NCBI GenBank assembly: GCA_044892525.1
Contig: CM097887.1
Coordinates: forward strand, 80,578,397 to 80,642,396
Direction of reading: 5' to 3'
Length of the DNA stretch: 64,000 bases
Source: Schmidtea polychroa
Taxonomy: Eukaryota
The notes under the pieces were generated by a model. It saw only the letters and a list, made by a program, of their open reading frames with translations, was not told where the DNA came from and did no database searches. This document shows positions 1-64,000 of the stretch, piece by piece (the stretch's first letter is position 1; each line of letters starts with the position of its first letter). The translations under genes and the position numbers were made by a program.

Positions 1-164
1 TAACGATTTTCTGTTTTGTACGTTTTCTTCTATTTCCACCCTTTCTGAACATATTCTGATGAATCAGTTCTCACCATGATTTTTCCATCATCTCCTTTAC
101 ATCTGACCTTTTTTTCAAATTTTAATTCGATGATTTCTTGGTTTTGAATTTTCAATATTTGTTT

Positions 165-936
165 TGTTGGGAATAACGCAAAAACCAAAAAAATTTAAAT
201 ATAAAAGGAAAGCATAACAAATAATTGCAAAATCAATAAAAGTGCAAAATTAATAAAAACTTACTAAAAATAAAAAATCAATATTGAGCGGGGCTATCGG
301 CTATGGTTGAACGCCAAATTGATGGACGAGTTCAGAAAATATAATAAAAATTTAATCAGGTGTCACAAGGAAAATTAATGCGAAAAAACAAATTAATTAA
401 AATTAACTAATCGGTAATGGGAAGCCCGAGCCAATGGGAAACCCAAACCCATGGGAAACCCAAGCCCAATGGGTCCCGACAATCAGATAGGAAAGAGAAT
501 ATTTCGAGCCCTAATCTAGGTTAAACATATTAAAATAATTTGGAAACCAAATGTTTACCTAGAATTCCCGGGAGATAATTAATTGCAATTCTCTAGATAA
601 TTACCCTCTCAAAAACAGTATAAAAAGAGAGCTCAGAAATCGACAAGCCGTCATTTTGAAGAAAAAAAGAGAAGCTCAGAAATCAAGCGATCAACGATCA
701 TAAGAATAAATCTAGTAATTCAAAAAAGGTTTAAGACTCGAACCAGAAAAGGTGATTGTCCCTTAGGTTGTCTACCTTATCGAGTGAAAATTGTCTTGAG
801 TGAAAGGTGCAAATAGTGACAAGTTGTAATTTATCTGAAATTAAATAAAATTATTCTGTGTTGGGTTTCGATTTATTTGGTTGAATAAGAACACAGGGAG
901 TCAGAGAGAGAACCGACTTTAAAAATAACCCCAACA
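165..936 (+). mobile_element. Probable solo LTR (TGTTGGG...CCCCAACA termini)
   Basis: Starts TGTTGGG at 165 followed by an A-rich tract, like the other LTRs in the window. Contains a TATA-like CAGTATAAAA (~616) and ends CCCCAACA at 936 (alternative end 977). Flanks GTTT/CTTT match 3 of 4, so the TSD is imperfect. Confidence 0.45.
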
Positions 937-1700
937 CTTTTAATTATTCTGAAATTTTAAATTTATGAACCCCAACACATTCGTTTCTTTTAATAATATT
1001 ATTAAAGTAAAAACTGTTCATTAATACTATATAATAATTAATTATTCAAAAAAATTAATAATCTTTATCAATGTAGGTAGCAAAATCATCTCTCATTTTC
1101 TTTGTCAAATTGATTTATTTTTTTTCCTTTTATTTGGAAATTCTACAATTCGATTTAAGACTTCAAACAAATTATAATTAACCCAAATTTACTAATATTT
1201 TCACTTTATTCGTATTTATTATTAATATTTTAATTACTACGATCAATCAATCAATCAATCAATAATAATAATATTAATAATAATAATTTTTTCCTATAAA
1301 TATTATGCTTTCTTTCAATAGCAGTGTAGGTCTTAAATAACTAATTTCTGTCTCAAAAAGGAGGTTAATAGGATAGGCTACAAGCCCTAAACATAAAAAC
1401 TTCAAAACTAATATATTAACAAAATAACCATAGATTACTAATCCCTATTACGTTAAAAACACTTTGCTTGCACTTATTATATCAATAAACAAAAGAATTT
1501 GGAATATTTATTAATTATAATAAAATAATTAATTAATAGAATTAATTTACTGCAGAAGGTAATGAAAATGTAAAGAATAACGAATTGAAATGTTACTTGT
1601 TTTTACGATATTTTCTTCACCTTAGTCGAAATTGATTGGTAGAAATTTCAATCGCTTAGTAACCGTATTTATAATTTAAAATGGCATCATAAATTTCAAA

Positions 1701-2355
1701 ATGATTTCCGTTGGTTATAAAATTTTGCTATCTTTTTTTATTTTAATTTTTGCAATATCAACTCAACTAGATTTTTTGGACGATAACATATTGGTAAACA
1801 AAACCGCTAATTTAAATATACCTATTGAAAAGTGTTTCCGGAAAGTTTCTGACTTCCTCGAATACCCAGAGGTATGAATTAATAAATACCGTTTTATCTA
1901 TTATTCAAATTACAGTGGATGCCAATGGTGTCAGAAGTTAATAGCATTGATTTGCCGACAAACATTAATGTTGGAACAGAATTCACAACTAACACAAATC
2001 TTGGTATAATAGGTAATCTTTCTTTCAATTTAATTTATATAAATTATTGTTAACTTAGGATCTACCGGACAAAGGAATGTTGTAACGTCCTTATTAAAGA
2101 ATAAGTATTTCAGTTTTTCTACAGAAAGTTTCATTCGAACTCATACAGAATTTAATATTAGTAGCACAGCTAAAAATAAATGTACAATTAATTTAACAAT
2201 TAAAACAAATCAAGATAATGTTTTATTTAAAGTTCGAAATTTTTAATATTATTTAAATTTCATTAAATGTTTAGAAAATAATCAAGCCAATTTTAAAATT
2301 GTACTATGGAAACTGGGCTACACAAAGTTTAATGAGTTTAAAAATGAAAAATTAA
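1701..2355 (+). CDS. Host gene, 4 exons: secreted/membrane SRPBCC (START-like, polyketide cyclase/dehydrase fold) protein
   Basis: Exons 1701-1871, 1916-2012, 2059-2231, 2275-2355 joined by GT-AG introns of 44, 46 and 43 nt give an open frame. It has an N-terminal hydrophobic signal (KILLSFFILIFAIST) and the SRPBCC-like motif LNIPIEKCFRKVSDFLEYPEWMPMVSEV, and ends in a helix ...ATQSLMSLKMKN. Confidence 0.7.
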
Positions 2356-2457
2356 ATTCATTTGTCGTAATTTTATTTCAATTAATTAAAATGTGACTTT
2401 ATTTTGTTTAAATATTTCATTTGATTATAAATACATTTGAACACTTTGAATCTTTTT

Positions 2458-2724
2458 ATGGATATTTCAAATTTATCTAATCGTTCAGTAATCCATTGCA
2501 GCGATGGAGTGGTTGAACTTAATAAATTTAATTATGTAAATGATTCACTTAGTAATGATTCGAATTCTAATAGTTGGCTGGATTTAATTTTGTATTATAT
2601 TGATTATTGTGGTGAACGACTCGCATGGTTTTTTGGCATAACTTCACCGAAATATGATTATGTGCTTGATGAAATTCAACGTATTCGTTTATCCGAAAAT
2701 TCTGATTTAAATTCTGATGTTTAA
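2458..2724 (+). CDS. FAM177-family protein (compact)
   Basis: VIHCSDGVVE and DYCGERLAWFFGITSPKYDYVLDE match the two conserved FAM177 blocks (approximately IIHF.SG..E and CDFLGEKIA..LGI.TPKYQYAIDE). First ATG is at 2458. Confidence 0.7.
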   Translation: MDISNLSNRSVIHCSDGVVELNKFNYVNDSLSNDSNSNSWLDLILYYIDYCGERLAWFFGITSPKYDYVLDEIQRIRLSENSDLNSDV

Positions 2725-4510
2725 ATATTACAGTTATAAATTATAAACATTTATAATTGATCATTTGCGGTGATTGATTTATATTTTTTGATTTAAATTT
2801 CATATTTTATGTACATAATTGGACTAGGATAAGGTAATGTCAACTAATAATGATATTTCTACGTTTGTCTAAAAGTTTGATGAGACGGGAAAATTGAAAG
2901 AAACGCAAAATAAATTTTCAGAAAATTCTAACGTTTTTTTATTTGTTTTAATTGTTAAATTAATTTATTATTATAATTGATTTTAAATATACTAAATTTT
3001 GGGCCATCAATTTTATTATCACCTTTAAATGATCAATTTTATTAATTTAATTATTTTATTCCTGTCATTAACTACTTATTAGTATTTTTTTACTACCTTA
3101 ATATTAGTATATTTTTAGCATTGTTACCTTATCCCTAGTACAAACGACGAGCTTTTGCAGAAGCAGCTTGAAGGACAACAGGAACAAGCTCGAAGTTACG
3201 AAATTGTTCGGTTGACCGGGGACATTGGTCTGAGAGATTATTCTGAATAATATAATATAAATGACAAAAGGTGCGTGGAAAAGTATGTAAAGTACAAATT
3301 TGTCGAAAATGCAAAATATTAATTAATTAATTGAACTAAAAACCCGTTAAGAAAATAAACGATTTAGATTTTTGAGGGTAGTTAGTTATAAAACCTACCA
3401 TAGAAACCCTGAACAACTATTAATAAACTTATTTTTTAAATGACAGTCGACGGATTTGTTGGGTTAAGATGGTTAAGAACAATAATGTTAGACATTATTT
3501 AATCCACAATCATTAATTATAAAGTTAGTTCTGGTAAATAAAGAAAAGTAACATCAAAATTTGTTTTTTTTGTCTTTGGTAAGGAAGAAGAAACTGAAAG
3601 TAGAAAGTGGAAAAGAGCACTAATTAGAAAATTTATCAAAGGAAGATTGAAGGCGTATCGGTCATTGTTAAAGGAAGATTATTATCATAAACAGATATTC
3701 TGTTTAATATTTGTAATAATAATAATATACATTGGTAGTGTTGATTCTTATTTATTGAACACGAGGAGTTAGATTATAATTATAATTAACCTACGTACAA
3801 TTAGCCAGTAAAAGATCAACACATATACAGGACATATACAACACATAATAAACCTTGCTCAAGCTGTGACCTGAGAAAAATTATACAAACCGTGTAAAGC
3901 TGTTTAAAGTTGCCCGAATGTCGAGGCAAATGACGGAACTCTGCAGTTGAGGACAGAGTTCAATAACATTAAATGTGGTGTGATGTTGACTTTGTTTTGT
4001 CTTATTTGATGAATGAAAATTGTGTTGGGCCAAGCTCCGAAGGTGTTGGAAAATACGAACCTAGGAAGGGATAGAGTAAAATAAAATAAAAACATATAAA
4101 AATACGAGAAACATAGGAGGAAACAAATTAAATATCCAGCAAAGAAATTAGAAAAACTAAATAAAATAACAAAACCTCTAAAGGAAAAATAAGACAAGAG
4201 GGAAGGCACCTAATAAACGACAGTAAAAGAAAAAAATAAAATAGCAGAAAATTTAAGAAAAATGAACAAAAGTAAAAGAAGAAAAACAAAATAAAAAAAA
4301 AAAAAAAATCATCCATAAGGCTAATTAAAACAAAAAATGAAGTTACAATAAAATAGCAACAAAACCACAGGAAAAACAGATAAAATAATAAAAAATAGGA
4401 AAATAAATAAAATAATAATAAAAATAGGAAAAAGTCATTAAAATACACCTGATTACATTAAAAAACATAAAAATTATAATAAACAATAATATTACATGCA
4501 AGTCGCGTCC

Positions 4511-4590
4511 TGATTGGACGAAAAGTAATATATAAAGAGCGACAAAAATCTGTAGAGTATCATTCTAACCCGAAACTACAGGTAAAATTT
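4511..4590 (+). promoter_or_regulatory. LTR promoter: inverted CCAAT box, TATA box, then a splice donor in the leader
   Basis: TGATTGG (4511), TATATAAA (4529), CAG|GTAAAA (4581/4582) inside a short duplicated motif. The same arrangement (TGATTGG, TATATAAG, duplicated motif with CAG|GTAAG) occurs in the solo LTR at ~44650-44780. Confidence 0.6.
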
Positions 4591-6842
4591 TATCCTTTAT
4601 ATAATCATTCTAACCCGAAACTCTACAGGAAAACTAAGAACCACTCGCAAGCACAGATTATTGAACCATATTCATTCATCGGATATCATATACATTTAAC
4701 GGAGATCGAATTCAGTTCAGTCGAACGAGTCTATCTAAAGAAAACTTATATTATTTTGATCTAACACCTTCGGAGATTTTTGGTAAATTATGTTTTAGAT
4801 TTTAGCATGATGATTTAAATATTTATTATGAATTTAAAAAGTCGTTTATAATTCAATAAATTTCATATTTTAAACGAAGGTGTTGCTTTCTCTCTATGAT
4901 GCTGGCGACGGCGTCCTCTGGAATCCGGGTATGATGCAGTTGAGTTTTCCGAACGTCCTACGGAGGGGAAATTTACGAATACGAACTCGAGAAATTGAAG
5001 TGATAGAACCAGCCCAGGATCCATATGAATTTAGAAACTAAAGTGATTACTTAATGAATACGAGATTTATGCTAACCAGAGTCATCATGCCCGGATTTCA
5101 AATGTCGTGGTCGCCAGGTGAACATTTATTTAATTGATTTTCTCATAATTCCATTATTTCTATATTGATTCACTGAATAATTAAATTGTATTGTTGCACA
5201 TTTATTGAGAATGGAGTTGCGATGAGACGGGTCGAGTCGTCCTTCACACCGGTCCAAGAGCAGTGGGCAGAGATGCGTACTGCCTTGGGTGGGTTGTGAG
5301 GAGCGAGGAAACCATGTGAGATTTAACAAATCAAGTAATTGATTCTTTCATCGAGTGTAATCCACCCATCTTAGTCGTCGAAAACCATCCAATGCAGAAA
5401 CTTCTGAGTGACATAGTTTGAATCAACGATACCTTGGGAACTCCAGGAGATATACCATTAAAACTATCATCAGCATTGTGTCCAATCACGTAATTAAATA
5501 ATCTTTGATTTTGAGCCATATTCGTCTTGCATTGAGAAAAGTGACTGTTAGAATGTCTGCCGGAAGGAGTTATTAATTTCGAGTTTTTACGAGAGATTCT
5601 CTGTACTAAGCCCATTTCGTATCTTACAATCTGAAGGTGCTTTGGAAGCTACACCGCCGGGAGGTTAGCGAATAGATCCATCGTCTTGCTTATCGTCGAC
5701 TCCGAGGAGACTTAATGATCGACCAACGTCTAGCCGCTGTCATTGATAATAGCTCGATTTAGACATGAACGTAAACATCTCTGGATAGTAGATTAAGACA
5801 CTGACTGTGAGTCCGAAAGAAACGGTCGCCAGCAACATCGAGTGAGCGTAGTAGACCGCCGGGAAATCGATTGATAAGATATCTGAAGCCTCAATTCCGA
5901 GCGAACGAGTTGACAGTCTTTATCTCAAAACCAATTAGTAGAGAAAAATCTAAATATAAAATCAATCTTATCTAGTAGATTCGCAATTAACCCACACAAT
6001 TAGATTCATGTGATTTCTGTGACACTCTCTCAGACTCCAACCTATCTAGAAAATCAGCCAGCGATATCATGTCTAGTGTGCAGATAGTGGATAGATTTAC
6101 ATCATAATTACATAATGGTAGCAGGGGAGATGGCTAGGCTACATGTACAATCCGATAGCGAGATTACGTCACATTGAATGGTAGAATTGCTGCCCAGTCC
6201 AAGAACACACATCGATGATAAATTGTACAATGCATGCATATGAACCGACCTGACGACATCTGTTAGCATACATAAAAAGAAAAACTAACACACCACTACT
6301 CACAAACAAGCGTCGTTATGACGACATTTATGTCGCAAGATTTAAGGTGATCAAATAGCAAATTATGATAAGACTTAAATTGAATTTTGCGGTTCTTTTG
6401 TGAAGCCGATCACGACGTTTAAAACCCAATAGTCACCAGTCATACCGAACTAGGTTTTTGCGACACAACTCGCGCGTAATTTCAGGAATATAGTAGCGCG
6501 GGGAGTGGGGATGCTATTGCTAGGGAAGGATAATTATAATAAATTCGACTGTGATAAATTAATAAAAGCACATTAAATAAAAATGGCCAATTTCAGAAAG
6601 ATAAACATAAAGTCAAAGTTATGATAAATGTATTATTTCGAGTAATTCCGTTTTCTTTTTTCTCTATCAGTATGGATGCTTGCGGACAAATGAGTGTAAA
6701 TGTTGACCAGTGATAAGGGTAAGTGGGTCATTGTCGAGTAGGATGATTGGAAATAGGGTAAAAATTGTAGTCAAAATTTGGAAACGACACGCCAACGATT
6801 TTTTTTTTAACTCTACAATTAACAAAACGTCTTGATCTTCAG

Positions 6843-7604
6843 ATGCCTGTTTCAACCGCTACGAACAAGGATCTTCGTCCATGCTTCTCCTGCGCAGATA
6901 AAAACGCAGACATAGCACAACTCCACTTATATATCGGGGCACTGAAAAAGAGAATTGATCTCTATGAAGGCACGTGGTTCTCCCCGCCACAGATGAAGGA
7001 GGAGCGCAGTAAAATTCTTCGGTTGGAACATTGCCGGGACAGCCTCCTAGAGGAGAGTCGCTGTCAAAGACTGACGATCAAGGCGCAATCGGAAGCCCTC
7101 CACAAGGTCTACACGGAGGCAGAATTGGCCAAACGGGTACGAGAATTTCCCGTCTTGGAGGCCAGCAATGTTTTTCCCACTCACCACCAAAGTACTTCCA
7201 CCGCTACAACCAGTTGTCTGGGGCACGGCTCCTATCTGCCGCCTGTTCCAGCACCGGCCTTATATAGTTGTCAGCCGCCGGTAGGTGGTCCGTCCGACCC
7301 TATCTTGGCTCCAGTTTTAGTGACATCAGTTACAGCACCCGATGCGGACAACCATCAACCACAGCGTAAAAGAAAACGGCCGACCCGAGCCGCCAAAAAT
7401 CAAAGACGTCGAGATGCAATCGCGGCTCTCGAGGCGTCGTTATCTGTGGCCAAGTCTTCTCTGGAGAAGTTATCGTCACTACCTTCTACCCCCACCAAGG
7501 AGATATTCCGGGTGATCTCGCCCGAAGGGGTCCAGCTCGTGCGAGACCGTCGGTTACCGGTCGACATCGACGAGATGATCGCCGAAGGGGAAGTTTTCCC
7601 ATAA
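6843..7604 (+). CDS. LTR-encoded 253-aa protein (CxxC + coiled coil, Arg-rich basic segment, acidic C-terminus)
   Basis: Intact in both LTRs. The N-terminal ~95 aa are conserved at protein level in the diverged solo LTR (46953-47345). AG acceptor directly before the ATG. Confidence 0.75.
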   Translation: MPVSTATNKDLRPCFSCADKNADIAQLHLYIGALKKRIDLYEGTWFSPPQMKEERSKILRLEHCRDSLLEESRCQRLTIKAQSEALHKVYTEAELAKRVREFPVLEASNVFPTHHQSTSTATTSCLGHGSYLPPVPAPALYSCQPPVGGPSDPILAPVLVTSVTAPDADNHQPQRKRKRPTRAAKNQRRRDAIAALEASLSVAKSSLEKLSSLPSTPTKEIFRVISPEGVQLVRDRRLPVDIDEMIAEGEVFP

Positions 7605-8145
7605 TTGGACATGTCGTTGACCCATCTCTCATCCGACGCGATCAAGCTCAACAATCTTTATAAATGACTTAGATGATGCGTGTTTGTACTCTCCTACGTG
7701 TTGTGATTCGGAAATTTGTGTTCATATGTATCCTCAATTTCATTAATATAATCATAGTATTCGTTGTGTTGTCCCGTAAAAGTTATAGAGTAATGAGTGA
7801 TGTCTTGATGAATGAATTGGAATGACCACTGGAGAATGTGGGTCGTCCCCTTGGACCAGGGTCGTACCGAGAATGCATGACGAGTAGGGGTAAGACCTTC
7901 TTAGGCACCGAGGAACCTGAACTGAGAGTGGGTCCGTAGTAGTCCTAAGGCAGGGGCTCACCTGCGGATCAACTCCGACCCGTGTGAGCAGCACCAACGT
8001 GGGTAGATCATCACGGGCTCACATGAGGGAATATTTGTAAATCATGCGGGTTATGTGGGGGAAGGGCCCCGAGCTAAAGGAACATGATGCCAGCTGCACT
8101 ACGAATGTCCGTTTGACTCCTCCCATATACGCGCAACATGATTTT

Positions 8146-8163
8146 TGGGGGCTCAGCCGGGAT
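8146..8163 (+). promoter_or_regulatory. Primer-binding site complementary to the tRNA-Pro 3' end
   Basis: TGGGGGCTCAGCCGGGAT matches the canonical tRNA-Pro PBS (TGGGGGCTCGTCCGGGAT) at 16/18 and lies 7 nt after the LTR end. Confidence 0.85.
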
Positions 8164-8629
8164 ATATATTGATTTGTTTGATTGTCTATTTTTGTGTTAT
8201 GATGTGTTAGATTAACAATTTAATTAATTATGATAAAAATGGAATCGGGGCTGAAACGAATTATAGTGCAATGAAATGATACGAACTGTCTGAGTTTGAA
8301 AGAGAGTATGTATGAATAAAAACGAACCTAAATGAGTTTGAATGAAAATAAGGTTGAATGAATGTGAAAGAGTGCGGTGAGAAAAGAAAACGGGAATCAC
8401 TTATTTTGTTTAGTTTAATTTATTAAATTAAAAAGAGGGATGAAAGGAAGTAATGATAATAAAAGTAAATGATTAAAGTGAAAAATATGACGAGGGAATC
8501 CCAAGGATGGAATAAAATACAAAAGTTAGAAACATTAACAATAAAAGTCAAACGAAAATTAAATACCAACCTGATAATATCATTAATAATACCCGCAAAA
8601 CCAATAATAACAACACATTTTTTTTAGAT

Positions 8630-9109
8630 ATGTCGGAAGCTAGAAAACATCTACAACAGCTAAGCAGATTCATCGACATAGAAAACGATTCTCTAAAGAC
8701 GTTAAGAGAAAAACTGCAACAAATAGAGACCCTAGAACAACAACGCCACGATGCACCTCTGATATCAAAACAAAATTATTTAACCAATAAACTGGGAGCA
8801 ACAAACACCGATACCGACTTGTCTACCCATTACCAATGGATGCAGCAACGACTCGACGACCCCGCTCTGAACATCGAATATGTGAGAATACGCGAACAAG
8901 TAAAAACTTTGTCTCAAAGAATACGAACATCGATAGTAGAGAAAGCAGCGGTCTTAAGAACCTGTAACATTTGTAAGACGCGACCTGCCAAAATTCTAAT
9001 TCTACCGTGTGGACACCTTAGCCATTGTGACGAATGTGCCGTCAGTTTAACGCATTGTTCTTTATGTGTATGTGTGATAAAGGAGAAGCACACGATTTAC
9101 TTCAGTTAG
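8630..9109 (+). CDS. Coiled coil + C-terminal IAP/MDM2-type C3HC4 RING finger protein (putative E3 ligase)
   Basis: CNIC...ILILPCGHLSHCDECAVSLTHCSLC...IYFS at the extreme C-terminus. No BIR domain. TTTTTTTAG acceptor 2 nt before the ATG. Confidence 0.8.
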   Translation: MSEARKHLQQLSRFIDIENDSLKTLREKLQQIETLEQQRHDAPLISKQNYLTNKLGATNTDTDLSTHYQWMQQRLDDPALNIEYVRIREQVKTLSQRIRTSIVEKAAVLRTCNICKTRPAKILILPCGHLSHCDECAVSLTHCSLCVCVIKEKHTIYFS

Positions 9110-9689
9110 CACGCGATTAGCACTCGGTGAAAGAATTGATCTGATTGACGATTTGACTAAATCCTTTATGTTTAATTGATGGGTCAATAATTTTTTAGTA
9201 AATGTGTATATTGCATGTGGCTTAAGCCAAATAATGAATAGAATGTTTTGTGTGTTCATTTTATTGTGAATTCAGTAACTTTATGATAATTTTCACCATA
9301 GAGAGAGAGCATCAATAAACTTAATTTAAACAAATAATATAAAGTGGAACTAGTCCCAACATAGGGTTAAAGGGGGAATAAACCGAGCCACCTTCGGGAG
9401 GTACGTTATACAAATGCCGTTTGGGAAGGGACAACCGATCACCCCGAGTAAGAGATGTAAGGCGAGGTACCATCGCGAATATTGAAAAGTTTCTGCGGTA
9501 TGGCTGATCACCATACCAATGTAGAAATGGATCAATGCGATCGTTTTGCGTTTTGAGCAAGGGGGGAAAGGGGAAACCTTCCAAAGCGGTACAGATTAAG
9601 TCGACAAATAAAAGTAAAAATAGGAAGATGACAGTGTAGAATAAAGACAGAAAAGGAACGGAAGCATGCAGAGTTTAGAGACATTAAGG

Positions 9690-10060
9690 CCGAGCTGTTG
9701 AAAAGTCCAGCCGGTCAGGGAAAATTGAAACTGAGCTGTAAAAAGTCCAGCCAGTAGGGGATAATAAGATCGAGTTGCTGAATAGTCCAACCGGTCAGAA
9801 GAAGAAGATTGAGCTGTTGAATAGTGCCAGCCAGTCGTAAGATCGAGTTGTTGAATAGTCCAACCGGTCAGAAGAAGAAGATTGAGCTGTGAATAGTGCC
9901 AGCCAGTCGTAAGATCGAGTTGTTGAATAGTCCAACCGGTCAGAAGAAGAAGATTGAGCTGTGAATAGTGCCAGCCAGTCGTAAGATCGAGTTGTTGAAT
10001 AGTCCAACCGGTCAGGAGAAGAAGATTGAGCTGTTGAAAAGTGCCAGCCAGTCGTAAAGG
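9690..10060 (+). repeat. Tandem repeat, ~72-73 bp unit made of two related ~35 bp subunits, about 4-5 copies
   Basis: Repeated GAGCTGTTGAATAGTGCCAGCCAGTCGTAAGATC / GAGTTGTTGAATAGTCCAACCGGTCAGAAGAAGAAGATT. Confidence 0.9.
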
Positions 10061-10773
10061 CCTAAAGTAATAGTGAGATAGCATTTAAGCTACAAGTTGA
10101 TAACATTTAAATTACTAGTGAGATAGAATATTAAAGATAGCTAGAAGCAAATTGAGTTTGAAATATGGAATTTGAATTTAGAAAGGATCAAACGAGCTCG
10201 TAAAAGATGATAGTAAAATTCTTTTAGTAAAGAAGGAGAAACGGAAAAGGAAAATGAATTAGGAATAATAGAAACAAAGAATAAGTATGAATAGATGATG
10301 AATCAAAGAGGAAATAATTAATTAATTAAAAGGGATCCCAGGTAAGTAGACAAAAGTTCTACAGAATTTTTTTGGTTTAAACCGGTTAAACGAATTTTGT
10401 TTTGGTTCCAGAGCAGAACCGAGTAAAAGGAAATAGAGATGAAAGATTAAATGAATAAGCGGAACCGCGCAAAAGGATTAAGGAAAATATGGGGGGTAAT
10501 AAGCAGTAACTGACAACGACCTATCGATATTATAAATGCTAACTATAGATAATTTATACGACTATATAGATAATTGTTACTACCCCAAATAGATAATTAA
10601 AAATCGACGAAAACTATGGGTTGATGGGTAATTATATTCCGCGGAGAAGTGTATGAGGGGAAATGAAGAGAAGCATAACAGAGGCCCAAAAACAGTGTCT
10701 GCGCTTGAATGTGGTAAAAAGGAATGATTGATTCGTGTAAGCAAATGCAACACGATATCATTTTTTCATTGTA

Positions 10774-11072
10774 GATACCCATCCAACCAAGTCAATTCAG
10801 AACCAGCTCAAAAGGAAGCCAGAGAATATACAAACAACCCAGGAAAAGCAATTCAGAACCCGCATAAAGAAAAACAAGCCAATCCGAACACGGAGGACGA
10901 CAACGACATCTTTACCTACGACGGAATTATCGAAATATCTAGCATCGACGTAATAGCAGCAGTCAATCAAGGACTCAGATATCTCCTCCGGAAATCAGCC
11001 GAGAAATTACGCGGAATATTCCTCGAAGGAAACACTATCAGAACCGAACTTGACCAATTCAGCAGCCGCTAA
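10774..11072 (+). CDS. Possible small accessory exon/ORF upstream of gag, function unknown
   Basis: Strong acceptor TTTTTTCATTGTAG at ~10773 followed by ~100 open codons with the element's A-rich composition. No recognisable domain. Confidence 0.3.
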
Positions 11073-11437
11073 CCGTAGAAAAATCCACGTGAAAAGACAG
11101 AAAAGAGTAAGAAAGAATCACGGATAAACCCAACCTTAGATCTTCAAGTAAGCCAGGAGACGTATTATTTTCAGGAGACGAATTAGATCAACTCAAAAGA
11201 GGACGATCATTTAGGCAGCAGAGAGGAATATCACAAGGAGCAAAAAGACCCCACAAAACACCGATATACGATCAAGAAAACCCCACAGCCGGACATACGC
11301 CCAGTCGATCTAGAAGTAGAGAAAGCCTATCCGATATAACAAACAACCTAACCGGGTCAACAGAAGAATTATCCGTCCATAGTTTAGCTACATCGCTGGA
11401 AAATTTAAAAGGAATAATAGAGTGTCAAGAACCAATC

Positions 11438-13366
11438 ATGACGAATGTGGTAAAAACCGACGAATATAAAGAAAAATTTAGAGGCGAACCATTCAACGGG
11501 AATGCGAACAAGTTGGCAACGTTCATAACAAATTTTGAAGTCTATGTCGATGTGTGTAGATGGACATCAGAAGCAATTAGCAAACGGATGCCGTTGTTTT
11601 TATGTGATAGCGCATTAGAAGTGTATCTAGAAGCAAAAGAAAGAAATACGAAGTTAGACAATTGGGAAAGCATCAAAACATTTTTGAGAAAAACATTCGG
11701 AGCCAGCAAACCAATAAATCAAGCCCTAGGAGAATTAGCGAGTAGAAAACAAAGAGCAAATGAATCCATAACGTTGTATGCGAGTGAATTGCGAAGATTG
11801 GCAAAGAAGGCCATGAACGGAAACTTGCCGGAGGAAAATTTAATTGGTTATTTCATAGAAGGACTGCGCCGAGAAGAGGTAAGGGCCTCGGTGGGATGTC
11901 AAATGTGTAAAACACTAGAGGAAGCCATAGATTGGGCCACGAGATGCGAACTCCACCTCCCGGCACTAATGAATGTCATGCAAGAGGAAGGAAGAATCGC
12001 AACAGCAACGGTAAAAACTGAAAATGGAGAGAACAGCAATCATGAACCAAAAATGAATCAGTTTATACCCGGTGCGCATCAAATTTTCAAACCACCGCAA
12101 GGACGATCAAATGGGAATAACAGTGAACGCAACAACCCGAACAATGGGAATAATTTTAATAATCGACGAAACACGAACGATAACAAACAATGCCGAACAT
12201 GCGGTAAACCAGGACATTGGGATAGAGATTGTTACCGAAACGCAAATTGCAATAGGTGTGGACGACGGGGACACACGGAAAATATATGCCAATTGAGAGG
12301 ATGTTTTAATTGCGGTCAACCAGGTCATATCTCAAGAGACTGTCGAGAAAGGAGCCAACAACAACGACCACCACAGCGAAATAATAACTATGCACCAAAT
12401 CCGCAACGACAAAGTAATCCTAGTGAGGGAAAGCAAATGAATGTGATGCAAGAAATTTCACAAATGAAGCAGATGATGCAACAAATGATGAGACCGAGAC
12501 AAGAGCAAGTACCACAACAAACCCAGAATATACGCATGATGAGGAGCACCGAGAATCTTAACAATTATGAAGTGCAACAACATGCACAAGAATGGCAAAG
12601 ACTACAAGCTGAAGAAGAGAGGATAAAAAGAGAGCGAATTCAGCAGCGACAAGAACAACCATTACGAATAAATATGATGAGAATGGTAAGGGAGATAAAA
12701 GAGCAATATTGTTACAATTACGGTAAAAATCCAAGAGTTGTACCTATGAGCGAACCAGAGAAACCGAAAGAAACAATTCCAGCAGCAAAAAAGGAAAATT
12801 CAACAACATCGCTAAAAGGAAATCAGAGAATTCAGAAAATATTTTGGAAAAAGATAAAAGATAAAATCGAAAGAGAAAATGAGAAAACAAAAACAGAAGC
12901 AGAAGCGGAAAATAACGAAAAGGAAAAACAGATTAATCATCTAAATCATGATATGATACGAGGATTAGACTCAGAGGAGCTAACGATACTCGAGAACAAA
13001 AAATTAAAGAAAGTACCAAGAATGAGAAATTTACGAATTAATATGATAAGGACAACAAAGAAGGTGTTGTCAACAGATGACGATGAGGATTATGTGAGTA
13101 GCCTTGGTGGAGAAATGTTACAGTTAAATGAAAATATCGACCAACTAAGAGAAAAGATCGGAGCAGATGAGGATGAAAGTGAAAGCGACGTAACAAGCGA
13201 AAGCGAAGACGAGAATATCGAAATGAAATTGAGAAAAGAAAGAGAAGAAGCAATAAAACAAGTAAAGGAAATACTTCCAGTGGTGGTAAGAAACCAGGAA
13301 TTCATTGACATCATACCATACAGACGCTTCACACAAAGGATAATGAAACTAGAAAGAAACGAATAA
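11438..13366 (+). CDS. gag: Gag: capsid-like domain, three CCHC zinc knuckles, Q-rich and acidic/coiled-coil tail
   Basis: FNGN...FITNFE, RKQRANESITLYASELRRLA...FIEGLR, and knuckles CRTCGKPGHWDRDC, CNRCGRRGHTENIC, CFNCGQPGHISRDC. Confidence 0.92.
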   Translation: MTNVVKTDEYKEKFRGEPFNGNANKLATFITNFEVYVDVCRWTSEAISKRMPLFLCDSALEVYLEAKERNTKLDNWESIKTFLRKTFGASKPINQALGELASRKQRANESITLYASELRRLAKKAMNGNLPEENLIGYFIEGLRREEVRASVGCQMCKTLEEAIDWATRCELHLPALMNVMQEEGRIATATVKTENGENSNHEPKMNQFIPGAHQIFKPPQGRSNGNNSERNNPNNGNNFNNRRNTNDNKQCRTCGKPGHWDRDCYRNANCNRCGRRGHTENICQLRGCFNCGQPGHISRDCRERSQQQRPPQRNNNYAPNPQRQSNPSEGKQMNVMQEISQMKQMMQQMMRPRQEQVPQQTQNIRMMRSTENLNNYEVQQHAQEWQRLQAEEERIKRERIQQRQEQPLRINMMRMVREIKEQYCYNYGKNPRVVPMSEPEKPKETIPAAKKENSTTSLKGNQRIQKIFWKKIKDKIERENEKTKTEAEAENNEKEKQINHLNHDMIRGLDSEELTILENKKLKKVPRMRNLRINMIRTTKKVLSTDDDEDYVSSLGGEMLQLNENIDQLREKIGADEDESESDVTSESEDENIEMKLRKEREEAIKQVKEILPVVVRNQEFIDIIPYRRFTQRIMKLERNE

Positions 13367-13408
13367 GATCTAATACCAAACGAGGAAAAAGCGATAATAA
13401 AGAAGTAT

Positions 13409-16400
13409 ATGGAAAAAATGAAACAAGCGGAGACAACACGCTATGTAATAAAAATCGGAACAAGCAAAGGACTCGAGAGAATATGGATAAAAAATGCAGT
13501 TACAGACGATCTTTTCGATTGGATAAGAGAACATTTGGGCAGCTCGAGAAAGAAAGAATACCTGTATCAATATCAAGGAGAACAAATCAAACCAGACATG
13601 CACCTAATAGATGCATTGATCTGGCCAGGAGAAACTCAAATATTGAAATTGCATAAAGAGAAGCAACCAGCAAATATTCACGAATGGGCTAAAGACGCCA
13701 AGGCCGAGTATGACTTTAACATCAAGCTGAAGCTGGAACAAATAAAACAATGCACCTTGCGACGAAATCTAGATAAACTAATCAAACAAATTCAAGAACA
13801 AATCGAAGATAACTGGGATTTACTCATAGCAAGACGAACTCCAGACATGCATGAACTAATGAGCCGATTACGAGATACAGAATTGCTCAGGATGAGCGAT
13901 TGGAGAACCATAAATTTGATCCACAAATACGGAAGATTAAAAGAAACGCAACCGCAGAAATTAGAAATAACCATATGGTTACCAAATGAGGAGAAACGAC
14001 GAATAAAGATGAGTAATCAGAGTACGGTGGATGACTTAGTAACCAAGATAAACCAAGAGATAACGGAAAAAGTACGAAGCGAGAGCAGCGACGGGATGAT
14101 AGATGATGTAGTCATGATGTACGATAAAATAATATTACGGGCCGAAGACGACACCTCGCTAAGCGAAATGGGAATGTGGGATAATCATCAAATCATCAGA
14201 ATATTGCCCATGGACGAATTCCGAACAAGAGATGTAACATACCAGAAAGAAATACGAGACAGGATGAAAACGCTATATCAAAAATCAGTAGAGATAATTG
14301 AAATTCATCAACAGTGGCTAAAAGAAAAAGAGCTTCAAGGAAAATTAAAGAAACTGAGTACCAGATCCTGCAGACGAACCCCATGGGAAAGGATGTGGAA
14401 TGCGGAAAACAAAGAATGGGAAATCAGGAAAGGGATTTTCGTAGAAACAGACATTGGTGAGATAGAAAGTGAATCAGAAGAAGAGGAAGATGAACCTCCA
14501 AAATACGAAGAGGACGAAATAAAATCGACATCGGACGACGAAAACGAAACGGATGTTACGTCAGAAAGTGAAACGGAAACCAGGCATATTCATGCGATGA
14601 GAAAGAAGGAACGCGAATACGCCGACATAGACGGGGAAGAGGCAAAAGAAGCGAGAGAACGAGAAGAGAAGGAAAGGTATAAACAATTAGGTGATATCTT
14701 AGCAATGGGAGCAAAAAATCAAAAACGTCAAGTAATAACATTGGCTAACATCATCCTAAAGACATCAGAGAATATCCACAATCTAAGAGAAATGGCGAAA
14801 GCGATTGAGGAATACCGACAATATAACGAATGGTACCCAGAACAGCTAGAACAAATTATTAGGAAATGGAGAAACCAAGAATGGGCACAAGATACCCAGG
14901 AAAGGTATCGTATCCGAGTCAAGTATCCCGACAAAAGCATTGAGGATATAGAAGTACATCCAACAACAAAGATCAGAGAGTTAAAAAAGAAATTAGCATA
15001 CGAAACTCCATTTCACCTACAACTATTCGGAAAATCGTTGGATGATAATGCAGATGTCGGAATAACACCCATGAGATTGGGGGAGATCAATGTATTGACA
15101 ATGGCAGAAACATTGGGAAAACCGATTAAAAGGAAGAGCAAATCCAGTAAACCTACGAAAGGTAGCTTGAGTACACCAAGCCCTAACAAAGTGGCGAGTA
15201 AATCGAATGAAACCGAGGAAATCGAGGAAATTATATTGGAAGACAGCGATGAAGGAGCGGGAGAAAGATCACCAATTCTGGTAAGATGGCCGACAGGAGC
15301 CGAAATATGGACAACGAGCCAACCATCAACTAGCTATCAACAACCACATAAACTGAACATAGAGGAAATTATCGATAATACAACAGGAACCGAAACCGAC
15401 GAACAATTCCAACGACAGAAAGGACCAACGAAAGCAACACCGGAAGGTCAAACGGACAAAATAATAGACGAATGGAACGAATGGCTGAGAAACAACGATA
15501 GCTCATTGCCAAGAACGGATAACGAGAGAAACCCGAATTATGAAAATACAAGGGAAGCCGGAACAATGATGGAGAAACGGGCAAAAGGGAGACCCAAGAA
15601 GCAAGGAGAAAAACCGGAATTTAAAACCAGAGAACAGTTGAAACAAGAACAAGGACAAGTCAGATTAGAGAAACTGGATAAAATAGTGTGGGATCTAAAA
15701 GAGACCCAGCCAACTATCGAAAGAGGCGAAAAATGGATACGAGAGCTAGTAAAAGATATGCTAATAATAACGAACCCACAATTGCGACGGTTATGGCAAC
15801 GAAAAGTAGCAAGCGTAGACGCCAGACAACTATGGAATACAATATCCGGAATAATTCCGAAATTAATCAAAGAGAAGACAAAAACCACTAAAACCGATTG
15901 GGAAGAGACAAGAAGAGTAATTGAACAATTAACTTTAAACGCAAACGACGACGAACATCATTTAGTAGTATTAACGTATCTAATGTACAATTTGATGGGA
16001 TTAGCAACAAGGAAAATACCTAACAAACAATTCGCAAATCATGTAGAAATGACCGTTACAATCATTGAAAATACAATCGAACCACATATTATCCGCGCCG
16101 GTGGGTGGAAAAGACTCATACAAGCGCCACGAAAAAACGAGCAAGAGAGATCAATGCAAATTCGGTTGAAGAAATTGCTAAACGAGCTGGAATGGGAATT
16201 GCCATTGAAAGACCCAGCCAGCAGAAAAGCGTCGATTAATTCACTAATGATGACCATGATGATATGGATGCTCTGCACCAGTGGAGCCACGGGATTTACT
16301 ATTTACGACTGTGACAATTCGATAATAGGAGAAAGATACTCCCTGAGAGATATAGAGGAATGTAGACAGGCATCTCCGAATAAATTAGATATAGTAAAAA

Positions 16401-19400
16401 AGAAAGTCTCCTATCACGTATACCAAGAATCAGATTTCATTAGAACGCAAGCTAGAGAATGCGTAGTATCGAAGAAAGTGTTGGCATACTACTGTGGACA
16501 ATACTCATATTCAACCCTCATATTACCGGGACTAGATAAAGAAATAGTACCTATACAACGGGAAGACTGTAAAGAACTTTTTAGAACCGGAGCGATGAGA
16601 ATCAGGGATGGAGTAACCATACACGGACAAAGCGGAATGATCAAGACGGAAAGTATCTATGTAGCCGGACGAGTAAAATCAACTGATGGATCATGTAACG
16701 GAGGCACATATACGATCAGAGGAGAAGTGATCTCGGGAGTAGTAGTAATTGAGTCTTACACAGTGGAGTTGAAGGAATACGAAGCACAATTCGACGCAAA
16801 CAACTATCAAATGAAAACCAACCCAGCATGCAGAGCTACGGAAAACGTGTGTAGAACGGGAATTTCGACTATAATATATGAAGCTAACACCCAAAAATGC
16901 CGACTCCAATTGTTAAAAAGTGCTCTATTCAATGAAGTAAAAGGAGAAATTTACGAAAACGAGGATGACGATGAAGAGAATGGAAACGTAAGGATGCGAA
17001 ATGGGAAACCAGTCCCGCCATCCCCCAAAGAAAAGAGACTCACAACCCAAAAAACACCAACGGCATTAATTACAGATGATCCAGACATCGGTATGAGATT
17101 CATTAGAGAAAAGGAGACCACCAAATGTGACAGCATAGTATATCGGACGAACTACGTAGGTATCTACATGTCAAGGCAAGTAATAGACCGAGCAGTGGGA
17201 AAGGTAGCAACAGAGGACGTAAAATTGTACCTGTACGCTAATAACAAAATGGACTTTTTATTTCATCGAGGACAAACGACAATGCAAAAAGTGTATTACG
17301 ATCTTATACAAAATGACTGTTCTTTGAATAAAGAGATACTAAAAACAAAATTAGCCATCGCAATAACACACCCAGATAACACAATGCCATCACTCCCGTT
17401 ACCGGATGGACATTTTGGTAGAATGGTGGGAGAGGTAATGTATACATATGCATGTACCAAGACATTTGCGCGACTGCCAAGAAAGCCCACAATTCCACCA
17501 GGGAAATGTGCAAACGAATTAGAAATTAGCTACAAAGGGCGGAACAGATTCGTTCAACCAGTCACTCGAATTATGAACCCAATTGGATTTTATCCGAACA
17601 CCTTTAACTGTTCAAATGCATACGGACCGTTATATGAAAAACCCGATGGGAAATGGATAATGTTACCGGTAAAAACCGAAGTACAAGAACCTAAAAAGTT
17701 TGGATTAATAGAACTCGCAACAGAACAAGATTTCAAACCAATTGATGTGTCAAAGGCTGGTATGTACTCACCAGAGGATTTAGAAACGGCACGATTAAAC
17801 GTATTATTCCCAGCAAGACGGGAATCCATTCTATCGAATATGGTTACCATAACTGGGGGAACGAATTTCCAGTCAGGCCCCAATTACGAACTATTATTGT
17901 CACCTGATCATTTTCAACAAGCCACGTCAAACATGATGAAAGCAATGTGGGGAAGATTTCTAGTGTTCGGTCAAATGATGGCAGGAATATTGGGAATCAT
18001 CTTAATTATTCAGATTGTCAGAGTGATATTGACTCAAATGTTAGCGTGTTTTGATATCTATAAGAGAGAAAAGAAAGTAAATTGGAAATTGATAGTAGGC
18101 TTTCTACCATTTTTGGCAAAAACAATGGTGTTGCACGGTCATTCTAAAGACATACATAGAATAAAACGATTGATCAAAATACTGACGAAAATAAAAGGAA
18201 CTGACGAGGAAGTCGGTAGACGATTTCGGAAAACAATGTATGATGAGGCAACGAGAGCGCAACTAAAAAGGAACAAACCAAAATTCCTGGACAGATTTAG
18301 AAATCGGTCAAACAGCAGCGATAGCGATGATGGCGACAACGGGAATGACAAATACCCATATCCAAGTAGAAACCCGAATGAAAAGCCAATAGAAACAGCG
18401 CCATATTGGGAGAAAGAAAAAACAAATACCTGGATAGCCAACGGAAGTTATATACCACCAGATATCGTTGGACAACAAACAGCTTTGACCATGACACAAA
18501 ATATGTATCCACAGTTACCAAGTCAACCAGGGATGAACTATATGCCGAACCGAAGAACGAAAAGCGTAGACCAAGCGGATGACGTAAGAACGATAGCAGT
18601 GATGAGTTCACCAGGAGGCGCGGCAGTAACAGTCATGATCCAAATCAACGGGAAAGAGACAAGCGCAATGATAGATACCGGAGCAAACGTATCAGCAATA
18701 GCAATAAACCAAATACCCAGTAAATGTTGGAAAGACATCGAACAAACAACTATCCATATCATCGCATGCAGTAAAGAAACCGTAGACGTAGTAGGAAGAT
18801 GGTGGACTACGTTAAGATATCAAGATAACGAAATTGAAACGTATCTAGCGGTGATACCCAAACTGAGTGAACCATGTATTATCGGAACGGATTTAATGCC
18901 AGAATTGTTCAAGGAAGTAGTAATCGATTTAACAACAATGTGTCTAAAGGACAAAACGGGTAGAATATGCAAGATGAACGCAATAATTAGATGTCCGGAG
19001 AAAATAATTGTACCCGCAAAATCACAAATGATATGTCAAATAAAAGTGGATGCAGGAATGGAAGGAGAAGCCATTTTTGAGCCAAGCAAATCATTCGAAA
19101 AACGACGAGAATTACCATTAGCAAGAGAAATAATAACAATAAATGAAGACGGGGAAATACCAATTAACATCACAAATTTCGAGGAAGAAGACAAGATCAT
19201 ATATGAAAATGAAAGATTGGGTAGATTGACACCCATGATAGACATCGAATTACCAAAAATCACCAACGAAACAACGAAAGCTGACGAATTATGGATAATT
19301 GACAGCACCCTGCTAACGGAAAAGGAAAAGGAAAGACTTCAACAATTATTGATAGAATATAAAGATATATTCGCAATTTCGGATTTAGATTTGGGAGCAT

Positions 19401-22174
19401 GCGATGTTACATTACACGCAATACCATTAATGGACGAAACTCCAATCGCACTACGTCCATACAAACTAGCCGAGAAGCAAAAAGAGATAGCCGAAGCAGA
19501 AGTACAAAAAATGCTAGATGCACAAGTTATCGAACCAAGTTGTTCGCCATGGCAATTTCCCGTAGTCATGGTGAAGAAAAAAGATGGTACTCAGAGATTC
19601 TGTATCGATTATCGGAAATTAAATGCAGTAACAAAAAGAGACACATACCCGTTACCAGACATCAATGAGATGTTACTTATGTTACAGGGGGCCGCATATT
19701 TTACATCTTTAGATCTGAAAAGCGGATATTGGCAGATCAAAGTCAAGGAGGAAGACAAAGAGAAAACAGCATTCACATTGGGTCGAGATCTATACCAATT
19801 CAGGAAAATGCCGTTCGGACTGACCAATGCCCCAGCATCATTCCAGAGATGTATGAATTTTGTCACACATGGGATCAAGCAGTGTATGGTATATATTGAT
19901 GATTTATTAATATATTCAGCAACGTTCGAACAACATTTGGAAGACATTAGAAACGTGTTCATCCGATTACGACAATGGAAATTGAAACTCAAACCATCCA
20001 AATGTGATTGGGCAAAAGAAAAAGTTACGTTCTTAGGACACATAGTGTCAGCAAAAGGCAAAGAACCAGATCCAAGAAACATAGAAAAAATAAAAACATG
20101 TCCAGCACCAAAAACTGTCACCCAAGTTCAAGAATTTCTCGGATTATGCGGATATTATCGAAAATTCATCAAAAACTATGCAGGTATTGCGAAACCAATA
20201 CAGGAATTAGTGAAAAAGGATATTTCATTTATTTGGGGTGCAGAACAACAAAAAGCATTTGAGACATTGCGAGATAAATTAATTGAAGCCCCAATACTAG
20301 TACATCCTGATTTCAAGAAACCGTTCTTATTAGCAACAGATGCAAGTGGATATGCAGCCGGAGCAATATTAGGACAACTAGATGAAGAAGGAAAAGAAAG
20401 AGTGATTGGATACTACAGCAGAACGTTTAAAAAGCATGAGAAAAACTATTCCGTAACCGAGAGAGAAGCGTTAGCAATTATACAAGCGATTAAAGATTTT
20501 CGATATTTGTTGTGGGGACACGAAATATGTATCACAACAGATCATCAACCACTAGTATGGCTTGGCCAACACAAAGAAGCTTCAAGTAGATTGATGCGAT
20601 GGGCAATGCAGTTACAAGAATATTCACCGTTCATAAAATTCAAAGCGGGAAGAGCGAATGCCAATGCGGATTGTATGTCCAGATTTATCTTTCCAGATTT
20701 AGTAGATCACGAAATGCAACGAATATGTCTGATGGTGGCAGAGGATTTGGATTTCTGCCAATTACGGAAAGACCAACAAGAGGATACAGAGTTGAAGCAA
20801 ATCATTGAATATGTGAAAACAGGGAAAGCAGAGGTATATGAGAAAGATCAAAAATTGAAGGAGCATATGGATAAACATCGACATCGATATATTATCGAGA
20901 AAGACTGGTTGTTGATAATGGATGGAGAAAAAAGACTGATGTGCATCCCCGAGAATAGACGTAAAGAGCTGCTAACACAATACCATGACGGAAGACTCGG
21001 AGGACATATGTCATCTAAAAAGACGTTGGCACGAATGAAACAAAAGTATTTTTGGCCTACATTGACCGAGGATGTAACGGAATGGGTGAAAAATTGCATA
21101 ACTTGCGCAACCAGAAAAAACACGGGAACCAAATGGAAGGCACCATTAAAGCCAATGCCAGTACCAGCAGAACCAATGACCATGATATCAATGGACGTGG
21201 TCGGTCCACTACCAGAATCAGATAGAGGAAATATATATATATTGGTAATCACAGATTATTTGACAAAATTCCCCGAAGCATTCGCAATGGCAGATCAGAA
21301 AGCAAGAACAATCGCGAAAATACTAGTAGAGGAGATATGCTGTCGATATGGAACACCAAAACAGATATTAACTGACCAAGGAACAAATTTCATGAGCGAA
21401 ATAATGAGCGAAGTCACTAACTACTTCAAGATCGCAAAATTAAGAACATCACCGTACCATCCACAAACTAATGGTATGACAGAAAGATTCAATGGAACAC
21501 TGATTCAAATGTTATCAAATTATGTCGACCGTCATCAACGCGACTGGGACGAGTATATAAAACTATGTTTAATGGCTTACAGAATGTCGATTCACGCGTC
21601 CACAAAGATGAGTCCGTTCAAGTTGATGTACGGCAGAGAATGCAATATGCCAATGGATTTGGAGTATCAGCCACCAATATCACAGTACATGGAAATAGAC
21701 GATTATGTAACCAAGTTCAAGGAAAGAATGCAGGAAATCTGGGAAACAGCAGGATTGAATATAAAATTTTATCAAGAAAGTTACAAAGATCTACATGATA
21801 GAAAGAAAAACGTCAAACAGCATACGTTTCAAACAGGCGATTGGGTGATGATCGAAACAGCAGAATTAGTTCCAGGAACCACCAAAAAATTACAACGAAA
21901 CGGTAAAGGTCCGTATGAGATCCTATTCATCGGAGAAACCAATGTAAGAGTACGATTGGTAAACAACCCCTTCACGAGGCCAATATATGTAAATGTGGCA
22001 CGATGTAAGCCAATACCGAAAACAGCCACCAGCCAGCCGGAAGGGCGAACATTAACAACAAGATCACAAACATATAGAATAAATATGTTACAGCAGATAA
22101 ACGAACCAACAGGTAACCGATTGGGGTTACAACCATCAGAAGCCGAGAAAATCATAAAGGAAGTGAAAGCTTAA
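13409..22174 (+). CDS. pol: 2921-aa polyprotein: ubiquitin-like domains, Bcl-2-like region, fusion glycoprotein, aspartic protease, RT, RNase H, integrase
   Basis: PR MIDTGANVS (~18670). RT LDLKSGYWQI, MPFGLTNAPASFQR, YIDDLLIYS. RH TDASG, EREALA, TDHQPL. IN HDGRLGGH...CITC, DVVGPL, TDQG, ERFNGTL, and a GPY motif. Confidence 0.95.
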   Translation: MEKMKQAETTRYVIKIGTSKGLERIWIKNAVTDDLFDWIREHLGSSRKKEYLYQYQGEQIKPDMHLIDALIWPGETQILKLHKEKQPANIHEWAKDAKAEYDFNIKLKLEQIKQCTLRRNLDKLIKQIQEQIEDNWDLLIARRTPDMHELMSRLRDTELLRMSDWRTINLIHKYGRLKETQPQKLEITIWLPNEEKRRIKMSNQSTVDDLVTKINQEITEKVRSESSDGMIDDVVMMYDKIILRAEDDTSLSEMGMWDNHQIIRILPMDEFRTRDVTYQKEIRDRMKTLYQKSVEIIEIHQQWLKEKELQGKLKKLSTRSCRRTPWERMWNAENKEWEIRKGIFVETDIGEIESESEEEEDEPPKYEEDEIKSTSDDENETDVTSESETETRHIHAMRKKEREYADIDGEEAKEAREREEKERYKQLGDILAMGAKNQKRQVITLANIILKTSENIHNLREMAKAIEEYRQYNEWYPEQLEQIIRKWRNQEWAQDTQERYRIRVKYPDKSIEDIEVHPTTKIRELKKKLAYETPFHLQLFGKSLDDNADVGITPMRLGEINVLTMAETLGKPIKRKSKSSKPTKGSLSTPSPNKVASKSNETEEIEEIILEDSDEGAGERSPILVRWPTGAEIWTTSQPSTSYQQPHKLNIEEIIDNTTGTETDEQFQRQKGPTKATPEGQTDKIIDEWNEWLRNNDSSLPRTDNERNPNYENTREAGTMMEKRAKGRPKKQGEKPEFKTREQLKQEQGQVRLEKLDKIVWDLKETQPTIERGEKWIRELVKDMLIITNPQLRRLWQRKVASVDARQLWNTISGIIPKLIKEKTKTTKTDWEETRRVIEQLTLNANDDEHHLVVLTYLMYNLMGLATRKIPNKQFANHVEMTVTIIENTIEPHIIRAGGWKRLIQAPRKNEQERSMQIRLKKLLNELEWELPLKDPASRKASINSLMMTMMIWMLCTSGATGFTIYDCDNSIIGERYSLRDIEECRQASPNKLDIVKKKVSYHVYQESDFIRTQARECVVSKKVLAYYCGQYSYSTLILPGLDKEIVPIQREDCKELFRTGAMRIRDGVTIHGQSGMIKTESIYVAGRVKSTDGSCNGGTYTIRGEVISGVVVIESYTVELKEYEAQFDANNYQMKTNPACRATENVCRTGISTIIYEANTQKCRLQLLKSALFNEVKGEIYENEDDDEENGNVRMRNGKPVPPSPKEKRLTTQKTPTALITDDPDIGMRFIREKETTKCDSIVYRTNYVGIYMSRQVIDRAVGKVATEDVKLYLYANNKMDFLFHRGQTTMQKVYYDLIQNDCSLNKEILKTKLAIAITHPDNTMPSLPLPDGHFGRMVGEVMYTYACTKTFARLPRKPTIPPGKCANELEISYKGRNRFVQPVTRIMNPIGFYPNTFNCSNAYGPLYEKPDGKWIMLPVKTEVQEPKKFGLIELATEQDFKPIDVSKAGMYSPEDLETARLNVLFPARRESILSNMVTITGGTNFQSGPNYELLLSPDHFQQATSNMMKAMWGRFLVFGQMMAGILGIILIIQIVRVILTQMLACFDIYKREKKVNWKLIVGFLPFLAKTMVLHGHSKDIHRIKRLIKILTKIKGTDEEVGRRFRKTMYDEATRAQLKRNKPKFLDRFRNRSNSSDSDDGDNGNDKYPYPSRNPNEKPIETAPYWEKEKTNTWIANGSYIPPDIVGQQTALTMTQNMYPQLPSQPGMNYMPNRRTKSVDQADDVRTIAVMSSPGGAAVTVMIQINGKETSAMIDTGANVSAIAINQIPSKCWKDIEQTTIHIIACSKETVDVVGRWWTTLRYQDNEIETYLAVIPKLSEPCIIGTDLMPELFKEVVIDLTTMCLKDKTGRICKMNAIIRCPEKIIVPAKSQMICQIKVDAGMEGEAIFEPSKSFEKRRELPLAREIITINEDGEIPINITNFEEEDKIIYENERLGRLTPMIDIELPKITNETTKADELWIIDSTLLTEKEKERLQQLLIEYKDIFAISDLDLGACDVTLHAIPLMDETPIALRPYKLAEKQKEIAEAEVQKMLDAQVIEPSCSPWQFPVVMVKKKDGTQRFCIDYRKLNAVTKRDTYPLPDINEMLLMLQGAAYFTSLDLKSGYWQIKVKEEDKEKTAFTLGRDLYQFRKMPFGLTNAPASFQRCMNFVTHGIKQCMVYIDDLLIYSATFEQHLEDIRNVFIRLRQWKLKLKPSKCDWAKEKVTFLGHIVSAKGKEPDPRNIEKIKTCPAPKTVTQVQEFLGLCGYYRKFIKNYAGIAKPIQELVKKDISFIWGAEQQKAFETLRDKLIEAPILVHPDFKKPFLLATDASGYAAGAILGQLDEEGKERVIGYYSRTFKKHEKNYSVTEREALAIIQAIKDFRYLLWGHEICITTDHQPLVWLGQHKEASSRLMRWAMQLQEYSPFIKFKAGRANANADCMSRFIFPDLVDHEMQRICLMVAEDLDFCQLRKDQQEDTELKQIIEYVKTGKAEVYEKDQKLKEHMDKHRHRYIIEKDWLLIMDGEKRLMCIPENRRKELLTQYHDGRLGGHMSSKKTLARMKQKYFWPTLTEDVTEWVKNCITCATRKNTGTKWKAPLKPMPVPAEPMTMISMDVVGPLPESDRGNIYILVITDYLTKFPEAFAMADQKARTIAKILVEEICCRYGTPKQILTDQGTNFMSEIMSEVTNYFKIAKLRTSPYHPQTNGMTERFNGTLIQMLSNYVDRHQRDWDEYIKLCLMAYRMSIHASTKMSPFKLMYGRECNMPMDLEYQPPISQYMEIDDYVTKFKERMQEIWETAGLNIKFYQESYKDLHDRKKNVKQHTFQTGDWVMIETAELVPGTTKKLQRNGKGPYEILFIGETNVRVRLVNNPFTRPIYVNVARCKPIPKTATSQPEGRTLTTRSQTYRINMLQQINEPTGNRLGLQPSEAEKIIKEVKA
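16241..18140 (+). other. env: Envelope/fusion glycoprotein domain of chuvirus (class III-like) type inside the pol ORF
   Basis: Internal signal peptide SLMMTMMIWMLCTSGATG, then FTIYDC...YSLRDIEEC, YYCGQYS, DGSCNG, NNKMDF...YYDLIQNDC.L.KEIL, GEVMYTYAC, C.NELEISY...FVQPVTRI, and the TM helix FLVFGQMMAGILGIILIIQIVRVIL. Cysteine and motif order follow chuvirus glycoproteins as I recall them. Confidence 0.85.
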
Positions 22175-25162
22175 ATGCCCGGATGGGCAGAAGACAGATT
22201 AGATTTTGAGATATTGGGAGGTCTGCTAACAATGATCGAAAATTATGCAAACCGAGAAAGGACACACCCATTACTCAGGGTAGTAAAAAGTCAATGGCCT
22301 ATATTATTTACGATCACAGACCATTATGGAGATACACCGCTGCACAAACTTTTAAAGGTCGGGAATAATGAACAAATACTGGAAACGATCGAAGCATTTC
22401 GCGATTGTAACGTTTCAACAGATCAAGAAAATAACCAAGGTTACACTCCACTAATGATAGCAGCCAATCGGGATAAAGCTAAAGATATTATCATCGCATT
22501 ACTTGAAACTGGGTCAAAGATAACCACACAAGACCACAACCAGAAAAATGCACTACATCATGCAATCGAAGGGAAAAGTACGGAAGCCTTCATAATCTTA
22601 ATAGATCTATTATCATATGAGGATAATAGGGAGATAGGAAACATGTATGACGGGTTATTAACTGCAATCAAAGAGAAATTAATAACAATTACTGGAATAC
22701 TAATTGCATGGAGGAACCCGATCAAAAACGATTATATAGTAGATATAAACGAAACATTTACCAAAGGAGAAAATACCTTGATGAGGGAAGCGATGAGAGG
22801 ACATCACCTATTCGAAATTCCAAATCAACTACTACAACGTGGCATAAAATTTTCAAATCACAAAGACGAACAACTAATCGGAAAACGAATTACCAACTTC
22901 GAAAAAGCTATATCTCAATTTACCGATAAAGTACAAGTAAAATTTTGGGAAACCGTGAGTGTATTATATATGATGGAGAATATGAACAACATTCGAGAAA
23001 ACTACCTAAGTATTATTCAAGTGCTTACGGCGGAAGAACGCATTAACAGTTCAAACAAGAAAAAGATAAAAATAAAGAAAGTAAAAACAAGAGAGTCTGA
23101 GGAACAAGTCGATCAAATAATAACCGATAAAGCAACAACAAGTAAACCAAAGATAATAAACTCAGACCAGGAGATAATAATACGCAAAGCCAAAGAGGTG
23201 TTCTTTGAAGAAATGCAAGATCTATCCGATGAAGCGATACTAGCAAAAATAACAAAAACAGTACACACCTACGCAAGAGACCAGACCACAAATCTAGACA
23301 TAGAAAAAATAAAAACATTTATACCACTAGCATTCACCTTACCAACAAAAGACTCAAGAACACCATTACAACAAGCCATTTTAGCAGCAAAAGAAAACAG
23401 AGCAATAACCATCATAAGAATCCTTGGAGACTTCGGAGAAGAATCTAATGCAAAAAATGAACAAGGAGAAACAGCAATAATGTATGCAGCCATAACAAAT
23501 ATACACCCGAAAACATTACATATACTACATCGATCGGGATCAAGACTGGACGAAATATCCAACGAAGGAAATTCTACCATGGATTGGGCAACCATACAAC
23601 CAAACTTGGAAATGATTAGATTCATTTGTAAAAATGCTACAAGAACTGAGGTAGAAAATATCTGTAAAAACACGTCACAGTTCCAATGGAACACGATACG
23701 GATGAACTTAGAAGCCATGAAGTTATTGCTAACATGGAAAATACCGCAAAGCAATAAATATGCAATAAATATAAATGAGTTCTACGAAAACGGAGAAAAT
23801 GCTATGGTTAAAAATACACTAACAAAAGGAGGAACTCCGAAAATCATAATGATCGTATTGAACAGAGAAGACCTCAAATTCACGCAAAATCTAAACGAAC
23901 AAAAGCGGATTGGAAAACATCGCCGTATACAATTGAGAGAACTGGTAAAAGAATGGAATAGAAAGAGACATGTAGCAACAGGCAGAAAAGAGTTTGAATT
24001 CGAGGCAAAATTAGCAAGGAATAGAGTGTTAACGGCATATCGCAGATTATTGAACGACATAAATGTCGAGGACGACATTTCAAACGATAGCGGGGGAGAT
24101 AAAGACGATAAAGACGACGATGATAATGAACAAGGTCGAAACGGGAATGGAGAGAAAGAGAAATCAGAGGAAAATAATCAAGGGAATAACGACTCAGGTA
24201 TAAAAAAGGAGGAAAATAAACCGGGAAGCCGAACAAAGGAAGAGGAAAAGACGAATAATGGGAAACAGAGGGTATGCCCACTTTTTACCAACAAGGAAAT
24301 GGAAACAAATATGATGGTAATGATACTCATACTAACAATGATAGAAATGATAACAGCCCACGGTGGAATGAGAACGATAAAAGAAGCCAAGGAAACGGAA
24401 AACAAAGACAACAAGGAGAAGGAACTAAAGCAAGAAAAGAAGAAGCAAGTACGAGAGCAACAATGGGATTTAAAAGAAGAATGGGATCTAAAAGAAAGAT
24501 GCATACTAGGAAGATGTATGTCGAGAGCATATCGGAGACTAGTATTAATAAATGAAGATACAGAACCAATAACGGAAGTAAGAATACAAGAAGCATACCG
24601 GAATCGAGACGGGAAGAGAATAACTAAAGTCAAAGGGAAGGAGGTACACCTGAGAAAAGGAGGTGAGGTAGTGATAACGCAACTCCAGCCAAGAAAAGAA
24701 CACAAAGTCTGCATTTCAAGATTAGGACCGGGTGAAGACTGTCTACAATATGTAACACAGCAACAACCTCCAAAAGAATACACAGTATGCATCTGGAGAA
24801 ACGATACAGCGAGAGAATGTCGACGATACCCTGGGAAAAGAGGGAGGAAAAGAAAAATCAATGACGAAAAAGATGAGCAAGGGAAACGCAAGAAAACCGA
24901 TGAGAAATATCAAGACAATTATGTATCCGAGGAGGAGATGGAGAAAATACAAAGAATGGCAAAAGAAGGTATGAACGAGGAAATAGCAAGAATACGAGGA
25001 ATGATGAAAGGAAATGGCAAAGACGGTAATCTAAAAAACACAGAAGCAATATCAACAATAACGAACAAGGAAAAAGCAGAAATTATAAGCATAAAACAGA
25101 TGATGTGGATCAGCGGCATAATAATAACAGGGGCCTTTTTAATCATAACGGGGGGACAATAA
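22175..25162 (+). CDS. 995-aa ankyrin-repeat protein with a C-terminal signal-like segment, FN3-like module and TM helix
   Basis: Ankyrin motifs GDTPLHK, GYTPLMIAA, KNALHHA, RTPLQQA, GETAIMYAA, GNSTMDWA. Hydrophobic MMVMILILTMIEMITAHG. VITQLQPRKEHKVCIS resembles FN3. C-terminal MMWISGIIITGAFLIITGG. Confidence 0.8.
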   Translation: MPGWAEDRLDFEILGGLLTMIENYANRERTHPLLRVVKSQWPILFTITDHYGDTPLHKLLKVGNNEQILETIEAFRDCNVSTDQENNQGYTPLMIAANRDKAKDIIIALLETGSKITTQDHNQKNALHHAIEGKSTEAFIILIDLLSYEDNREIGNMYDGLLTAIKEKLITITGILIAWRNPIKNDYIVDINETFTKGENTLMREAMRGHHLFEIPNQLLQRGIKFSNHKDEQLIGKRITNFEKAISQFTDKVQVKFWETVSVLYMMENMNNIRENYLSIIQVLTAEERINSSNKKKIKIKKVKTRESEEQVDQIITDKATTSKPKIINSDQEIIIRKAKEVFFEEMQDLSDEAILAKITKTVHTYARDQTTNLDIEKIKTFIPLAFTLPTKDSRTPLQQAILAAKENRAITIIRILGDFGEESNAKNEQGETAIMYAAITNIHPKTLHILHRSGSRLDEISNEGNSTMDWATIQPNLEMIRFICKNATRTEVENICKNTSQFQWNTIRMNLEAMKLLLTWKIPQSNKYAININEFYENGENAMVKNTLTKGGTPKIIMIVLNREDLKFTQNLNEQKRIGKHRRIQLRELVKEWNRKRHVATGRKEFEFEAKLARNRVLTAYRRLLNDINVEDDISNDSGGDKDDKDDDDNEQGRNGNGEKEKSEENNQGNNDSGIKKEENKPGSRTKEEEKTNNGKQRVCPLFTNKEMETNMMVMILILTMIEMITAHGGMRTIKEAKETENKDNKEKELKQEKKKQVREQQWDLKEEWDLKERCILGRCMSRAYRRLVLINEDTEPITEVRIQEAYRNRDGKRITKVKGKEVHLRKGGEVVITQLQPRKEHKVCISRLGPGEDCLQYVTQQQPPKEYTVCIWRNDTARECRRYPGKRGRKRKINDEKDEQGKRKKTDEKYQDNYVSEEEMEKIQRMAKEGMNEEIARIRGMMKGNGKDGNLKNTEAISTITNKEKAEIISIKQMMWISGIIITGAFLIITGGQ

Positions 25163-25497
25163 AAATAATCAAAGATAGACGGCATCGCGGAGAACTAGAA
25201 ATGGCCAGAATAAGAAATTTTCAACATCGTGTAAGACGACCAAGTAATATCAAGCAGGAACAGTGGGTGGAGGCCTGGAATGCTCAGCGCCCTCCAAGCT
25301 CACGTATATAGAAAGGATTATGACTGTATATAGATTGTAAAAAGTAAGTAGACAATATTTATTTATATAACAGTATGAGATATTTTTATACAAGCGCGGT
25401 ATCAATAATATATAATGATGGGGATAAATAATATAAAAAAAAAAAAAAATAAAAAAATAAAATTGGATAAGGGTTGAAAAGTATATATAAATTAAGA

Positions 25498-25857
25498 ATG
25501 GAGCGAATAGGCGAGGAAGTAAATCACAGTACGACAACCGAGGAGTTGTGGAAACAACAATGTGCAATGTTAACTCAAGTGATTTCGAATTTACAGGAAC
25601 AAGGACTCGCTGTACAAAGAAGCTTAGTCGAAAGTTTAAATAAAGGCTTCAGTTATGTAAGAATAATCGAAGACCAACGAATAAAAATAGAACAAATGCA
25701 GCGAGAGATAGACCGAATATCACGATACAGCCAGGTGCAAGAAGAGGAGTTAATAAGAATCGCGGAAGAGATGGAGCGAGAGGAGATAGAAGACTGGTCA
25801 GAATGGTTAACCAGCAGGGAAGAGGGCGGACAAGAGGCCGACTCTTCCAGCCAATAA
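25498..25857 (+). CDS. Small coiled-coil/acidic accessory protein
   Basis: 120-codon ORF with heptad pattern and an acidic, Trp-containing C-terminus. Flanked by AT-rich spacers. Confidence 0.55.
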   Translation: MERIGEEVNHSTTTEELWKQQCAMLTQVISNLQEQGLAVQRSLVESLNKGFSYVRIIEDQRIKIEQMQREIDRISRYSQVQEEELIRIAEEMEREEIEDWSEWLTSREEGGQEADSSSQ

Positions 25858-25946
25858 ATATAACCTAAAATAGCAATGTAAATAACTGTAAATAAAAATA
25901 CAAAACTATACCAGTAACGAATATATGTATATATATAATTATAGAA

Positions 25947-27335
25947 ATGGATAAGCGACAACGAGAAGAATTCAAAGAAATTGTTGAACAAGTCAGAAAG
26001 TCCACCACAATTCGAATACACAACCATGTAACGTGTGGGATATGCAAGAGCTTATTAAGAGAACCTCACCAAACCAGATGTGGATGCAGAATGTGCAGAG
26101 AATGTGTAGAGGAGATAATAAAGAAGGGACCACAATGGTGCCCAGTATGCAAAGAAACAATGATAACAAGTTTGGGAGATACAAACGAAGATAAAGCAGC
26201 TGTAAAAGATATGTTGAATGCAAACTTAGGATGCAAAAACACCCCATGTAATTGGCGAGGAGTGATATGGGAAGTGAGGCAACATATGGAGCAATGTGAA
26301 TATAAAATCAGTCAATGCAAACGTTGCCAAGAAGAGATTAAAGTCAATGAAGAAGCAGAACATCAAAGTCGATGCGAAGAAAGACTGGAGAAATGTGAGT
26401 ATTGCGGAGAAACCGACACCTGGAAAAAACTAATCAGTCAACATCACAACATACAAGAGGAGAAAGTGTGCGCCGAATTCAGAGGAGAATGCCCCAACAA
26501 ATGCGATAAACCCGGAGTAATAAAACTCGCTCAACATCTGAAAGAATGTGAAAGGAAAAAGATAAGGTGTGTGTTAGGAAAATGGGGATGTCAGAAACAA
26601 TTACACCGAGGGGAATTACCCCAACATCTAGCAGAAAACGTATCAACACACGCGGAAATATGGTCAACGGTATTACAAGAAAACGAAAGGAAAACCGAAA
26701 ACTTAGAAAGAGAAATAGTCTCGCTAAAAGCGTTGGTAAAAGAACTATTGGAAGAAAAGGAAGCATTCGAAGAGGCAAGAACAAGCACAAAGATACAAAC
26801 AGATCTAGTAGAAACTAGCAACATTATGGTGAAAGAACTACATCAAAAAATAAGCGAATTAAACCTCAACGAATTAATACCAACGGCTCCATACATATGG
26901 AAGATAACGGGAGTAAAAGAGAAGATGTAGAGAGCGAGAAATGGAAAGGATACAACATTACTAAGTCCAGCATTCTACTCATGGAAAAACGGGTATAAAA
27001 TGAAAATGAAAGCATATCCCAATGGGGATGGGAGTGCATACGGAACGCATTTCTCAGTATTCTTCTTGATATGCAAAGGGCTATACGACGAGTTAATAGA
27101 ATGGCCATTCAAAGCAAAAATAGACCTCGCAATGATGAACTATCAAAGTATACATGAACAGAGTTTCCATACAGCGGGAAACCTCGTATGTTACCAAAGG
27201 CCCTTGGAAGAAGAAGGATCAGCAACCGGAGCACCGAATTTCATCCTACAGCGGAAAGTAGAAGACATGACGAGAAACGACACTATATACATAAAAATAG
27301 CGGTGAGGCGAGACGGGAAGAGTAGGACTGAGTAG
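25947..27335 (+). CDS. Intronless TRAF homologue (RING, TRAF zinc fingers, coiled coil, MATH/TRAF-C) with one in-frame TAG at 26928-26930
   Basis: RING CGIC...PHQTRCGCRMCREC...CPVC and TRAF-type zinc fingers. MATH domain PYIWKI...KM*RARNG...SPAFYSWKNGYKMKMKAYPNGDGSAYGTHFSVFF...YDELIEWPFKAKI stays in frame across the stop. Confidence 0.88.
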
Positions 27336-27552
27336 AGAGACGAATAATTTTGTATATACTAATTGTAAATATCGGCATATACACCCCGTAAAATAGTATA
27401 TAGTAGTGTAGAAAAATCCCCGAATCTAATAAAGGTAAACTTAAGCGTAAAACTCCTAAAACAACTCCTATAACGAATGGTAACAATAAATAAATAATAA
27501 AACAGATATAGACGTACAACGTTGAGTTAATAATATCATTGTTCAGATCAAG

Positions 27553-28590
27553 ATGACACAAGAAGGAACTGAAGCCCCAAACCACGAAACCAAAGTCAAT
27601 AAAATCCATAAGGGAAAATGGGTCAAAGTAATGTTACAATTGACGAACCAGACCCGCAACCACCTCGAAGAGGCCAGGGAATACGAAAATAACAAATATC
27701 AGTGGTTAGTAAACAATTTAAGAGCCGAAGCAGAAGCATGCAAAAGAGCCTCTAAGTGGGCATCATTGGAAAACACTCGCCAAGAAGCGCACAGCCACTA
27801 TTTAAAACAGTTAGTGCAGGAAGCACGGAAACGATTGACGGACGAAAACACAAAACGAGAAGCAGAAAAACAAAAGGAAGGAAGGAAAATGAATCACCTA
27901 TTGGCAGAAGCCCGAAACTGGAAGCGACAGAACAAAGAGATGAAAAAAGAAATGAAAGAATTGCCTATGAGATTAGAATACGAAAGCGAACAAGGCAAAT
28001 GGGAGGAAAATCTGGTCATAAGAGAAGAACTGAAACGGCTCAGAAAGATTGCGGCCCGAAGCCAAACATGGCAGACCAAAGCCATGGAATTTGAAAGACA
28101 TCTAGCCATGAAAATCTCCATAAGGGAGCACGAGAATGCCGCAATGGAAGAACTGATACTTCAACAGTCAGGACGACTCGTGGAACTGGTAAATAAGGTC
28201 GCAGAACTAGAACGAGATGTCAACGGATACCAAGGAGCTCTGGAGCAGAGAAATATGGTACTGGCGGGGAAAAACAAAAAGTTAGAAAACGAAAGGAAAA
28301 TGTATAACGAAAATCTCAAAAATCTGGAGATAGAAATCAAGAAATGGGAAAACGGCGAAAAAGCGGAAGAGCTAGAAAAACAGATAGAAGTACGGGATGA
28401 CGAAACTAGGTATTTAACCTACCTATTGGACGAGGAACTCAATGTGTCAAGAGCGCTAAGAGACGAAGTCCAAGAACTTAGAGCGCAGATTCCCCGGTAC
28501 TACATCCCATTTGATCCCATCGCACTCCAATTACAAACGTCAGTAGAAAGCGATGAGGGATATGTAGGCCAGGAAGAGACCTTTGTATAA
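27553..28590 (+). CDS. 345-aa long coiled-coil accessory protein
   Basis: Extended E/K/R/L heptads, no catalytic motif. Acceptor TTGTTCAG just upstream. Confidence 0.65.
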   Translation: MTQEGTEAPNHETKVNKIHKGKWVKVMLQLTNQTRNHLEEAREYENNKYQWLVNNLRAEAEACKRASKWASLENTRQEAHSHYLKQLVQEARKRLTDENTKREAEKQKEGRKMNHLLAEARNWKRQNKEMKKEMKELPMRLEYESEQGKWEENLVIREELKRLRKIAARSQTWQTKAMEFERHLAMKISIREHENAAMEELILQQSGRLVELVNKVAELERDVNGYQGALEQRNMVLAGKNKKLENERKMYNENLKNLEIEIKKWENGEKAEELEKQIEVRDDETRYLTYLLDEELNVSRALRDEVQELRAQIPRYYIPFDPIALQLQTSVESDEGYVGQEETFV

Positions 28591-28758
28591 AGATAAAGGG
28601 AAAGATAAAAAATACAAAATCGGGACCTGTATCCCAACCAAAAAATTAATGGTACAGTAAAAGTATGAAAGGGACTGTAACCCTGATTATAAAATTACCT
28701 ATAAATGTATAAGTATAAGCCGCACTGTAGCGCACTATTAATTGTAAATATTGTAGAA

Positions 28759-29448
28759 ATGAAAATAGAAGAAATATCCACCATGACCGAGCTAGAGGAG
28801 GGAGAAATTGAAGTTGATGAAGTGGAGAGGAAGAAAACTATCAAAGAAGAATTACAAGAAGAGAAACAGGAAAACGAAAGATTAGTAGAAAGGTGGAGAG
28901 ATAATCGAAAAATGATTAAAGTATTGAAAAGAGAATACACCTTGCTAGAAGAAGTAAAGAAAGAAGTAGAGGAAGAAAACGAATGGCTTCACGATCAAAG
29001 AAAGCGAGGGAGAAATTGGGAAAAGATCGCGGAAGAATTATGGCAGGAGAGGGCCAGTCGAAAGGCCGACGAAGTGATTAGTGACTATTGGAAAACCGAG
29101 GCACGGAAACACCGAGAAAGCCTGAAAGAGTTACAACTCCAACTACACCAAAAACAGAAAGAATGTGAAATAATGAGACGAATGAACAACAAATACCAGG
29201 AAATAGACAACGAAGAAGACGGGGAAAGGGAAAATGATTTTCTACAGATAATAAACCATAAAAACCTCGAAAGAGCAACACAAGAAATAAAAGCACTAAA
29301 AGAAAAAATAATAACCCTAGAACAACAGTTAGACGAAAGAGACAAACAATTAAAAGTACTACCCGAATTGAGAAAACGAGTAATAAAAGCAGAAACGAGA
29401 GTGATGAGAACATCCAAGAAAACCCGTAAAAAGAAAACCCGGCAATAA
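28759..29448 (+). CDS. Coiled-coil accessory protein with basic C-terminal tail (putative NLS)
   Basis: Heptad-rich, ends RTSKKTRKKKTRQ. TTGTAG acceptor 2 nt before the ATG. Confidence 0.6.
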   Translation: MKIEEISTMTELEEGEIEVDEVERKKTIKEELQEEKQENERLVERWRDNRKMIKVLKREYTLLEEVKKEVEEENEWLHDQRKRGRNWEKIAEELWQERASRKADEVISDYWKTEARKHRESLKELQLQLHQKQKECEIMRRMNNKYQEIDNEEDGERENDFLQIINHKNLERATQEIKALKEKIITLEQQLDERDKQLKVLPELRKRVIKAETRVMRTSKKTRKKKTRQ

Positions 29449-29503
29449 TTAAAGATGAATGATCAATGTAAATAATTCTAAATAAAAATTTTCGTATAGT
29501 AGT

Positions 29504-30121
29504 ATGTGGTTCGGAGCAGCCCTGGTGACAATAATGATGATAGCGATAAACGGAGTACCCATATGGCAGCCAATCCCAACACTCTGGGAGAATCCCGAGA
29601 AACAGCAAAACCCGTTAACCAAACTGAAAAGCGAAAGAAAGCTCTCCAACAACATCCCGAAACAATGCTGGAACAAAGCCGTCTGGCAAAAACTTCAAAT
29701 GCAACTCCGCCTACAAACCCAAAAAATCGAACAGCTCGAAATTCTCTTACAAGAACAAACCACCCAACAATCCTTGAAGGAAATCATCGTGAAGAAGGAA
29801 GTAAAAGAAAGTCAAGTCCTACTCTATGCTACCATCAGTGAAACCCTTATCATCTGCGCACTAGTCATCTGGAAAGCGTATGATATTCATCGAACATGGA
29901 GAAGAAACCAGTCACTATCCGAGAAACACGAAAGAAAGAACCCACGACCGAAAAATAAACATAAACGAGCAGTACATTTTCAACAACCAAGCCCACCCGA
30001 CCAAATGCAACAAAATCTATCCCCTGACCAAATGCCTGTTACAATCCAGCCCCACATTCAAAAACTTATTACCCGCCGTTACCCAGTGCTTAGCAGAACT
30101 ACTGCTATATATCATTCATAG
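29504..30121 (+). CDS. Small type-I membrane protein: signal peptide, coiled-coil ectodomain, TM helix, basic/Pro-Gln tail
   Basis: MWFGAALVTIMMIAING (signal), LQMQLRLQTQKIEQLEILLQEQ (coiled coil), VLLYATISETLIICALVIW (TM). Confidence 0.6.
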   Translation: MWFGAALVTIMMIAINGVPIWQPIPTLWENPEKQQNPLTKLKSERKLSNNIPKQCWNKAVWQKLQMQLRLQTQKIEQLEILLQEQTTQQSLKEIIVKKEVKESQVLLYATISETLIICALVIWKAYDIHRTWRRNQSLSEKHERKNPRPKNKHKRAVHFQQPSPPDQMQQNLSPDQMPVTIQPHIQKLITRRYPVLSRTTAIYHS

Positions 30122-33119
30122 CACTGGGCAGAAATCGGCTGATGACTCTGAACATGATGGAAGAAGCTCCAATCCTGGAGATATCACTAAGAAAAATTAT
30201 ACTATATCACAGTCTAATATCCTTTCTAGATCCGATAAAGCTCCTTCAAACAGAAATGGAAGAAGCTCCAATCCGGGAAATGGCATCAAGGATAAACTAT
30301 TTTCAACATTTACTAATCTCCCTTATAGAAATAATGAAATACGATTCCTTGAATCGCCTTATGCCTCCTGCCCTGATGTATCGAATCCTAATGCTCCAAG
30401 GAAACCAGACGACTGTGAGGTGATAGATAGCAGATTTTGTCCTGCCAGGAAGATCCTGAAGAAATACGGAATCTCTTCTCCTTGTTATGATACTATTGCT
30501 CCAGAGAATGCATCCTCAGACCCGACCAGAGATACTTCTTGGAATGCCTTTTGCCCTGCTCGTAGGATTCACATCCTAAATAAAAATAACGGTAATTATA
30601 ATCAAAATTTCTATAATGATTATAATCATAAAAAGTCTATTCACGAATTAATATGCAATAATTGTGAATGTAATTTAAATAGCAAAAACTGTAATGTAAT
30701 TTTTGATAATCATAATTTTAATTTTAATTTAAATTGTAAAAACTATGAATTGAAATTAAACTGTAATAATTGTAATTTAATTAAATCTAATTCTAAATAT
30801 ACTTTCAATTTAAATAATGAAATTTTAAATCTAAAGGATAAAAATAATAATTACGAAAATGACCAAACTAATTATAATTCTAAATATACTTTCAATTTAA
30901 ATGATAAAAATTTAATTCTAAAGGATAAAAATAATAATGAAAATGTCCAAACTAATTATAATTCTAATTATACCTCCAATTTAAATGATGAAAATCTTAA
31001 TCTAAAAGACAAAAATAATAATTATGAAAATGACCTAACTAATTATAATTATGAAAAATTTTTTAAGAACAAAATTAAATATGTTATTAAAAAAATAATT
31101 ATTGATTATAATAAAATTCAAAACTCCACCGAAAGACTTCCTAATGAATTAATTAGCATTATATTTAATAATATTTCTAATTTTATTAACTTAAATAAAT
31201 TATCTATATTAAACAAAGATAAATATTTGTTTAAATATCACTTATTTAACAATGCTTTTTCTCTTAAAAATTTTTCTCGTGTTCCTTCGGAACACGAGAA
31301 AAATCGCAGCTCGCCGGCCTACGGCCGACTCGCATCTTCAAAGACAGTCACCTTCGGTGGAAATCCTGTTAGTCTTTCGCCTACCTTAGAACACTCAACT
31401 GGAACACAACCATCAAACTTCCAAGCTACTGGTACCTTTCTTACTTCTATAAACAAGCCCAATTACTTAGCTAACTCTTCAAATATCCCAACTATACCTG
31501 TAAATCCTTCAAATTACAACCTTGGAACCTCAATGAAACGTCATTATTCTGAACCTATTCCCAATGACTTCATCCATAAGCCCAAGGATCTTAAAAACCT
31601 TCCCGCAACTTATAACGATAACAATAATAAAGTAATAAAATCCTGTTTTGTTAAAAAAATCATACGTAAGGGTAAGTACACAACCCTTTACTCTATTTAT
31701 AAAAATAAAAATAAAATTAATAATTATGAGAACAATACTGATGATTCCCTCATTGCCCTTCCCCATGTTAAACGATCTCCATTAAATGATACTATTGACA
31801 ATGACTCTGATCTATCGCCTAACCACTCGTCCTCCTCTTGCTCTGAGTACATTCTTGACACTTCACACTACAGCTGTGACCTTGATGACACCATTGACCC
31901 CCTTCCAATGGATGAGTCTAATTCTCAAACCCCTCATAACCCTTCTCAATCTCTTGTAAATCCCCAGCCAAACAATGACCTTTTTAACTCGGACATAGAT
32001 GATGTGAATCTATCGAGCAGCAGTGTAGCCTCTATCGACCAAGAACCACCTCTCCAGCCCACAGCCTCTTCCTCTCCCGACAACAACACTGACCTACATC
32101 CTATGACAACTGCCTCTCTTCATAATACGCCTGAACTTATTCAATCTAAAACTACCAACGCTATTGAGCTCAGCAGTACACCTAAAGTCACCGCACCTAC
32201 TCCTTCTGAATCTGAATGCAACGAAATCCAAGAGGCATTAAGAATACAATCACAAATGGAAGTATTTAATAAAAAAATACAAGTGTTTGCGACTAATATC
32301 CCTGGCCCATCTCCTAATTATCTCACACCCATTACACTGGCCAAACACACACGCAATGTCTTCATCCCAAAAACTGCAGATGAGAGTGAACTAGACAACA
32401 AAATATTTTTCAAACTTAATGGTAGGGGTAAAATTGAATGCAGATTGAAATGCAAGACAACCCTATGCAGTCCTATTTCTGTCCATAATCGTAAAAAAAT
32501 CTTTAAACACGCATGGGACTTTCATAGATTAAAAATTGACGAAAACACACTTATTGATTGCATTCAATGCAGAGCCCCCGGTGAGAATAAATATGCGCCA
32601 AATCCTATAACCTTCAAACAAATCTATAATCACATTGCCCATTTTCAACACATAGACCAATGCGATCTTGAATATATGAGCCGCGCTGAAATACGGATAT
32701 CACCCTCCAATAACCTTACCTGCTTCAACTATAGCAAAAATCGTAAAAATTGTAAAACCACCTTCAACATTGACACCCCTCTTATGACCATTATTAACCA
32801 TATAAAGGTCAAGCATAAAAAACTTATCTTTCATCCTGACGAAGAGATATACTGCTTCTGCGGATCATGGATCCCTCATCACCATGTCCGACAACATATT
32901 CTCGAAAACCACCCTGAACCTTACGTGTATCCGGGCAATATCCCCACCCCGCCTGTGATCTCCCAAGTAATGGACAGCTCCCCCGATAATGTGAACAACC
33001 TACGCCCTATACTTGAGTCGCAAGAATTTGAGGCTACCTTCTCTGAAAGTGAAATTGTCAAACGACCTCTTCCTGATACCCTTATTTTTGGTAATAATGT
33101 TGAGAAAGAGTCGACATGA
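29880..33119 (+). CDS. N-terminal part of the NeSL-like ORF: Asn-rich repeats, F-box-like motif, Ser/Pro-rich region, about four C2H2-like zinc fingers; true start uncertain
   Basis: LPNELISIIFNNI at ~31138. CRLKC...HAWDFH, CIQC...HIAH, C...C...HIKVKH, CFCG...HILENH. In frame with the RT part across one TGA at 33117-33119. Confidence 0.65.
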   Translation: MIFIEHGEETSHYPRNTKERTHDRKININEQYIFNNQAHPTKCNKIYPLTKCLLQSSPTFKNLLPAVTQCLAELLLYIIHSTGQKSADDSEHDGRSSNPGDITKKNYTISQSNILSRSDKAPSNRNGRSSNPGNGIKDKLFSTFTNLPYRNNEIRFLESPYASCPDVSNPNAPRKPDDCEVIDSRFCPARKILKKYGISSPCYDTIAPENASSDPTRDTSWNAFCPARRIHILNKNNGNYNQNFYNDYNHKKSIHELICNNCECNLNSKNCNVIFDNHNFNFNLNCKNYELKLNCNNCNLIKSNSKYTFNLNNEILNLKDKNNNYENDQTNYNSKYTFNLNDKNLILKDKNNNENVQTNYNSNYTSNLNDENLNLKDKNNNYENDLTNYNYEKFFKNKIKYVIKKIIIDYNKIQNSTERLPNELISIIFNNISNFINLNKLSILNKDKYLFKYHLFNNAFSLKNFSRVPSEHEKNRSSPAYGRLASSKTVTFGGNPVSLSPTLEHSTGTQPSNFQATGTFLTSINKPNYLANSSNIPTIPVNPSNYNLGTSMKRHYSEPIPNDFIHKPKDLKNLPATYNDNNNKVIKSCFVKKIIRKGKYTTLYSIYKNKNKINNYENNTDDSLIALPHVKRSPLNDTIDNDSDLSPNHSSSSCSEYILDTSHYSCDLDDTIDPLPMDESNSQTPHNPSQSLVNPQPNNDLFNSDIDDVNLSSSSVASIDQEPPLQPTASSSPDNNTDLHPMTTASLHNTPELIQSKTTNAIELSSTPKVTAPTPSESECNEIQEALRIQSQMEVFNKKIQVFATNIPGPSPNYLTPITLAKHTRNVFIPKTADESELDNKIFFKLNGRGKIECRLKCKTTLCSPISVHNRKKIFKHAWDFHRLKIDENTLIDCIQCRAPGENKYAPNPITFKQIYNHIAHFQHIDQCDLEYMSRAEIRISPSNNLTCFNYSKNRKNCKTTFNIDTPLMTIINHIKVKHKKLIFHPDEEIYCFCGSWIPHHHVRQHILENHPEPYVYPGNIPTPPVISQVMDSSPDNVNNLRPILESQEFEATFSESEIVKRPLPDTLIFGNNVEKEST
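30780..31050 (+). repeat. Three imperfect ~87 bp in-frame coding repeats (Asn-rich)
   Basis: NSKYTFNLNxxxLxLKDKNNNYENDQTNY-like unit repeated three times. Confidence 0.8.
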
Positions 33120-36100
33120 TGGTCCCAACACGCAATCAAGGCATACATCTTTTCAAATGCCTTGAAAAACTCCTCTATCTTTGTAGACCCTTTCATAGGA
33201 AATGCACTTATCCAGCATAACTATGTAACTTTCTTTGCCACCTTTCCATTCTCCGAATTTGCTCAATGGAATGAGATTATCATGCCCATGTCTGATGGCA
33301 AGGACAACTGGTTCTTTTTTCTACTCGACAAACACCGTAGACTTGCCGTCCTCATTGACCCGCTTCTGGATGATAGCCTTTCTACTCACCTCCTTCTAGC
33401 TCAAAATATTCTCGAAACCATTCTTGATCTCCAAAAAATTGTTAGCCCTGTCAAAATTGAACTTCAAAACCCCGATTACCCTCGCTGCTTCATACCTACT
33501 GACTCTGCCTTCTATATATGTCACTTTATCGAACGCCTTATTAAACGTGAAAAATTAACTTGTCCTAATATACCCAATATGATAAATAATATTAAAACTA
33601 CTATAAATAATTATAATTATTGCAAACTGCCAATTGATGATGTGCGGAGATTCCGACCATTTATCAATTGTCTAATTATTAATCTTAACAATAATCTAAT
33701 AGAGTGCGATGCTGCTTTAAGTGAGATTGAGAGAATTAATGGAAGCATTAATCCTCATAAATACATCACAAAGAAAGCAGCGGACATAATTCATAAAAAC
33801 TATAAGGTTACTAAAGAACTGGTCTTTACCAAGAGACAAAAATATAAATTTGCCCCTAAAGAGGAAATCTCCAAAATTTTAAATAATGAAGTGAAAACTC
33901 ACACACCAAATATGGATAGTATCCTAAAACTCTTCGCTAGCAAAACCTCTGATTGCACCTTTGACCTTAACTATCAGTACCCAACACTCTCTGAATCCTT
34001 AACCATCACTCCCTTTGACACTGATGACATTAAAAGCATCTTCTGCCAACTTGACAATACTGCCCCTGGTACTGATAAAATATCTCTTAGCGATTGGAGA
34101 AAGATATCTCCTAACTTTGAGCTCATCCTTGCCTTATGTAACAACATCCTTCGTAATTCCAGATCTCCAGTGTGCTGGAAATCCTTTCGTACCCGACTCA
34201 TTCTTAAATCTGGTAAAGCTGAAATAAGCCACGAGGCTAACTCCTGGAGACCGATCTCAATTATGAACACTGCCTATAGGATATTTGCCTCACTAATGAA
34301 TAACCGTCTTCTTGAATGGATCAGTAACGGAAATCTCCTAACACCTAACCAAAAAGCTATCTGCGCACCGGATGGATGTGCTGAACATAATCTTATCCTC
34401 CATCTAATAAAAGACTCTTCCTATCGCAAGAAAAACGACCTACATATCATCTGGCTAGATATAGCGGATGCCTTCGGATCTATTCCGCATGAACTCATCT
34501 GGCACACTCTCTCAGAGATGGGTCTTCACAACACCACTATTGCTCTTCTTCAGGACATGTACAACAATGTACAAACTTACTTTGAATGTGAGGGAGAAAA
34601 ATCTGATTATACACCAATTTACAAAGGTGTGAAACAAGGCTGCCCCTTGTCCATGACTCTGTTCTGTCTATCCATTGACTTCATACTCCGCAGTGTCTTA
34701 CAAACTCACCCGTTTCTCTTTCATAATCACAACATTAGCATTCTTGCGTATGCCGATGACATAGTGCTTATATCTGATTCCTACTCCAATATCAAGTCGG
34801 CCCTATCTCTCACTGTCTCCCTTGCAACAAAGGTCAACCTACGCTTTAAACCCTCGAAATCTGGATACTTTCATGTTGATCACGACTGCAACTACCAACC
34901 TATTCGACTCTATGGCGAAACCCTTCCAAAAATTGATGACTCTAATATGTACAGATATCTTGGTGTTGACTTCTCCCATAAAACTAAACACTGTATCAAA
35001 GAAAGACTAGACTCCGCTATTATAGACACAAACAAAATTCTCAACTCTCATCTACATCCTTCGCAAAAAATTAATGCCTTCAAAGTATTCATCCACTCCC
35101 GCTTGAACTTTACCTTTAGAAATTGTGTCATTAACCACAACATTCTAGACTCTCCGCGCAACATCCTTCGTAACTCTGAAATACAACAATATGGATTCGA
35201 CCTGCAAATAAAACAGGGTATTAAAAGATCCATTGGAGATAAGATAATGCAACTGAATGACAACTTCTTATATGCAGCTTGCAAGCTTGGTGGTCTTGGA
35301 CTTGTATCATCTATTGACGAATACCTTATTCAAAGCATCGTACAACTTATCAGGGCTTTAAACTCTAGCGATCTTAACTTTAAGACTCTCATTACTGCTG
35401 AACTTATCGAGGCTAGGGGACAAGGAGATTTAAATGTGGCAATGTCCTGGCTGAATGGCCAACTCTCTAAAAGCTACCCAACTTTCTCCATCTTCTCAAA
35501 ATTTAAAAAATCTGCCCGTCGTCTGCTTCATAACTACGGTATATCTACCAAAATTGTAATGCTTGAGGACCTTCTACAACTCGAAATAAAATATAAGAGC
35601 CGTATCAATTACTTCTCCCTCGGTAATGTGGATAGAACCTCAGCTGAACTACACTCTATCATTGGCCTTATTCATGCTGAATGTTGGTGTGCGATGAAAT
35701 GCCAGGGCTATATGGCAAAGGCAATTAGCGAAAGCAACATCGCCGACTATTTCTTTAAAAGTGACATCCTTCCTGATGCCCAATTCCTCTTTCTTATTCG
35801 TGCACGCAACAACCTTCTAAAACTGAACTACTCACCACACCGCTTAAAAACTAATAAATCTATACTCTGCCGGCACTGCCATGCCCACCCAGAAACACCT
35901 GCACACATCTTTAATCACTGCCAAGCACGTATTAATGCAAGACGAAATAAGCATGATAATGTCCTAGAAACTGTGGCAAACTTCCTTATATCTATTAACT
36001 ATGAAGTAGACATAGAGAAAGTACCTGAGGGTACCAATTCCACCCTTAAGCCTGATCTTCTTCTAAAATCTAAGCGTAACAAATCTATCCATATCTTAGA

Positions 36101-36386
36101 CATTAAGGTTCCTTTTGACTCCAGAGAAAACTACGACAACTCTAGGAGAAATAACTATAACAAATATAAGGAACTAGGAGAGGAAATAGGTAGACTCCAT
36201 AAATGCCCACACACTCTACATGCCCTGGTAGTTGGCACCCTTGGTTCTTGGGACAAAAATAATGACTCGATACTTAAAATTATCGGCCTAACCAATAATG
36301 AAATAAAGGAACTAGCCAAAAAAGCTTGCGTAGCTGCAATCAATAGCAGCTACCACATATACCGTCAACATATATATAAAAATTAA
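33120..36386 (+). CDS. Degenerate Ulp1/C48 protease-like domain + non-LTR reverse transcriptase + CCHC + restriction-like endonuclease
   Basis: RT: APGTDKI, WRPISIMNTAYRIF, WLDIADAFGSIPH, KGVKQGCPLS, LAYADD, RYLGV. Then CRHCHAHPETPAHIFNHC, RRNKHDNV, LKPDLLL...ILDIKVPFD. Confidence 0.92.
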   Translation, partial: WSQHAIKAYIFSNALKNSSIFVDPFIGNALIQHNYVTFFATFPFSEFAQWNEIIMPMSDGKDNWFFFLLDKHRRLAVLIDPLLDDSLSTHLLLAQNILETILDLQKIVSPVKIELQNPDYPRCFIPTDSAFYICHFIERLIKREKLTCPNIPNMINNIKTTINNYNYCKLPIDDVRRFRPFINCLIINLNNNLIECDAALSEIERINGSINPHKYITKKAADIIHKNYKVTKELVFTKRQKYKFAPKEEISKILNNEVKTHTPNMDSILKLFASKTSDCTFDLNYQYPTLSESLTITPFDTDDIKSIFCQLDNTAPGTDKISLSDWRKISPNFELILALCNNILRNSRSPVCWKSFRTRLILKSGKAEISHEANSWRPISIMNTAYRIFASLMNNRLLEWISNGNLLTPNQKAICAPDGCAEHNLILHLIKDSSYRKKNDLHIIWLDIADAFGSIPHELIWHTLSEMGLHNTTIALLQDMYNNVQTYFECEGEKSDYTPIYKGVKQGCPLSMTLFCLSIDFILRSVLQTHPFLFHNHNISILAYADDIVLISDSYSNIKSALSLTVSLATKVNLRFKPSKSGYFHVDHDCNYQPIRLYGETLPKIDDSNMYRYLGVDFSHKTKHCIKERLDSAIIDTNKILNSHLHPSQKINAFKVFIHSRLNFTFRNCVINHNILDSPRNILRNSEIQQYGFDLQIKQGIKRSIGDKIMQLNDNFLYAACKLGGLGLVSSIDEYLIQSIVQLIRALNSSDLNFKTLITAELIEARGQGDLNVAMSWLNGQLSKSYPTFSIFSKFKKSARRLLHNYGISTKIVMLEDLLQLEIKYKSRINYFSLGNVDRTSAELHSIIGLIHAECWCAMKCQGYMAKAISESNIADYFFKSDILPDAQFLFLIRARNNLLKLNYSPHRLKTNKSILCRHCHAHPETPAHIFNHCQARINARRNKHDNVLETVANFLISINYEVDIEKVPEGTNSTLKPDLLLKSKRNKSIHILDIKVPFDSRENYDNSRRNNYNKYKELGEEIGRLHKCPHTLHALVVGTLGSWDKNNDSILKIIGLTNNEIKELAKKACVAAINSSYHIYRQHIYKN

Positions 36387-37557
36387 TTATACTTATATAT
36401 TTATCTTTTTGTAGCCAAAGCATCTCTTATTTATTTGTCTTCTATGGTTATTATATATCACCCCTATACAATTTTCTTTGTCTCTTGGTGAACCAGTCTT
36501 GAAAACCAGATATTGATATATAATATGTACTCAGAGCATTATCCTAATCTATTTGTGTACTATGGCTATTATCTATATTATTTACTATTATTAATCAACT
36601 ATATAAATATCTAAACTCTCTAACTCAACCAACTCTCTCTAAACTAACTTAATGACCATAATTCCTAATGTTGTAATATTATTATCCTTAATGTATTTAA
36701 TATAATATTATTTCTGTTATTGCTAATATTATTGCTATTATCTTTNNNNNNNNNNNNNNNNNNNNNNNNNNNNNNNNNNNNNNNNNNNNNNNNNNNNNNN
36801 NNNNNNNNNNNNNNNNNNNNNNNNNNNNNNNNNNNNNNNNNNNNNNNNNNNNNNNNNNNNNNNNNNNNNNNNNNNNNNNNNNNNNNNNNNNNNNNNNNNN
36901 NNNNNNNNNNNNNATTAATAATGTACTGCGTGTGCCAATCACCGAATGGGTTAATGTAGGAATCCTTGTAGGGGTTCCGCCTATTTGGTGGTCTTTTTAG
37001 TTGTTCTTATCAATACTATAATGATCTTTATTATACTATCACTACTATAATCACTAATACTACCAACTACTATCTATACTTGTCCAAACCTTTACCAACT
37101 CCTTACAATATATAATATAATAAGTATTATAATAAACGCTATATAGATCTGCAAGGGAGCCTTCCTGCCCCGACATTTATTTATTTCAGATATTACCCTG
37201 TACGATCCGGTACTCCTCTCAAGTGGCGGACCGAAAAAACTCGTCAATACTATCAATCTCCGAAAACTATACTTATGATAAAATCACCATCTACAACCTA
37301 ATCTCTTCAATCAGAACCTTACTCCTGATGCCCTAAATCTATTGATCGAGACGGTTAACTCAATTGTCAACGATAACTCAGACTTCGACAATACTACCAA
37401 TCCGATCAACTCCGCTTATCCCGTCTGTAACCACGTACAATTGCGGGAGTTTCAATTCCAGCAATAGCAGTTGAAAGATTAAAAGCTGCAGAACTCCAAG
37501 GGTGAGAAGTTCTCCCCTTTTTGGCCAAGTGGCCCGCCAATTTATTAAAATAAAATT

Positions 37558-37560
<3 letters not shown>

Positions 37561-37594
<34 letters not shown>
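37561..37594 (+). repeat. Poly(T) tract (34 nt)
   Basis: Seen directly. Could be the poly(A) tail of a minus-strand retrocopy. Confidence 0.85.
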
Positions 37595-37597
<3 letters not shown>

Positions 37598-37851
37598 TTC
37601 CGAACCTCGAGATCATGTGACATCGACCATTCATAAACTTTGTGTGTATAAATCCGGTCACCTAAAGAGGCCACTGCTTGCTTATTTTTGTCCTTTTATC
37701 TGTTTAATTAAAGTATTATTTAGTTATTTTAATTTGATGTTTGTGTAGATTTTGATTGTGGGATTAGTTGTTATACTGAAAGAAGGTACGATTCGAATGT
37801 ACGATATTATGTGAATTGCGGGACGCAATTTTAACGGGCCCCGGAGTGATT

Positions 37852-40800
37852 TGTTGGGCCAAGCTCCGAAGGTGTTGGAAAAAACGAACCTAGGAAGGGA
37901 TAGAGTAAAATAAAATAAAAACATATAAAAATACGAGAAACATAGGAGGAAACAAATTAAATATCCAGCAAAGAAATTAGAAAAACTAAATAAAATAACA
38001 AAACCTCTAAAGGAAAAATAAGACAAGAGGGAAGGCACCTAATAAACGACAGTAAAAGAAAAAAATAAAATAGCAGAAAATTTAAGAAAAATGAACAAAA
38101 GTAAAAGAAGAAAAACAAAATAAAAATAAAAAAAAAATCATCCATAAGGCTAATTAAAACAAAAAATGAAGTTACAATAAAATAGCAACAAAACCACAGG
38201 AAAAACAGATAAAATAATAAAAAATAGGAAAATAAATAAAATAATAATAAAAATAGGAAAAAGTCATTAAAATACACCTGATTACATTAAAAAACATAAA
38301 AATTATAATAAACAATAATATTACATGCAAGTCGCGTCCTGATTGGACGAAAAGTAATATATAAAGAGCGACAAAAATCTGTAGAGTATCATTCTAACCC
38401 GAAACTCTACAGGTAAAATTTTATCCTTTATATAATCATTCTAACCCGAAACTCTACAGGAAAACTAAGAACCACTCGCAAGCACAGATTATTGAACCAT
38501 ATTCATTCATCGGATATCATATACATTTAACGGAGATCGAATTCAGTTCAGTCGAACGAGTCTATCTAAAGAAAACTTATATTATTTTGATCTAACACCT
38601 TCGGAGATTTTTGGTAAATTATGTTTTAGATTTTAGCATGATGATTTAAATATTTATTATGAATTTAAAAAGTCGTTTATAATTCAATAAATTTCATATT
38701 TTAAACGAAGGTGTTGCTTTCTCTCTATGATGCTGGCGACGGCGTCCTCTGGAATCCGGGTATGATGCAGTTGAGTTTTCCGAACGTCCTACGGAGGGGA
38801 AATTTACGAATACGAACTCGAGAAATTGAAGTGATAGAACCAGCCCAGGATCCATATGAATTTAGAAACTAAAGTGATTACTTAATGAATACGAGATTTA
38901 TGCTAACCAGAGTCATCATGCCCGGATTTCAAATGTCGTGGTCGCCAGGTGAACATTTATTTAATTGATTTTCTCATAATTCCATTATTTCTATATTGAT
39001 TCACTGAATAATTAAATTGTATTGTTGCACATTTATTGAGAATGGAGTTGCGATGAGACGGGTCGAGTCGTCCTTCACACCGGTCCAAGAGCAGTGGGCA
39101 GAGATGCGTACTGCCTTGGGTGGGTTGTGAGGAGCGAGGAAACCATGTGAGATTTAACAAATCAAGTAATTGATTCTTTCATCGAGTGTAATCCACCCAT
39201 CTTAGTCGTCGAAAACCATCCAATGCAGAAACTTCTGAGTGACATAGTTTGAATCAACGATACCTTGGGAACTCCAGGAGATATACCATTAAAACTATCA
39301 TCAGCATTGTGTCCAATCACGTAATTAAATAATCTTTGATTTTGAGCCATATTCGTCTTGCATTGAGAAAAGTGACTGTTAGAATGTCTGCCGAAGGAGT
39401 TATTAATTTCGAGTTTTTACGAGAGATTCTCTGTACTAAGCCCATTTCGTATCTTACAATCTGAAGGTGCTTTGGAAGCTACACCGCCGGGAGGTTAGCG
39501 AATAGATCCATCGTCTTGCTTATCGTCGACTCCGAGGAGACTTAATGATCGACCAACGTCTAGCCGCTGTCATTGATAATAGCTCGATTTAGACATGAAC
39601 GTAAACATCTCTGGATAGTAGATTAAGACACTGACTGTGAGTCCGAAAGAAACGGTCGCCAGCAACATCGAGTGAGCGTAGTAGACCGCCGGGAAATCGA
39701 TTGATAAGATATCTGAAGCCTCAATTCTGAGCGAACGAGTTGACAGTCTTTATCTCAAAACCAATTAGTAGAGAAAAATCTAAATATAAAATCAATCTTA
39801 TCTAGTAGATTCGCAATTAACCCACACAATTAGATTCATGTGATTTCTGTGACACTCTCTCAGACTCCAACCTATCTAGAAAATCAGCCAGCGATATCAT
39901 GTCTAGTGTGCAGATAGTGGATAGATTTACATCATAATTACATAATGGTAGCAGGGGAGATGGCTAGGCTACATGTACAATCCGATAGCGAGATTACGTC
40001 ACATTGAATGGTAGAATTGCTGCCCAGTCCAAGAACACACATCGATGATAAATTGTACAATGCATGCATATGAACCGACCTGACGACATCTGTTAGCATA
40101 CATAAAAAGAAAAACTAACACACCACTACTCACAAACAAGCGTCGTTATGACGACATTTATGTCGCAAGATTTAAGGTGATCAAATAGCAAATTATGATA
40201 AGACTTAAATTGAATTTTGCGGTTCTTTTGTGAAGCCGATCACGACGTTTAAAACCCAATAGTCACCAGTCATACCGAACTAGGTTTTTGCGACACAACT
40301 CGCGCGTAATTTCAGGAATATAGTAGCGCGGGGAGTGGGGATGCTATTGCTAGGGAAGGATAATTATAATAAATTCGACTGTGATAAATTAATAAAAGCA
40401 CATTAAATAAAAATGGCCAATTTCAGAAAGATAAACATAAAGTCAAAGTTATGATAAATGTATTATTTCGAGTAATTCCGTTTTCTTTTTTCTCTATCAG
40501 TATGGATGCTTGCGGACAAATGAGTGTAAATGTTGACCAGTGATAAGGGTAAGTGGGTCATTGTCGAGTAGGATGATTGGAAATAGGGTAAAAATTGTAG
40601 TCAAAATTTGGAAACGACACGCCAACGATTTTTTTTTTAACTCTACAATTAACAAAACGTCTTGATCTTTAGATGCCTGTTTCAACCGCTACGAACAAGG
40701 ATCTTCGTCCATGCTTCTCCTGCGCAGATAAAAACGCAGACATAGCACAACTCCACTTATATATCGGGGCACTGAAAAAGAGAATTGATCTCTATGAAGG

Positions 40801-41968
40801 CACGTGGTTCTCCCCGCCACAGATGAAGGAGGAGCGCAGTAAAATTCTTCGGTTGGAACATTGCCGGGACAGCCTCCTAGAGGAGAGTCGCTGTCAAAGA
40901 CTGACGATCAAGGCGCAGTCGGAAGCCCTCCACAAGGTCTACACGGAGGCAGAATTGGCCAAACGGGTACGAGAATTTCCCGTCTTGGAGGCCAGCAATG
41001 TTTTTCCCACTCACCACCAAAGTACTTCCACCGCTACAACCAGTTGTCTGGGGCACGGCTCCTATCTGCCGCCTGTTCCAGCACCGGCCTTATATAGTTG
41101 TCAGCCGCCGGTAGGTGGTCCGTCCGACCCTATCTTGGCTCCAGTTTTAGTGACATCAGTTACAGCACCCGATGCGGACAACCATCAACCACAGCGTAAA
41201 AGAAAACGGCCGACCCGAGCCGCCAAAAATCAAAGACGTCGAGATGCAATCGCGGCTCTCGAGGCGTCGTTATCTGTGGCCAAGTCTTCTCTGGAGAAGT
41301 TATCGTCACTACCTTCTACCCCCACCAAGGAGATATTCCGGGTGATCTCGCCCGAAGGGGTCCAGCTCGTGCGAGACCGTCGGTTACCGGTCGACATCGA
41401 CGAGATGATCGCCGAAGGGGAAGTTTTCCCATAATTGGACATGTCGTTGACCCATCTCTCATCCGACGCGATCAAGCTCAACAATCTTTATAAATGACTT
41501 AGATGATGCGTGTTTGTACTCTCCTACGTGTTGTGATTCGGAAATTTGTGTTCATATGTATCCTCAATTTCATTAATATAATCATAGTATTCGTTGTGTT
41601 GTCCCGTAAAAGTTATAGAGTAATGAGTGATGTCTTGATGAATGAATTGGAATGACCACTGGAGAATGTGGGTCGTCCCCTTGGACCAGGGTCGTACCGA
41701 GAATGCATGACGAGTAGGGGTAAGACCTTCTTAGGCACCGAGGAACCTGAACTGAGAGTGGGTCCGTAGTAGTCCTAAGGCAGGGGCTCACCTGCGGATC
41801 AACTCCGACCCGTGTGAGCAGCACCAACGTGGGTAGATCATCACGGGCTCACATGAGGGAATATTTGTAAATCATGCGGGTTATGTGGGGGAAGGGCCCC
41901 GAGCTAAAGGAACATGATGCCAGCTGCACTACGAATGTCCGTTTGACTCCTCCCATATACGCCCAACA
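37852..41968 (+). repeat. 3' LTR (4117 bp)
   Basis: TGTTGGGC...GCCCAACA, followed by TSD ATTG. Confidence 0.95.
40673..41434 (+). CDS. LTR-encoded 253-aa protein, 3' LTR copy
   Basis: Translation identical to 6843-7604. Confidence 0.75.
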   Translation: MPVSTATNKDLRPCFSCADKNADIAQLHLYIGALKKRIDLYEGTWFSPPQMKEERSKILRLEHCRDSLLEESRCQRLTIKAQSEALHKVYTEAELAKRVREFPVLEASNVFPTHHQSTSTATTSCLGHGSYLPPVPAPALYSCQPPVGGPSDPILAPVLVTSVTAPDADNHQPQRKRKRPTRAAKNQRRRDAIAALEASLSVAKSSLEKLSSLPSTPTKEIFRVISPEGVQLVRDRRLPVDIDEMIAEGEVFP

Positions 41969-42344
41969 ATTGTATTAATTTAATTTATTCTTACATGGTT
42001 TCTCATAGGATTTCTGATATTTTTATCTCAAAAAATAGCTGAAAATTATATTAAATGGACTTAGTAAAAATATGGTATGACACCTTTGTTGGGTGATAAG
42101 GCTCGACCCATCAGAAACGTCGAATTGATTATATACTATTAAACCGGCCCGAACAAGTACCTAATGAACATCCATGCAGAATCCTCAAGTCCCAATGTAT
42201 ATTTAAGAATTCGTGAAGATATACTTAACAATTTAAATATTGATCATTTTATTTTTATAAGTGTATATAATATTGAATATTTTGCTTTCTATTAGTGTAT
42301 AACATTCTATTAATGTATACAGTATTTGCTGACCATTTTATTAT

Positions 42345-43920
42345 TGTTGGGCTGAAACCGAGAACTGAGAGTTTGTTTTAATCGATCGAAAACACCTAAC
42401 ACAAAAACCGCAAAGTTGAAAAAATTTATGATCAAGGTTTAATGTAAAATAAATAGAATAAATTACATAACACATTAGGAATCAATAAACCCCGTATAAT
42501 AGAAAAGAGATAAATAGATTTAACAAAAAAATTGAACACTTAAAAATTTCGATAGAAAAATAATAAAATGTAAAATATAATTATTTGAAAATTATTTAAA
42601 CGATATAAAAATTAAATCGTCAAAATAATAAAATTAGTTAACATTATGTAAATTGTAAAGTTTATAGAATTAAATGGTTAGAATTATGTAACTTATTAAA
42701 TTTAAAGAATAAAAGTGTTTAAATTAATAAAAATTAAAATAACTCAAATTATTTAAATTATAAAATTTATAAAATTAAATTATTAAAATTAATAAAAAAT
42801 TAAATAATTAATTAAATTAATGAAATTAAAAATAAATAAATAATTGCACACATTCATGCATGTATGCAAAATTAATTCAAAATTTCTCGCACTCTAATTG
42901 GATAGAGTGGCAGAGAATGCATGAATGCGCATTCAAAATCAGTATAAATACTGATTACAAATTCATTTGAAAAAACTTTTTTTCAACACCACAACATAAT
43001 TTGCAGACAGTAAACATATGCTCTCAGTTTTCGATTTTATGCCATCGTGGATTTGGTAATTTATTTTTGTTGTAATTTTTATGAAATGATTTAATCTAAT
43101 AAATTTTACATTCAATCAATTTTTAGTTAAATTTTCTTTTGTTGTTCGTTTTGATTGTATAATTTTCATGCAGGTTTTAAGTTTTAGATAATAATTTTAT
43201 TAGGTTCAGTTTTTACATTCATTAATTTTGATTAGTAGTTACGGTGGGACTGAGATCCAGTAGGCCACAGCTTAAGGGACACTAGTTGTTCCTATTGCGA
43301 GTAGGTCCACTGGCTTTTCAGATTCACATGGATTGATCGGGCCATAACGAGGAGGCTTCTCCCCTGGTCCGTCTCCGTAAGTATTTTCTAGTCGGAGATA
43401 GGTTTGACTTAGAAATACAGGCAGATCCCTGCGCAAAATTTTTTGAAGAATAATTTAAATATTATGGGAAGTGTGGATTAACTTGGAAATAAGGGCCAAT
43501 CCCTGCTCAAATTTTTTGAAGAATAATTTGGATATTATAGGAAGTATAGAACAATAATTATTAGATGGAAAATAAGGGCGGATCCCTGCGCAAAATTTAT
43601 AAGAGAACAATTGGAAATACCCGTAATTGAGGACCACAAATGATCTAAAAACAGCATACATAGTGAATAATGACGTAAGACCTTCTATCGGCAGTCTTGA
43701 ACTCGAAAACAAAATAAAATGGGGAGTAGTTTTAGTAATAGAGCTCACCTGCTCATTGTTTTTTCACCTTTGTGTACAGTACCAACCTGGTCGTCGCCAT
43801 GGGTACACAAATGGTTTAAATTGCAATAGTCATGGAGGTGCTTAGGAAAGAGTCGAACGATTATGATTACCCCTAACGTATTTTAAAATGTAAAAATGAC
43901 ACACCCCTAAGTAACCAACA
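42345..43920 (+). mobile_element. Solo LTR (1576 bp), related family
   Basis: TGTTGGG...ACCAACA with 4-bp TSD TTAT on both sides. TATA-like CAGTATAAAT at ~42941. Shares the 3' motif blocks with the other LTRs. Confidence 0.8.
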
Positions 43921-44323
43921 TTATTACTTTTTTCCTTTGTGATTAACTCTTATCTTATTTAGTGGTAAATAACTTAGTTTTATGTACAATGTCATTTTAA
44001 CAATAATAGTTTTTTTACTGTGTGATATAAACAATTATATCCGAAGCCTGGAACCATTTTTCGAACCCGCCTTTGCACATCTCCAACATGAAAGGAACCC
44101 ATTGGTGCATAGAACAAAAGTTCCAAAATTATTGGCGAGCGTGGAGAGTGCTTAACTAGACCTCCTAGTGACCACTCCTAACACATTTTGAACTTTTCTT
44201 CTGTTATTCTCCTTCAAACCAATAATAATATTTTTTATGATAAGGGTAAGTAGCTTCGGTTGTATACAGCGATTTCTTTTGTGTTTTTAAGCGTATAAAA
44301 TATGTTACGTGTGTAAATGCTTG

Positions 44324-47300
44324 TGTTGGGCTGAGTCGAAGGGTATCCAAGAAATTAGGTTAAACATAATTAAATTAAAATAAAAAGAAAACAAACAAAT
44401 TTAAGAATAAAATAGAATAGGATATAAGAAAAATAAAAAATTAGAAAATAGGAATTAAAACAAAAAAATATAAAAATAAGGAAAATTAAAATAGGACAAT
44501 AGAATGACAAAAAATAACGTAAAATGTAGTAAATAATAAAGAAATTAAAGAAAATAAATAAAAACACAATAAAAATAAAGAAAATAGGAAAAAATAACTC
44601 AAAAACAAGAAAAATAAATTAAAGCAATAAAATTAAGCGGCACTCAATTCTGATTGGTCCGCACACATCAAAAATTAATATATAAGGAAACACAAAAATT
44701 ACAAACTTACAGTTAAACAACCAACTTTACAGGTAAGACAAATTTTAACAGTGACAGTTAAACAACCAACTTTACAGGTAAACAGCAGCAACGTACGAGA
44801 ATCAATCTAGAAACCAGGAGATATTATCAAACAGTTAACAATCGACGTAAATTTCGAGTAACCATTTATTCAATTCGATACCTTCCGACTCAGCCTAAAA
44901 ATCTATACAAATTACTTGGTAAGGAATTTTTCGATTTATACTTTATCTAAGTAATAGTAGTCATGTAATTTTATGAAATAATTATAAATTTAAACTGAAA
45001 ACAGTTGTCCTTTCGTTTGATTCCTAATGATAAATTTGCTAATTAGAGGATTCAGTTATTTAATAAATGAATTATTATGAACTTTTTATGATTGATTTTT
45101 ATGCATTATTATTTAATTCCGAGAAACGTGGCGTTGAGAAACTCCATGTCATGGTGTGAGGTGCCTTCGGGAGCTCAGCCGGTGGACATGGCGTTTTTCA
45201 ATCACGCAGCTGATTCGGGCCGTAATGTGGGGGCTTCCTCACGGGTCCGTCGCTGAAGATGTGACTAAAATACGTGGACGATACTGTAGAGAGATGGTAA
45301 CTATCAAGCAATGAGGAGTGTAGTCATGTGAGGAAAATCTTGTTCGAGAGTTCGCATAGTGACTGAGGGCGTCATACTATCGTCTTTAGCAAATTGAAAT
45401 TGTTACTATCATCTAAAGATCTATATAGGACTCTCCTTTAAATCAGTCTGGGCACCATTTGTCGCATATTCTCTACGTTCGTGATTCCTCTCGAAATTAT
45501 TCCTGAAACCGTCAACCTACCAACTTTCATAACTGCTATTTTTATCACGTGCAATCAATTTTGATACGTTCCTCTAAAACCTACTTGTGGTGGATTGTGG
45601 AAAACAAATAGTTCTCAAAAATAATAAACCATGAAATAATAACGAATCTGATCAGGAAAATATATTTAAAAAAAAAACACTTAAATAAGTCATTTCTTTA
45701 TATATCGAATGCCAAACGTCTGTGTCAACTGATGCAAAGGTATGGGGGAGATAACTGATCCGACAGACCCTCCATGGGAGTAAAATCCGAGTCTTAGAGG
45801 TGTCACAGAGGATGATAGAATACCCGCATTTCGTCGAATTGTATTTCCAGCGATAGCTAATAAATTTCCAACCCGATATAGATAGTGGGCATGTTGATAA
45901 TGATAAAATCCATGAGGGGAGTAGAAATTATAGCTTGGATAGTTGACCAATTTGTCTACGAAATGAATGCCATCCAGGAACAACGATACGCAAAATCTTC
46001 CTATGCAAAATTTCCATGAGAGATAGAAATTCAACACAGCGTAATATAACATCTGATGATTCATGCAAGCTGCCGAATAGGATAAGAGTCTCACGAAGTG
46101 AGTACCCGCACACATGTGTAAATGCACACATTGCAAGTTCTAATAACCACAGACCACATGCTAGTGCTCACCAATAATAACACAGATATCCCTAGCCGTA
46201 ATTCTACGAGTCTATCTTCCAGGTGACCCATTTATTAAGATCGCATAGTCATCTAACCCGATAGTAGATAATTCACCACGAACGGCTAACGTGAGAAAAG
46301 TCCACCGGGTGTGTCAGATGAAAATTTCGGCTATTTACCGAAAGCACTAGACATGAGTGATGATAACATGAGTCACCAACAACTCAATAATTTATGTTAA
46401 AATAGTAAATAAATGTGAGATTTGAAAACAAAATTATAATAAAATATAGACAATATAATCGAAAGCCTAAATAAAATACAAATAAATTCAACTCAATTAA
46501 TTCAAGTCTATTAATGGAACTGCTAAAATTTAATATTTTCAATTAATAATAAATTACAACCAACTTATCTAATTATCTATAAAATCATTATAATGATTAG
46601 CTCAATTTTCACTTAGTGATTGTATAGTTCGGGTTAAATTTTCAATGCTATTTGTCTCTTCAAGGAAATTTCCGTCATCAATAATTCCTCTCAAACATGC
46701 AATTTTCATTTTCTTTAACAATGATATACAACCTTCGTTAAGTAAAGCCTTATGTTGCCAGTTGGTTTTCTAGTGAATAAACACCTAGAGCCCGCATAGG
46801 TCGATGGCATAGGAAATCCCTCTTGATAAATAATCCGTTTTTCTTTTCCGGTAAAAATGTCTAATACTGATTAACGAATAGTGGCGGAAGATGATGATTT
46901 TCTAAACTTGATTTATCCCATTTAGTGTTATTACTATTCTTAGCTAGCAGACATGTTACCCAATGCAAAAACCGTCCTCAGGCCCTGCTTTTCTTGTTCC
47001 GACAAGAACGCAATAATCAAGGACCTACAGACCCAGATCGGACGGTACAAAAAGAAAATAGACGAGTTAGAGGGGACATGGTTTAGTCCCGCCCAGATGA
47101 AAGAGACCCAAAAGAAATTACACCGAAGTGAACATTGCCGGGACGCTCTGATCTCCGAGAGTCGTGCCCAAAGAAGTTTGATCAAGGAGCAGTCCGAGGC
47201 GCTGCATAAAGTGTACATCCAGGCTACGGCAACTAGGAAGATAGTGAAAGTCCCCATCGGTGAAGCTGACAATCTCTTTCCGACCCACCATGATACTTCG

Positions 47301-48251
47301 GCCAAATCATCGCCCCCTTCGAAAAAACCTGCCGGCCGTGCGTAGAAACGCAACTCTGGCCAGAGCAACTATAGGTAGGTTTTGTGGGAAATAGTCGGGT
47401 ACTGCCTAACGTCGCCTCTACATCGGTGGTAGCCCCAAACAATTCATCGACCAACAAACCAAAGCGTCGGCAGCTATCGAGGGCCGAACGCAAAAGGAAA
47501 CAGCGTGAGCGAATAGCCGCAAAGCAGTCCAAGCAACTGCCGGACCTCGGGAGTAATGTAAATAACGTCCCTGCTGTAATTGACCTAACAACAGGAACAC
47601 CAGGGCGGATCATATCTGCCGCTGGGGTGACGTGGGAGGAAAACGCCTCCGAATTCTTCGATTTGGACGAGTTACTCGCCGACTCCGAGTGGGAAAATTG
47701 AGGATTTTCCCGTGAAGTGACCTCATCCTTCGGAGAGTCCTGAATCAACTAACATCATTTCCTGTCTTTATGTTCTCTTATTCTGATTCTGATGTATGAG
47801 TTACGACGCGCCTGTATTACAATGTTTGAAATAAACAATTTTTGTCTGTATACGGGTTTTGTTTTTCGTTCATAAGGAATTTACATTGAGTGGTAAATGG
47901 CATTGAGTGTTTTGAGATTCGAGGAGTATGGTCCAGTTGCAATCCAAATCAAGAGTATGGCGACAGGGTGACAGAATGAGTAGACGTAAGTCCTTCTATC
48001 GGCAGTCAGGGGTAGGAATTCGAGGCCTCAGTAAGGAGTAGTCCGAAGATGGTGGCTCACCTGCTTACTGGCGTCTCGCCGGCATAGCACAGTTCCAACG
48101 TGAAGTAATTCACGGGTGCTATGTTGGAGTATAAATTATGCACGGGCCCTGCTCGGGGTGACACAGTAATGACAGATATAATTGTAACGGGCATTCATCC
48201 CCTAGGCTAGAAAGTTGAACTAAGGGTGGTCAACCGAGTAGTGCCCCAACA
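44324..48251 (+). mobile_element. Solo LTR (3928 bp) of a second giant-LTR family
   Basis: TGTTGGG...CCCCAACA with 4-bp TSD CTTG on both sides. Same layout as the main LTR: A-rich start, CCAAT/TATA, donor, internal ORF, 3' motif. Confidence 0.9.
46953..47701 (+). pseudogene. Homologue of the LTR-encoded protein, split into two out-of-frame ORFs (46953-47345 and 47384-47701)
   Basis: LRPCFSCSDKNA...EGTWFSPAQMKE...EHCRDAL..ESR.QR..IK.QSEALHKVY matches the main LTR ORF. The second part carries the Arg-rich segment and an acidic end. Confidence 0.7.
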
Positions 48252-48428
48252 CTTGAGTTGATTATTTTATTAATTTTGTTTTATTTATTACTTATTCTTT
48301 GTTTTCCTTATTTTTGTTTTAATTGATGCTATTTATTTTAATTATCTTAATGCTTTTATTTGCTGTGGGGTTTCGTCTCCGCTGACCATTTAATTTTTCT
48401 TATTTTATTACTAATAATTTAACCAGGA

Positions 48429-49600
48429 AGTAGTAAGATGTGTCACCTCCAGGACATGTCACCTCCAGGACACATATATATAAGTAGGTCAAGTTAAAAT
48501 TAAGTAGATCAAGTTAAAATTATGTAGGTCACGACTATATAGGTATTAAAATATGTAGGTCAAGTTACTTTAAATATATGTTACCTCCAGGACACTATAT
48601 AAATAAATAAGTCAAATTAAGTAGGTCACGACTATATAGTTTATAAAAAATATGTAGGTCAAGTTATTTTTAACATGTATCCCTATAATATATACATCAT
48701 TCAAAAGATATTTGAGAGTAGAGTACAATGATCATACCTTCAAAGGTGTATGGTGAATCCCTAACCTTCAAAAGGTGCAAAACCCTCAAATTTTTTCAAA
48801 CTCTATAATACATGTCATTCAAAAGGTAATTGAGATGTGAGTATGATGGTCATACAATCAAAGGTGTATGGTGAGTCCTTCACCTTCAAAGGGTCAAAAA
48901 ATTTCGAATTTTTTCAAACTTTATAATATATATACATCATTCAAAAGGTATTTGAGAGTAGAGTGTGATGGTCAAACCTTCAAAGATGTATGGTGAGTCC
49001 TTACCCTCAAGTGTCAAAAACTTTGATTTTTATTCAAACTGTAAATTGATCATTTCAACAAATCTTTCAATCCCCAAAATAAATTTCCCAACTCAAAAAT
49101 TTCCCAAATTTTAAAAATTCCCAAAAACAATTTTCCCAACTCAAATTTTTTCAAAAATTAAAAAGTCCCAAAAATGAAATTCCCCAAATTTCCCAACTCA
49201 AAATTTTTCAAATTTTAAAAAGTTTTCAAAACTATTTTCCCAAATTTTCCAACTAAATAGTAAAAGAATGTTTTACAATTTTTTTTTTTTCCTCGAATAC
49301 ATCAAACCAAAAATTTAACAAGGTTCGTCACACAAATCTAATTTTGAAATCAAACAAATGCATTTAATAAAAATTAAAATCATCGACATACACAACCGCC
49401 GCCCGCCCGCCCGCCGCCGCCCGCCCCGAAGGGGCTGGCGCGGTAGATTGTAAATTTGGTTTAGTTTGAATATTATTATTTGATACATAGTTTTATTATT
49501 TACAATATTCAAAGTATTAATAACAAAGGTAAAGAAATAAATGTTTATAGTATGATACTCATTAATATACATTGAACATGCTTTACATTTGCGAACATTT
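48429..49600 (+). repeat. Left terminal inverted repeat (~1.17 kb) with internal sub-repeats (GTCACCTCCAGGACA units, three ~120 bp units, TTCCCAA-rich units, GC-rich island)
   Basis: ~49043-49600 is the reverse complement of 63475-64000, with small indels. Confidence 0.9.
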
Positions 49601-49945
49601 TAAATTTGAATTTTAAGGATTACTTTCGATAGATTATATTGAATAATGGTTCATTAAAAAGGTCTCATTTTTTTTTTTTTTTGGATTTTTGTGAAAAGTT
49701 GTAGGTTAGGCTGAAAATTAATTAGTAAAAAATTGACACTTTTTGTGTTGTTGAAATAATTGAAATAAATATTTTAAAAAATGTAAAAACTGAAACGTTA
49801 AATATCATTGCAAGTTTGCTTGTCTTTTTATTATATGTATCGTGTTGAAATATCTAATTTTCTTATAATCTATCTATCGATCATCTTGTTGCTTTTGAAT
49901 AATAGTATAAACATAATTATTTTTTCATTTTAATTATTTTCAACC

Positions 49946-50333
49946 ATGTCGGAAAAAGGTAAAATATGAATTTTATGTTTATTAATTCTTTTTTTTTTAT
50001 TTAGCATATATAATCAATTTTTTGATTGAAAAATTAGAGGAAATATCTAATGTAAAAATTAGAGAATTTATGAATGTTCCAGAGAAATTAAAATGGCCGT
50101 ATTCAGACGATGAAATTAATGAAGATGATATGTCATATGAATCTGAAAATATTTCCCAGCAAGAAGATGAATATACTGATTTGCCTAGTGAAGAACTTAA
50201 GTCATGTATTGAGAATTCTACAACAGATAAATTACCAAATGAATCTAAACAAGAAGATGAATCTATTGTTTTTACTAATTGTATTGATCATATTGTTGAA
50301 AATATAATGAAAAGAGATTGTATTGAAGATTAA
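49946..50333 (+). CDS. Small acidic Polinton protein, 2 exons
   Basis: Exon 49946-49958, 46-nt GT-AG intron (49959-50004), exon 50005-50333 give MSEKAYIINFLIEKLEE... in frame. Confidence 0.6.
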
Positions 50334-50405
50334 TAAATTTAAAACTTTAGTTATTTTCAATGATTTAAAAACACCAAAACACTAATAAAGATGTATTAAA
50401 TAAAT

Positions 50406-51000
50406 TTAACATGAACAATGTTCCTCTTCAAACTTATCTTCGGCTTTTATAATTTTCCAAATTGGTTTGATTCGGTCTCTGCTTACATTATACCCTTGAA
50501 TTAATATGGTAACCATGCAGGTTATTTTGCTCATCTTACCACCATTGGGAATCATATCCAAATCGTTTCTAATGAACATATCTTCATCATCAAATTCAAT
50601 ATTTTCATTGATCCTCTGAAATAATTGTCCCAATAGCATCTTGTCGTGAAACTTGATTTTGGAAAGTTTCACATTGTAGAAACATTTTTCCAGAGTTACT
50701 GGTTCCTAACAATAAATAATAATAATAATAAAATCCAAAATAATTTATAGAAACTTACCTTAAATGTATAGGAAATTGGACAATACAAATAATTTAGTTT
50801 GTATTGCATGAATTCGACTGGCTTTTTTGTATCCACTCGAACATTGACCAAGGTTTCCGTGGATAATGTCGCTTCTTTAAATTTCCTTTTTCCGAATTCC
50901 TGAGCGGCATCTGCATTTTTTCTCTTCAAAACTCCTAGATTAAAAAACTACTAAATGGAATATGTGTAAACGACAACAAACCTGTAATTTGATTATCCAT
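50406..51000 (-). CDS. Three-exon Polinton gene, possibly an ssDNA-binding (OB-fold) protein
   Basis: Exons 51000-50982, 50934-50759, 50705-50406 joined by GT-AG introns of 47 and 53 nt are in frame. The function guess rests only on the C-terminal beta-rich VTILIQGYNV...PIWKII. Confidence 0.55.
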
Positions 51001-51202
51001 TTGTAGTTATAATATTTAATAATTTGAACCAGATATTTTATACTAATTTCATTGTAAACAAGTTTCAAGTGACAGGCATGATCAAAACGTGATCAACTAG
51101 TTCATTTTATGCTAAATAACAAAGTCTGAAATGATTTATTGTACACAAAGAAATATTATAGGTTAATTAAGGTTATCACAAAACAAATATAATTATATTT
51201 TA

Positions 51203-51589
51203 TTACAACAATACATTTTTTCGCAATTCCACAAGTAATGCATGAATTATTTCTCGTTTCTGTAGATTTACAAAACATGTACAACTATCATCCCCACAAG
51301 TATTCTGCATATTATTTTTACAAAAATCACAATTTTCAACATCATCGGTATAACATGTAATCGTAGCATGATCCATATGAATTAAATCTATTACATTTAT
51401 TCCAGTTATTTCATAAATTTTGTAAAACACAACTTCTGGAGCACAATACATTAAGGAATTGTTCAAATTCGGATAAAAATCTTCAATTTTATCAATCAAA
51501 ATTTTTAGTATAGTTTCTAAACAAAAATCAGTAAATTTAAAATAAAAACAGTTACCTTCATGTTCAATCATTGTTGAATAAATATTCAA
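51203..51589 (-). CDS. Hypothetical Cys-rich Polinton protein
   Basis: 128-aa ORF overlapping the end of the TBP-like gene. Cys cluster CDFC...CGDDSCTC. Confidence 0.55.
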   Translation of the reverse strand: MNIYSTMIEHEGNCFYFKFTDFCLETILKILIDKIEDFYPNLNNSLMYCAPEVVFYKIYEITGINVIDLIHMDHATITCYTDDVENCDFCKNNMQNTCGDDSCTCFVNLQKREIIHALLVELRKNVLL

Positions 51590-52076
51590 GCAAATCCTCG
51601 TTACTTATATTTGAAGAAATTGTTAAAGATCCAATCAAATCCTTTACATCGTTTATAATTCCTTCAACAATAGTATGAAAATCTAAATTTTTAATACCTA
51701 GTACAACTATTTTACCACTCGAAAATATATTTACACATAGTGGATTATATTTTGTATAACGCAGAGCGGGAAATAATTCAGGCTCATATATACAATCTCC
51801 ATCTAATAACTTTGCTAAATTATTCAAATTAATAGATTGTTCAACCTTGGTAGCTATAGTAAGACTTTGAACTTGAATATCTTTGATATTATATTGCAAA
51901 TTCTCGAATTCGATAGGCTTCTTACAACCCATTATACGACATTTACCATTTTTGAAAAATATAATAGTATATTTTCCAGTTTTGTCAACATATTGTTGTG
52001 GTTTACACTTGGGGAAATTCATCATACCAACAGTTTCCAAAGACACACGACCTCTATAATTAATATTTGTCAACAT
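51564..52076 (-). CDS. TATA-box-binding protein (TBP)-like
   Basis: Two TBP repeats: IIFFKNGKCRIMGCK and INLNNLA...YEPELFPALRY...VNIFSSGKIVVLG. Confidence 0.88.
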   Translation of the reverse strand: MLTNINYRGRVSLETVGMMNFPKCKPQQYVDKTGKYTIIFFKNGKCRIMGCKKPIEFENLQYNIKDIQVQSLTIATKVEQSINLNNLAKLLDGDCIYEPELFPALRYTKYNPLCVNIFSSGKIVVLGIKNLDFHTIVEGIINDVKDLIGSLTISSNISNEDLLEYLFNND

Positions 52077-52192
52077 TTCTACTGAATATTTAAAAAATCA
52101 AGTATATATATATATATGTTATATTATAGAGTAATTAAATCAATTTATTCTTTACGATATAAACAAAATTAATTTTTAAATAAATATTAAAA

Positions 52193-52819
52193 ATGGAACT
52201 AAGAAATGATGCTGTATATCAAATAGTCGGACCAAGTGGTAGCGGCAAAACTTTGTTTGTTTGCAAATTACTAAAATCACATTTATTTGAATCAAAATTT
52301 AACAAAATGTATTGGCATCGAGGTGCTGATCAAGAACACGGATTGACTCAATCAAGTTTCTGTAAATTGAAAAATATGAAAATAGTAGAGGGATTTGATA
52401 AAAATTGGTCCAGTAGACTAAAGAAGGGGGATGTCATAATTATTGATGACTTGTATCAAGAAGCTAATAAAGAAAAGAATTTCAATAATTTATTTACCAA
52501 AATCAGTAGACACGTTGGTGTAACTGTTATTTTTATAACTCAAAATCTATTTCATCAAGGTGGGGCACATCGAACACGTAATTTAAATGTACAATATTTA
52601 GTTATTTTCAAGAATCCTAGAGATGCAACAGTGATTGATTTTCTTGCACGTCAAGCATACCCTAACAATCGTAATTTTCTTATCAGTGCATTTCAAGATG
52701 CTACAAAAATACCTCATGGATATATATTTCTTGATTTCACACAACAATGTCCCGATGATTTACGAGTAAAAACAGATATTTTCAACCCAAAAGGTGCCAT
52801 GGTTTATAAACAAAGTTGA
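52193..52819 (+). CDS. A32/FtsK-like genome-packaging ATPase
   Basis: Walker A GPSGSGKT, Walker B IIIDD, and ISRH...ITQN. Confidence 0.92.
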   Translation: MELRNDAVYQIVGPSGSGKTLFVCKLLKSHLFESKFNKMYWHRGADQEHGLTQSSFCKLKNMKIVEGFDKNWSSRLKKGDVIIIDDLYQEANKEKNFNNLFTKISRHVGVTVIFITQNLFHQGGAHRTRNLNVQYLVIFKNPRDATVIDFLARQAYPNNRNFLISAFQDATKIPHGYIFLDFTQQCPDDLRVKTDIFNPKGAMVYKQS

Positions 52820-52837
52820 AAACCTCTATGAATAATA

Positions 52838-53371
52838 ATGTTTCTAAAAGCAAGGGTGAAAAATATTAGGAAATTAAGAAAAAGTATTAAAAAGAGTATT
52901 AAAGTTCAAAAGGTTCCACCAACAACTAGTTATACACCATCTAAAAAACTTGTAACTGAAAATTTCTCTGCAATGAATCTTATTTCGAAAAATCCTAAAC
53001 CTAAACCTGAAACCCGTAAAACCCGTAAAGCCGGTAAAAAAGTAATTAAAAATCATCGCAGTTTTCCATTTTTTAATGCATTGTTAAAGGCCCCGAGTAT
53101 GAAAAGAATGAATATATTGCAATCATTCCCAAATTTTGTTGTCGATGATTTACTCAATATTATACTTAAAGTAGTCAAAGGCAAAATTAAAATCAGTAAA
53201 TCAAAAAAGCATTTATTGAGCAAACATAGGAAACCTTTGTTATCATTAGTAAATAATAAAAATCGTAAGCAAATGAGGAAAATTATAAATAAACAACAAG
53301 GTGGATTTATTGGTGCATTGATACCTCTGGCATTATCATTATTAGGTGGAGTTGTAGGAAATCAATCATAA
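52838..53371 (+). CDS. Basic virion core-type protein with C-terminal amphipathic peptide after a GG site
   Basis: Lys/Arg-rich. Ends QQGG|FIGALIPLALSLLGGVVG, an adenain-type cleavage context followed by a membrane-active-type peptide. Confidence 0.65.
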   Translation: MFLKARVKNIRKLRKSIKKSIKVQKVPPTTSYTPSKKLVTENFSAMNLISKNPKPKPETRKTRKAGKKVIKNHRSFPFFNALLKAPSMKRMNILQSFPNFVVDDLLNIILKVVKGKIKISKSKKHLLSKHRKPLLSLVNNKNRKQMRKIINKQQGGFIGALIPLALSLLGGVVGNQS

Positions 53372-53432
53372 ACAATGGGTGCTAATCCTTCATTACCTAA
53401 TTTAAATTTTAATTTTAAATCTTCTTGCTGTA

Positions 53433-54539
53433 ATGGAGAAGATTTGGACGAACCCAGAAGACGAAGCCGGTTTCGGTGGAGTGGCAAAATTAAAGAAAAG
53501 AGTTCCGAATTCGAAAAAAGAAACCCAGAAGTGGTTATCAGATCAGCTTGCGTACAGTTTGAACAAACCAATGCGGAAAAGATTTCCAACAAGAGCCTAT
53601 AAAACATTTGGTATTGACGATTTATGGCAAATGGATTTGATGGAGATGATACCGTATTCGAAAATTAACAATGGGAATAAATATATTTTAACATGTATTA
53701 ATGTATACAGCAGGTTTGCACGAGCAATACCAGTCAAGGCAAAATCTGCAGATGAAATGTCAAAGGCAATTAATATTTTATTTAAAGATGGACATCCTAN
53801 NNNNNNNNNNNNNNNNNNNNNNNNNNNNNNNNNNNNNNNNNNNNNNNNNNNNNNNNNNNNNNNNNNNNNNNNNNNNNNNNNNNNNNNNNNNNNNNNNNNN
53901 NNNNNNNNNNNNNNNNNNNNNNNNNNNAATAGCAAAGTTAAGCAAGTCCTCGATAAACTGAAAATAAATCACTACTCGGTACATTCTCAATACAAAGCTG
54001 CCCATGTTGAAAGATTTAATCGAACATTGAGAGATAGATTAAAGAAATTGTTCGTGCATCAAGGTAATAAAAAATGGGTAAATGCTTTACCGAAAATAAT
54101 AACAAGTTATAATCATTCATCACACCGAGGACTGAATGGATTAAGACCGGTTGATATTACATCAAAAACATTCTATTCTAAGAAATCTGTAAAAATTGCA
54201 AAACCTAAATATAAAGTCGGTGATCATGTTAGAATTAGTAAAATTAGTGCATCACCATTTATTAAAAATTTTGATACAAATTGGAGTGATGAAGTCTTTG
54301 TAATTTCAAAAATAAATACTAAACAGAATCCTGTAATGTATGTCATCAAAGACAGTGATAATAATATTGTACAAGGGAAATTTTATGGGCAGGAATTACA
54401 AGTCATTCCTCCTCCAAAGGTATTTAGAATTCAAAAAATATTGAAAACTAAAAAGGTCGGCAAGGATAAACAATACTATGTCAAATGGCATGGTTATCAA
54501 AACCCGTCATGGATATCAGCAAAGGACCTAGTAAAGTGA
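53433..54539 (+). CDS. Polinton retroviral-like (rve) integrase with C-terminal chromodomain; spans an N gap
   Basis: LWQMDLMEM, KAAHVERFNRTL, YKVGDHVRI, QYYVKWHGY..PSWI. Confidence 0.9.
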   Translation: MEKIWTNPEDEAGFGGVAKLKKRVPNSKKETQKWLSDQLAYSLNKPMRKRFPTRAYKTFGIDDLWQMDLMEMIPYSKINNGNKYILTCINVYSRFARAIPVKAKSADEMSKAINILFKDGHPXXXXXXXXXXXXXXXXXXXXXXXXXXXXXXXXXXXXXXXXXXXNSKVKQVLDKLKINHYSVHSQYKAAHVERFNRTLRDRLKKLFVHQGNKKWVNALPKIITSYNHSSHRGLNGLRPVDITSKTFYSKKSVKIAKPKYKVGDHVRISKISASPFIKNFDTNWSDEVFVISKINTKQNPVMYVIKDSDNNIVQGKFYGQELQVIPPPKVFRIQKILKTKKVGKDKQYYVKWHGYQNPSWISAKDLVK

Positions 54540-55552
54540 ATTTTTATACTATTTTACCGAGCAATAGTTGCCCATTAATTCATCCAGACAATAAAGCCAG
54601 TAAATTTATGGTCAATCTCCAGAATCCGATTTCTTTAAATGGTGACTGGGAAGTTGCACTGCAAGATTTTACATTCGTGTACAACACATTCCCATTTTAT
54701 AGTCAATGTAAGATTGATTTCAAAAGGAATATTGTGAAAACATGTAGCGGTATCTTTATTATTAGTAATTATGATAAAACATATCATATTCCGAACCAAA
54801 TATTAGATTCGCATTGCTATATATTTTACAAGGATGGATTAAATATCAGTTGTGATTTTAAACCATTTACAATAACATTCGAAACTATTGAAGATGCCAA
54901 ACGAATGGGTTGCAATAAGCTGAAAAATATTGTTATGGAGACCGAGTATTTATTACGTTTTAATCTATTTGAAGCAAACAGTATAGTGAAAGAAGAAATC
55001 AAAATATCTGTGTCGTATAACGATGAAGTTGAAGAATCATTCATCTTTGCTGATGAATTATATTTTGATAAACTTGATGTATTACTTAAATATTTAAAGT
55101 TCAATTGTTCACACATATTTAAAAATTTGGAAATTGTGAAAGATTTGATGTTTACCTTCAGTTTGAATGAGGATATTTGCGAAGTTACATTTGATAAAAA
55201 TTTGGCAAATTCACTTGGATTAGATAAGCAAAAATATAGAGAAAAATCGACTGGTATACGCAAACCAAGAATACTAGAACATCATCAACAAATGTTCATA
55301 TATACTAACATTATCGAGCCCATAATTGTTGGTGATTCCAGTGTTCCTCTTTTGAAATCGGTATGGATTGGAAAATATGAACATGATGAAGTTGTCAATA
55401 TAAATATCGATAATCCCATGTATTTACCAATAGCAAGTTCATGTATAAACAATATAGAAATAAATATTCGTGATGATAGTGGAAAACTTATAAACTTTCC
55501 AAAAGGTTCAAAAACTCATTTGACATTACATTTTCGTAAAGTAGATGGCTAA
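54485..55552 (+). CDS. Minor capsid (penton-like) protein
   Basis: FYTILPSNS...NPISLNGDWEVAL at the N-terminus and FIYTNIIE..IVGDSSVPLL...IEINIRD..GKLINF...LHFRK at the C-terminus. Confidence 0.85.
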   Translation: MAWLSKPVMDISKGPSKVNFYTILPSNSCPLIHPDNKASKFMVNLQNPISLNGDWEVALQDFTFVYNTFPFYSQCKIDFKRNIVKTCSGIFIISNYDKTYHIPNQILDSHCYIFYKDGLNISCDFKPFTITFETIEDAKRMGCNKLKNIVMETEYLLRFNLFEANSIVKEEIKISVSYNDEVEESFIFADELYFDKLDVLLKYLKFNCSHIFKNLEIVKDLMFTFSLNEDICEVTFDKNLANSLGLDKQKYREKSTGIRKPRILEHHQQMFIYTNIIEPIIVGDSSVPLLKSVWIGKYEHDEVVNINIDNPMYLPIASSCINNIEINIRDDSGKLINFPKGSKTHLTLHFRKVDG

Positions 55553-55907
55553 TTCTGATATTATTAGTATGTATAGTGATAGCCAATCTGGCGGTGAATT
55601 ACCATATTTTATTGGTAAACAGTACGGATCGGGATGGTTGAGAACAATTGGTAGATTTGCATTGCCTATTCTTAAACGTATTGGTAGTTTTGGTATGAAA
55701 ACTGCAAAAGATGTTATTATGAATGAACAGAAAATATTACCATCTCTAAAAACAAATGCTTTAGCTGAATTAGGGAAAGTTTTACCAGGGGTTGCAGGTA
55801 TGTTTCAAAAAGATACGCCTCCAGGTCCAGCTCCAAAACGTAAAAGACATGGAATATCACGTATAAACAAACGAATGAAAGGACATGGAACTATATTTGC
55901 AAAATGA
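55545..55907 (+). CDS. Small Polinton virion protein with amphipathic helix
   Basis: QSGG..PYF.GKQYGSGWLRTIGRFALPILKRIG is typical of the small conserved gene upstream of the Polinton MCP. Confidence 0.7.
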   Translation: MANSDIISMYSDSQSGGELPYFIGKQYGSGWLRTIGRFALPILKRIGSFGMKTAKDVIMNEQKILPSLKTNALAELGKVLPGVAGMFQKDTPPGPAPKRKRHGISRINKRMKGHGTIFAK

Positions 55908-57127
55908 TTTGTGGTAAATCTGAATTATGTATATTTGATAGACCATCGCCCCAGGCTGTAATAGAATTTGGGGCATTTGAGGAAGTTTTTCCTATGAATT
56001 CAATTACCGATAGTAGAAATGATGTAGAATTTTACATCAATGGTTCTCAAACAGAATATTTAGATTTGAATGATACTTTATTGATTGTTCAAATCAAGGT
56101 TATAGATAAAGATAAAAAGGCTTTGGGTGATGCTGATGCTACAATACCTAATAATTTTTTGTTTCATACACTTTTTAAAGATGCTATTCTTGGATTTAAT
56201 AATATCAAGATTGAAGGTGGCAACAATACATATATCCACAAGGCGATAATAGAAACTATTTTAAATTATAATACCGACACCAAAAATACATGTCTTACTC
56301 CTATGGGTTATGCAGCAACTGATGACGAACGGAAAAAATGGATTAAAGGCTCAAAGATTTTTACCATGTGTTCATCATTACAACTCGATTTTATGGATCA
56401 ACCAAAATATTTACTTCCAGGAGTCAATGTACACATTAGACTGAAAAGAACCGATTCTTCTTTATCATTAACTAGTGGTGCTGGTCAACCAATATGTCAA
56501 TTAGTTGATGCAAAATTACTAGTAAGAAGAGTTCGAGTTGATCCGTCGGTATTAGCAGGTCATCAGTTGGGTCTTAATTCTAAGCATGCAATCTATCCTC
56601 TGAAAACAAAAGAAATTGTTTCATTTGCAATAGCCAAAGGTGCTTCTTCCTTCTATAAGGAACAAATATTTGGAGATAGAAGAATGCCAAACTTTATTCT
56701 GGTAACATTTCAAGGTGAAGCACAATATAATGGTTCATATAGTGCCTCAAGCTCAATTTTCAAAACCTTTGGTGTTACATCTCTAACTTTGTCGAAAAAT
56801 ACTGATTATCGAGAAACATATACTCAAGATTTCGATAGTGACAATTACTGTGCTACATATATGCAGAGTATTGTTAGAAATATGGGATATTTAGATAAAA
56901 ATTTGAATTGCGGCATAACTCTTGAAGAATTCAAAACCAAATATCCATTCTTTACATTTGTTTTGGCCCCAGATTTTGATTTGAATCAGAGTCAATTACC
57001 TCAAAATGGAAATTTACGATTAGATATAAAGTTTGCAAAAGCTATTACAGAACCTGTGCATGTTATAATATATGGAGTATTTGAAAATGAAGTTCAAATT
57101 ACTGCAAATAGAACGGTTCTGGTATAA
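55904..57127 (+). CDS. Major capsid protein (double jelly-roll)
   Basis: KSELCIF...YLDLNDTLL...NNFLHTLF...LQLDFMDQPKYLLPGV...PFFTFVLAPD...GNLRLDIKF. Confidence 0.88.
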   Translation: MICGKSELCIFDRPSPQAVIEFGAFEEVFPMNSITDSRNDVEFYINGSQTEYLDLNDTLLIVQIKVIDKDKKALGDADATIPNNFLFHTLFKDAILGFNNIKIEGGNNTYIHKAIIETILNYNTDTKNTCLTPMGYAATDDERKKWIKGSKIFTMCSSLQLDFMDQPKYLLPGVNVHIRLKRTDSSLSLTSGAGQPICQLVDAKLLVRRVRVDPSVLAGHQLGLNSKHAIYPLKTKEIVSFAIAKGASSFYKEQIFGDRRMPNFILVTFQGEAQYNGSYSASSSIFKTFGVTSLTLSKNTDYRETYTQDFDSDNYCATYMQSIVRNMGYLDKNLNCGITLEEFKTKYPFFTFVLAPDFDLNQSQLPQNGNLRLDIKFAKAITEPVHVIIYGVFENEVQITANRTVLV

Positions 57128-57189
57128 ATGTATACAGAAATACAGAAAGTTGTCATGGAGTAAGTTGTTTTTTATACTGTTTAATTTAT

Positions 57190-57531
57190 TAAAATAGTTC
57201 TGTTCAGGTTAATCGAATTGGAAAACAAATATTAGGAAATGAATTTTTAGGAGTTTTTCCTCTCGATAAAATACCATTTTTGAAAAATAATCAAGCCATA
57301 ATCGTCAATACCCATTCATCTCATCTCGGCGGAGAGCATTGGATTGCAATCTAGATGAAACCAGATAAGATACATGTATTCGATCCTATGGGTTTCTATT
57401 ATCCTGCTTTATTGGTTTCGAAACTACAAACAATGGGCAAACCTATTGTATATAATAAAACAATGTATCAACACCCTTTAACTCGTACGTGCGGACAACA
57501 TTGTTTAGGATGGCTTATGTCTATTAAATAA
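57190..57531 (+). pseudogene. Adenain-type cysteine protease with in-frame TAG (57352-57354) and no clear ATG; missed by the ORF track
   Basis: Manual translation: ...FLGVFPLDKIP...IIVNTHSSHLGGEHWIAI*MKPDKIHVFDPMG...YQHPLTRTCGQHCL. Catalytic His, Asp, Gln and Cys are present. Confidence 0.85.
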
Positions 57532-57559
57532 TAAATGTTTTTATAAAAATGTGTTTTTA

Positions 57560-57582
57560 TTATTTTATAATTATTATTATGT

Positions 57583-57638
<56 letters not shown>

Positions 57639-57690
57639 GTTTTATTATTTTTATAATTATTATTATGTTTTATATTATTACAATAATAAC
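57560..57690. repeat. (TTA)n microsatellite
   Basis: Seen directly. Confidence 0.9.
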
Positions 57691-57802
57691 AAAGTCCGTC
57701 ATGAACGGTGCATGCTCCGTGCATGATTAACAAAGGCATATTATCACGTTATAAACAATTGTAATACAAATTTCATCATAATTATTTTATTACAATTTTA
57801 AA

Positions 57803-58265
57803 ATGTCATCAATTAATACTAAAATCAATGTGGTTCTTTCGAGAAATGGTAAGGATTTTTATTTATTTATTTATATTAAATAATTAAATTTACAATTAGA
57901 AACTCGTACCGTTAACTCGTCAGTCTTCAATAGGCGATTAGGTTCTGGAAATGATGGAAATGGTATATTTATAATTATTATAAATACTTTAATTATTATT
58001 ATTATCTTTATTATTTAGACAATTATTTTGGTGATTGGGCCGCAATTACCGAAAATGACGACATATTAGATATTTCAAACATATTCCAAAATGGTAATTT
58101 ATTAGTTTAATTAAAATTGTATTACCATTAACATTTTAGAATCTTCTGTTTCTCATAACAAGAATTTTCCAATAATAAATGCCGCAGTAGTGGATACCTC
58201 CGTTGCGTATAATTTGAATGCTCCCATCCCTATTGGGGACTCAGTTTCGAATAACGAATCAAAAT
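57803..58265 (+). CDS. Four short 5' exons, probably the spliced N-terminus of pPolB
   Basis: Exons 57803-57848, 57900-57962, 58019-58093, 58140-58265 with phase-1 GT-AG introns of 51, 56 and 46 nt give an open frame. Confidence 0.65.
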
Positions 58266-58686
58266 GTATGTTTCATTTTATTAATATATAGTTTTTAATT
58301 AATTAATAACTTAATAATAATATAGATTTTATGTAAATATAATGTAAATATAACTTTATGTAAATTATTTCAGTTATCATTAAAATAGTAATTGTAATAG
58401 TAATAANNNNNNNNNNNNNNNNNNNNNNNNNNNNNNNNNNNNNNNNNNNNNNNNNNNNNNNNNNNNNNNNNNNNNNNNNNNNNNNNNNNNNNNNNNNNNN
58501 NNNNNNNNNNNNNNNNNNNNNNNNNNNNNNNNNNNNNNNNNNNACATTAACTAATTATTTTATAGTTGATAATATTATAGACAAATTTTAAATGAAAGAT
58601 TAAATTACATTTATTATTATTATTATTATTATTATTAAATAAATAATACATTTTCATTCAATAAATAATTATTTAACTTTTATTAG

Positions 58687-61600
58687 GCAAATTTTATCCT
58701 AAATATTGTAATTCGTCTATGGGTCATGACAATAAATGCCACAAAAATATGAAGAAATATTATCGCCAACCTTTTAATGGCATCAACTTTTTTATTTGCC
58801 CCATATGCAAAACTTTCCAGAGTGTAAGGTATAAGGAATTTTATAGTCAACATTCTCAGCACTTAAATTCTTTCAAAACAAATAAACAAGAACTGTTTAA
58901 AATAATAAATAAGAATAACATTGAAATTGTAAATATTTTAAATAATAACACAAAAAAGAAATCTAATAAAAGACCTGCTGAACATAGGGTGTCTAAAATT
59001 AAAAATAAAATTATAAAAACTGAAGTTATTGAGATCAGTGACGACGAAATTATTAAAAATGAAGTCATTCTACTCAGTGATGACGAATGTAATAATATTA
59101 CATATACTATAAATCATGATATTATAAATGATAATATTGATACTATAAATGCTATAAATGAAAATATAAATAATGATAATACTATAAATACTATAAATCA
59201 AATAGGTGGATCATCTTTAGCGATTGAGCCGATAATAAAATCAAATTTAAATGGCGCCATTCGAACTATTCGATTTAATATTGCCGATTCACAATTAATT
59301 AAAATTATAATAACGGATAAAATCACTGAAAAGTTAACATCTGAAATAAATAACATGGGTAGCGTCAAAATTCAATTCGCTATTCTTATAAGATTTGAAA
59401 AAGATGGGGAAATCCGTGACAACTACTTTTCAAATAACGCCGAGATCTTTTCGGGTAACTTTTTAATTGAGGGAGTTAATAAGTTAAACGAAAAAATTGA
59501 AAAGTTTACCTATTTAGGTAGTGGCTGGAGAGTAATTAATATCTTAGAGATTGATTTCATTCTGACTAAATTTGCTCCTATTTGTCGCCTATCTGGTCAT
59601 AGTTACATTCGTACACCCGCAGATTTGAAATCTAAAGGAGCAATTATTAATGTTAAAAATAAGGATCATAAGTGTTTCCTTTATAGTATTCTCGCGCTCT
59701 TGAAAAAAGATGAAATAGGTAGCCACCCTGAAAGAGTTTCAAAATATGAAAATCTTTTAAATATTCTTAATTACAATGAAGTCACGGATTGTCCGATGAA
59801 ATTGTGTAATATACCTAAATTCGAAAAGAAAAATTTAGACTTAAATCTTGCCATAAATGTTCTGGCTTATACCCCTACTGTGATAGTTGATGATGATCAG
59901 GTTCCTAATGACTATGTTTTTAAACACCCCCACTTAAGTATAATTCACAGATCAACGGTTACTATCGGTACTCCAATTTATTTATTACTCTTGGAAAATA
60001 AGGATAATTATCATTACACCGCAGTGACCAACATTACACGTTTAATGAACTGCCATCGTAATAATGACTGTAGTATTCAAATAAGATGCAAATGGTGCCC
60101 ACATTGTCTTAACGGTTTTCGATTAGACAATGCTTTCACTAAACATGTGGCCCTATGCAGTAAAAATCAAACGGGTACAACCCTTTACACTTTACCCGAA
60201 AATAAATATTTAGAGTTTCAAAATCATTCAAAGAGAATCACCCCACCCTTTGTTATTTATGCCGATTTTGAATCGGTTTTACCTAAAGATGTTAAACATC
60301 ATCAAATACATTTACCTATTTCAGCAGGTCTTTTATTAATAAATAATCTTAACAATAGAAAATCGTATTACGAGTTTTATGGTCTTGATTGTATACCTCA
60401 ATTTCTTAAAAAAGTAGAGGAAATTGCTGTCACAATTGTCCTACCTTATTATGAGCTTGAAGGGAAAAAACGGTTAGGACCTATGACTTTTGCTGAGGAA
60501 CGACAATTCAAATCTTGTAGGAACTGCTATCTTTGCAAGAAGGTTTTATCCCTTGCTGTTCGAGATCATGACCATTTTACTGGTAATTATCTCGGTGCAG
60601 CCTGTAGGAAATGTAATATGGCTCGCAGAATTTATAAACAGCTGCCGATTGTATTTCATAATTTACGAGGCTACGACTTACACCATATTTTAAAATATGG
60701 TCTCAATGGCTTTCCTTCTTGGAATTTGAATATAATACCCACAAGCACAGAGAAATTTATCTCGATGATTGTTCACATTAAAAAATTAGCTGTTCGTTTT
60801 ATCGACAGCATACAATTTGTTAATTGTTCTTTGGCTAAGGCTGTAAAAACTCTAACTGATCTTCCTTTGACTTCGTCGGTTTTTGATAGGTTAATAATAG
60901 ATGCTAAAGCCATATTTCCTTATGATTATGCGACTGATTTGGATGTACTTGAAACCACTTATGAATTGCCTCCTATTTGGTCTGGTGTTACTGAAGATGA
61001 GTATGCTAAGGCTCAACTTATTTGGACTCAACAACGTTGTACTAAATTGGCTGACTATATGTTAACTTATCAAAAATTGGATGTATTCCTCCTTGCGGAC
61101 TATTTCCAACAATTTCGTGCCAAGGCCATTGCATACAATGGTCTAGAACCTCTAAACTTTTATGGTATTCCGGGTATGTCATGGGCCTCAGCGCTTATGA
61201 CATTAACTGAGCCTATAGAACTTTTACAGGACATGGAAATGTTCAATTTTTACGAAGGAGGAATACGTGGTGGGTTAACATTTGTTAACAAACATTACGT
61301 TGCTGCTTCTGATAATACAGAATTATTATATATTGATATAAATAATCTGTATGGTTGGGCTCTTAGCCAAAATCTTCCTTTTGCTGATTTCACTTGGGTG
61401 TATGATGGATTGAATGATGTATTGCTTGAGTGCATGAATGCTGACATTGAAATCCTTCCCTATGGTTATACCATACAAGTGGATATAGATATTCCAGAAA
61501 TTTTTCATGATTTCTTAAATGACTTTCCTCTTGCTCCTGAGAAAATGTGCCCGCCTGGTTCGAAAGTTGAGAAGTTGATGCTCACGCATTGGCCAAAGAA

Positions 61601-62621
61601 GAACCATGTTCTTCATTGGAGGCTTCTCAAGCTTTATTTGTCTCTTGGTGCCAAAGTTGTACACATCCATAGAGCTACAAAATTCAAGCAAGCACCGATT
61701 TTTAAAAATTATATAAATAAAAATACACAGCTAAGAGCTGAAGCAAGCAGTGAACTGTACAGAGATTTATTCAAATTGTATAATAATAGCTTGTACGGTA
61801 AATCCGTTGAAAACCTTAAGAAGAGATTAAATTTACGACTATGTAATTCCGCGGAAAAATTAATTACATATTCATCAAAACCATCATTTAGAAAAACCAT
61901 CAAAATTGATGATGATCTTTTTGGTGTACATCTCAATAAGGAGTCTATATGTTTGGATAGACCCAGCTACATTGGACAATCAGTGCTGGATTTATCCAAA
62001 CTAAGGATGTATCAATTACAGTACATAGAATTATCAAAATATAGGAGTCAGTTTAACTGTGATATAAATATAGTTGCGGGTGATACCGATAGTTTCTTCT
62101 TAGAGGTCAAAAATGTAAAGCTTGACGTTCTTTTGCCAGCGATGATTTCGGATGACTTGTTAGACACCTCAAATTATGATCCCTCTCATCCTTTATATTC
62201 TAGGAGACTCGACTCAGTTATAGGACAGTTTAAGGATGAGAGTAAGGGTGTAGGATATAGTGAGTGGGTTTTCTTGCGACCAAAGTGCTACAGTCTTTTA
62301 GGAAATAAATCTACTATGAGAGCTAAGGGCGTAAAATTACCAGGTACAGATATAAAACATCAATCTTATTTAGACTGTTACAACAACAACACAGTTATTT
62401 CTGTACCTCAGACTAGAATAGGAACCCGAAATCATCAGCTTTTTACCTTTAAAAACTCAAAGATTGCTTTAACTAATCATGATGATAAAAGAGCTTGGGT
62501 AGAGAAAAACTCTAGTTTTGCATATGGTCATTATTTAGGGGTTGATGTCATTGATAATGACGATAATGATATTCAATCAGGAGCAGATCCCGATCTCATC
62601 AATCAACATCTACAAGATTAA
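58687..62621 (+). CDS. polB: Protein-primed family B DNA polymerase (main exon)
   Basis: YADFES, FHNLRGYDLH, FIDS, YIDINNLYGWA, KLYNNSLYGK, AGDTDSFF, RPKCYS, DDKR. EndoVII-like RDHDHFTG...CRKCN. Acceptor TATTAG at 58686 is in frame with the ATG at 58719. Confidence 0.95.
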
Positions 62622-62980
62622 TTTAATTCTGTGATCGGACTTGTTTGAATTTTTGTAAAATAGAAATTATTGTAAAGTCTCTTTTTCGTTTTATAATTAT
62701 CGGTTTTCTTTTTTTTTTTTTTTTAATAATTTGATGTGTAAAAGTATTTTATTAGAATGTAGTTTGTTAATAAAAATAATAATAAAAATAATAATACTTA
62801 CTATATTGTGCACAAACATTATATCTTCAAATATATAACCATTGGATAGAGCTCTTCGAGACCTTTTTAATGAACCATTATTCAATAAAATCTATCGAAG
62901 ATAATCCTTAAAATTACCATTATTGATTTTAAATTATTTTCTTGTTTAATAAATGAGTTGTTTTAATGTATCTCTTATAA

Positions 62981-63538
62981 ATGTGTGCAGAATATAAGTA
63001 TTTTCATAAATTTATTAAGAAATTACTGATGACCACGAGATCATTCAAGTTTTTAAACTGCACCGTTGAAGATTTTATGAACAATTATGATACTCTCACT
63101 GAAAAGGAAACCATAAAAATTTTAGAAATTTTCAAACATTCCTCCATTGGATATTTGATTGATTTATTTAATTACAATAAATGCATTTTGAAGTTATCGA
63201 TTTATTTGATGCATTTAGACAAAGCAATAGTAGATAATGATTCATTGAATGAATGCTTTTGGAATTGTATGGATTTAAGGCTGGAACCAGGATATAGTAG
63301 TAGATTGATTTATGAATGGATATCGAAATCCGAATTGATTGAAAATAAGCTAAGGAAAAAACTCAATGATGGTAGGAAAATGTATTTAACTTGTTACATT
63401 TGTAAAGAAAATCAAGTATCGGTTTTGTTTTTACCTTGCGGACATGTAATTGTATGTTCTAAATGCCATGATTCAAATGTTCGCAAATGTAAAGCATGTT
63501 CAATGTATATTAATGAGTATCATACTATATACATTTAA
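62981..63538 (+). CDS. Protein with C-terminal IAP-type C3HC4 RING finger (no clear BIR)
   Basis: CYICKENQVSVLFLPCGHVIVCSKC...CKAC...HTIYI. Confidence 0.82.
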   Translation: MCAEYKYFHKFIKKLLMTTRSFKFLNCTVEDFMNNYDTLTEKETIKILEIFKHSSIGYLIDLFNYNKCILKLSIYLMHLDKAIVDNDSLNECFWNCMDLRLEPGYSSRLIYEWISKSELIENKLRKKLNDGRKMYLTCYICKENQVSVLFLPCGHVIVCSKCHDSNVRKCKACSMYINEYHTIYI

Positions 63539-64000
63539 TAAACATTTATTTCTTTACCTTTGTTATTAATACTCAAAATAATATTCAAACTAAACCAAAT
63601 TTACAAACTACCGCGCCAGCCCCTTCGGGGCGGGCGGGCGAACGGCTGTTGTGTATGTCGATGATTTTAATTTTTATTAAATGCATTTGTTTGATTTCAA
63701 AATTAGATTTGTGTGACGAACCTTGTTAAATTTTTGGTTTGATGTATTCGAGGAAAAAAAAAAATTGTAAAACATTCTTTTACTATTTAGTTGGAAAATT
63801 TGGGAAAATAGTTTTGAAAACTTTTTAAAATTTGAAAAATTTTGAGTTGGGAAATTTGGGGAATTTCATTTTTGGGACTTTTTAATTTTTGAAAAAATTT
63901 GAGTTGGGAAAATTGTTTTTGGGAATTTTTAAAATTTGGGAAATTTTTGAGTTGGGAAATTTATTTTGGGGATTGAAAGATTTGTTGAAATGATCAATTT
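63475..64000 (-). repeat. Right terminal inverted repeat (partial)
   Basis: Reverse complement of 49600 back to ~49043. Confidence 0.9.

Follow-up and report, generated by a model that had tools for sequence, protein, structure and literature searches.

Positions 4023 to 41968 of the window, the 64,000-nt stretch of Schmidtea polychroa DNA analysed here, hold an LTR element with genes beyond gag and pol. This raises the question of whether such an element is a transposon or a complex virus, and of how it could express its cargo. The element is real, young, present in many copies and about 30 kb long, and its extra genes are kept intact by purifying selection. The explanation that fits best is, taken as a whole, probable: a Ty3/Gypsy family of Burro type has multiplied recently, and the element is a damaged copy from it, with a giant reading frame and seven selected accessory genes that are likely expressed by splicing from an LTR leader.

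The element has paired LTRs with TG...CA termini and is flanked by the 4-bp target-site duplication (TSD) ATTG/ATTG (Table 1). The two LTRs are 99.78% identical and differ at eight sites (six substitutions and two indels). The primer-binding site (PBS) is an exact 18-nt complement of the 3' end plus CCA of the host tRNA-Pro(TGG). With the order protease, reverse transcriptase (RT), RNase H, integrase, these are the features of a Ty3/Gypsy LTR retrotransposon (Metaviridae). An earlier note on this DNA had given the same ends, 4.1-kb LTRs with about eight differences, and an intact TSD and PBS; all are confirmed, the ends exactly. Its gross size of 38 kb also stands (37,946 bp), while its net size of ~31 kb falls slightly, to 30,405 bp (30.4 kb), once a nested insertion of 7,541 bp is subtracted. 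The internal region between the LTRs is then 22.2 kb. The insertion codes for an RT, a zinc finger and a likely restriction-like endonuclease. Rfam returned 0 matches across the window.

Table 1. Features of the element and its insertion site, in window coordinates.
Feature	Position	Strand	Basis or remark
Left TSD, ATTG	4019..4022	.	same 4 bases as 41969-41972
5' LTR, 4,116 bp	4023..8138	+	LTR comparison
LTR-encoded ORF, 253 aa	6843..7604	+	YAG immediately 5' of ATG
Candidate splice donor G/GTAAG (cut after first G)	7889..7894	+	predicted; near LTR 3' end
PBS, tRNA-Pro(TGG)	8146..8163	+	tRNA complement match
RING-finger ORF, 159 aa, IAP-type C-terminal RING	8630..9109	+	PF13920, E 2e-8
73-bp tandem array, gag leader	9685..10057	+	copy number differs between element copies
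Gag: Retrotrans_gag and three CCHC knuckles	11438..13366	+	profile search
Polyprotein segment with ubiquitin-like folds (weak matches)	13409..15124	+	sub-cut-off Pfam
Likely Bcl-2-like helical domain, BH2-like motif	15629..16168	+	sub-cut-off Pfam
Env-like class III-type fusion glycoprotein	16235..18064	+	PF24664, E 4e-72
Protease (DTG), dUTPase-like (weak), RT (YIDD), RNase H, integrase	18632..21517	+	profile search
Polyprotein tail: two ankyrin modules, then predicted signal, ectodomain and TM	22175..25162	+	
Accessory ORF, 119 aa, no assigned family	25498..25857	+	31% identity to Burro1-type homologue
TRAF gene: RING, zinc fingers, coiled coil, MATH	25947..27335	+	split in two in window copy
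Accessory ORF, 345 aa, charged, likely coiled-coil	27553..28590	+	
Accessory ORF, 247 aa, charged, likely coiled-coil	28705..29448	+	
Last accessory ORF, predicted small signal and TM protein	29504..30053	+	
Nested non-LTR retrotransposon, sense-strand poly-T tail	30054..37594	+	separate from LTR element
Conserved stretch 5' of 3' LTR	37820..37851	+	at PPT position, not purine-only
3' LTR, 4,117 bp	37852..41968	+	second copy of 253-aa ORF at 40673-41434
Right TSD, ATTG	41969..41972	.	equals left TSD

The window copy has several breaks and contains 7.5 kb of foreign DNA, as might be expected of a misassembly, of two separate insertions or of neutral host DNA caught between LTRs. The chance that any of these is correct is negligible. 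At least 123 genomic places match the element at 91% or more (123/123 scored matches), and all 10 fully read sister copies are colinear with it over 4023-30053 and then from 37595 onward, the nested insertion being present in the window copy only. Misassembly and captured host DNA are refuted by these copies. The TSD is also intact, and 11 further LTR pairs, spaced at a period of 26.2-26.5 kb, occur in the genome, in line with the proposal of one element. The accessory region is not unique host DNA either: it recurs in 20 further copies, in which protein identity falls to about 70% and dS comes near saturation.

Differences between LTRs amount to 0-5 substitutions in nine of 10 measured copies, and nine of 10 have a matched 4-bp TSD. 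Against the most divergent full copy, dN/dS is 0.02-0.19 in 18 of 20 segments. All seven accessory genes have values below 1. The last ORF is the least constrained, at about 0.4 against a 64% allele and near 1 among near-identical copies, where changes are few. Diversifying selection on the ankyrin tail, suggested by an initial dN/dS near 1 (1.36 against one copy), was rejected on realignment. When the tail was aligned to 10 copies under protein guidance, dN was 0.00-0.21 and dS up to 2 or more, which puts the ratio well below 1; the initial value most probably reflects a broken frame in the copy used for comparison. Because the copies share ancestry, all per-copy counts given here are of non-independent events.

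In the sisters, gag, ubiquitin-like and Bcl-2-like segments, Env, the protease-to-integrase block and the ankyrins make up one frame of ~4,600 aa, and a frame of at least 4,700 codons is open in 50 of 123 scored copies. The gag/pol and pol/ankyrin junctions are uninterrupted in 10/10 sisters and broken in the window copy, which alone among them has its Gag frame cut off from the remaining polyprotein. Its 995-aa ankyrin ORF, which is detached from pol and stops some 50 aa short, is the polyprotein tail in all 10. Several domains gave Pfam matches below cut-off: ubiquitin (E 0.004) and PI3K_rbd (E 0.003) after Gag, Bcl-2 (E 0.026) in the following segment, and a dUTPase-like match (E 0.18) between protease and RT. 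The Bcl-2-like segment also matches Bcl-xL, at E 1.3, and has a dN/dS of 0.03; no Bcl-2 fold was among the matches listed for its low-confidence models (pLDDT 51.5 from a single sequence, 51.2 from three). An Atlas search with the tail ectodomain gave no usable match. NCBIfam AnkY was discarded for the ankyrins as a generic ankyrin match (28 bits, where the cut-off is 600).

Seven true accessory genes accompany this frame: RING, TRAF, four unknowns and the 253-aa ORF within the LTR, the other six lying in the internal region. At least eight non-gag/pol ORFs had been counted before; the number is lower because the ankyrin ORF is the polyprotein tail and a single TRAF gene, of 462 aa in 8/10 sisters, accounts for both the 327-aa and the 111-aa ORF. 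The picture of a young, giant element with virus-like gene content is upheld in all three respects. In a TRAF tree, the element TRAFs group with host-genome TRAF-like ORFs; with a single cluster as outgroup and an open internal node, the tree does not point to a donor. The RING ORF has a dN/dS of 0.06 and no detected BIR. A Pfam search found BIR in none of the window ORFs, and none of 30 copies has a BIR-RING ORF between TRAF and the 345-aa ORF. The LTR-encoded protein has a helical N-terminal region, a Pro/Ser/Thr-rich middle and a conserved basic RKRK-x-PTR motif. It belongs to no Pfam or NCBIfam family, and its best Atlas hit (0.84) is unnamed; two representative matches considered as relatives were unrelated repetitive proteins. 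The last accessory ORF is 202-224 aa in the sisters, with several divergent alleles, and its 3' end is disrupted by the nested insertion in the window copy.

In Schmidtea mediterranea, giant LTR elements of gypsy-like type are known as Burro, or GYPSM1 (Jurka 2007 and Grohme 2018, via PMC6431247). Their anatomy, in print since 2019, comprises a total of >30 kb, an internal region of up to 25 kb and a single giant gag-env-pol polyprotein, and matches the window element domain by domain, tentatively so for three weakly matched domains (PMC6431247). As described there, both exceed 30 kb and code for one polyprotein of roughly 4,600-4,900 aa, whose Gag combines retrotrans_gag with three CCHC knuckles and whose Env is in frame before the protease; both also have ankyrins and RING and TRAF/MATH cargo. 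The Bcl-2-like, ubiquitin-like and dUTPase-like domains of Burro would correspond to the sub-cut-off matches at the expected places. The earlier note named Burro for size only, and that likeness holds and extends to anatomy. Burro1/GYPSM1 differs in carrying MATH inside the polyprotein and a BIR-RING (IAP) gene (PMC6431247), both lacking from the window family; a Pfam search found no MATH in the window's 2,921-aa polyprotein ORF. A Burro1-type family with polyprotein MATH and a BIR-RING ORF occurs elsewhere in the same genome (35.0 kb, LTR 4.77 kb). It has the same gene order and PBS, its RT-RNase H is 89% identical, and its LTR encodes a homologue of the 253-aa ORF. The window family is its sister. 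Given this relationship and the Burro anatomy, the element belongs to a known kind and may be a member of Burro2-4, its likeness to Burro being judged from the published description. Size and polyprotein are already published, and what is added here is the acceptor sites, the LTR donor and the LTR-encoded protein. No published account of these three was found; figures and supplements of Grohme 2018 and Lee 2026 may show the LTR ORF, the splicing or the window family itself.

The predicted donor is kept in 10/10 sister 5' LTRs and 6/6 divergent LTRs; the Burro1-type LTR showed none at the corresponding position. YAG lies 0-6 nt 5' of 11 of 15 accessory first ATGs in the two families, against 16-24% of control ATGs, and is missing before the gag starts of both. 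A strict acceptor rule holds for the LTR ORF (22/24), RING (12/12), TRAF (28/29), the 345-aa ORF (29/30) and the last ORF (22/28), against 12/534 and 6/78 control ATGs; it fails for the 119-aa ORF (0/30) and mostly for the 247-aa ORF (6/28). These patterns suggest that the accessory genes are likely expressed by splicing one short LTR leader onto each. The same cassette could instead be an operon resolved by host spliced-leader trans-splicing, since acceptor-like sites that immediately precede ATGs, together with 55-217 nt spacers, fit flatworm operons, and flatworm acceptors, as reported for parasitic species, are often common to cis- and trans-splicing (PMC12582326). Trans-splicing needs no donor, yet the donor consensus is kept in otherwise divergent LTRs, and we regard the operon as unlikely. 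No GT-AG joints were among the matches listed for RNA contigs (four runs on 10100-30050 and four on 4023-9600), which reveal neither transcript starts nor strand.

Under cis-splicing from the LTR, the family suggests a route by which an element of this type could express its cargo. One giant frame encodes capsid, envelope-like fusion protein and replication enzymes; an unspliced ~26-kb RNA would serve as genome and polyprotein message, and the short leader would likely be joined to an acceptor 5' of each accessory start codon. Signal and TM segments would direct Env to the lumen while Gag and Pol stay cytosolic. A promoter near 7,840 would put the 253-aa ORF in U3, making its 3' LTR copy the last cistron to be read, and its product may be a basic nuclear regulator of element RNA. 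To judge from family knowledge only, the likely targets of the accessory genes are ubiquitin, cell-death and immune signalling of the host; the TRAF, RING, Bcl-2-like and ankyrin parts might ensure that the host cell survives and stays quiet.

The gB/chuvirus-type Env has a predicted signal and one TM helix and lies in frame upstream of the protease; a PDB sequence search gave no match. The text of the earlier note contains no Env-like glycoprotein within the polyprotein. Env and cargo may act inside the cell, in membrane assembly, host-cell survival and possibly mutualism, with no infectious particle, a reading that departs from the best explanation only in the purpose of Env and that we give nearly even chances. 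The Env ectodomain has no detected furin-like R-x-K/R-R site, as this reading would have it, but gB-type Env does not always keep furin sites (PMC13524379, section 6). Env is also, together with integrase, the most constrained segment (dN/dS 0.02). Burro1 reportedly protects stem cells through its BIR-RING protein (PMC13465017), which favours a cell-autonomous role, yet the window family lacks BIR. With at least 123 young copies, the family is a natural comparison: other cargo (TRAF, RING, Bcl-2-like, LTR protein) may be enough. A bolder extension of the LTR-leader model remains doubtful as a whole, namely that Burro elements are complex enveloped retrovirus-like flatworm viruses whose accessory programme evolved independently of vertebrate retroviruses. 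It would combine one LTR donor, seven acceptors, a basic Rev/Tat-like regulator that is encoded in the LTR (U3) and carried intact by solo LTRs genome-wide, captured TRAF/RING/Bcl-2/ankyrin modulators, a swappable small surface protein and a ~26-kb packaged RNA.

The gypsy pol and intact gB/chuvirus-like Env with signal and TM are those of a gB-type errantivirus (PMC13524379). Smed_errantivirus_1-6, the GAG-ENV-POL, HSV/gB-type errantiviruses of Platyhelminthes (PMC13524379, supplements 1-2), likewise have a Ty3/gypsy pol, a gB-type Env before pol and multiple copies, and their listed Env segments have motifs in common, by eye, with the window Env. None of the six is the window family, because an 8-residue peptide of the window Env had 0 matches in supplement 2. 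Their table is without a PBS, and the passages of PMC13524379 that describe them name no accessory genes. The donor and acceptors given here are exact junctions to seek in planarian long-read RNA, and "transposon or complex virus" becomes testable. Complex vertebrate retroviruses have LTR-overlapping accessory genes, such as MMTV sag, HIV nef/rev and foamy bel. The window family would resemble them in its predicted common donor and many acceptors, its gene in the LTR and a basic motif recalling Rev. It differs in its Ty3/gypsy RT lineage and in Env class and position, and sequence searches found no relation. Plant Ogre elements share its size class and long LTRs, but their internal region is 11-13 kb with one or two extra ORFs (PMC6431247), against 22.2 kb, Env and six ORFs here.

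The LTR-element structure claimed in the earlier note proved right, because self-comparison of the window returned a single long direct repeat (99.78% identity) whose arms have TG...CA termini and an ATTG on either side, and because the 18-nt PBS, eight bases past the 5' LTR, is exactly complementary to the 3' end of a host tRNA. The two LTRs are 6 substitutions and 2 indels apart. The PBS pattern has 2,164 matches in the host genome vs 0 with a reversed control, and the primer tRNA genes were assigned to tRNA-Pro(TGG) by ARAGORN. Genes for this tRNA form a large tandem array with a 475-bp unit on host sequence C1 (130.90-130.95 Mb, L080-L082).

Among 40 scored candidates for an LTR-PBS probe, 11 other LTR pairs show a 26.2-26.5 kb period and one a 16.7-kb period. 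Ten of the 11, fetched in stretches, serve here as sister copies. All ten align with the window from 4023 to 29,100-30,053 and again from 37,595-37,650, and three have a different last cassette. Because the match breaks and resumes there, the intervening 7,541 bp are an insertion private to the window copy; the element is 30.4 kb long without it. LTR-LTR divergence is 0-5 substitutions in the nine sisters where it was measurable, and a matched 4-bp TSD is present in nine of the ten. Colinear sisters with paired LTRs and 4-bp TSDs argue against separate insertions or a misassembly, and the same interior in other copies shows that the accessory region is not unique host DNA. A protein probe gave at least 123 scored matches, every one at 91% identity or above; an open frame of at least 4,700 codons surrounds 50 of these 123. 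With so few LTR differences in the sisters and so many matches at this identity, the window family counts as young and multiplying, which upholds the youth claimed for the element.

The copy with the 16.7-kb period (L058-L059, C2:59.37-59.39 Mb) is internally deleted. The ~10 kb it has lost reach from the ubiquitin-like region as far as the ankyrin tail; gag, the accessory cassette and the two LTRs remain. Some listed copies sit exactly one period apart. Sister L016 (C4:14.36 Mb) is without a matched TSD, and bases resembling the start of the PBS leader come after its 3' LTR, which may point to a junction formed in tandem or by rearrangement. At two further loci (L056, C3:124.88 Mb; L057, C1:147.82 Mb), Env-region proteins are 98% identical to those of the window, and the LTRs only 75-80%. 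From these comparisons, LTR, RING and 3' cassette modules are swapped among subfamilies via recombination.

Pfam matches run in the order Gag with zinc knuckles, a 2,921-aa ORF, and then ankyrin, RING and MATH ORFs. The 2,921-aa ORF encodes a Monjiviricetes-type fusion glycoprotein (E 4e-72) followed by protease, RT, RNase H and integrase. In 10/10 sisters the gag/pol and pol/ankyrin junctions both lie in one open frame, and TRAF is a single 462-aa ORF in 8/10. Since the sisters read through these junctions and have an unsplit TRAF, the window copy is damaged and its ORF count inflated. The earlier note had counted at least eight non-gag/pol ORFs; extra genes are indeed present, but the family has seven, alongside one polyprotein of ~4,600 aa. 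Ubiquitin-like, Bcl-2-like and dUTPase-like matches occur at the positions given in the literature, below cut-off, and the Bcl-2-like part was modelled twice with AlphaFold, both times at poor quality. Hydrophobic segments point to one signal-TM pair around Env and to another in the polyprotein tail. Elsewhere in the host genome, TRAF-like single-exon ORFs of ~440-470 aa on C2 (L051-L054) and C4 (L055) show 26-32% identity to the element TRAF, and many MATH exons cluster on C2 at 114-121 Mb. A Polinton/Maverick-like element between long inverted repeats also lies in the window.

Features of the window and of the element family (window positions)
Feature	Position	Strand	Description
Burro-type element	4023-41968		
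5' LTR	4023-8138		
3' LTR	37852-41968		
Nested non-LTR retrotransposon	30054-37594		
Accessory gene 1	ahead of gag		RING ORF
Accessory genes 2-6	past polyprotein		119 aa; TRAF; 345 aa; 247 aa; small predicted membrane protein
Accessory gene 7	within LTR		253-aa ORF
Donor consensus	7889/7890		
Polinton/Maverick-like element	49043-64000		A32-like ATPase; rve integrase with chromodomain; IAP-type RING ORF; 1,300-aa ORF with polB-like motif
TBP-domain ORF	51564-52076	minus	odd for a Polinton/Maverick-like element

The nested retrotransposon belongs to a young family, as 31 of 48 matches cover almost all of the 3' probe at 93-100%. The nested copy ends 3' in a poly-T run on the sense strand (34 T here, 7-35 T in 6/6 other copies, L045-L050), and a literature search on poly-T tails of non-LTR/NeSL elements returned 0 papers. 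The other copies are truncated at the 5' end to varying extents and have unrelated flanking DNA; in the three longest, two long ORFs on the same strand are still separate. At this site, ~59 bp of target were lost and there is no TSD.

Compared with the full copy that diverges most, 18 of 20 segments have a dN/dS of 0.02-0.19 (LTR ORF 0.07, RING 0.06, TRAF 0.10, Env 0.02). The two exceptions are the ankyrin tail, constrained after protein-based alignment, and the last ORF, which on recheck had the lowest constraint of all. Last-ORF alleles are 21-98% identical to that of the window and retain the signal and TM. Among 20 further copies picked to cover family diversity, the cassette through the 247-aa ORF is kept in 19 and a last ORF is recognisable in 18; one copy has lost half of TRAF together with the 119-aa ORF by deletion.

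The LTR ORF runs for at least 249 codons without interruption in 135 of the best-scoring 150 matches, a list that favours intact copies. It is present in 12/12 divergent LTRs examined (66-76% identity, dS 1.4 to saturated), and the four viewed with their flanks, chosen among intact matches, are all solo LTRs with 4-bp TSDs. A related frame lies in the LTR of the Burro1-type family, a second giant family in this genome (tblastn E 3e-5; hhalign E 6.5e-6). The LTR at Burro1-type locus L044 (7155-8198) has two ORFs in the same frame, the second being the relative of the 253-aa protein; being without an early ATG, it may need splicing or read-through. The LTR ORF has a conserved basic motif reminiscent of the arginine-rich motifs of Rev/Tat, and a sequence look-up with this ORF gave no match.

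Elements of this group replicate by reverse transcription of a full-length RNA, here primed by tRNA-Pro, and are then inserted by integrase, leaving a 4-bp TSD. The reading of seven separate ORFs is not standard for the group. The first ATG has a YAG 0-6 nt upstream in 5/7 accessory ORFs of the window family (6/7 if the 247-aa ORF begins at its second Met) and 6/8 in the Burro1-type copy, vs 16-24% of control ATGs; the binomial P of ~1e-4 to 1e-5 is overstated, as orthologues share ancestry. YAG is absent from this interval before gag in both families. Of the seven ORFs, five satisfy a stricter acceptor rule across copies and two do not. The donor consensus adjoins the 3' side of a conserved 20-nt block and is kept in 10/10 sister LTRs and 6/6 divergent LTRs; no donor was found at the matching place in the Burro1-type LTR. 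A leader of ~50 nt, started from a putative promoter near 7,840, may be spliced onto each acceptor. Such a promoter would place the LTR ORF in U3, to be read from the 3' LTR. The main rival to this donor-acceptor programme is resolution of the accessory ORFs by spliced-leader trans-splicing (PMC12582326, available portion).

The available text of Arkhipova and Yushenova (PMC6431247) describes planarian Burro as >30 kb, with BIR and RING cargo and a 4,873-aa polyprotein that has three CCHC knuckles, MATH, ubiquitin-like and Bcl-2-like parts, an in-frame Env, and dUTPase-like and ankyrin parts. A family fitting Burro1 is present in the host genome; its 4,791-codon frame includes MATH, and a BIR ORF lies 13.3 kb downstream. 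Other sources, as far as available, report an anti-apoptotic role (PMC13465017) and transcription and piRNA control (PMC8532177) for Burro1, name Burro only as an obstacle to assembly (PMC11410931), and place GAG-ENV-POL gB-type elements in flatworms (Chary and Hayashi, PMC13524379); an Env peptide of the window family had 0 matches in the available part of the latter's sequence table. Size, polyprotein and cargo types are already published. The LTR-encoded protein and the donor-acceptor programme were not found in the literature searched, which did not extend to two primary Burro papers.

One Burro1-type copy is 35.0 kb long and has the same PBS as the window family. Both share the order RING (27% identity), polyprotein, 119-aa homologue (31%), TRAF (33%) and 345-aa homologue (26%), after which the Burro1-type copy has two more ORFs. 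It carries a BIR-RING between TRAF and the 345-aa homologue, whereas the window family is without one. RT-RNase H is 89% identical between the two families, making them sisters relative to nine database homologues at 53-59%. Because both the Burro description and the Burro1-type family of the same genome match, the element is likely a Burro family other than Burro1, and its host likely a Schmidtea-type planarian. The element is real, well supported and of a known kind, possibly a member already named.

Follow-up and report, generated by a model that had tools for sequence, protein, structure and literature searches.

The open reading frame at 6843-7604 of the window (the whole 64,000-nt stretch of Schmidtea polychroa DNA that was analyzed) is a real, selected, orphan protein gene lying wholly inside a retrotransposon LTR; its function, discussed below, is one that we infer. 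The gene and the elements around it are as follows.

6843..7604 (+): LTR gene, 253 aa, orphan family; intact, with a copy at 40673-41434
4023..8138 (+): 5' LTR, subfamily A1, 4116 bp; TG...CA ends; ATTG at both flanks
37852..41968 (+): 3' LTR with the second intact gene copy (40673-41434); pairs with the 5' LTR
8146..8163 (+): primer-binding-site candidate, directly 3' of the 5' LTR here and also in one family B element; presumably tRNA-Pro-like
42345..43920 (+): solo LTR, family C, 1.6 kb; target-site duplication (TSD) TTAT; U5 element kept, LTR gene absent
44324..48251 (+): solo LTR, family B; TSD CTTG; gene frameshifted into 46953-47345 and 47375-47701

The carrier is a 37.9-kb Burro-like giant Ty3/gypsy LTR element at 4023-41968, a length that includes a nested non-LTR element. 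Its two 4.1-kb LTRs are 99.8% identical and the element has an ATTG target-site duplication. The 5' and 3' LTRs differ at nine positions, only one of which falls within the ORF, where it is silent; 6843-7604 and 40673-41434 encode identical 253-aa proteins, so the initial annotation was right that the frame is intact in both LTRs. Between the LTRs are a gag, a polyprotein region, an in-frame viral fusion protein, protease (PR), RT, RNase H and integrase, and ankyrin, RING, and TRAF/MATH genes. A Pfam search placed the fusion protein (PF24664, E 4e-72) at 1227-1566, followed by RVP, RVT_1, RNase H, and rve, together with a weak match to a Bcl-2-like motif (E 0.026); ankyrin, MATH, and RING modules were detected among the 18 element proteins scanned. 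Burro/GYPSM1 elements are planarian giant Ty3/gypsy elements of more than 30 kb, with a CCHC-knuckle gag, a Bcl-2-like motif, a mononegavirus-type fusion protein in frame before PR-RT-RH-IN, ankyrin, MATH/TRAF, and RING (PMC6431247). By size and module architecture, as read from the sequence, the window element matches this published description: it exceeds 30 kb, here with multikilobase LTRs, and has an env-like fusion protein between the Bcl-2-like motif and the protease. It differs in that TRAF/MATH lies downstream of pol and in that BIR, a further module of these elements, had no match in the 18 proteins scanned against Pfam; moreover, the element section of PMC6431247 names accessory ORFs, none of them inside the LTR.

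The LTRs are 33.8 kb apart in the window, compared with ∼26.4 kb in sister copies, which total ∼30.5 kb. A non-LTR retrotransposon (RVT_1, zf-RVT) is apparently nested in the element at 29865-36386 (+). In-frame stops at 13364-13366, 22172-22174, and 26928-26930 interrupt the polyprotein at two places and the TRAF gene at one, despite the 99.8% LTR identity. A RING-finger accessory gene at 8630-9109 (+), just past the primer-binding site (PBS), has its own acceptor-like AG and is 44% identical to the family B version, and five tandem repeats of 72 to 80 nt occupy the leader region at 9685-10057, which is the deepest-covered bin in run X2.

The initial annotation had also noted that the N-terminal region recurs in the solo LTR at 46953, and this was borne out (57% identity over 112 aa, E 1e-47). 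Its further statement that both versions carry a basic and an acidic segment stands as far as the presence of those segments goes (29% over 99 aa, E 2e-7), but in the solo copy they lie in a different frame from the N terminus: the N-terminal frame, 46953-47345, runs for 130 aa before a stop, and 47375-47701 holds the basic segment and tail. Because the frameshift splits the gene, the solo-LTR copy in the window is unable to make the whole protein. The suggestion that solo LTRs could express the gene thus fails for this family B copy, but most of its family relatives have one open frame of ∼249 aa.

By its sequence, the LTR gene recurs in at least seven LTR lineages of the genome; full frames are found in A1, A2, B, D, and G, and broken copies only in E and F. 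An 18-nt pattern from the predicted U5 gave 2,592 genome matches, and its reversed control gave none. In a sample of 20 loci picked from the first 100 listed of these matches, with rarer motif variants favored, the gene or its remains lie upstream of the U5 motif in 16, and the gene is intact in 5. Family C has no profile match to the LTR gene, either at 42345-43920 or in 12 family loci. Full family C elements contain a gag-like ORF with no pol match in both of the two examined, so the family looks nonautonomous, and its elements are likely nonautonomous riders. They are ∼15 kb long (loci L140 to L143), with 1.6-kb LTRs and one 877-aa gag-like ORF, and they are very common among the U5-motif matches.

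Evidence of strong purifying selection came from 80 loci, 70 of which have a frame of at least 245 aa (65 distinct sequences), compared by pooled pairwise dN/dS. Over residues 11 to 115, dN/dS is 0.080 within A1, 0.033 within A2, and 0.098 within B; between A1 and A2 it is 0.025 (dS ∼1.7, pS 0.67, pN 0.04), well outside what chance would give. The linker, basic, and tail regions give 0.08 to 0.41 within lineages. The excess of synonymous changes between families, which the initial annotation had named as the check, was thus found and favors a gene; the A-versus-B comparison suffers from saturated synonymous sites and an unreliable linker alignment. Changes shared between copies were then set against private ones, with 12 loci taken as second LTRs of pairs dropped and a neutral expectation of ∼2.5 nonsynonymous (N) to 1 synonymous (S). 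A2 N termini have 5 N:55 S shared and 16 N:7 S private changes (Fisher P = 6e-8). The contrast is moderate for the whole gene in A1 (9:35 shared versus 29:32 private, P = 0.007) and weak for the N terminus in B (17:42 versus 18:20, P = 0.08); frameshifted copies inflate the family B counts beyond the N terminus. Most shared changes are synonymous, and private ones are near neutral, which indicates that selection acts during element replication. This pattern points to a gene that serves the replicating element and not the host, with no sign of host domestication.

The best 150 of 6,947 genome candidates scored by protein included 144 stop-free frames. As a control on this score-chosen sample, a genome search was made with noncoding LTR DNA; it returned the same 38 A1 LTR ends as the protein search (matched by eye), of which 35 are stop-free. 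That the frame is not a functional gene, and is kept open by recent copying or by an overlapping DNA or RNA signal, is very improbable. No transcript junction in the contig runs and no homologue were found, as that reading would have it, but the protein has hardly changed although synonymous positions have nearly saturated (pS 0.67, pN 0.04), and start, stop, and motifs are kept across lineages; the dN/dS pattern refutes it.

The signals predicted to govern expression of the gene are all within the LTR.

4512..4536 (+): CCAAT-like box (GATTGG) and TATA box, predicted promoter; predicted start near 4562
4562..4581 (+): predicted ∼20-nt leader exon with donor AG/GTAAAA at its end; donor conserved across subfamilies
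4582..4628 (+): mini-intron candidate, 47 nt; the leader exon is repeated at its end, closing with CAG, which could serve the leader's donor as an alternative acceptor
6840..6842 (+): putative splice acceptor abutting the ATG; AG conserved across loci
7745..7750 (+): predicted poly(A) signal, AATATA; AATAAA in family B
7890..8030 (+): conserved element, predicted U5; GTAAG(A/T)CCTTCT (U1-site-like) and two hairpins

With promoter-like signals upstream and poly(A)-like signals downstream, the gene does sit between the predicted LTR promoter and the LTR end, as had been claimed, and the sequence contains both splice signals proposed for it, a donor at 4581/4582 and an AG at 6840-6842. The GATTGG box, TATA box, leader, and donor lie ∼0.5 kb into the LTR, and the box-TATA-donor spacing is the same in 15 of 20 A2 loci, in the window's solo LTR, and in 5 further B-type loci. 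A duplicate of the leader end is found at +46 to +51 in 14 of the 15 A2 loci with a detected donor. In family B (44695-44781) a second GT follows the repeated leader, so that removal of the mini-intron would regenerate a donor there; no GT follows the repeat in family A. At the other end of the predicted intron, a YAG stands 0 to 1 nt before the ATG in 50/50 A1/A2 loci and 2 to 9 nt before it in 30/30 B loci, and the acceptor is kept although the upstream DNA differs between subfamilies. Because 43 ATGs intervene between 4562 and 6842, scanning from an unspliced RNA is unlikely. A YAG also lies no more than 6 nt from the first or second ATG in 6/6 accessory ORFs, against a background of 160/824 ATGs; for two of these ORFs, the first or second ATG was taken as fitted. 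A second donor at ∼6718 in A1 was considered and rejected, being conserved in neither A2 nor B. A hexamer resembling a poly(A) signal is present 120 to 210 nt before the U5 motif in 70/70 intact loci, compared with 147/400 control windows. If the signals are used as predicted, U3 would be ∼0.54 kb, R ∼3.2 kb, and U5 ∼0.37 kb, and the LTR gene is probably a terminal exon within the ∼3.2-kb R region.

The joint from donor to acceptor (4581 to 6843) was absent from the 15 joints listed of 39, and from 14 further joints, in contig runs whose type was guessed; these are built from 31-letter words, longer than the ∼20-nt leader, and in them start, end, strand, and level are invisible. Contigs cross the acceptor unspliced in X7 and X8, two runs of one sample whose RNA status is likewise presumed, which fits intron-retaining RNA, DNA, or loss of the 20-nt exon in assembly. 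Two pattern searches of the genome for leader and ORF joined directly, as in a retrotransposed spliced LTR, gave four matches and no junction.

Three parts of the encoded protein are conserved.

6873..7187 (+): N-terminal domain spanning residues 11-115, with a CxxC, helices 15-43 and 48-100 separated by a WFSP turn, and NxFPxHH; an alpha-hairpin coiled coil is predicted
7365..7415 (+): NLS-like KRKR and basic helix (S/T)RAE(K/R)xxxR, 69/69 proteins; helix 182-211 predicted
7560..7586 (+): acidic-hydrophobic tail motif Φ-D-Φ-[DE]-x-Φ-Φ, activation-domain-like, 67/69 proteins

Two models agree on helices at 15-43, 48-100, 182-211, and 242-247, with disorder between them (pTM 0.25 and 0.33); pLDDT is mostly 85 to 97 on the helices of the N-terminal domain. 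The conserved motifs, in order, are PCFSCxDKN, EGT(W/Y)FSPxQMKE, EHCRD...EESR, QSEALH, NxFPxHH, KR...(S/T)RAE(K/R), and the terminal Φ-D-Φ-[DE]-x-Φ-Φ. All 69 distinct intact proteins have the CxxC and the basic motif, the basic region having a mean net charge of +8.3. The tail motif falls within the last 30 residues in 67 of them, from five lineages, with a tail net charge of ∼-5; the pattern was derived from these same, related sequences, and its shuffle control is not independent. The linker diverges while the acidic tail motif is kept. A scan with generally known NES patterns, applied after the basic motif, matched 15/15 A1, 5/20 A2, 3/27 B, and 0/1 G proteins, against shuffled expectations of 9.2, 10.4, 11.6, and 0.6, respectively; the A1 match is the NES-like IAALEASLSV, present in 15/15 copies. 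Family D was left out of this comparison, its count (3 of 6) having begun from a wrong upstream match. By these patterns no leucine-rich export signal is conserved across lineages, and an NES-like pattern is a group trait in A1 only. The basic region of a bZIP protein has N-x7-R spacing; a true bZIP was rejected as a candidate, as the basic helix here lacks that spacing and family B has no zipper after it.

No homologue was found outside the genome with a single query, a 30-sequence alignment, or a shorter-length search. The sole match in a library of 1.84 billion sequences was a 927-aa protein with seven repeats, aligned in the linker, which we judged spurious. Only scores below 0.9 came from the ESM Atlas, including hepatitis delta antigen (0.76) and bZIP clusters (0.82 to 0.83), and these are generic coiled-coil leads; Pfam gave only subthreshold coiled-coil families for the LTR protein. 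A search of BFVD and PDB returned no fold match at E 0.001, the query models being of low pTM and the weak matches generic alpha-hairpins. The Tat, Rev, Rex, Tax, and Tas families had no Pfam match for 30 members at E 0.5 and none among PDB sequences. The label Tat/Rev/Tax-like, which the initial annotation had attached to the frame, must therefore be dropped as a family assignment, there being no sequence or fold relation in the Pfam, PDB, or BFVD searches; comparisons with Tat, Rev, and Tax are analogies.

The U5 element bears on what the protein might do. Its hairpins covary, with both sides changed in 5 of 10 pairs and 95.6% of cells paired, and slid controls are far lower; the shuffle test of this covariation is inflated by sequence relatedness. 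Positions 7840-8040 alone fold no better than shuffles (z -1.2), so support for the structure comes from the covariation, and Rfam gave no match across 4000-11500. The near-invariant GCTCACCTG at 7955-7966 forms the loop of a small hairpin; its minus strand reads as a consensus donor, and we take it to resemble the U1 5' end.

Our best explanation, which we hold tentatively and at somewhat less than even chances, is that the product of the LTR gene acts in the nucleus to activate expression of its own element, in the style of Tas or EBNA2. The layout, from a predicted oligomerizing N terminus through a disordered linker and NLS-like basic helix to an acidic hydrophobic tail, is that of an acidic activator. 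The LTR promoter would start transcription near 4562, splicing would join the 20-nt leader to the AG that precedes the ATG, and the RNA would end near 7765, giving a spliced mRNA of ∼0.95 kb that would need nothing outside one LTR. The CxxC/alpha-hairpin domain would oligomerize, the KRKR and basic helix would take the protein to the nucleus and onto a nucleic acid target in its own LTR family, and the acidic ΦxxΦΦ tail would recruit host coactivators, closing a positive feedback loop. Between an A1 and a B element the LTR protein is ∼38% identical, whereas Pol is 89 to 94% and Gag/Pol 85 to 94% identical; the protein thus tracks the LTR, as a cognate activator would. The activator reading is weakened because the donor has a nearer acceptor 47 nt away and no transcript joint or fused-leader copy was found, and because no homologue or fold match gives a function. 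ΦxxΦΦ motifs also serve nontranscription partners.

The main rival reading is a Rev/Rex/CERV-like RNA handler: bound to the U5 hairpin through its basic helix, the protein would help unspliced RNA leave the nucleus or promote read-through at the poly(A) site of the 5' LTR. We consider this possible but unlikely. The predicted layout, with an intron and a poly(A) signal inside R, needs such a switch, because a full-length RNA must keep the intron and pass the poly(A) site; the covarying U5 hairpin lies beyond the predicted poly(A) site and so is predicted in full-length RNA only, and the arginine-rich motif is in 69/69 proteins. The hairpin, however, is near the PBS and also resembles a packaging or priming signal, and family C keeps it without the gene, though it may borrow the protein. 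The NES-like IAALEASLSV of A1 (15/15) would suit an exporter, but the pattern is below shuffled expectation elsewhere (5/20 A2, 3/27 B, 0/1 G), and the conserved tail is acidic. There is a gypsy precedent: in the available part of PMC10309623, CERV of Cer1, made from a spliced mRNA, is needed for genomic RNA export and has a helix-hairpin-helix, KRKK, and a Cys loop. The LTR protein resembles CERV (Cer1, Caenorhabditis elegans) and HIV Rev, as far as that text goes, in being a gypsy-encoded regulator from a spliced RNA (role and splicing being predicted here) with a helical hairpin, a basic NLS, and conserved cysteines; CERV differs in its 517 aa, its exons shared with gag, and its globular M and G domains, whereas the LTR protein has 253 aa, is LTR encoded, has no predicted globular domain, and lacks a conserved NES. 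Retroviral poly(A) choice can, moreover, be solved by U1 and RNA structure alone, as the accessible portion of PMC3694450 describes for foamy viruses.

Readings in which the protein acts on the host or the particle appear weaker still. Counterdefense or host modulation, directed at piRNA/H3K9me silencing or at a host pathway of signaling or survival, the tail serving to dock a host protein, strikes us as improbable. It is in keeping with the host-like character of the other accessory genes (RING, TRAF/MATH, ankyrin, and a weak Bcl-2), with the faster divergence of the gene than of pol, and, from sources seen in part, with PIWI control of BURRO1 (PMC8532177) and a Burro1 IAP-like protein reported at second hand to protect stem cells (PMC13465017). 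But the LTR protein has no host-like domain, every region measured is under purifying selection within lineages, and free riders should often lose a shared trans-acting antagonist, yet many lineages keep the gene. A structural or scaffold protein of the particle or preintegration complex, that is, a coiled-coil oligomer with a nucleic acid-binding arm, is more doubtful again: the predicted coiled coils are long and other accessory ORFs are also coiled-coil-like, but divergence follows the LTR and not Gag/Pol (∼38% versus 85 to 94%), and a regulator is the better fit for the acidic tail and the NLS-like motif, both conserved.

The activator reading has its nearest analogue in foamy virus Tas. 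The consulted part of PMC517496 describes Tas as a nuclear activator that binds DNA of the LTR and the internal promoter, carries an acidic domain at its C terminus, and shows little homology from one species to another. On that partial account, Tas/Bel1 and the LTR protein are both small, have an acidic segment at the C terminus, and diverge fast between lineages; a nuclear location is predicted for the latter. They differ in that Tas has no detectable homology to the LTR protein and in that the LTR gene lies inside both LTRs. Foamy viruses have an internal promoter, and their Tas gene lies outside the LTR. Coding sequence within or overlapping an LTR is known from MMTV sag, HIV nef, and HTLV-1 HBZ, where it lies in U3 or antisense and is expressed from outside or against the LTR's own promoter. 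In contrast, the LTR gene is predicted in R, downstream of the start, and that one LTR also supplies its predicted promoter and poly(A) signal. Plant LTR retrotransposons have additional ORFs that are conserved and have been proposed to be regulatory, and in the available text these occupy internal sequence, for the most part the stretch separating pol from the 3' LTR (PMC7264820); they are like the present gene in being conserved extra ORFs without known function and unlike it in location, which is the LTR here.

The Burro element family, and regulators made from spliced RNAs in complex retroviruses and Cer1, are already known. Our literature search found in print neither the LTR protein family nor any retrotransposon LTR that holds a complete sense-strand gene 3' of its start site, although prior mention of either is possible in the primary Burro papers; a word search of PMC13524379 found no Burro, and the part of PMC11410931 seen mentions it once. 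Regulators encoded by the element itself are a hallmark of complex retroviruses; few have been documented in gypsy elements, and Cer1 CERV is the sole worked case found. Because a solo LTR would retain promoter, gene, and poly(A) signal, a regulator gene in the LTR survives the recombination by which elements are ordinarily disarmed. A broader and more speculative extension of the activator reading, which we think distinctly less probable than an even chance, is a self-contained feedback LTR: with a transactivator terminal exon in a 3-kb R, intact LTRs, solo ones included, would switch on cognate elements in trans, promoter and activator would turn over together while pol stays near constant, and the protein would form a new family of animal transcription regulators. 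Burro elements are, in the sources partly seen, abundant, PIWI controlled, and reported to affect planarian stem cells, and the 253-aa gene is a candidate for their switching on.

Two observations concern neighboring or related DNA. At G000:C1:145063309-145163760, four equal-score copies of the LTR gene are spaced at 33.2 kb, as a whole-element tandem array or an assembly artifact. At 49043-64000 of the window, long terminal inverted repeats flank ORFs with integrase-chromo and endonuclease VII matches, a unit that we take to be Polinton/Maverick-like.

Follow-up and report, generated by a model that had tools for sequence, protein, structure and literature searches.

In the planarian Schmidtea polychroa, the long terminal repeats (LTRs) of giant gypsy elements of the Burro type carry, near their 3' ends, a structured RNA of ~140 nt that is composed of three covarying domains, is found upstream of a primer-binding site (PBS) for tRNA-Pro, and occurs in thousands of copies in the genome. 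As judged from the sequence, this motif is probably a cis-acting replication signal. More specifically, we favor, with somewhat less than even confidence, the view that the three-domain structure, with its predicted place in U5, would act in cis on the full-length RNA, controlling the loading of tRNA-Pro and the start of reverse transcription. An earlier note on this DNA had described a stem-loop with a bulge in three diverged LTR families, along with two conserved blocks upstream of it; the stem-bulge-stem proved to be the third domain of the larger RNA, and the upstream blocks are parts of the two further covarying domains. The relevant features of the window, i.e. the entire 64-kb stretch of DNA that was analyzed, are as follows.

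4023..8138, + strand: 5' LTR of family A, Burro-type giant gypsy element, with TG...CA ends and an ATTG target duplication
6843..7604, + strand: LTR-encoded open reading frame of 253 aa (by translation), with an Arg-rich tract and an acidic tail
7745..7750, + strand: AATATA, a variant poly(A) signal by prediction, with a GT-rich tract behind it; the presumed cleavage site would put the motif in U5
7887..7910, + strand: domain I, with a 3-bp covarying stem, an internal loop, a CC/GG stem, and a loop of UUCUA plus 1-2 nt
7913..7919, + strand: linker GAACCYG, putatively complementary to the tRNA T-arm (PAS-like) or to the PBS
7923..7976, + strand: domain II, a long covarying helix that is interrupted by a U/CAC 1x3 internal loop and ends in a variable apical hairpin
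7982..8024, + strand: domain III, with an outer stem, an 8-nt bulge (7990-7997), an inner hairpin, and a single bulged G (8016)
8025..8138, + strand: rest of U5 to the LTR end, with a further stem predicted in single-sequence folds
8139..8145, + strand: spacer between the LTR end and the PBS, 7 nt (families A-C; 8 nt in family D)
8146..8163, + strand: PBS, complementary in 18/18 positions to the 3' end of tRNA-Pro(UGG) with CCA added
37814..37851, + strand: conserved hairpin (37814-37830) and PBS-complementary segment (37836-37846) at the polypurine-tract site
41717..41854, + strand: motif copy in the 3' LTR of element A
43672..43811, + strand: motif in solo LTR B
47983..48123, + strand: motif in solo LTR C

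The LTRs A, B, and C of the window are real and mutually distinct. Element A spans 4023-41968, and its 4.1-kb LTRs (4023-8138 and 37852-41968) are 99.8% identical, with the 4-bp target duplication ATTG; B (42345-43920) and C (44324-48251) are solo LTRs with the 4-bp duplications TTAT and CTTG, respectively. The interior of element A encodes a zinc-knuckle Gag, a mononegavirus-like fusion protein that lies in frame ahead of protease, reverse transcriptase (RT), RNase H, and integrase, and finally ankyrin and RING frames, this copy being broken by stop codons and an apparent non-LTR insertion. The giant size, the long LTRs, and the position of env in frame between gag and protease place the element in the Burro type. 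Indeed, the planarian Burro/GYPSM1 elements show the same layout, with a length above 30 kb, LTRs of 4-5 kb, CCHC knuckles in Gag, an env of the mononegavirus type placed in frame between gag and protease, ankyrin repeats, and a MATH domain that is found here in family D (PMC6431247); the available part of that account deals with proteins only and mentions neither the LTR RNA structure, nor the primer tRNA, nor the missing polypurine tract. Elements of this group are abundant and PIWI-silenced in planarians (PMC8532177). Family D is a fourth, diverged type with 5.2-kb LTRs, and its marker block has 1700 matches in the genome. A family B copy, with LTRs of 1.6 kb and a total length of ~15.5 kb, contains a gag-related frame and no RT, and apparently is a non-autonomous derivative. 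Within element A, the segment 29865-36386 holds two long frames with a second RT and zf-RVT and is probably an inserted non-LTR element; the spacing of the LTRs is 33.8 kb in element A as compared to ~26.3 kb in close copies. A pyrimidine tract followed by AG is seen at ~8630, just before the RING ORF, and again at ~10775, upstream of gag, which suggests that both may be expressed by splicing.

The three domains differ in the way they vary between families. The internal loop of domain I reads GUAAGW/CA in families A-C, pair 8:28 alternates between C-G, G-C, and A-U, and position 5 of the loop is A in 55 of the 57 representatives, with later loop positions variable, although the family A copy of the window has U at position 5; given the conserved A and the variable positions that follow, we take this loop to be T-loop-like. 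The loop bases UUC can pair with GAA two bases past the domain, each of the pairs being possible in 51-56 of 57 rows, mostly through wobble variants and with no double change, so that a pseudoknot between the loop of domain I and the linker appears possible. The linker contains GAACCC in 29 of the 57 representatives, C-type families lacking it. Domain II, which holds GCTCACCTGC (7956-7965), displays the strongest covariation of the fold. A likeness of its apical loop to the constitutive transport element of MPMV was considered and dropped, as the loop varies freely between families. The U/CAC internal loop is conserved and invites comparison with the C-loop module, which needs a trans Watson-Crick/Hoogsteen C-A pair in an asymmetric loop (PMC6237812); the closing pair gives A in family D alone and G in families A-C. 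For domain III, the earlier note had called the bulge invariant AGYWCCAA, which proved too strict: among the 33 representatives that were not picked for a changed bulge, that pattern matches 19 and CCAA matches 31, the core being A-N-N-W-CCAA. Of the 4632 hairpins, 130 differ at the first C of the bulge; these come from various families and look like decay. Upstream of domain I, a hairpin at 7845-7865 includes a GGACC block that is found again in LTRs of types A, B, and D; the idea that its loop is an anticodon mimic was dropped, as the loop is not conserved in B-D. By eye, the Pol III B-box consensus fits neither domain I nor the linker.

All strings that had been reported for the three stem-loops and for both upstream blocks were found in their places. 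The two blocks are, as described, spaced near-constantly, at 66, 68, or 69 nt and 34, 35, or 36 nt, and within the 64 kb they occur four times and no more, each time on the + strand (7890/7956, 41720/41786, 43675/43743, and 47986/48055), the second of which is the 3' LTR copy and was absent from the earlier list. The GTAAG block, said to be conserved, is present in 40 of 57 representatives and absent from family D. The motif is indeed non-coding, with stop codons in 8 of the 9 frames translated across it, the exception being one frame of copy C. Throughout the genome, pattern counts of 2641 and 3939, against 0 for the reversed-pattern controls, are far beyond chance, and domain III hairpins number 4632, against 166 for the reversed control. 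A search that started from the PBS gave 22 distinct stretches (types A-C, 12; type D, 10), in each of which the motif was recognized by eye upstream of the PBS, and a covariance model confirmed it in each of the 8 of these that were scored. According to the model, the motif is present once per LTR, with none in the internal pieces of the B and D copies or of element A. Metagenome contigs yielded 0 matches; viral contigs gave 120 short-pattern matches, and the best of the 80 scored by the model reached 19 bits, as compared to 59-155 bits for full-length true copies, which points to chance. Most of the 120 listed matches of an RT search were merely 45-54% identical.

The covariation was assessed on two alignments. 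In a structure-blind MAFFT alignment of 25 representatives of less than 90% identity (26 clusters from 91 matches, one false match taken out), 90.2% of the 794 cells are paired, against 33-43% in slid controls, 23 of the 32 pairs show double changes, and 0 of 500 shuffles reached the observed values. Under a tree-simulated null, a test over all column pairs of this alignment yields 2 significant pairs, and a test restricted to the proposed set yields 6 of 32; for the model-fitted alignment (78 hits, 4 poor ones taken out, 57 representatives), the respective numbers are 3 and 12 of 31, the within-set figures being optimistic because the structure was proposed from the same sequences and the second alignment leans to the structure. 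The covarying stems thus hold on the structure-blind alignment and against the tree-based null. Under the same null, no significant covarying pair was detected outside the proposed helices, so that no pseudoknot is proven. On the + strand, G-U cells exceed A-C cells by 99 to 28 in 40 rows (59 to 28 if one invariant U-G pair is disregarded); therefore the sense strand is favored as the folded strand, in agreement with the original description of a plus-strand RNA fold. Single-sequence folding z-scores for the whole motif are modest (-1.4, -1.1, and -3.3). Comparison with Rfam gave no meaningful match, the best E being 0.098 in the whole window, off the motif, and 0.63 or worse on the motif regions, which bears out the view that the motif matches no known ribozyme or other Rfam family.

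The position of the motif within the LTR is informative. In 17 of 40 representatives, the signal AATAAA occurs 101-200 nt ahead of the motif, no 50-nt bin elsewhere containing it in more than 4; others have variants of the signal at that position, and the nearest candidate in family B is ~570 nt upstream. From this clustering, we infer that the motif lies in U5. With poly(A) cleavage placed upstream of it, the motif would adjoin the PBS only in read-through transcripts of the 5' LTR. The fold as a whole is 110-260 nt, and the stem-bulge-stem 110-170 nt, from the PBS. The usual spacing between an LTR and its PBS is a few bases, shorter than the 7-8 nt seen here, and a spacer of this length implies that end processing may be unusual. 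The PBS was compared with the tRNA genes of the same genome, its last base distinguishing Pro(UGG) from Pro(CGG). Among the first 100 listed of 386 sites, 95 are of the Pro(UGG) type and 5 of the Pro(CGG) type, so that Pro(CGG) appears to prime as well; 616 of up to 2190 tRNA-Pro gene matches are non-UGG. This skew is to be read with the reservations that the listing pattern required T after the site, that the preference may reinforce itself, that the copies are not independent, and that the number of genes need not reflect the level of the tRNA. For tRNA-Pro(AGG), the search pattern had no gene match in the genome. The tRNA-Pro(UGG) genes form a 475-bp tandem array, and the tRNA-Pro(CGG) genes alternate with tRNA-Arg(CCU) in a 442-bp array. 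The search for families that use a different primer found none, and the changed-bulge hairpins at the loci read had no PBS within 260 nt.

Two lines of evidence argue for a replication signal. The family B copy, which was read in two pieces, has neither RT nor the LTR ORF and still keeps the motif, the PBS, and the 3' element described below. Furthermore, the motif follows the replication enzymes: the RTs of A and D are 89.8% identical, whereas the LTR-encoded proteins are 24% identical over 82 aa (38% between A and C). The LTR protein (6843-7604, and ~46955-47701 in LTR C, where the ORF is broken) starts with a CxxC and has a predicted helical region; it belongs to no Pfam family and has no homologue at E<=0.001 in the database search, and a search with it for further families returned close copies alone.

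Under the primer-loading scheme, only read-through RNA from the 5' LTR would carry the fold beside the PBS. The exposed bulge CCA-A, a proline codon with a purine, may pair with the UGG anticodon loop of tRNA-Pro, the GAACCCG linker would cover the PBS beforehand and then pair with the T-arm strand that is freed upon PBS annealing, and domains I and II could serve as a scaffold for RT or Gag. CCA-A with its 3' purine is displayed in the bulge in 31 of 33 representatives, and the PBS is that of tRNA-Pro. Folding predictions for 12 U5-PBS regions leave most of the bulge unpaired in 11 and engage most of the first half of the PBS in pairs, the linker being the partner in several cases. The complementarities of bulge and linker to the tRNA are not significant by the shuffle test: a match to a conserved 7-mer as good as that of GAACCCG is obtained with 5.6% of 1000 shuffled tRNAs, GAACCCG also matches a tRNA-Arg control, and 92.6% of shuffled tRNAs equal the best 4-mer match, which is a match other than CCAA. 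Besides, CCAA is just as complementary to the UUGG with which the PBS begins and to the one that opens U3.

Several known RNA systems offer parallels. In HIV-1, the primer is contacted by the A-rich loop at its anticodon and by the PAS at its T-arm, and these elements, like the predicted PAS of HTLV-1, are upstream of an 18-nt PBS, as is the Burro motif (PMC11251516). The Burro linker would, like the HIV-1 PAS, be a complement of the 5' T-arm strand of the primer, with a match in about half of the representatives, and the Burro bulge, like the A-rich loop, is complementary to the primer anticodon. Compared with the retroviral PAS, the Burro fold is much larger, multi-domain, and 110-260 nt away from the PBS, and its role in primer activation is putative. 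A second parallel is with the T-box, where the specifier of stem I presents a codon in a side bulge with a 3' purine and the double T-loop has the consensus AGAGA/UGxRA (PMC7583486). The Burro motif likewise displays the codon of its partner tRNA in a bulge with a purine, with T-loop-like and C-loop-like modules nearby; in contrast to the T-box, it belongs to a eukaryotic retroelement and has no AGAGA/UGxRA double T-loop, antiterminator, or T-box match in Rfam. Its loop is UUCUA and the neighboring strand is not conserved in family D, so we do not count it as a T-box riboswitch. The hepadnavirus epsilon consists of a lower stem, a bulge, and an upper stem with one unpaired base, and its bulge templates a primer that matches the minus-strand acceptor, the RT bearing a terminal protein. 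Domain III shares the order of lower stem, bulge, and upper stem with one unpaired base; however, a full tRNA PBS exists here, no terminal-protein domain was detected in the Pfam scans, and the LTR of family D ends in CCACCA while its bulge stays CCAAC. Finally, the Ty1 5' pseudoknot and CYC5/CYC3 and the bipartite PBS of Ty3 are also structured cis RNAs near the PBS (PMC4974528, PMC5371799). As in the Burro elements, an RNA signal is kept in elements that borrow proteins, and 5'-3' pairing is possible; the likeness is one of description, no sequence or fold similarity being seen. Thus, structured 5' leaders are already known as a kind, since leaders with annealing, dimerization, and packaging signals are common to Ty1, Ty3, and HIV-1, whereas this particular fold is not in Rfam. 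In the literature covered, which stopped short of the original Burro paper, supplements, and Repbase, we found no description of the fold and no covariation-supported primer-side leader for an animal gypsy element.

At the other end of the internal region, no polypurine tract precedes the 3' LTR in any of the 4 families, the 30 nt before the LTR containing no purine run longer than 4 nt (longest 3-4). Instead, this site is occupied by a hairpin of 7 bp and a segment whose complementarity to the PBS extends over 8 bp in A and B, 12 bp in C, and 13 bp in D, a combination with 1153 matches in the genome and 0 in the control. The segment resembles the acceptor end of tRNA-Pro, and its distance of 7-9 nt from the LTR mirrors the 7-8 nt PBS spacer. 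In Ty3, a true polypurine tract, which the Burro-type elements lack, exists together with a bipartite PBS (PMC5371799), and in Ty1 the ends pair directly (PMC4974528). The missing tract raises a separate, testable question on plus-strand priming. One could envisage a scheme for both ends, in which a T-box-like U5 reads the anticodon of tRNA-Pro(UGG) through its codon bulge and delivers the tRNA to the PBS, and the acceptor-like 3' segment replaces the polypurine tract; taken jointly, these two parts make an improbable proposal, with roughly the standing of a long shot. Were it true, both DNA strands would be primed in a way undescribed for LTR elements, and if the bulge reads the primer anticodon, riboswitch-style tRNA recognition would be linked to retroelement priming. 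The motif comes in thousands of natural variants and is short enough for direct probing.

Of the three candidate roles put forward in the earlier note, a packaging or priming signal fits best, given the predicted location in U5 beside the PBS and the retention of the motif without RT and LTR ORF. The packaging half of this alternative, in which the fold is a packaging signal or a Gag/nucleocapsid recognition signal that would mark read-through RNA, the unpaired bases being protein contacts, is compatible with primer loading rather than exclusive of it, and we regard it as possible but on the doubtful side. It would explain why the motif is kept in a copy that lacks RT and must borrow proteins, zinc-knuckle Gag is encoded in families A and D, and signals for annealing, dimerization, and packaging cluster in the structured 5' ends of Ty1, Ty3, and HIV-1 (PMC11381356, PMC4974528); nevertheless, there is no conserved self-complementary loop, 6-nt palindromes being found in 4 of 57 and 2 of 57 apical loops, and the evidence from the motif fits Gag no better than RT or the tRNA. 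The second candidate, a TAR/RRE/RxRE-like element through which the Arg-rich LTR protein would either help transcription past the 5' poly(A) site or promote the export of RNA in unspliced form, was weakened and now appears improbable, slightly more so than the scheme for both ends. The Arg-rich tract and acidic tail of the LTR ORF (RNA binding being putative) and the location of the motif 100-200 nt past the predicted poly(A) signal are consistent with such a role, but the RNA does not evolve with the protein, the motif being kept where the protein is 24-38% identical or, in the B copy, absent; moreover, a read-through signal within the LTR would presumably act at the 3' LTR too. A circularization of the RNA in the manner of Ty1 CYC5/CYC3, in which the bulge CCAAC-R would pair with the UGUUGG that opens U3, and the PBS with the segment preceding the 3' LTR, seems to us very unlikely. 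It has a precedent in Ty1 (PMC4974528), the LTR starts with TGTTGG in 4 of 4 families, family D keeps CCAAC despite its different LTR end, and between the pre-LTR segment and the PBS there is a complementarity of 8-13 bp. Yet no covariation links the partners, both being near-invariant for other reasons (the integrase site and the tRNA match), and no helix between the bulge and the 3' end is among the 8 longest helices of each family.

The third candidate, a new class of self-cleaving ribozyme that would process LTR transcripts, is less likely still. It might be suspected from the compactness of the motif, its several near-invariant unpaired blocks, the possible pseudoknot, and the superficial similarity of domain I to P3/L3/P1.1 of HDV. 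Because of that resemblance to the HDV core, the HDV-like reading was tested specifically. The HDV topology is a nested double pseudoknot in which the P2 helix closes the fold. In domain I, the first helix has only 3 bp, and there is no conserved P2-like helix, the longest run being 3 bp or less in 43 of 57 representatives. HDV-like ribozymes also have an invariant U and G in loop III (PMC3386971); here the U is kept, and a G at the matching position is found in 2 of 57. With the failure of these signature tests, and with no match to an Rfam ribozyme (including hammerhead, twister, pistol, hatchet, and hairpin) even at E<=10, the ribozyme suggestion was left without positive support; in addition, cleavage in U5 would be expected to part R from the PBS. 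Least probable of all, to the point of being hardly credible, is the reading in which the stems are secondary and the conserved blocks are DNA-level sites or splice donors (GUAAG in sense orientation, the reverse of CTCAC in antisense orientation). Both blocks fit the established 5' splice-site consensus, and acceptor-like sequences precede the RING ORF and gag. Still, GUAAG is lost in family D, the better antisense donor CTTAC is near-absent, with C at that column in 55 of 57, and the compensatory changes together with the G-U excess on the + strand require a folded sense strand. In the contigs of three runs guessed to be RNA and one other run, none of the 15 joints listed, out of 31 in the region 4000-11500, starts at either candidate donor, which bears neither way.

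Two minor observations concern the remainder of the window. A single contig of a run guessed to be RNA, which derives from a diverged copy, shows a T-run before position 4845, as an antisense poly(A) tail would give. The segment 49043-64000 contains a Polinton/Maverick-like element with long terminal inverted repeats, an integrase, an A32-like ATPase, and TBP-like and RING frames.
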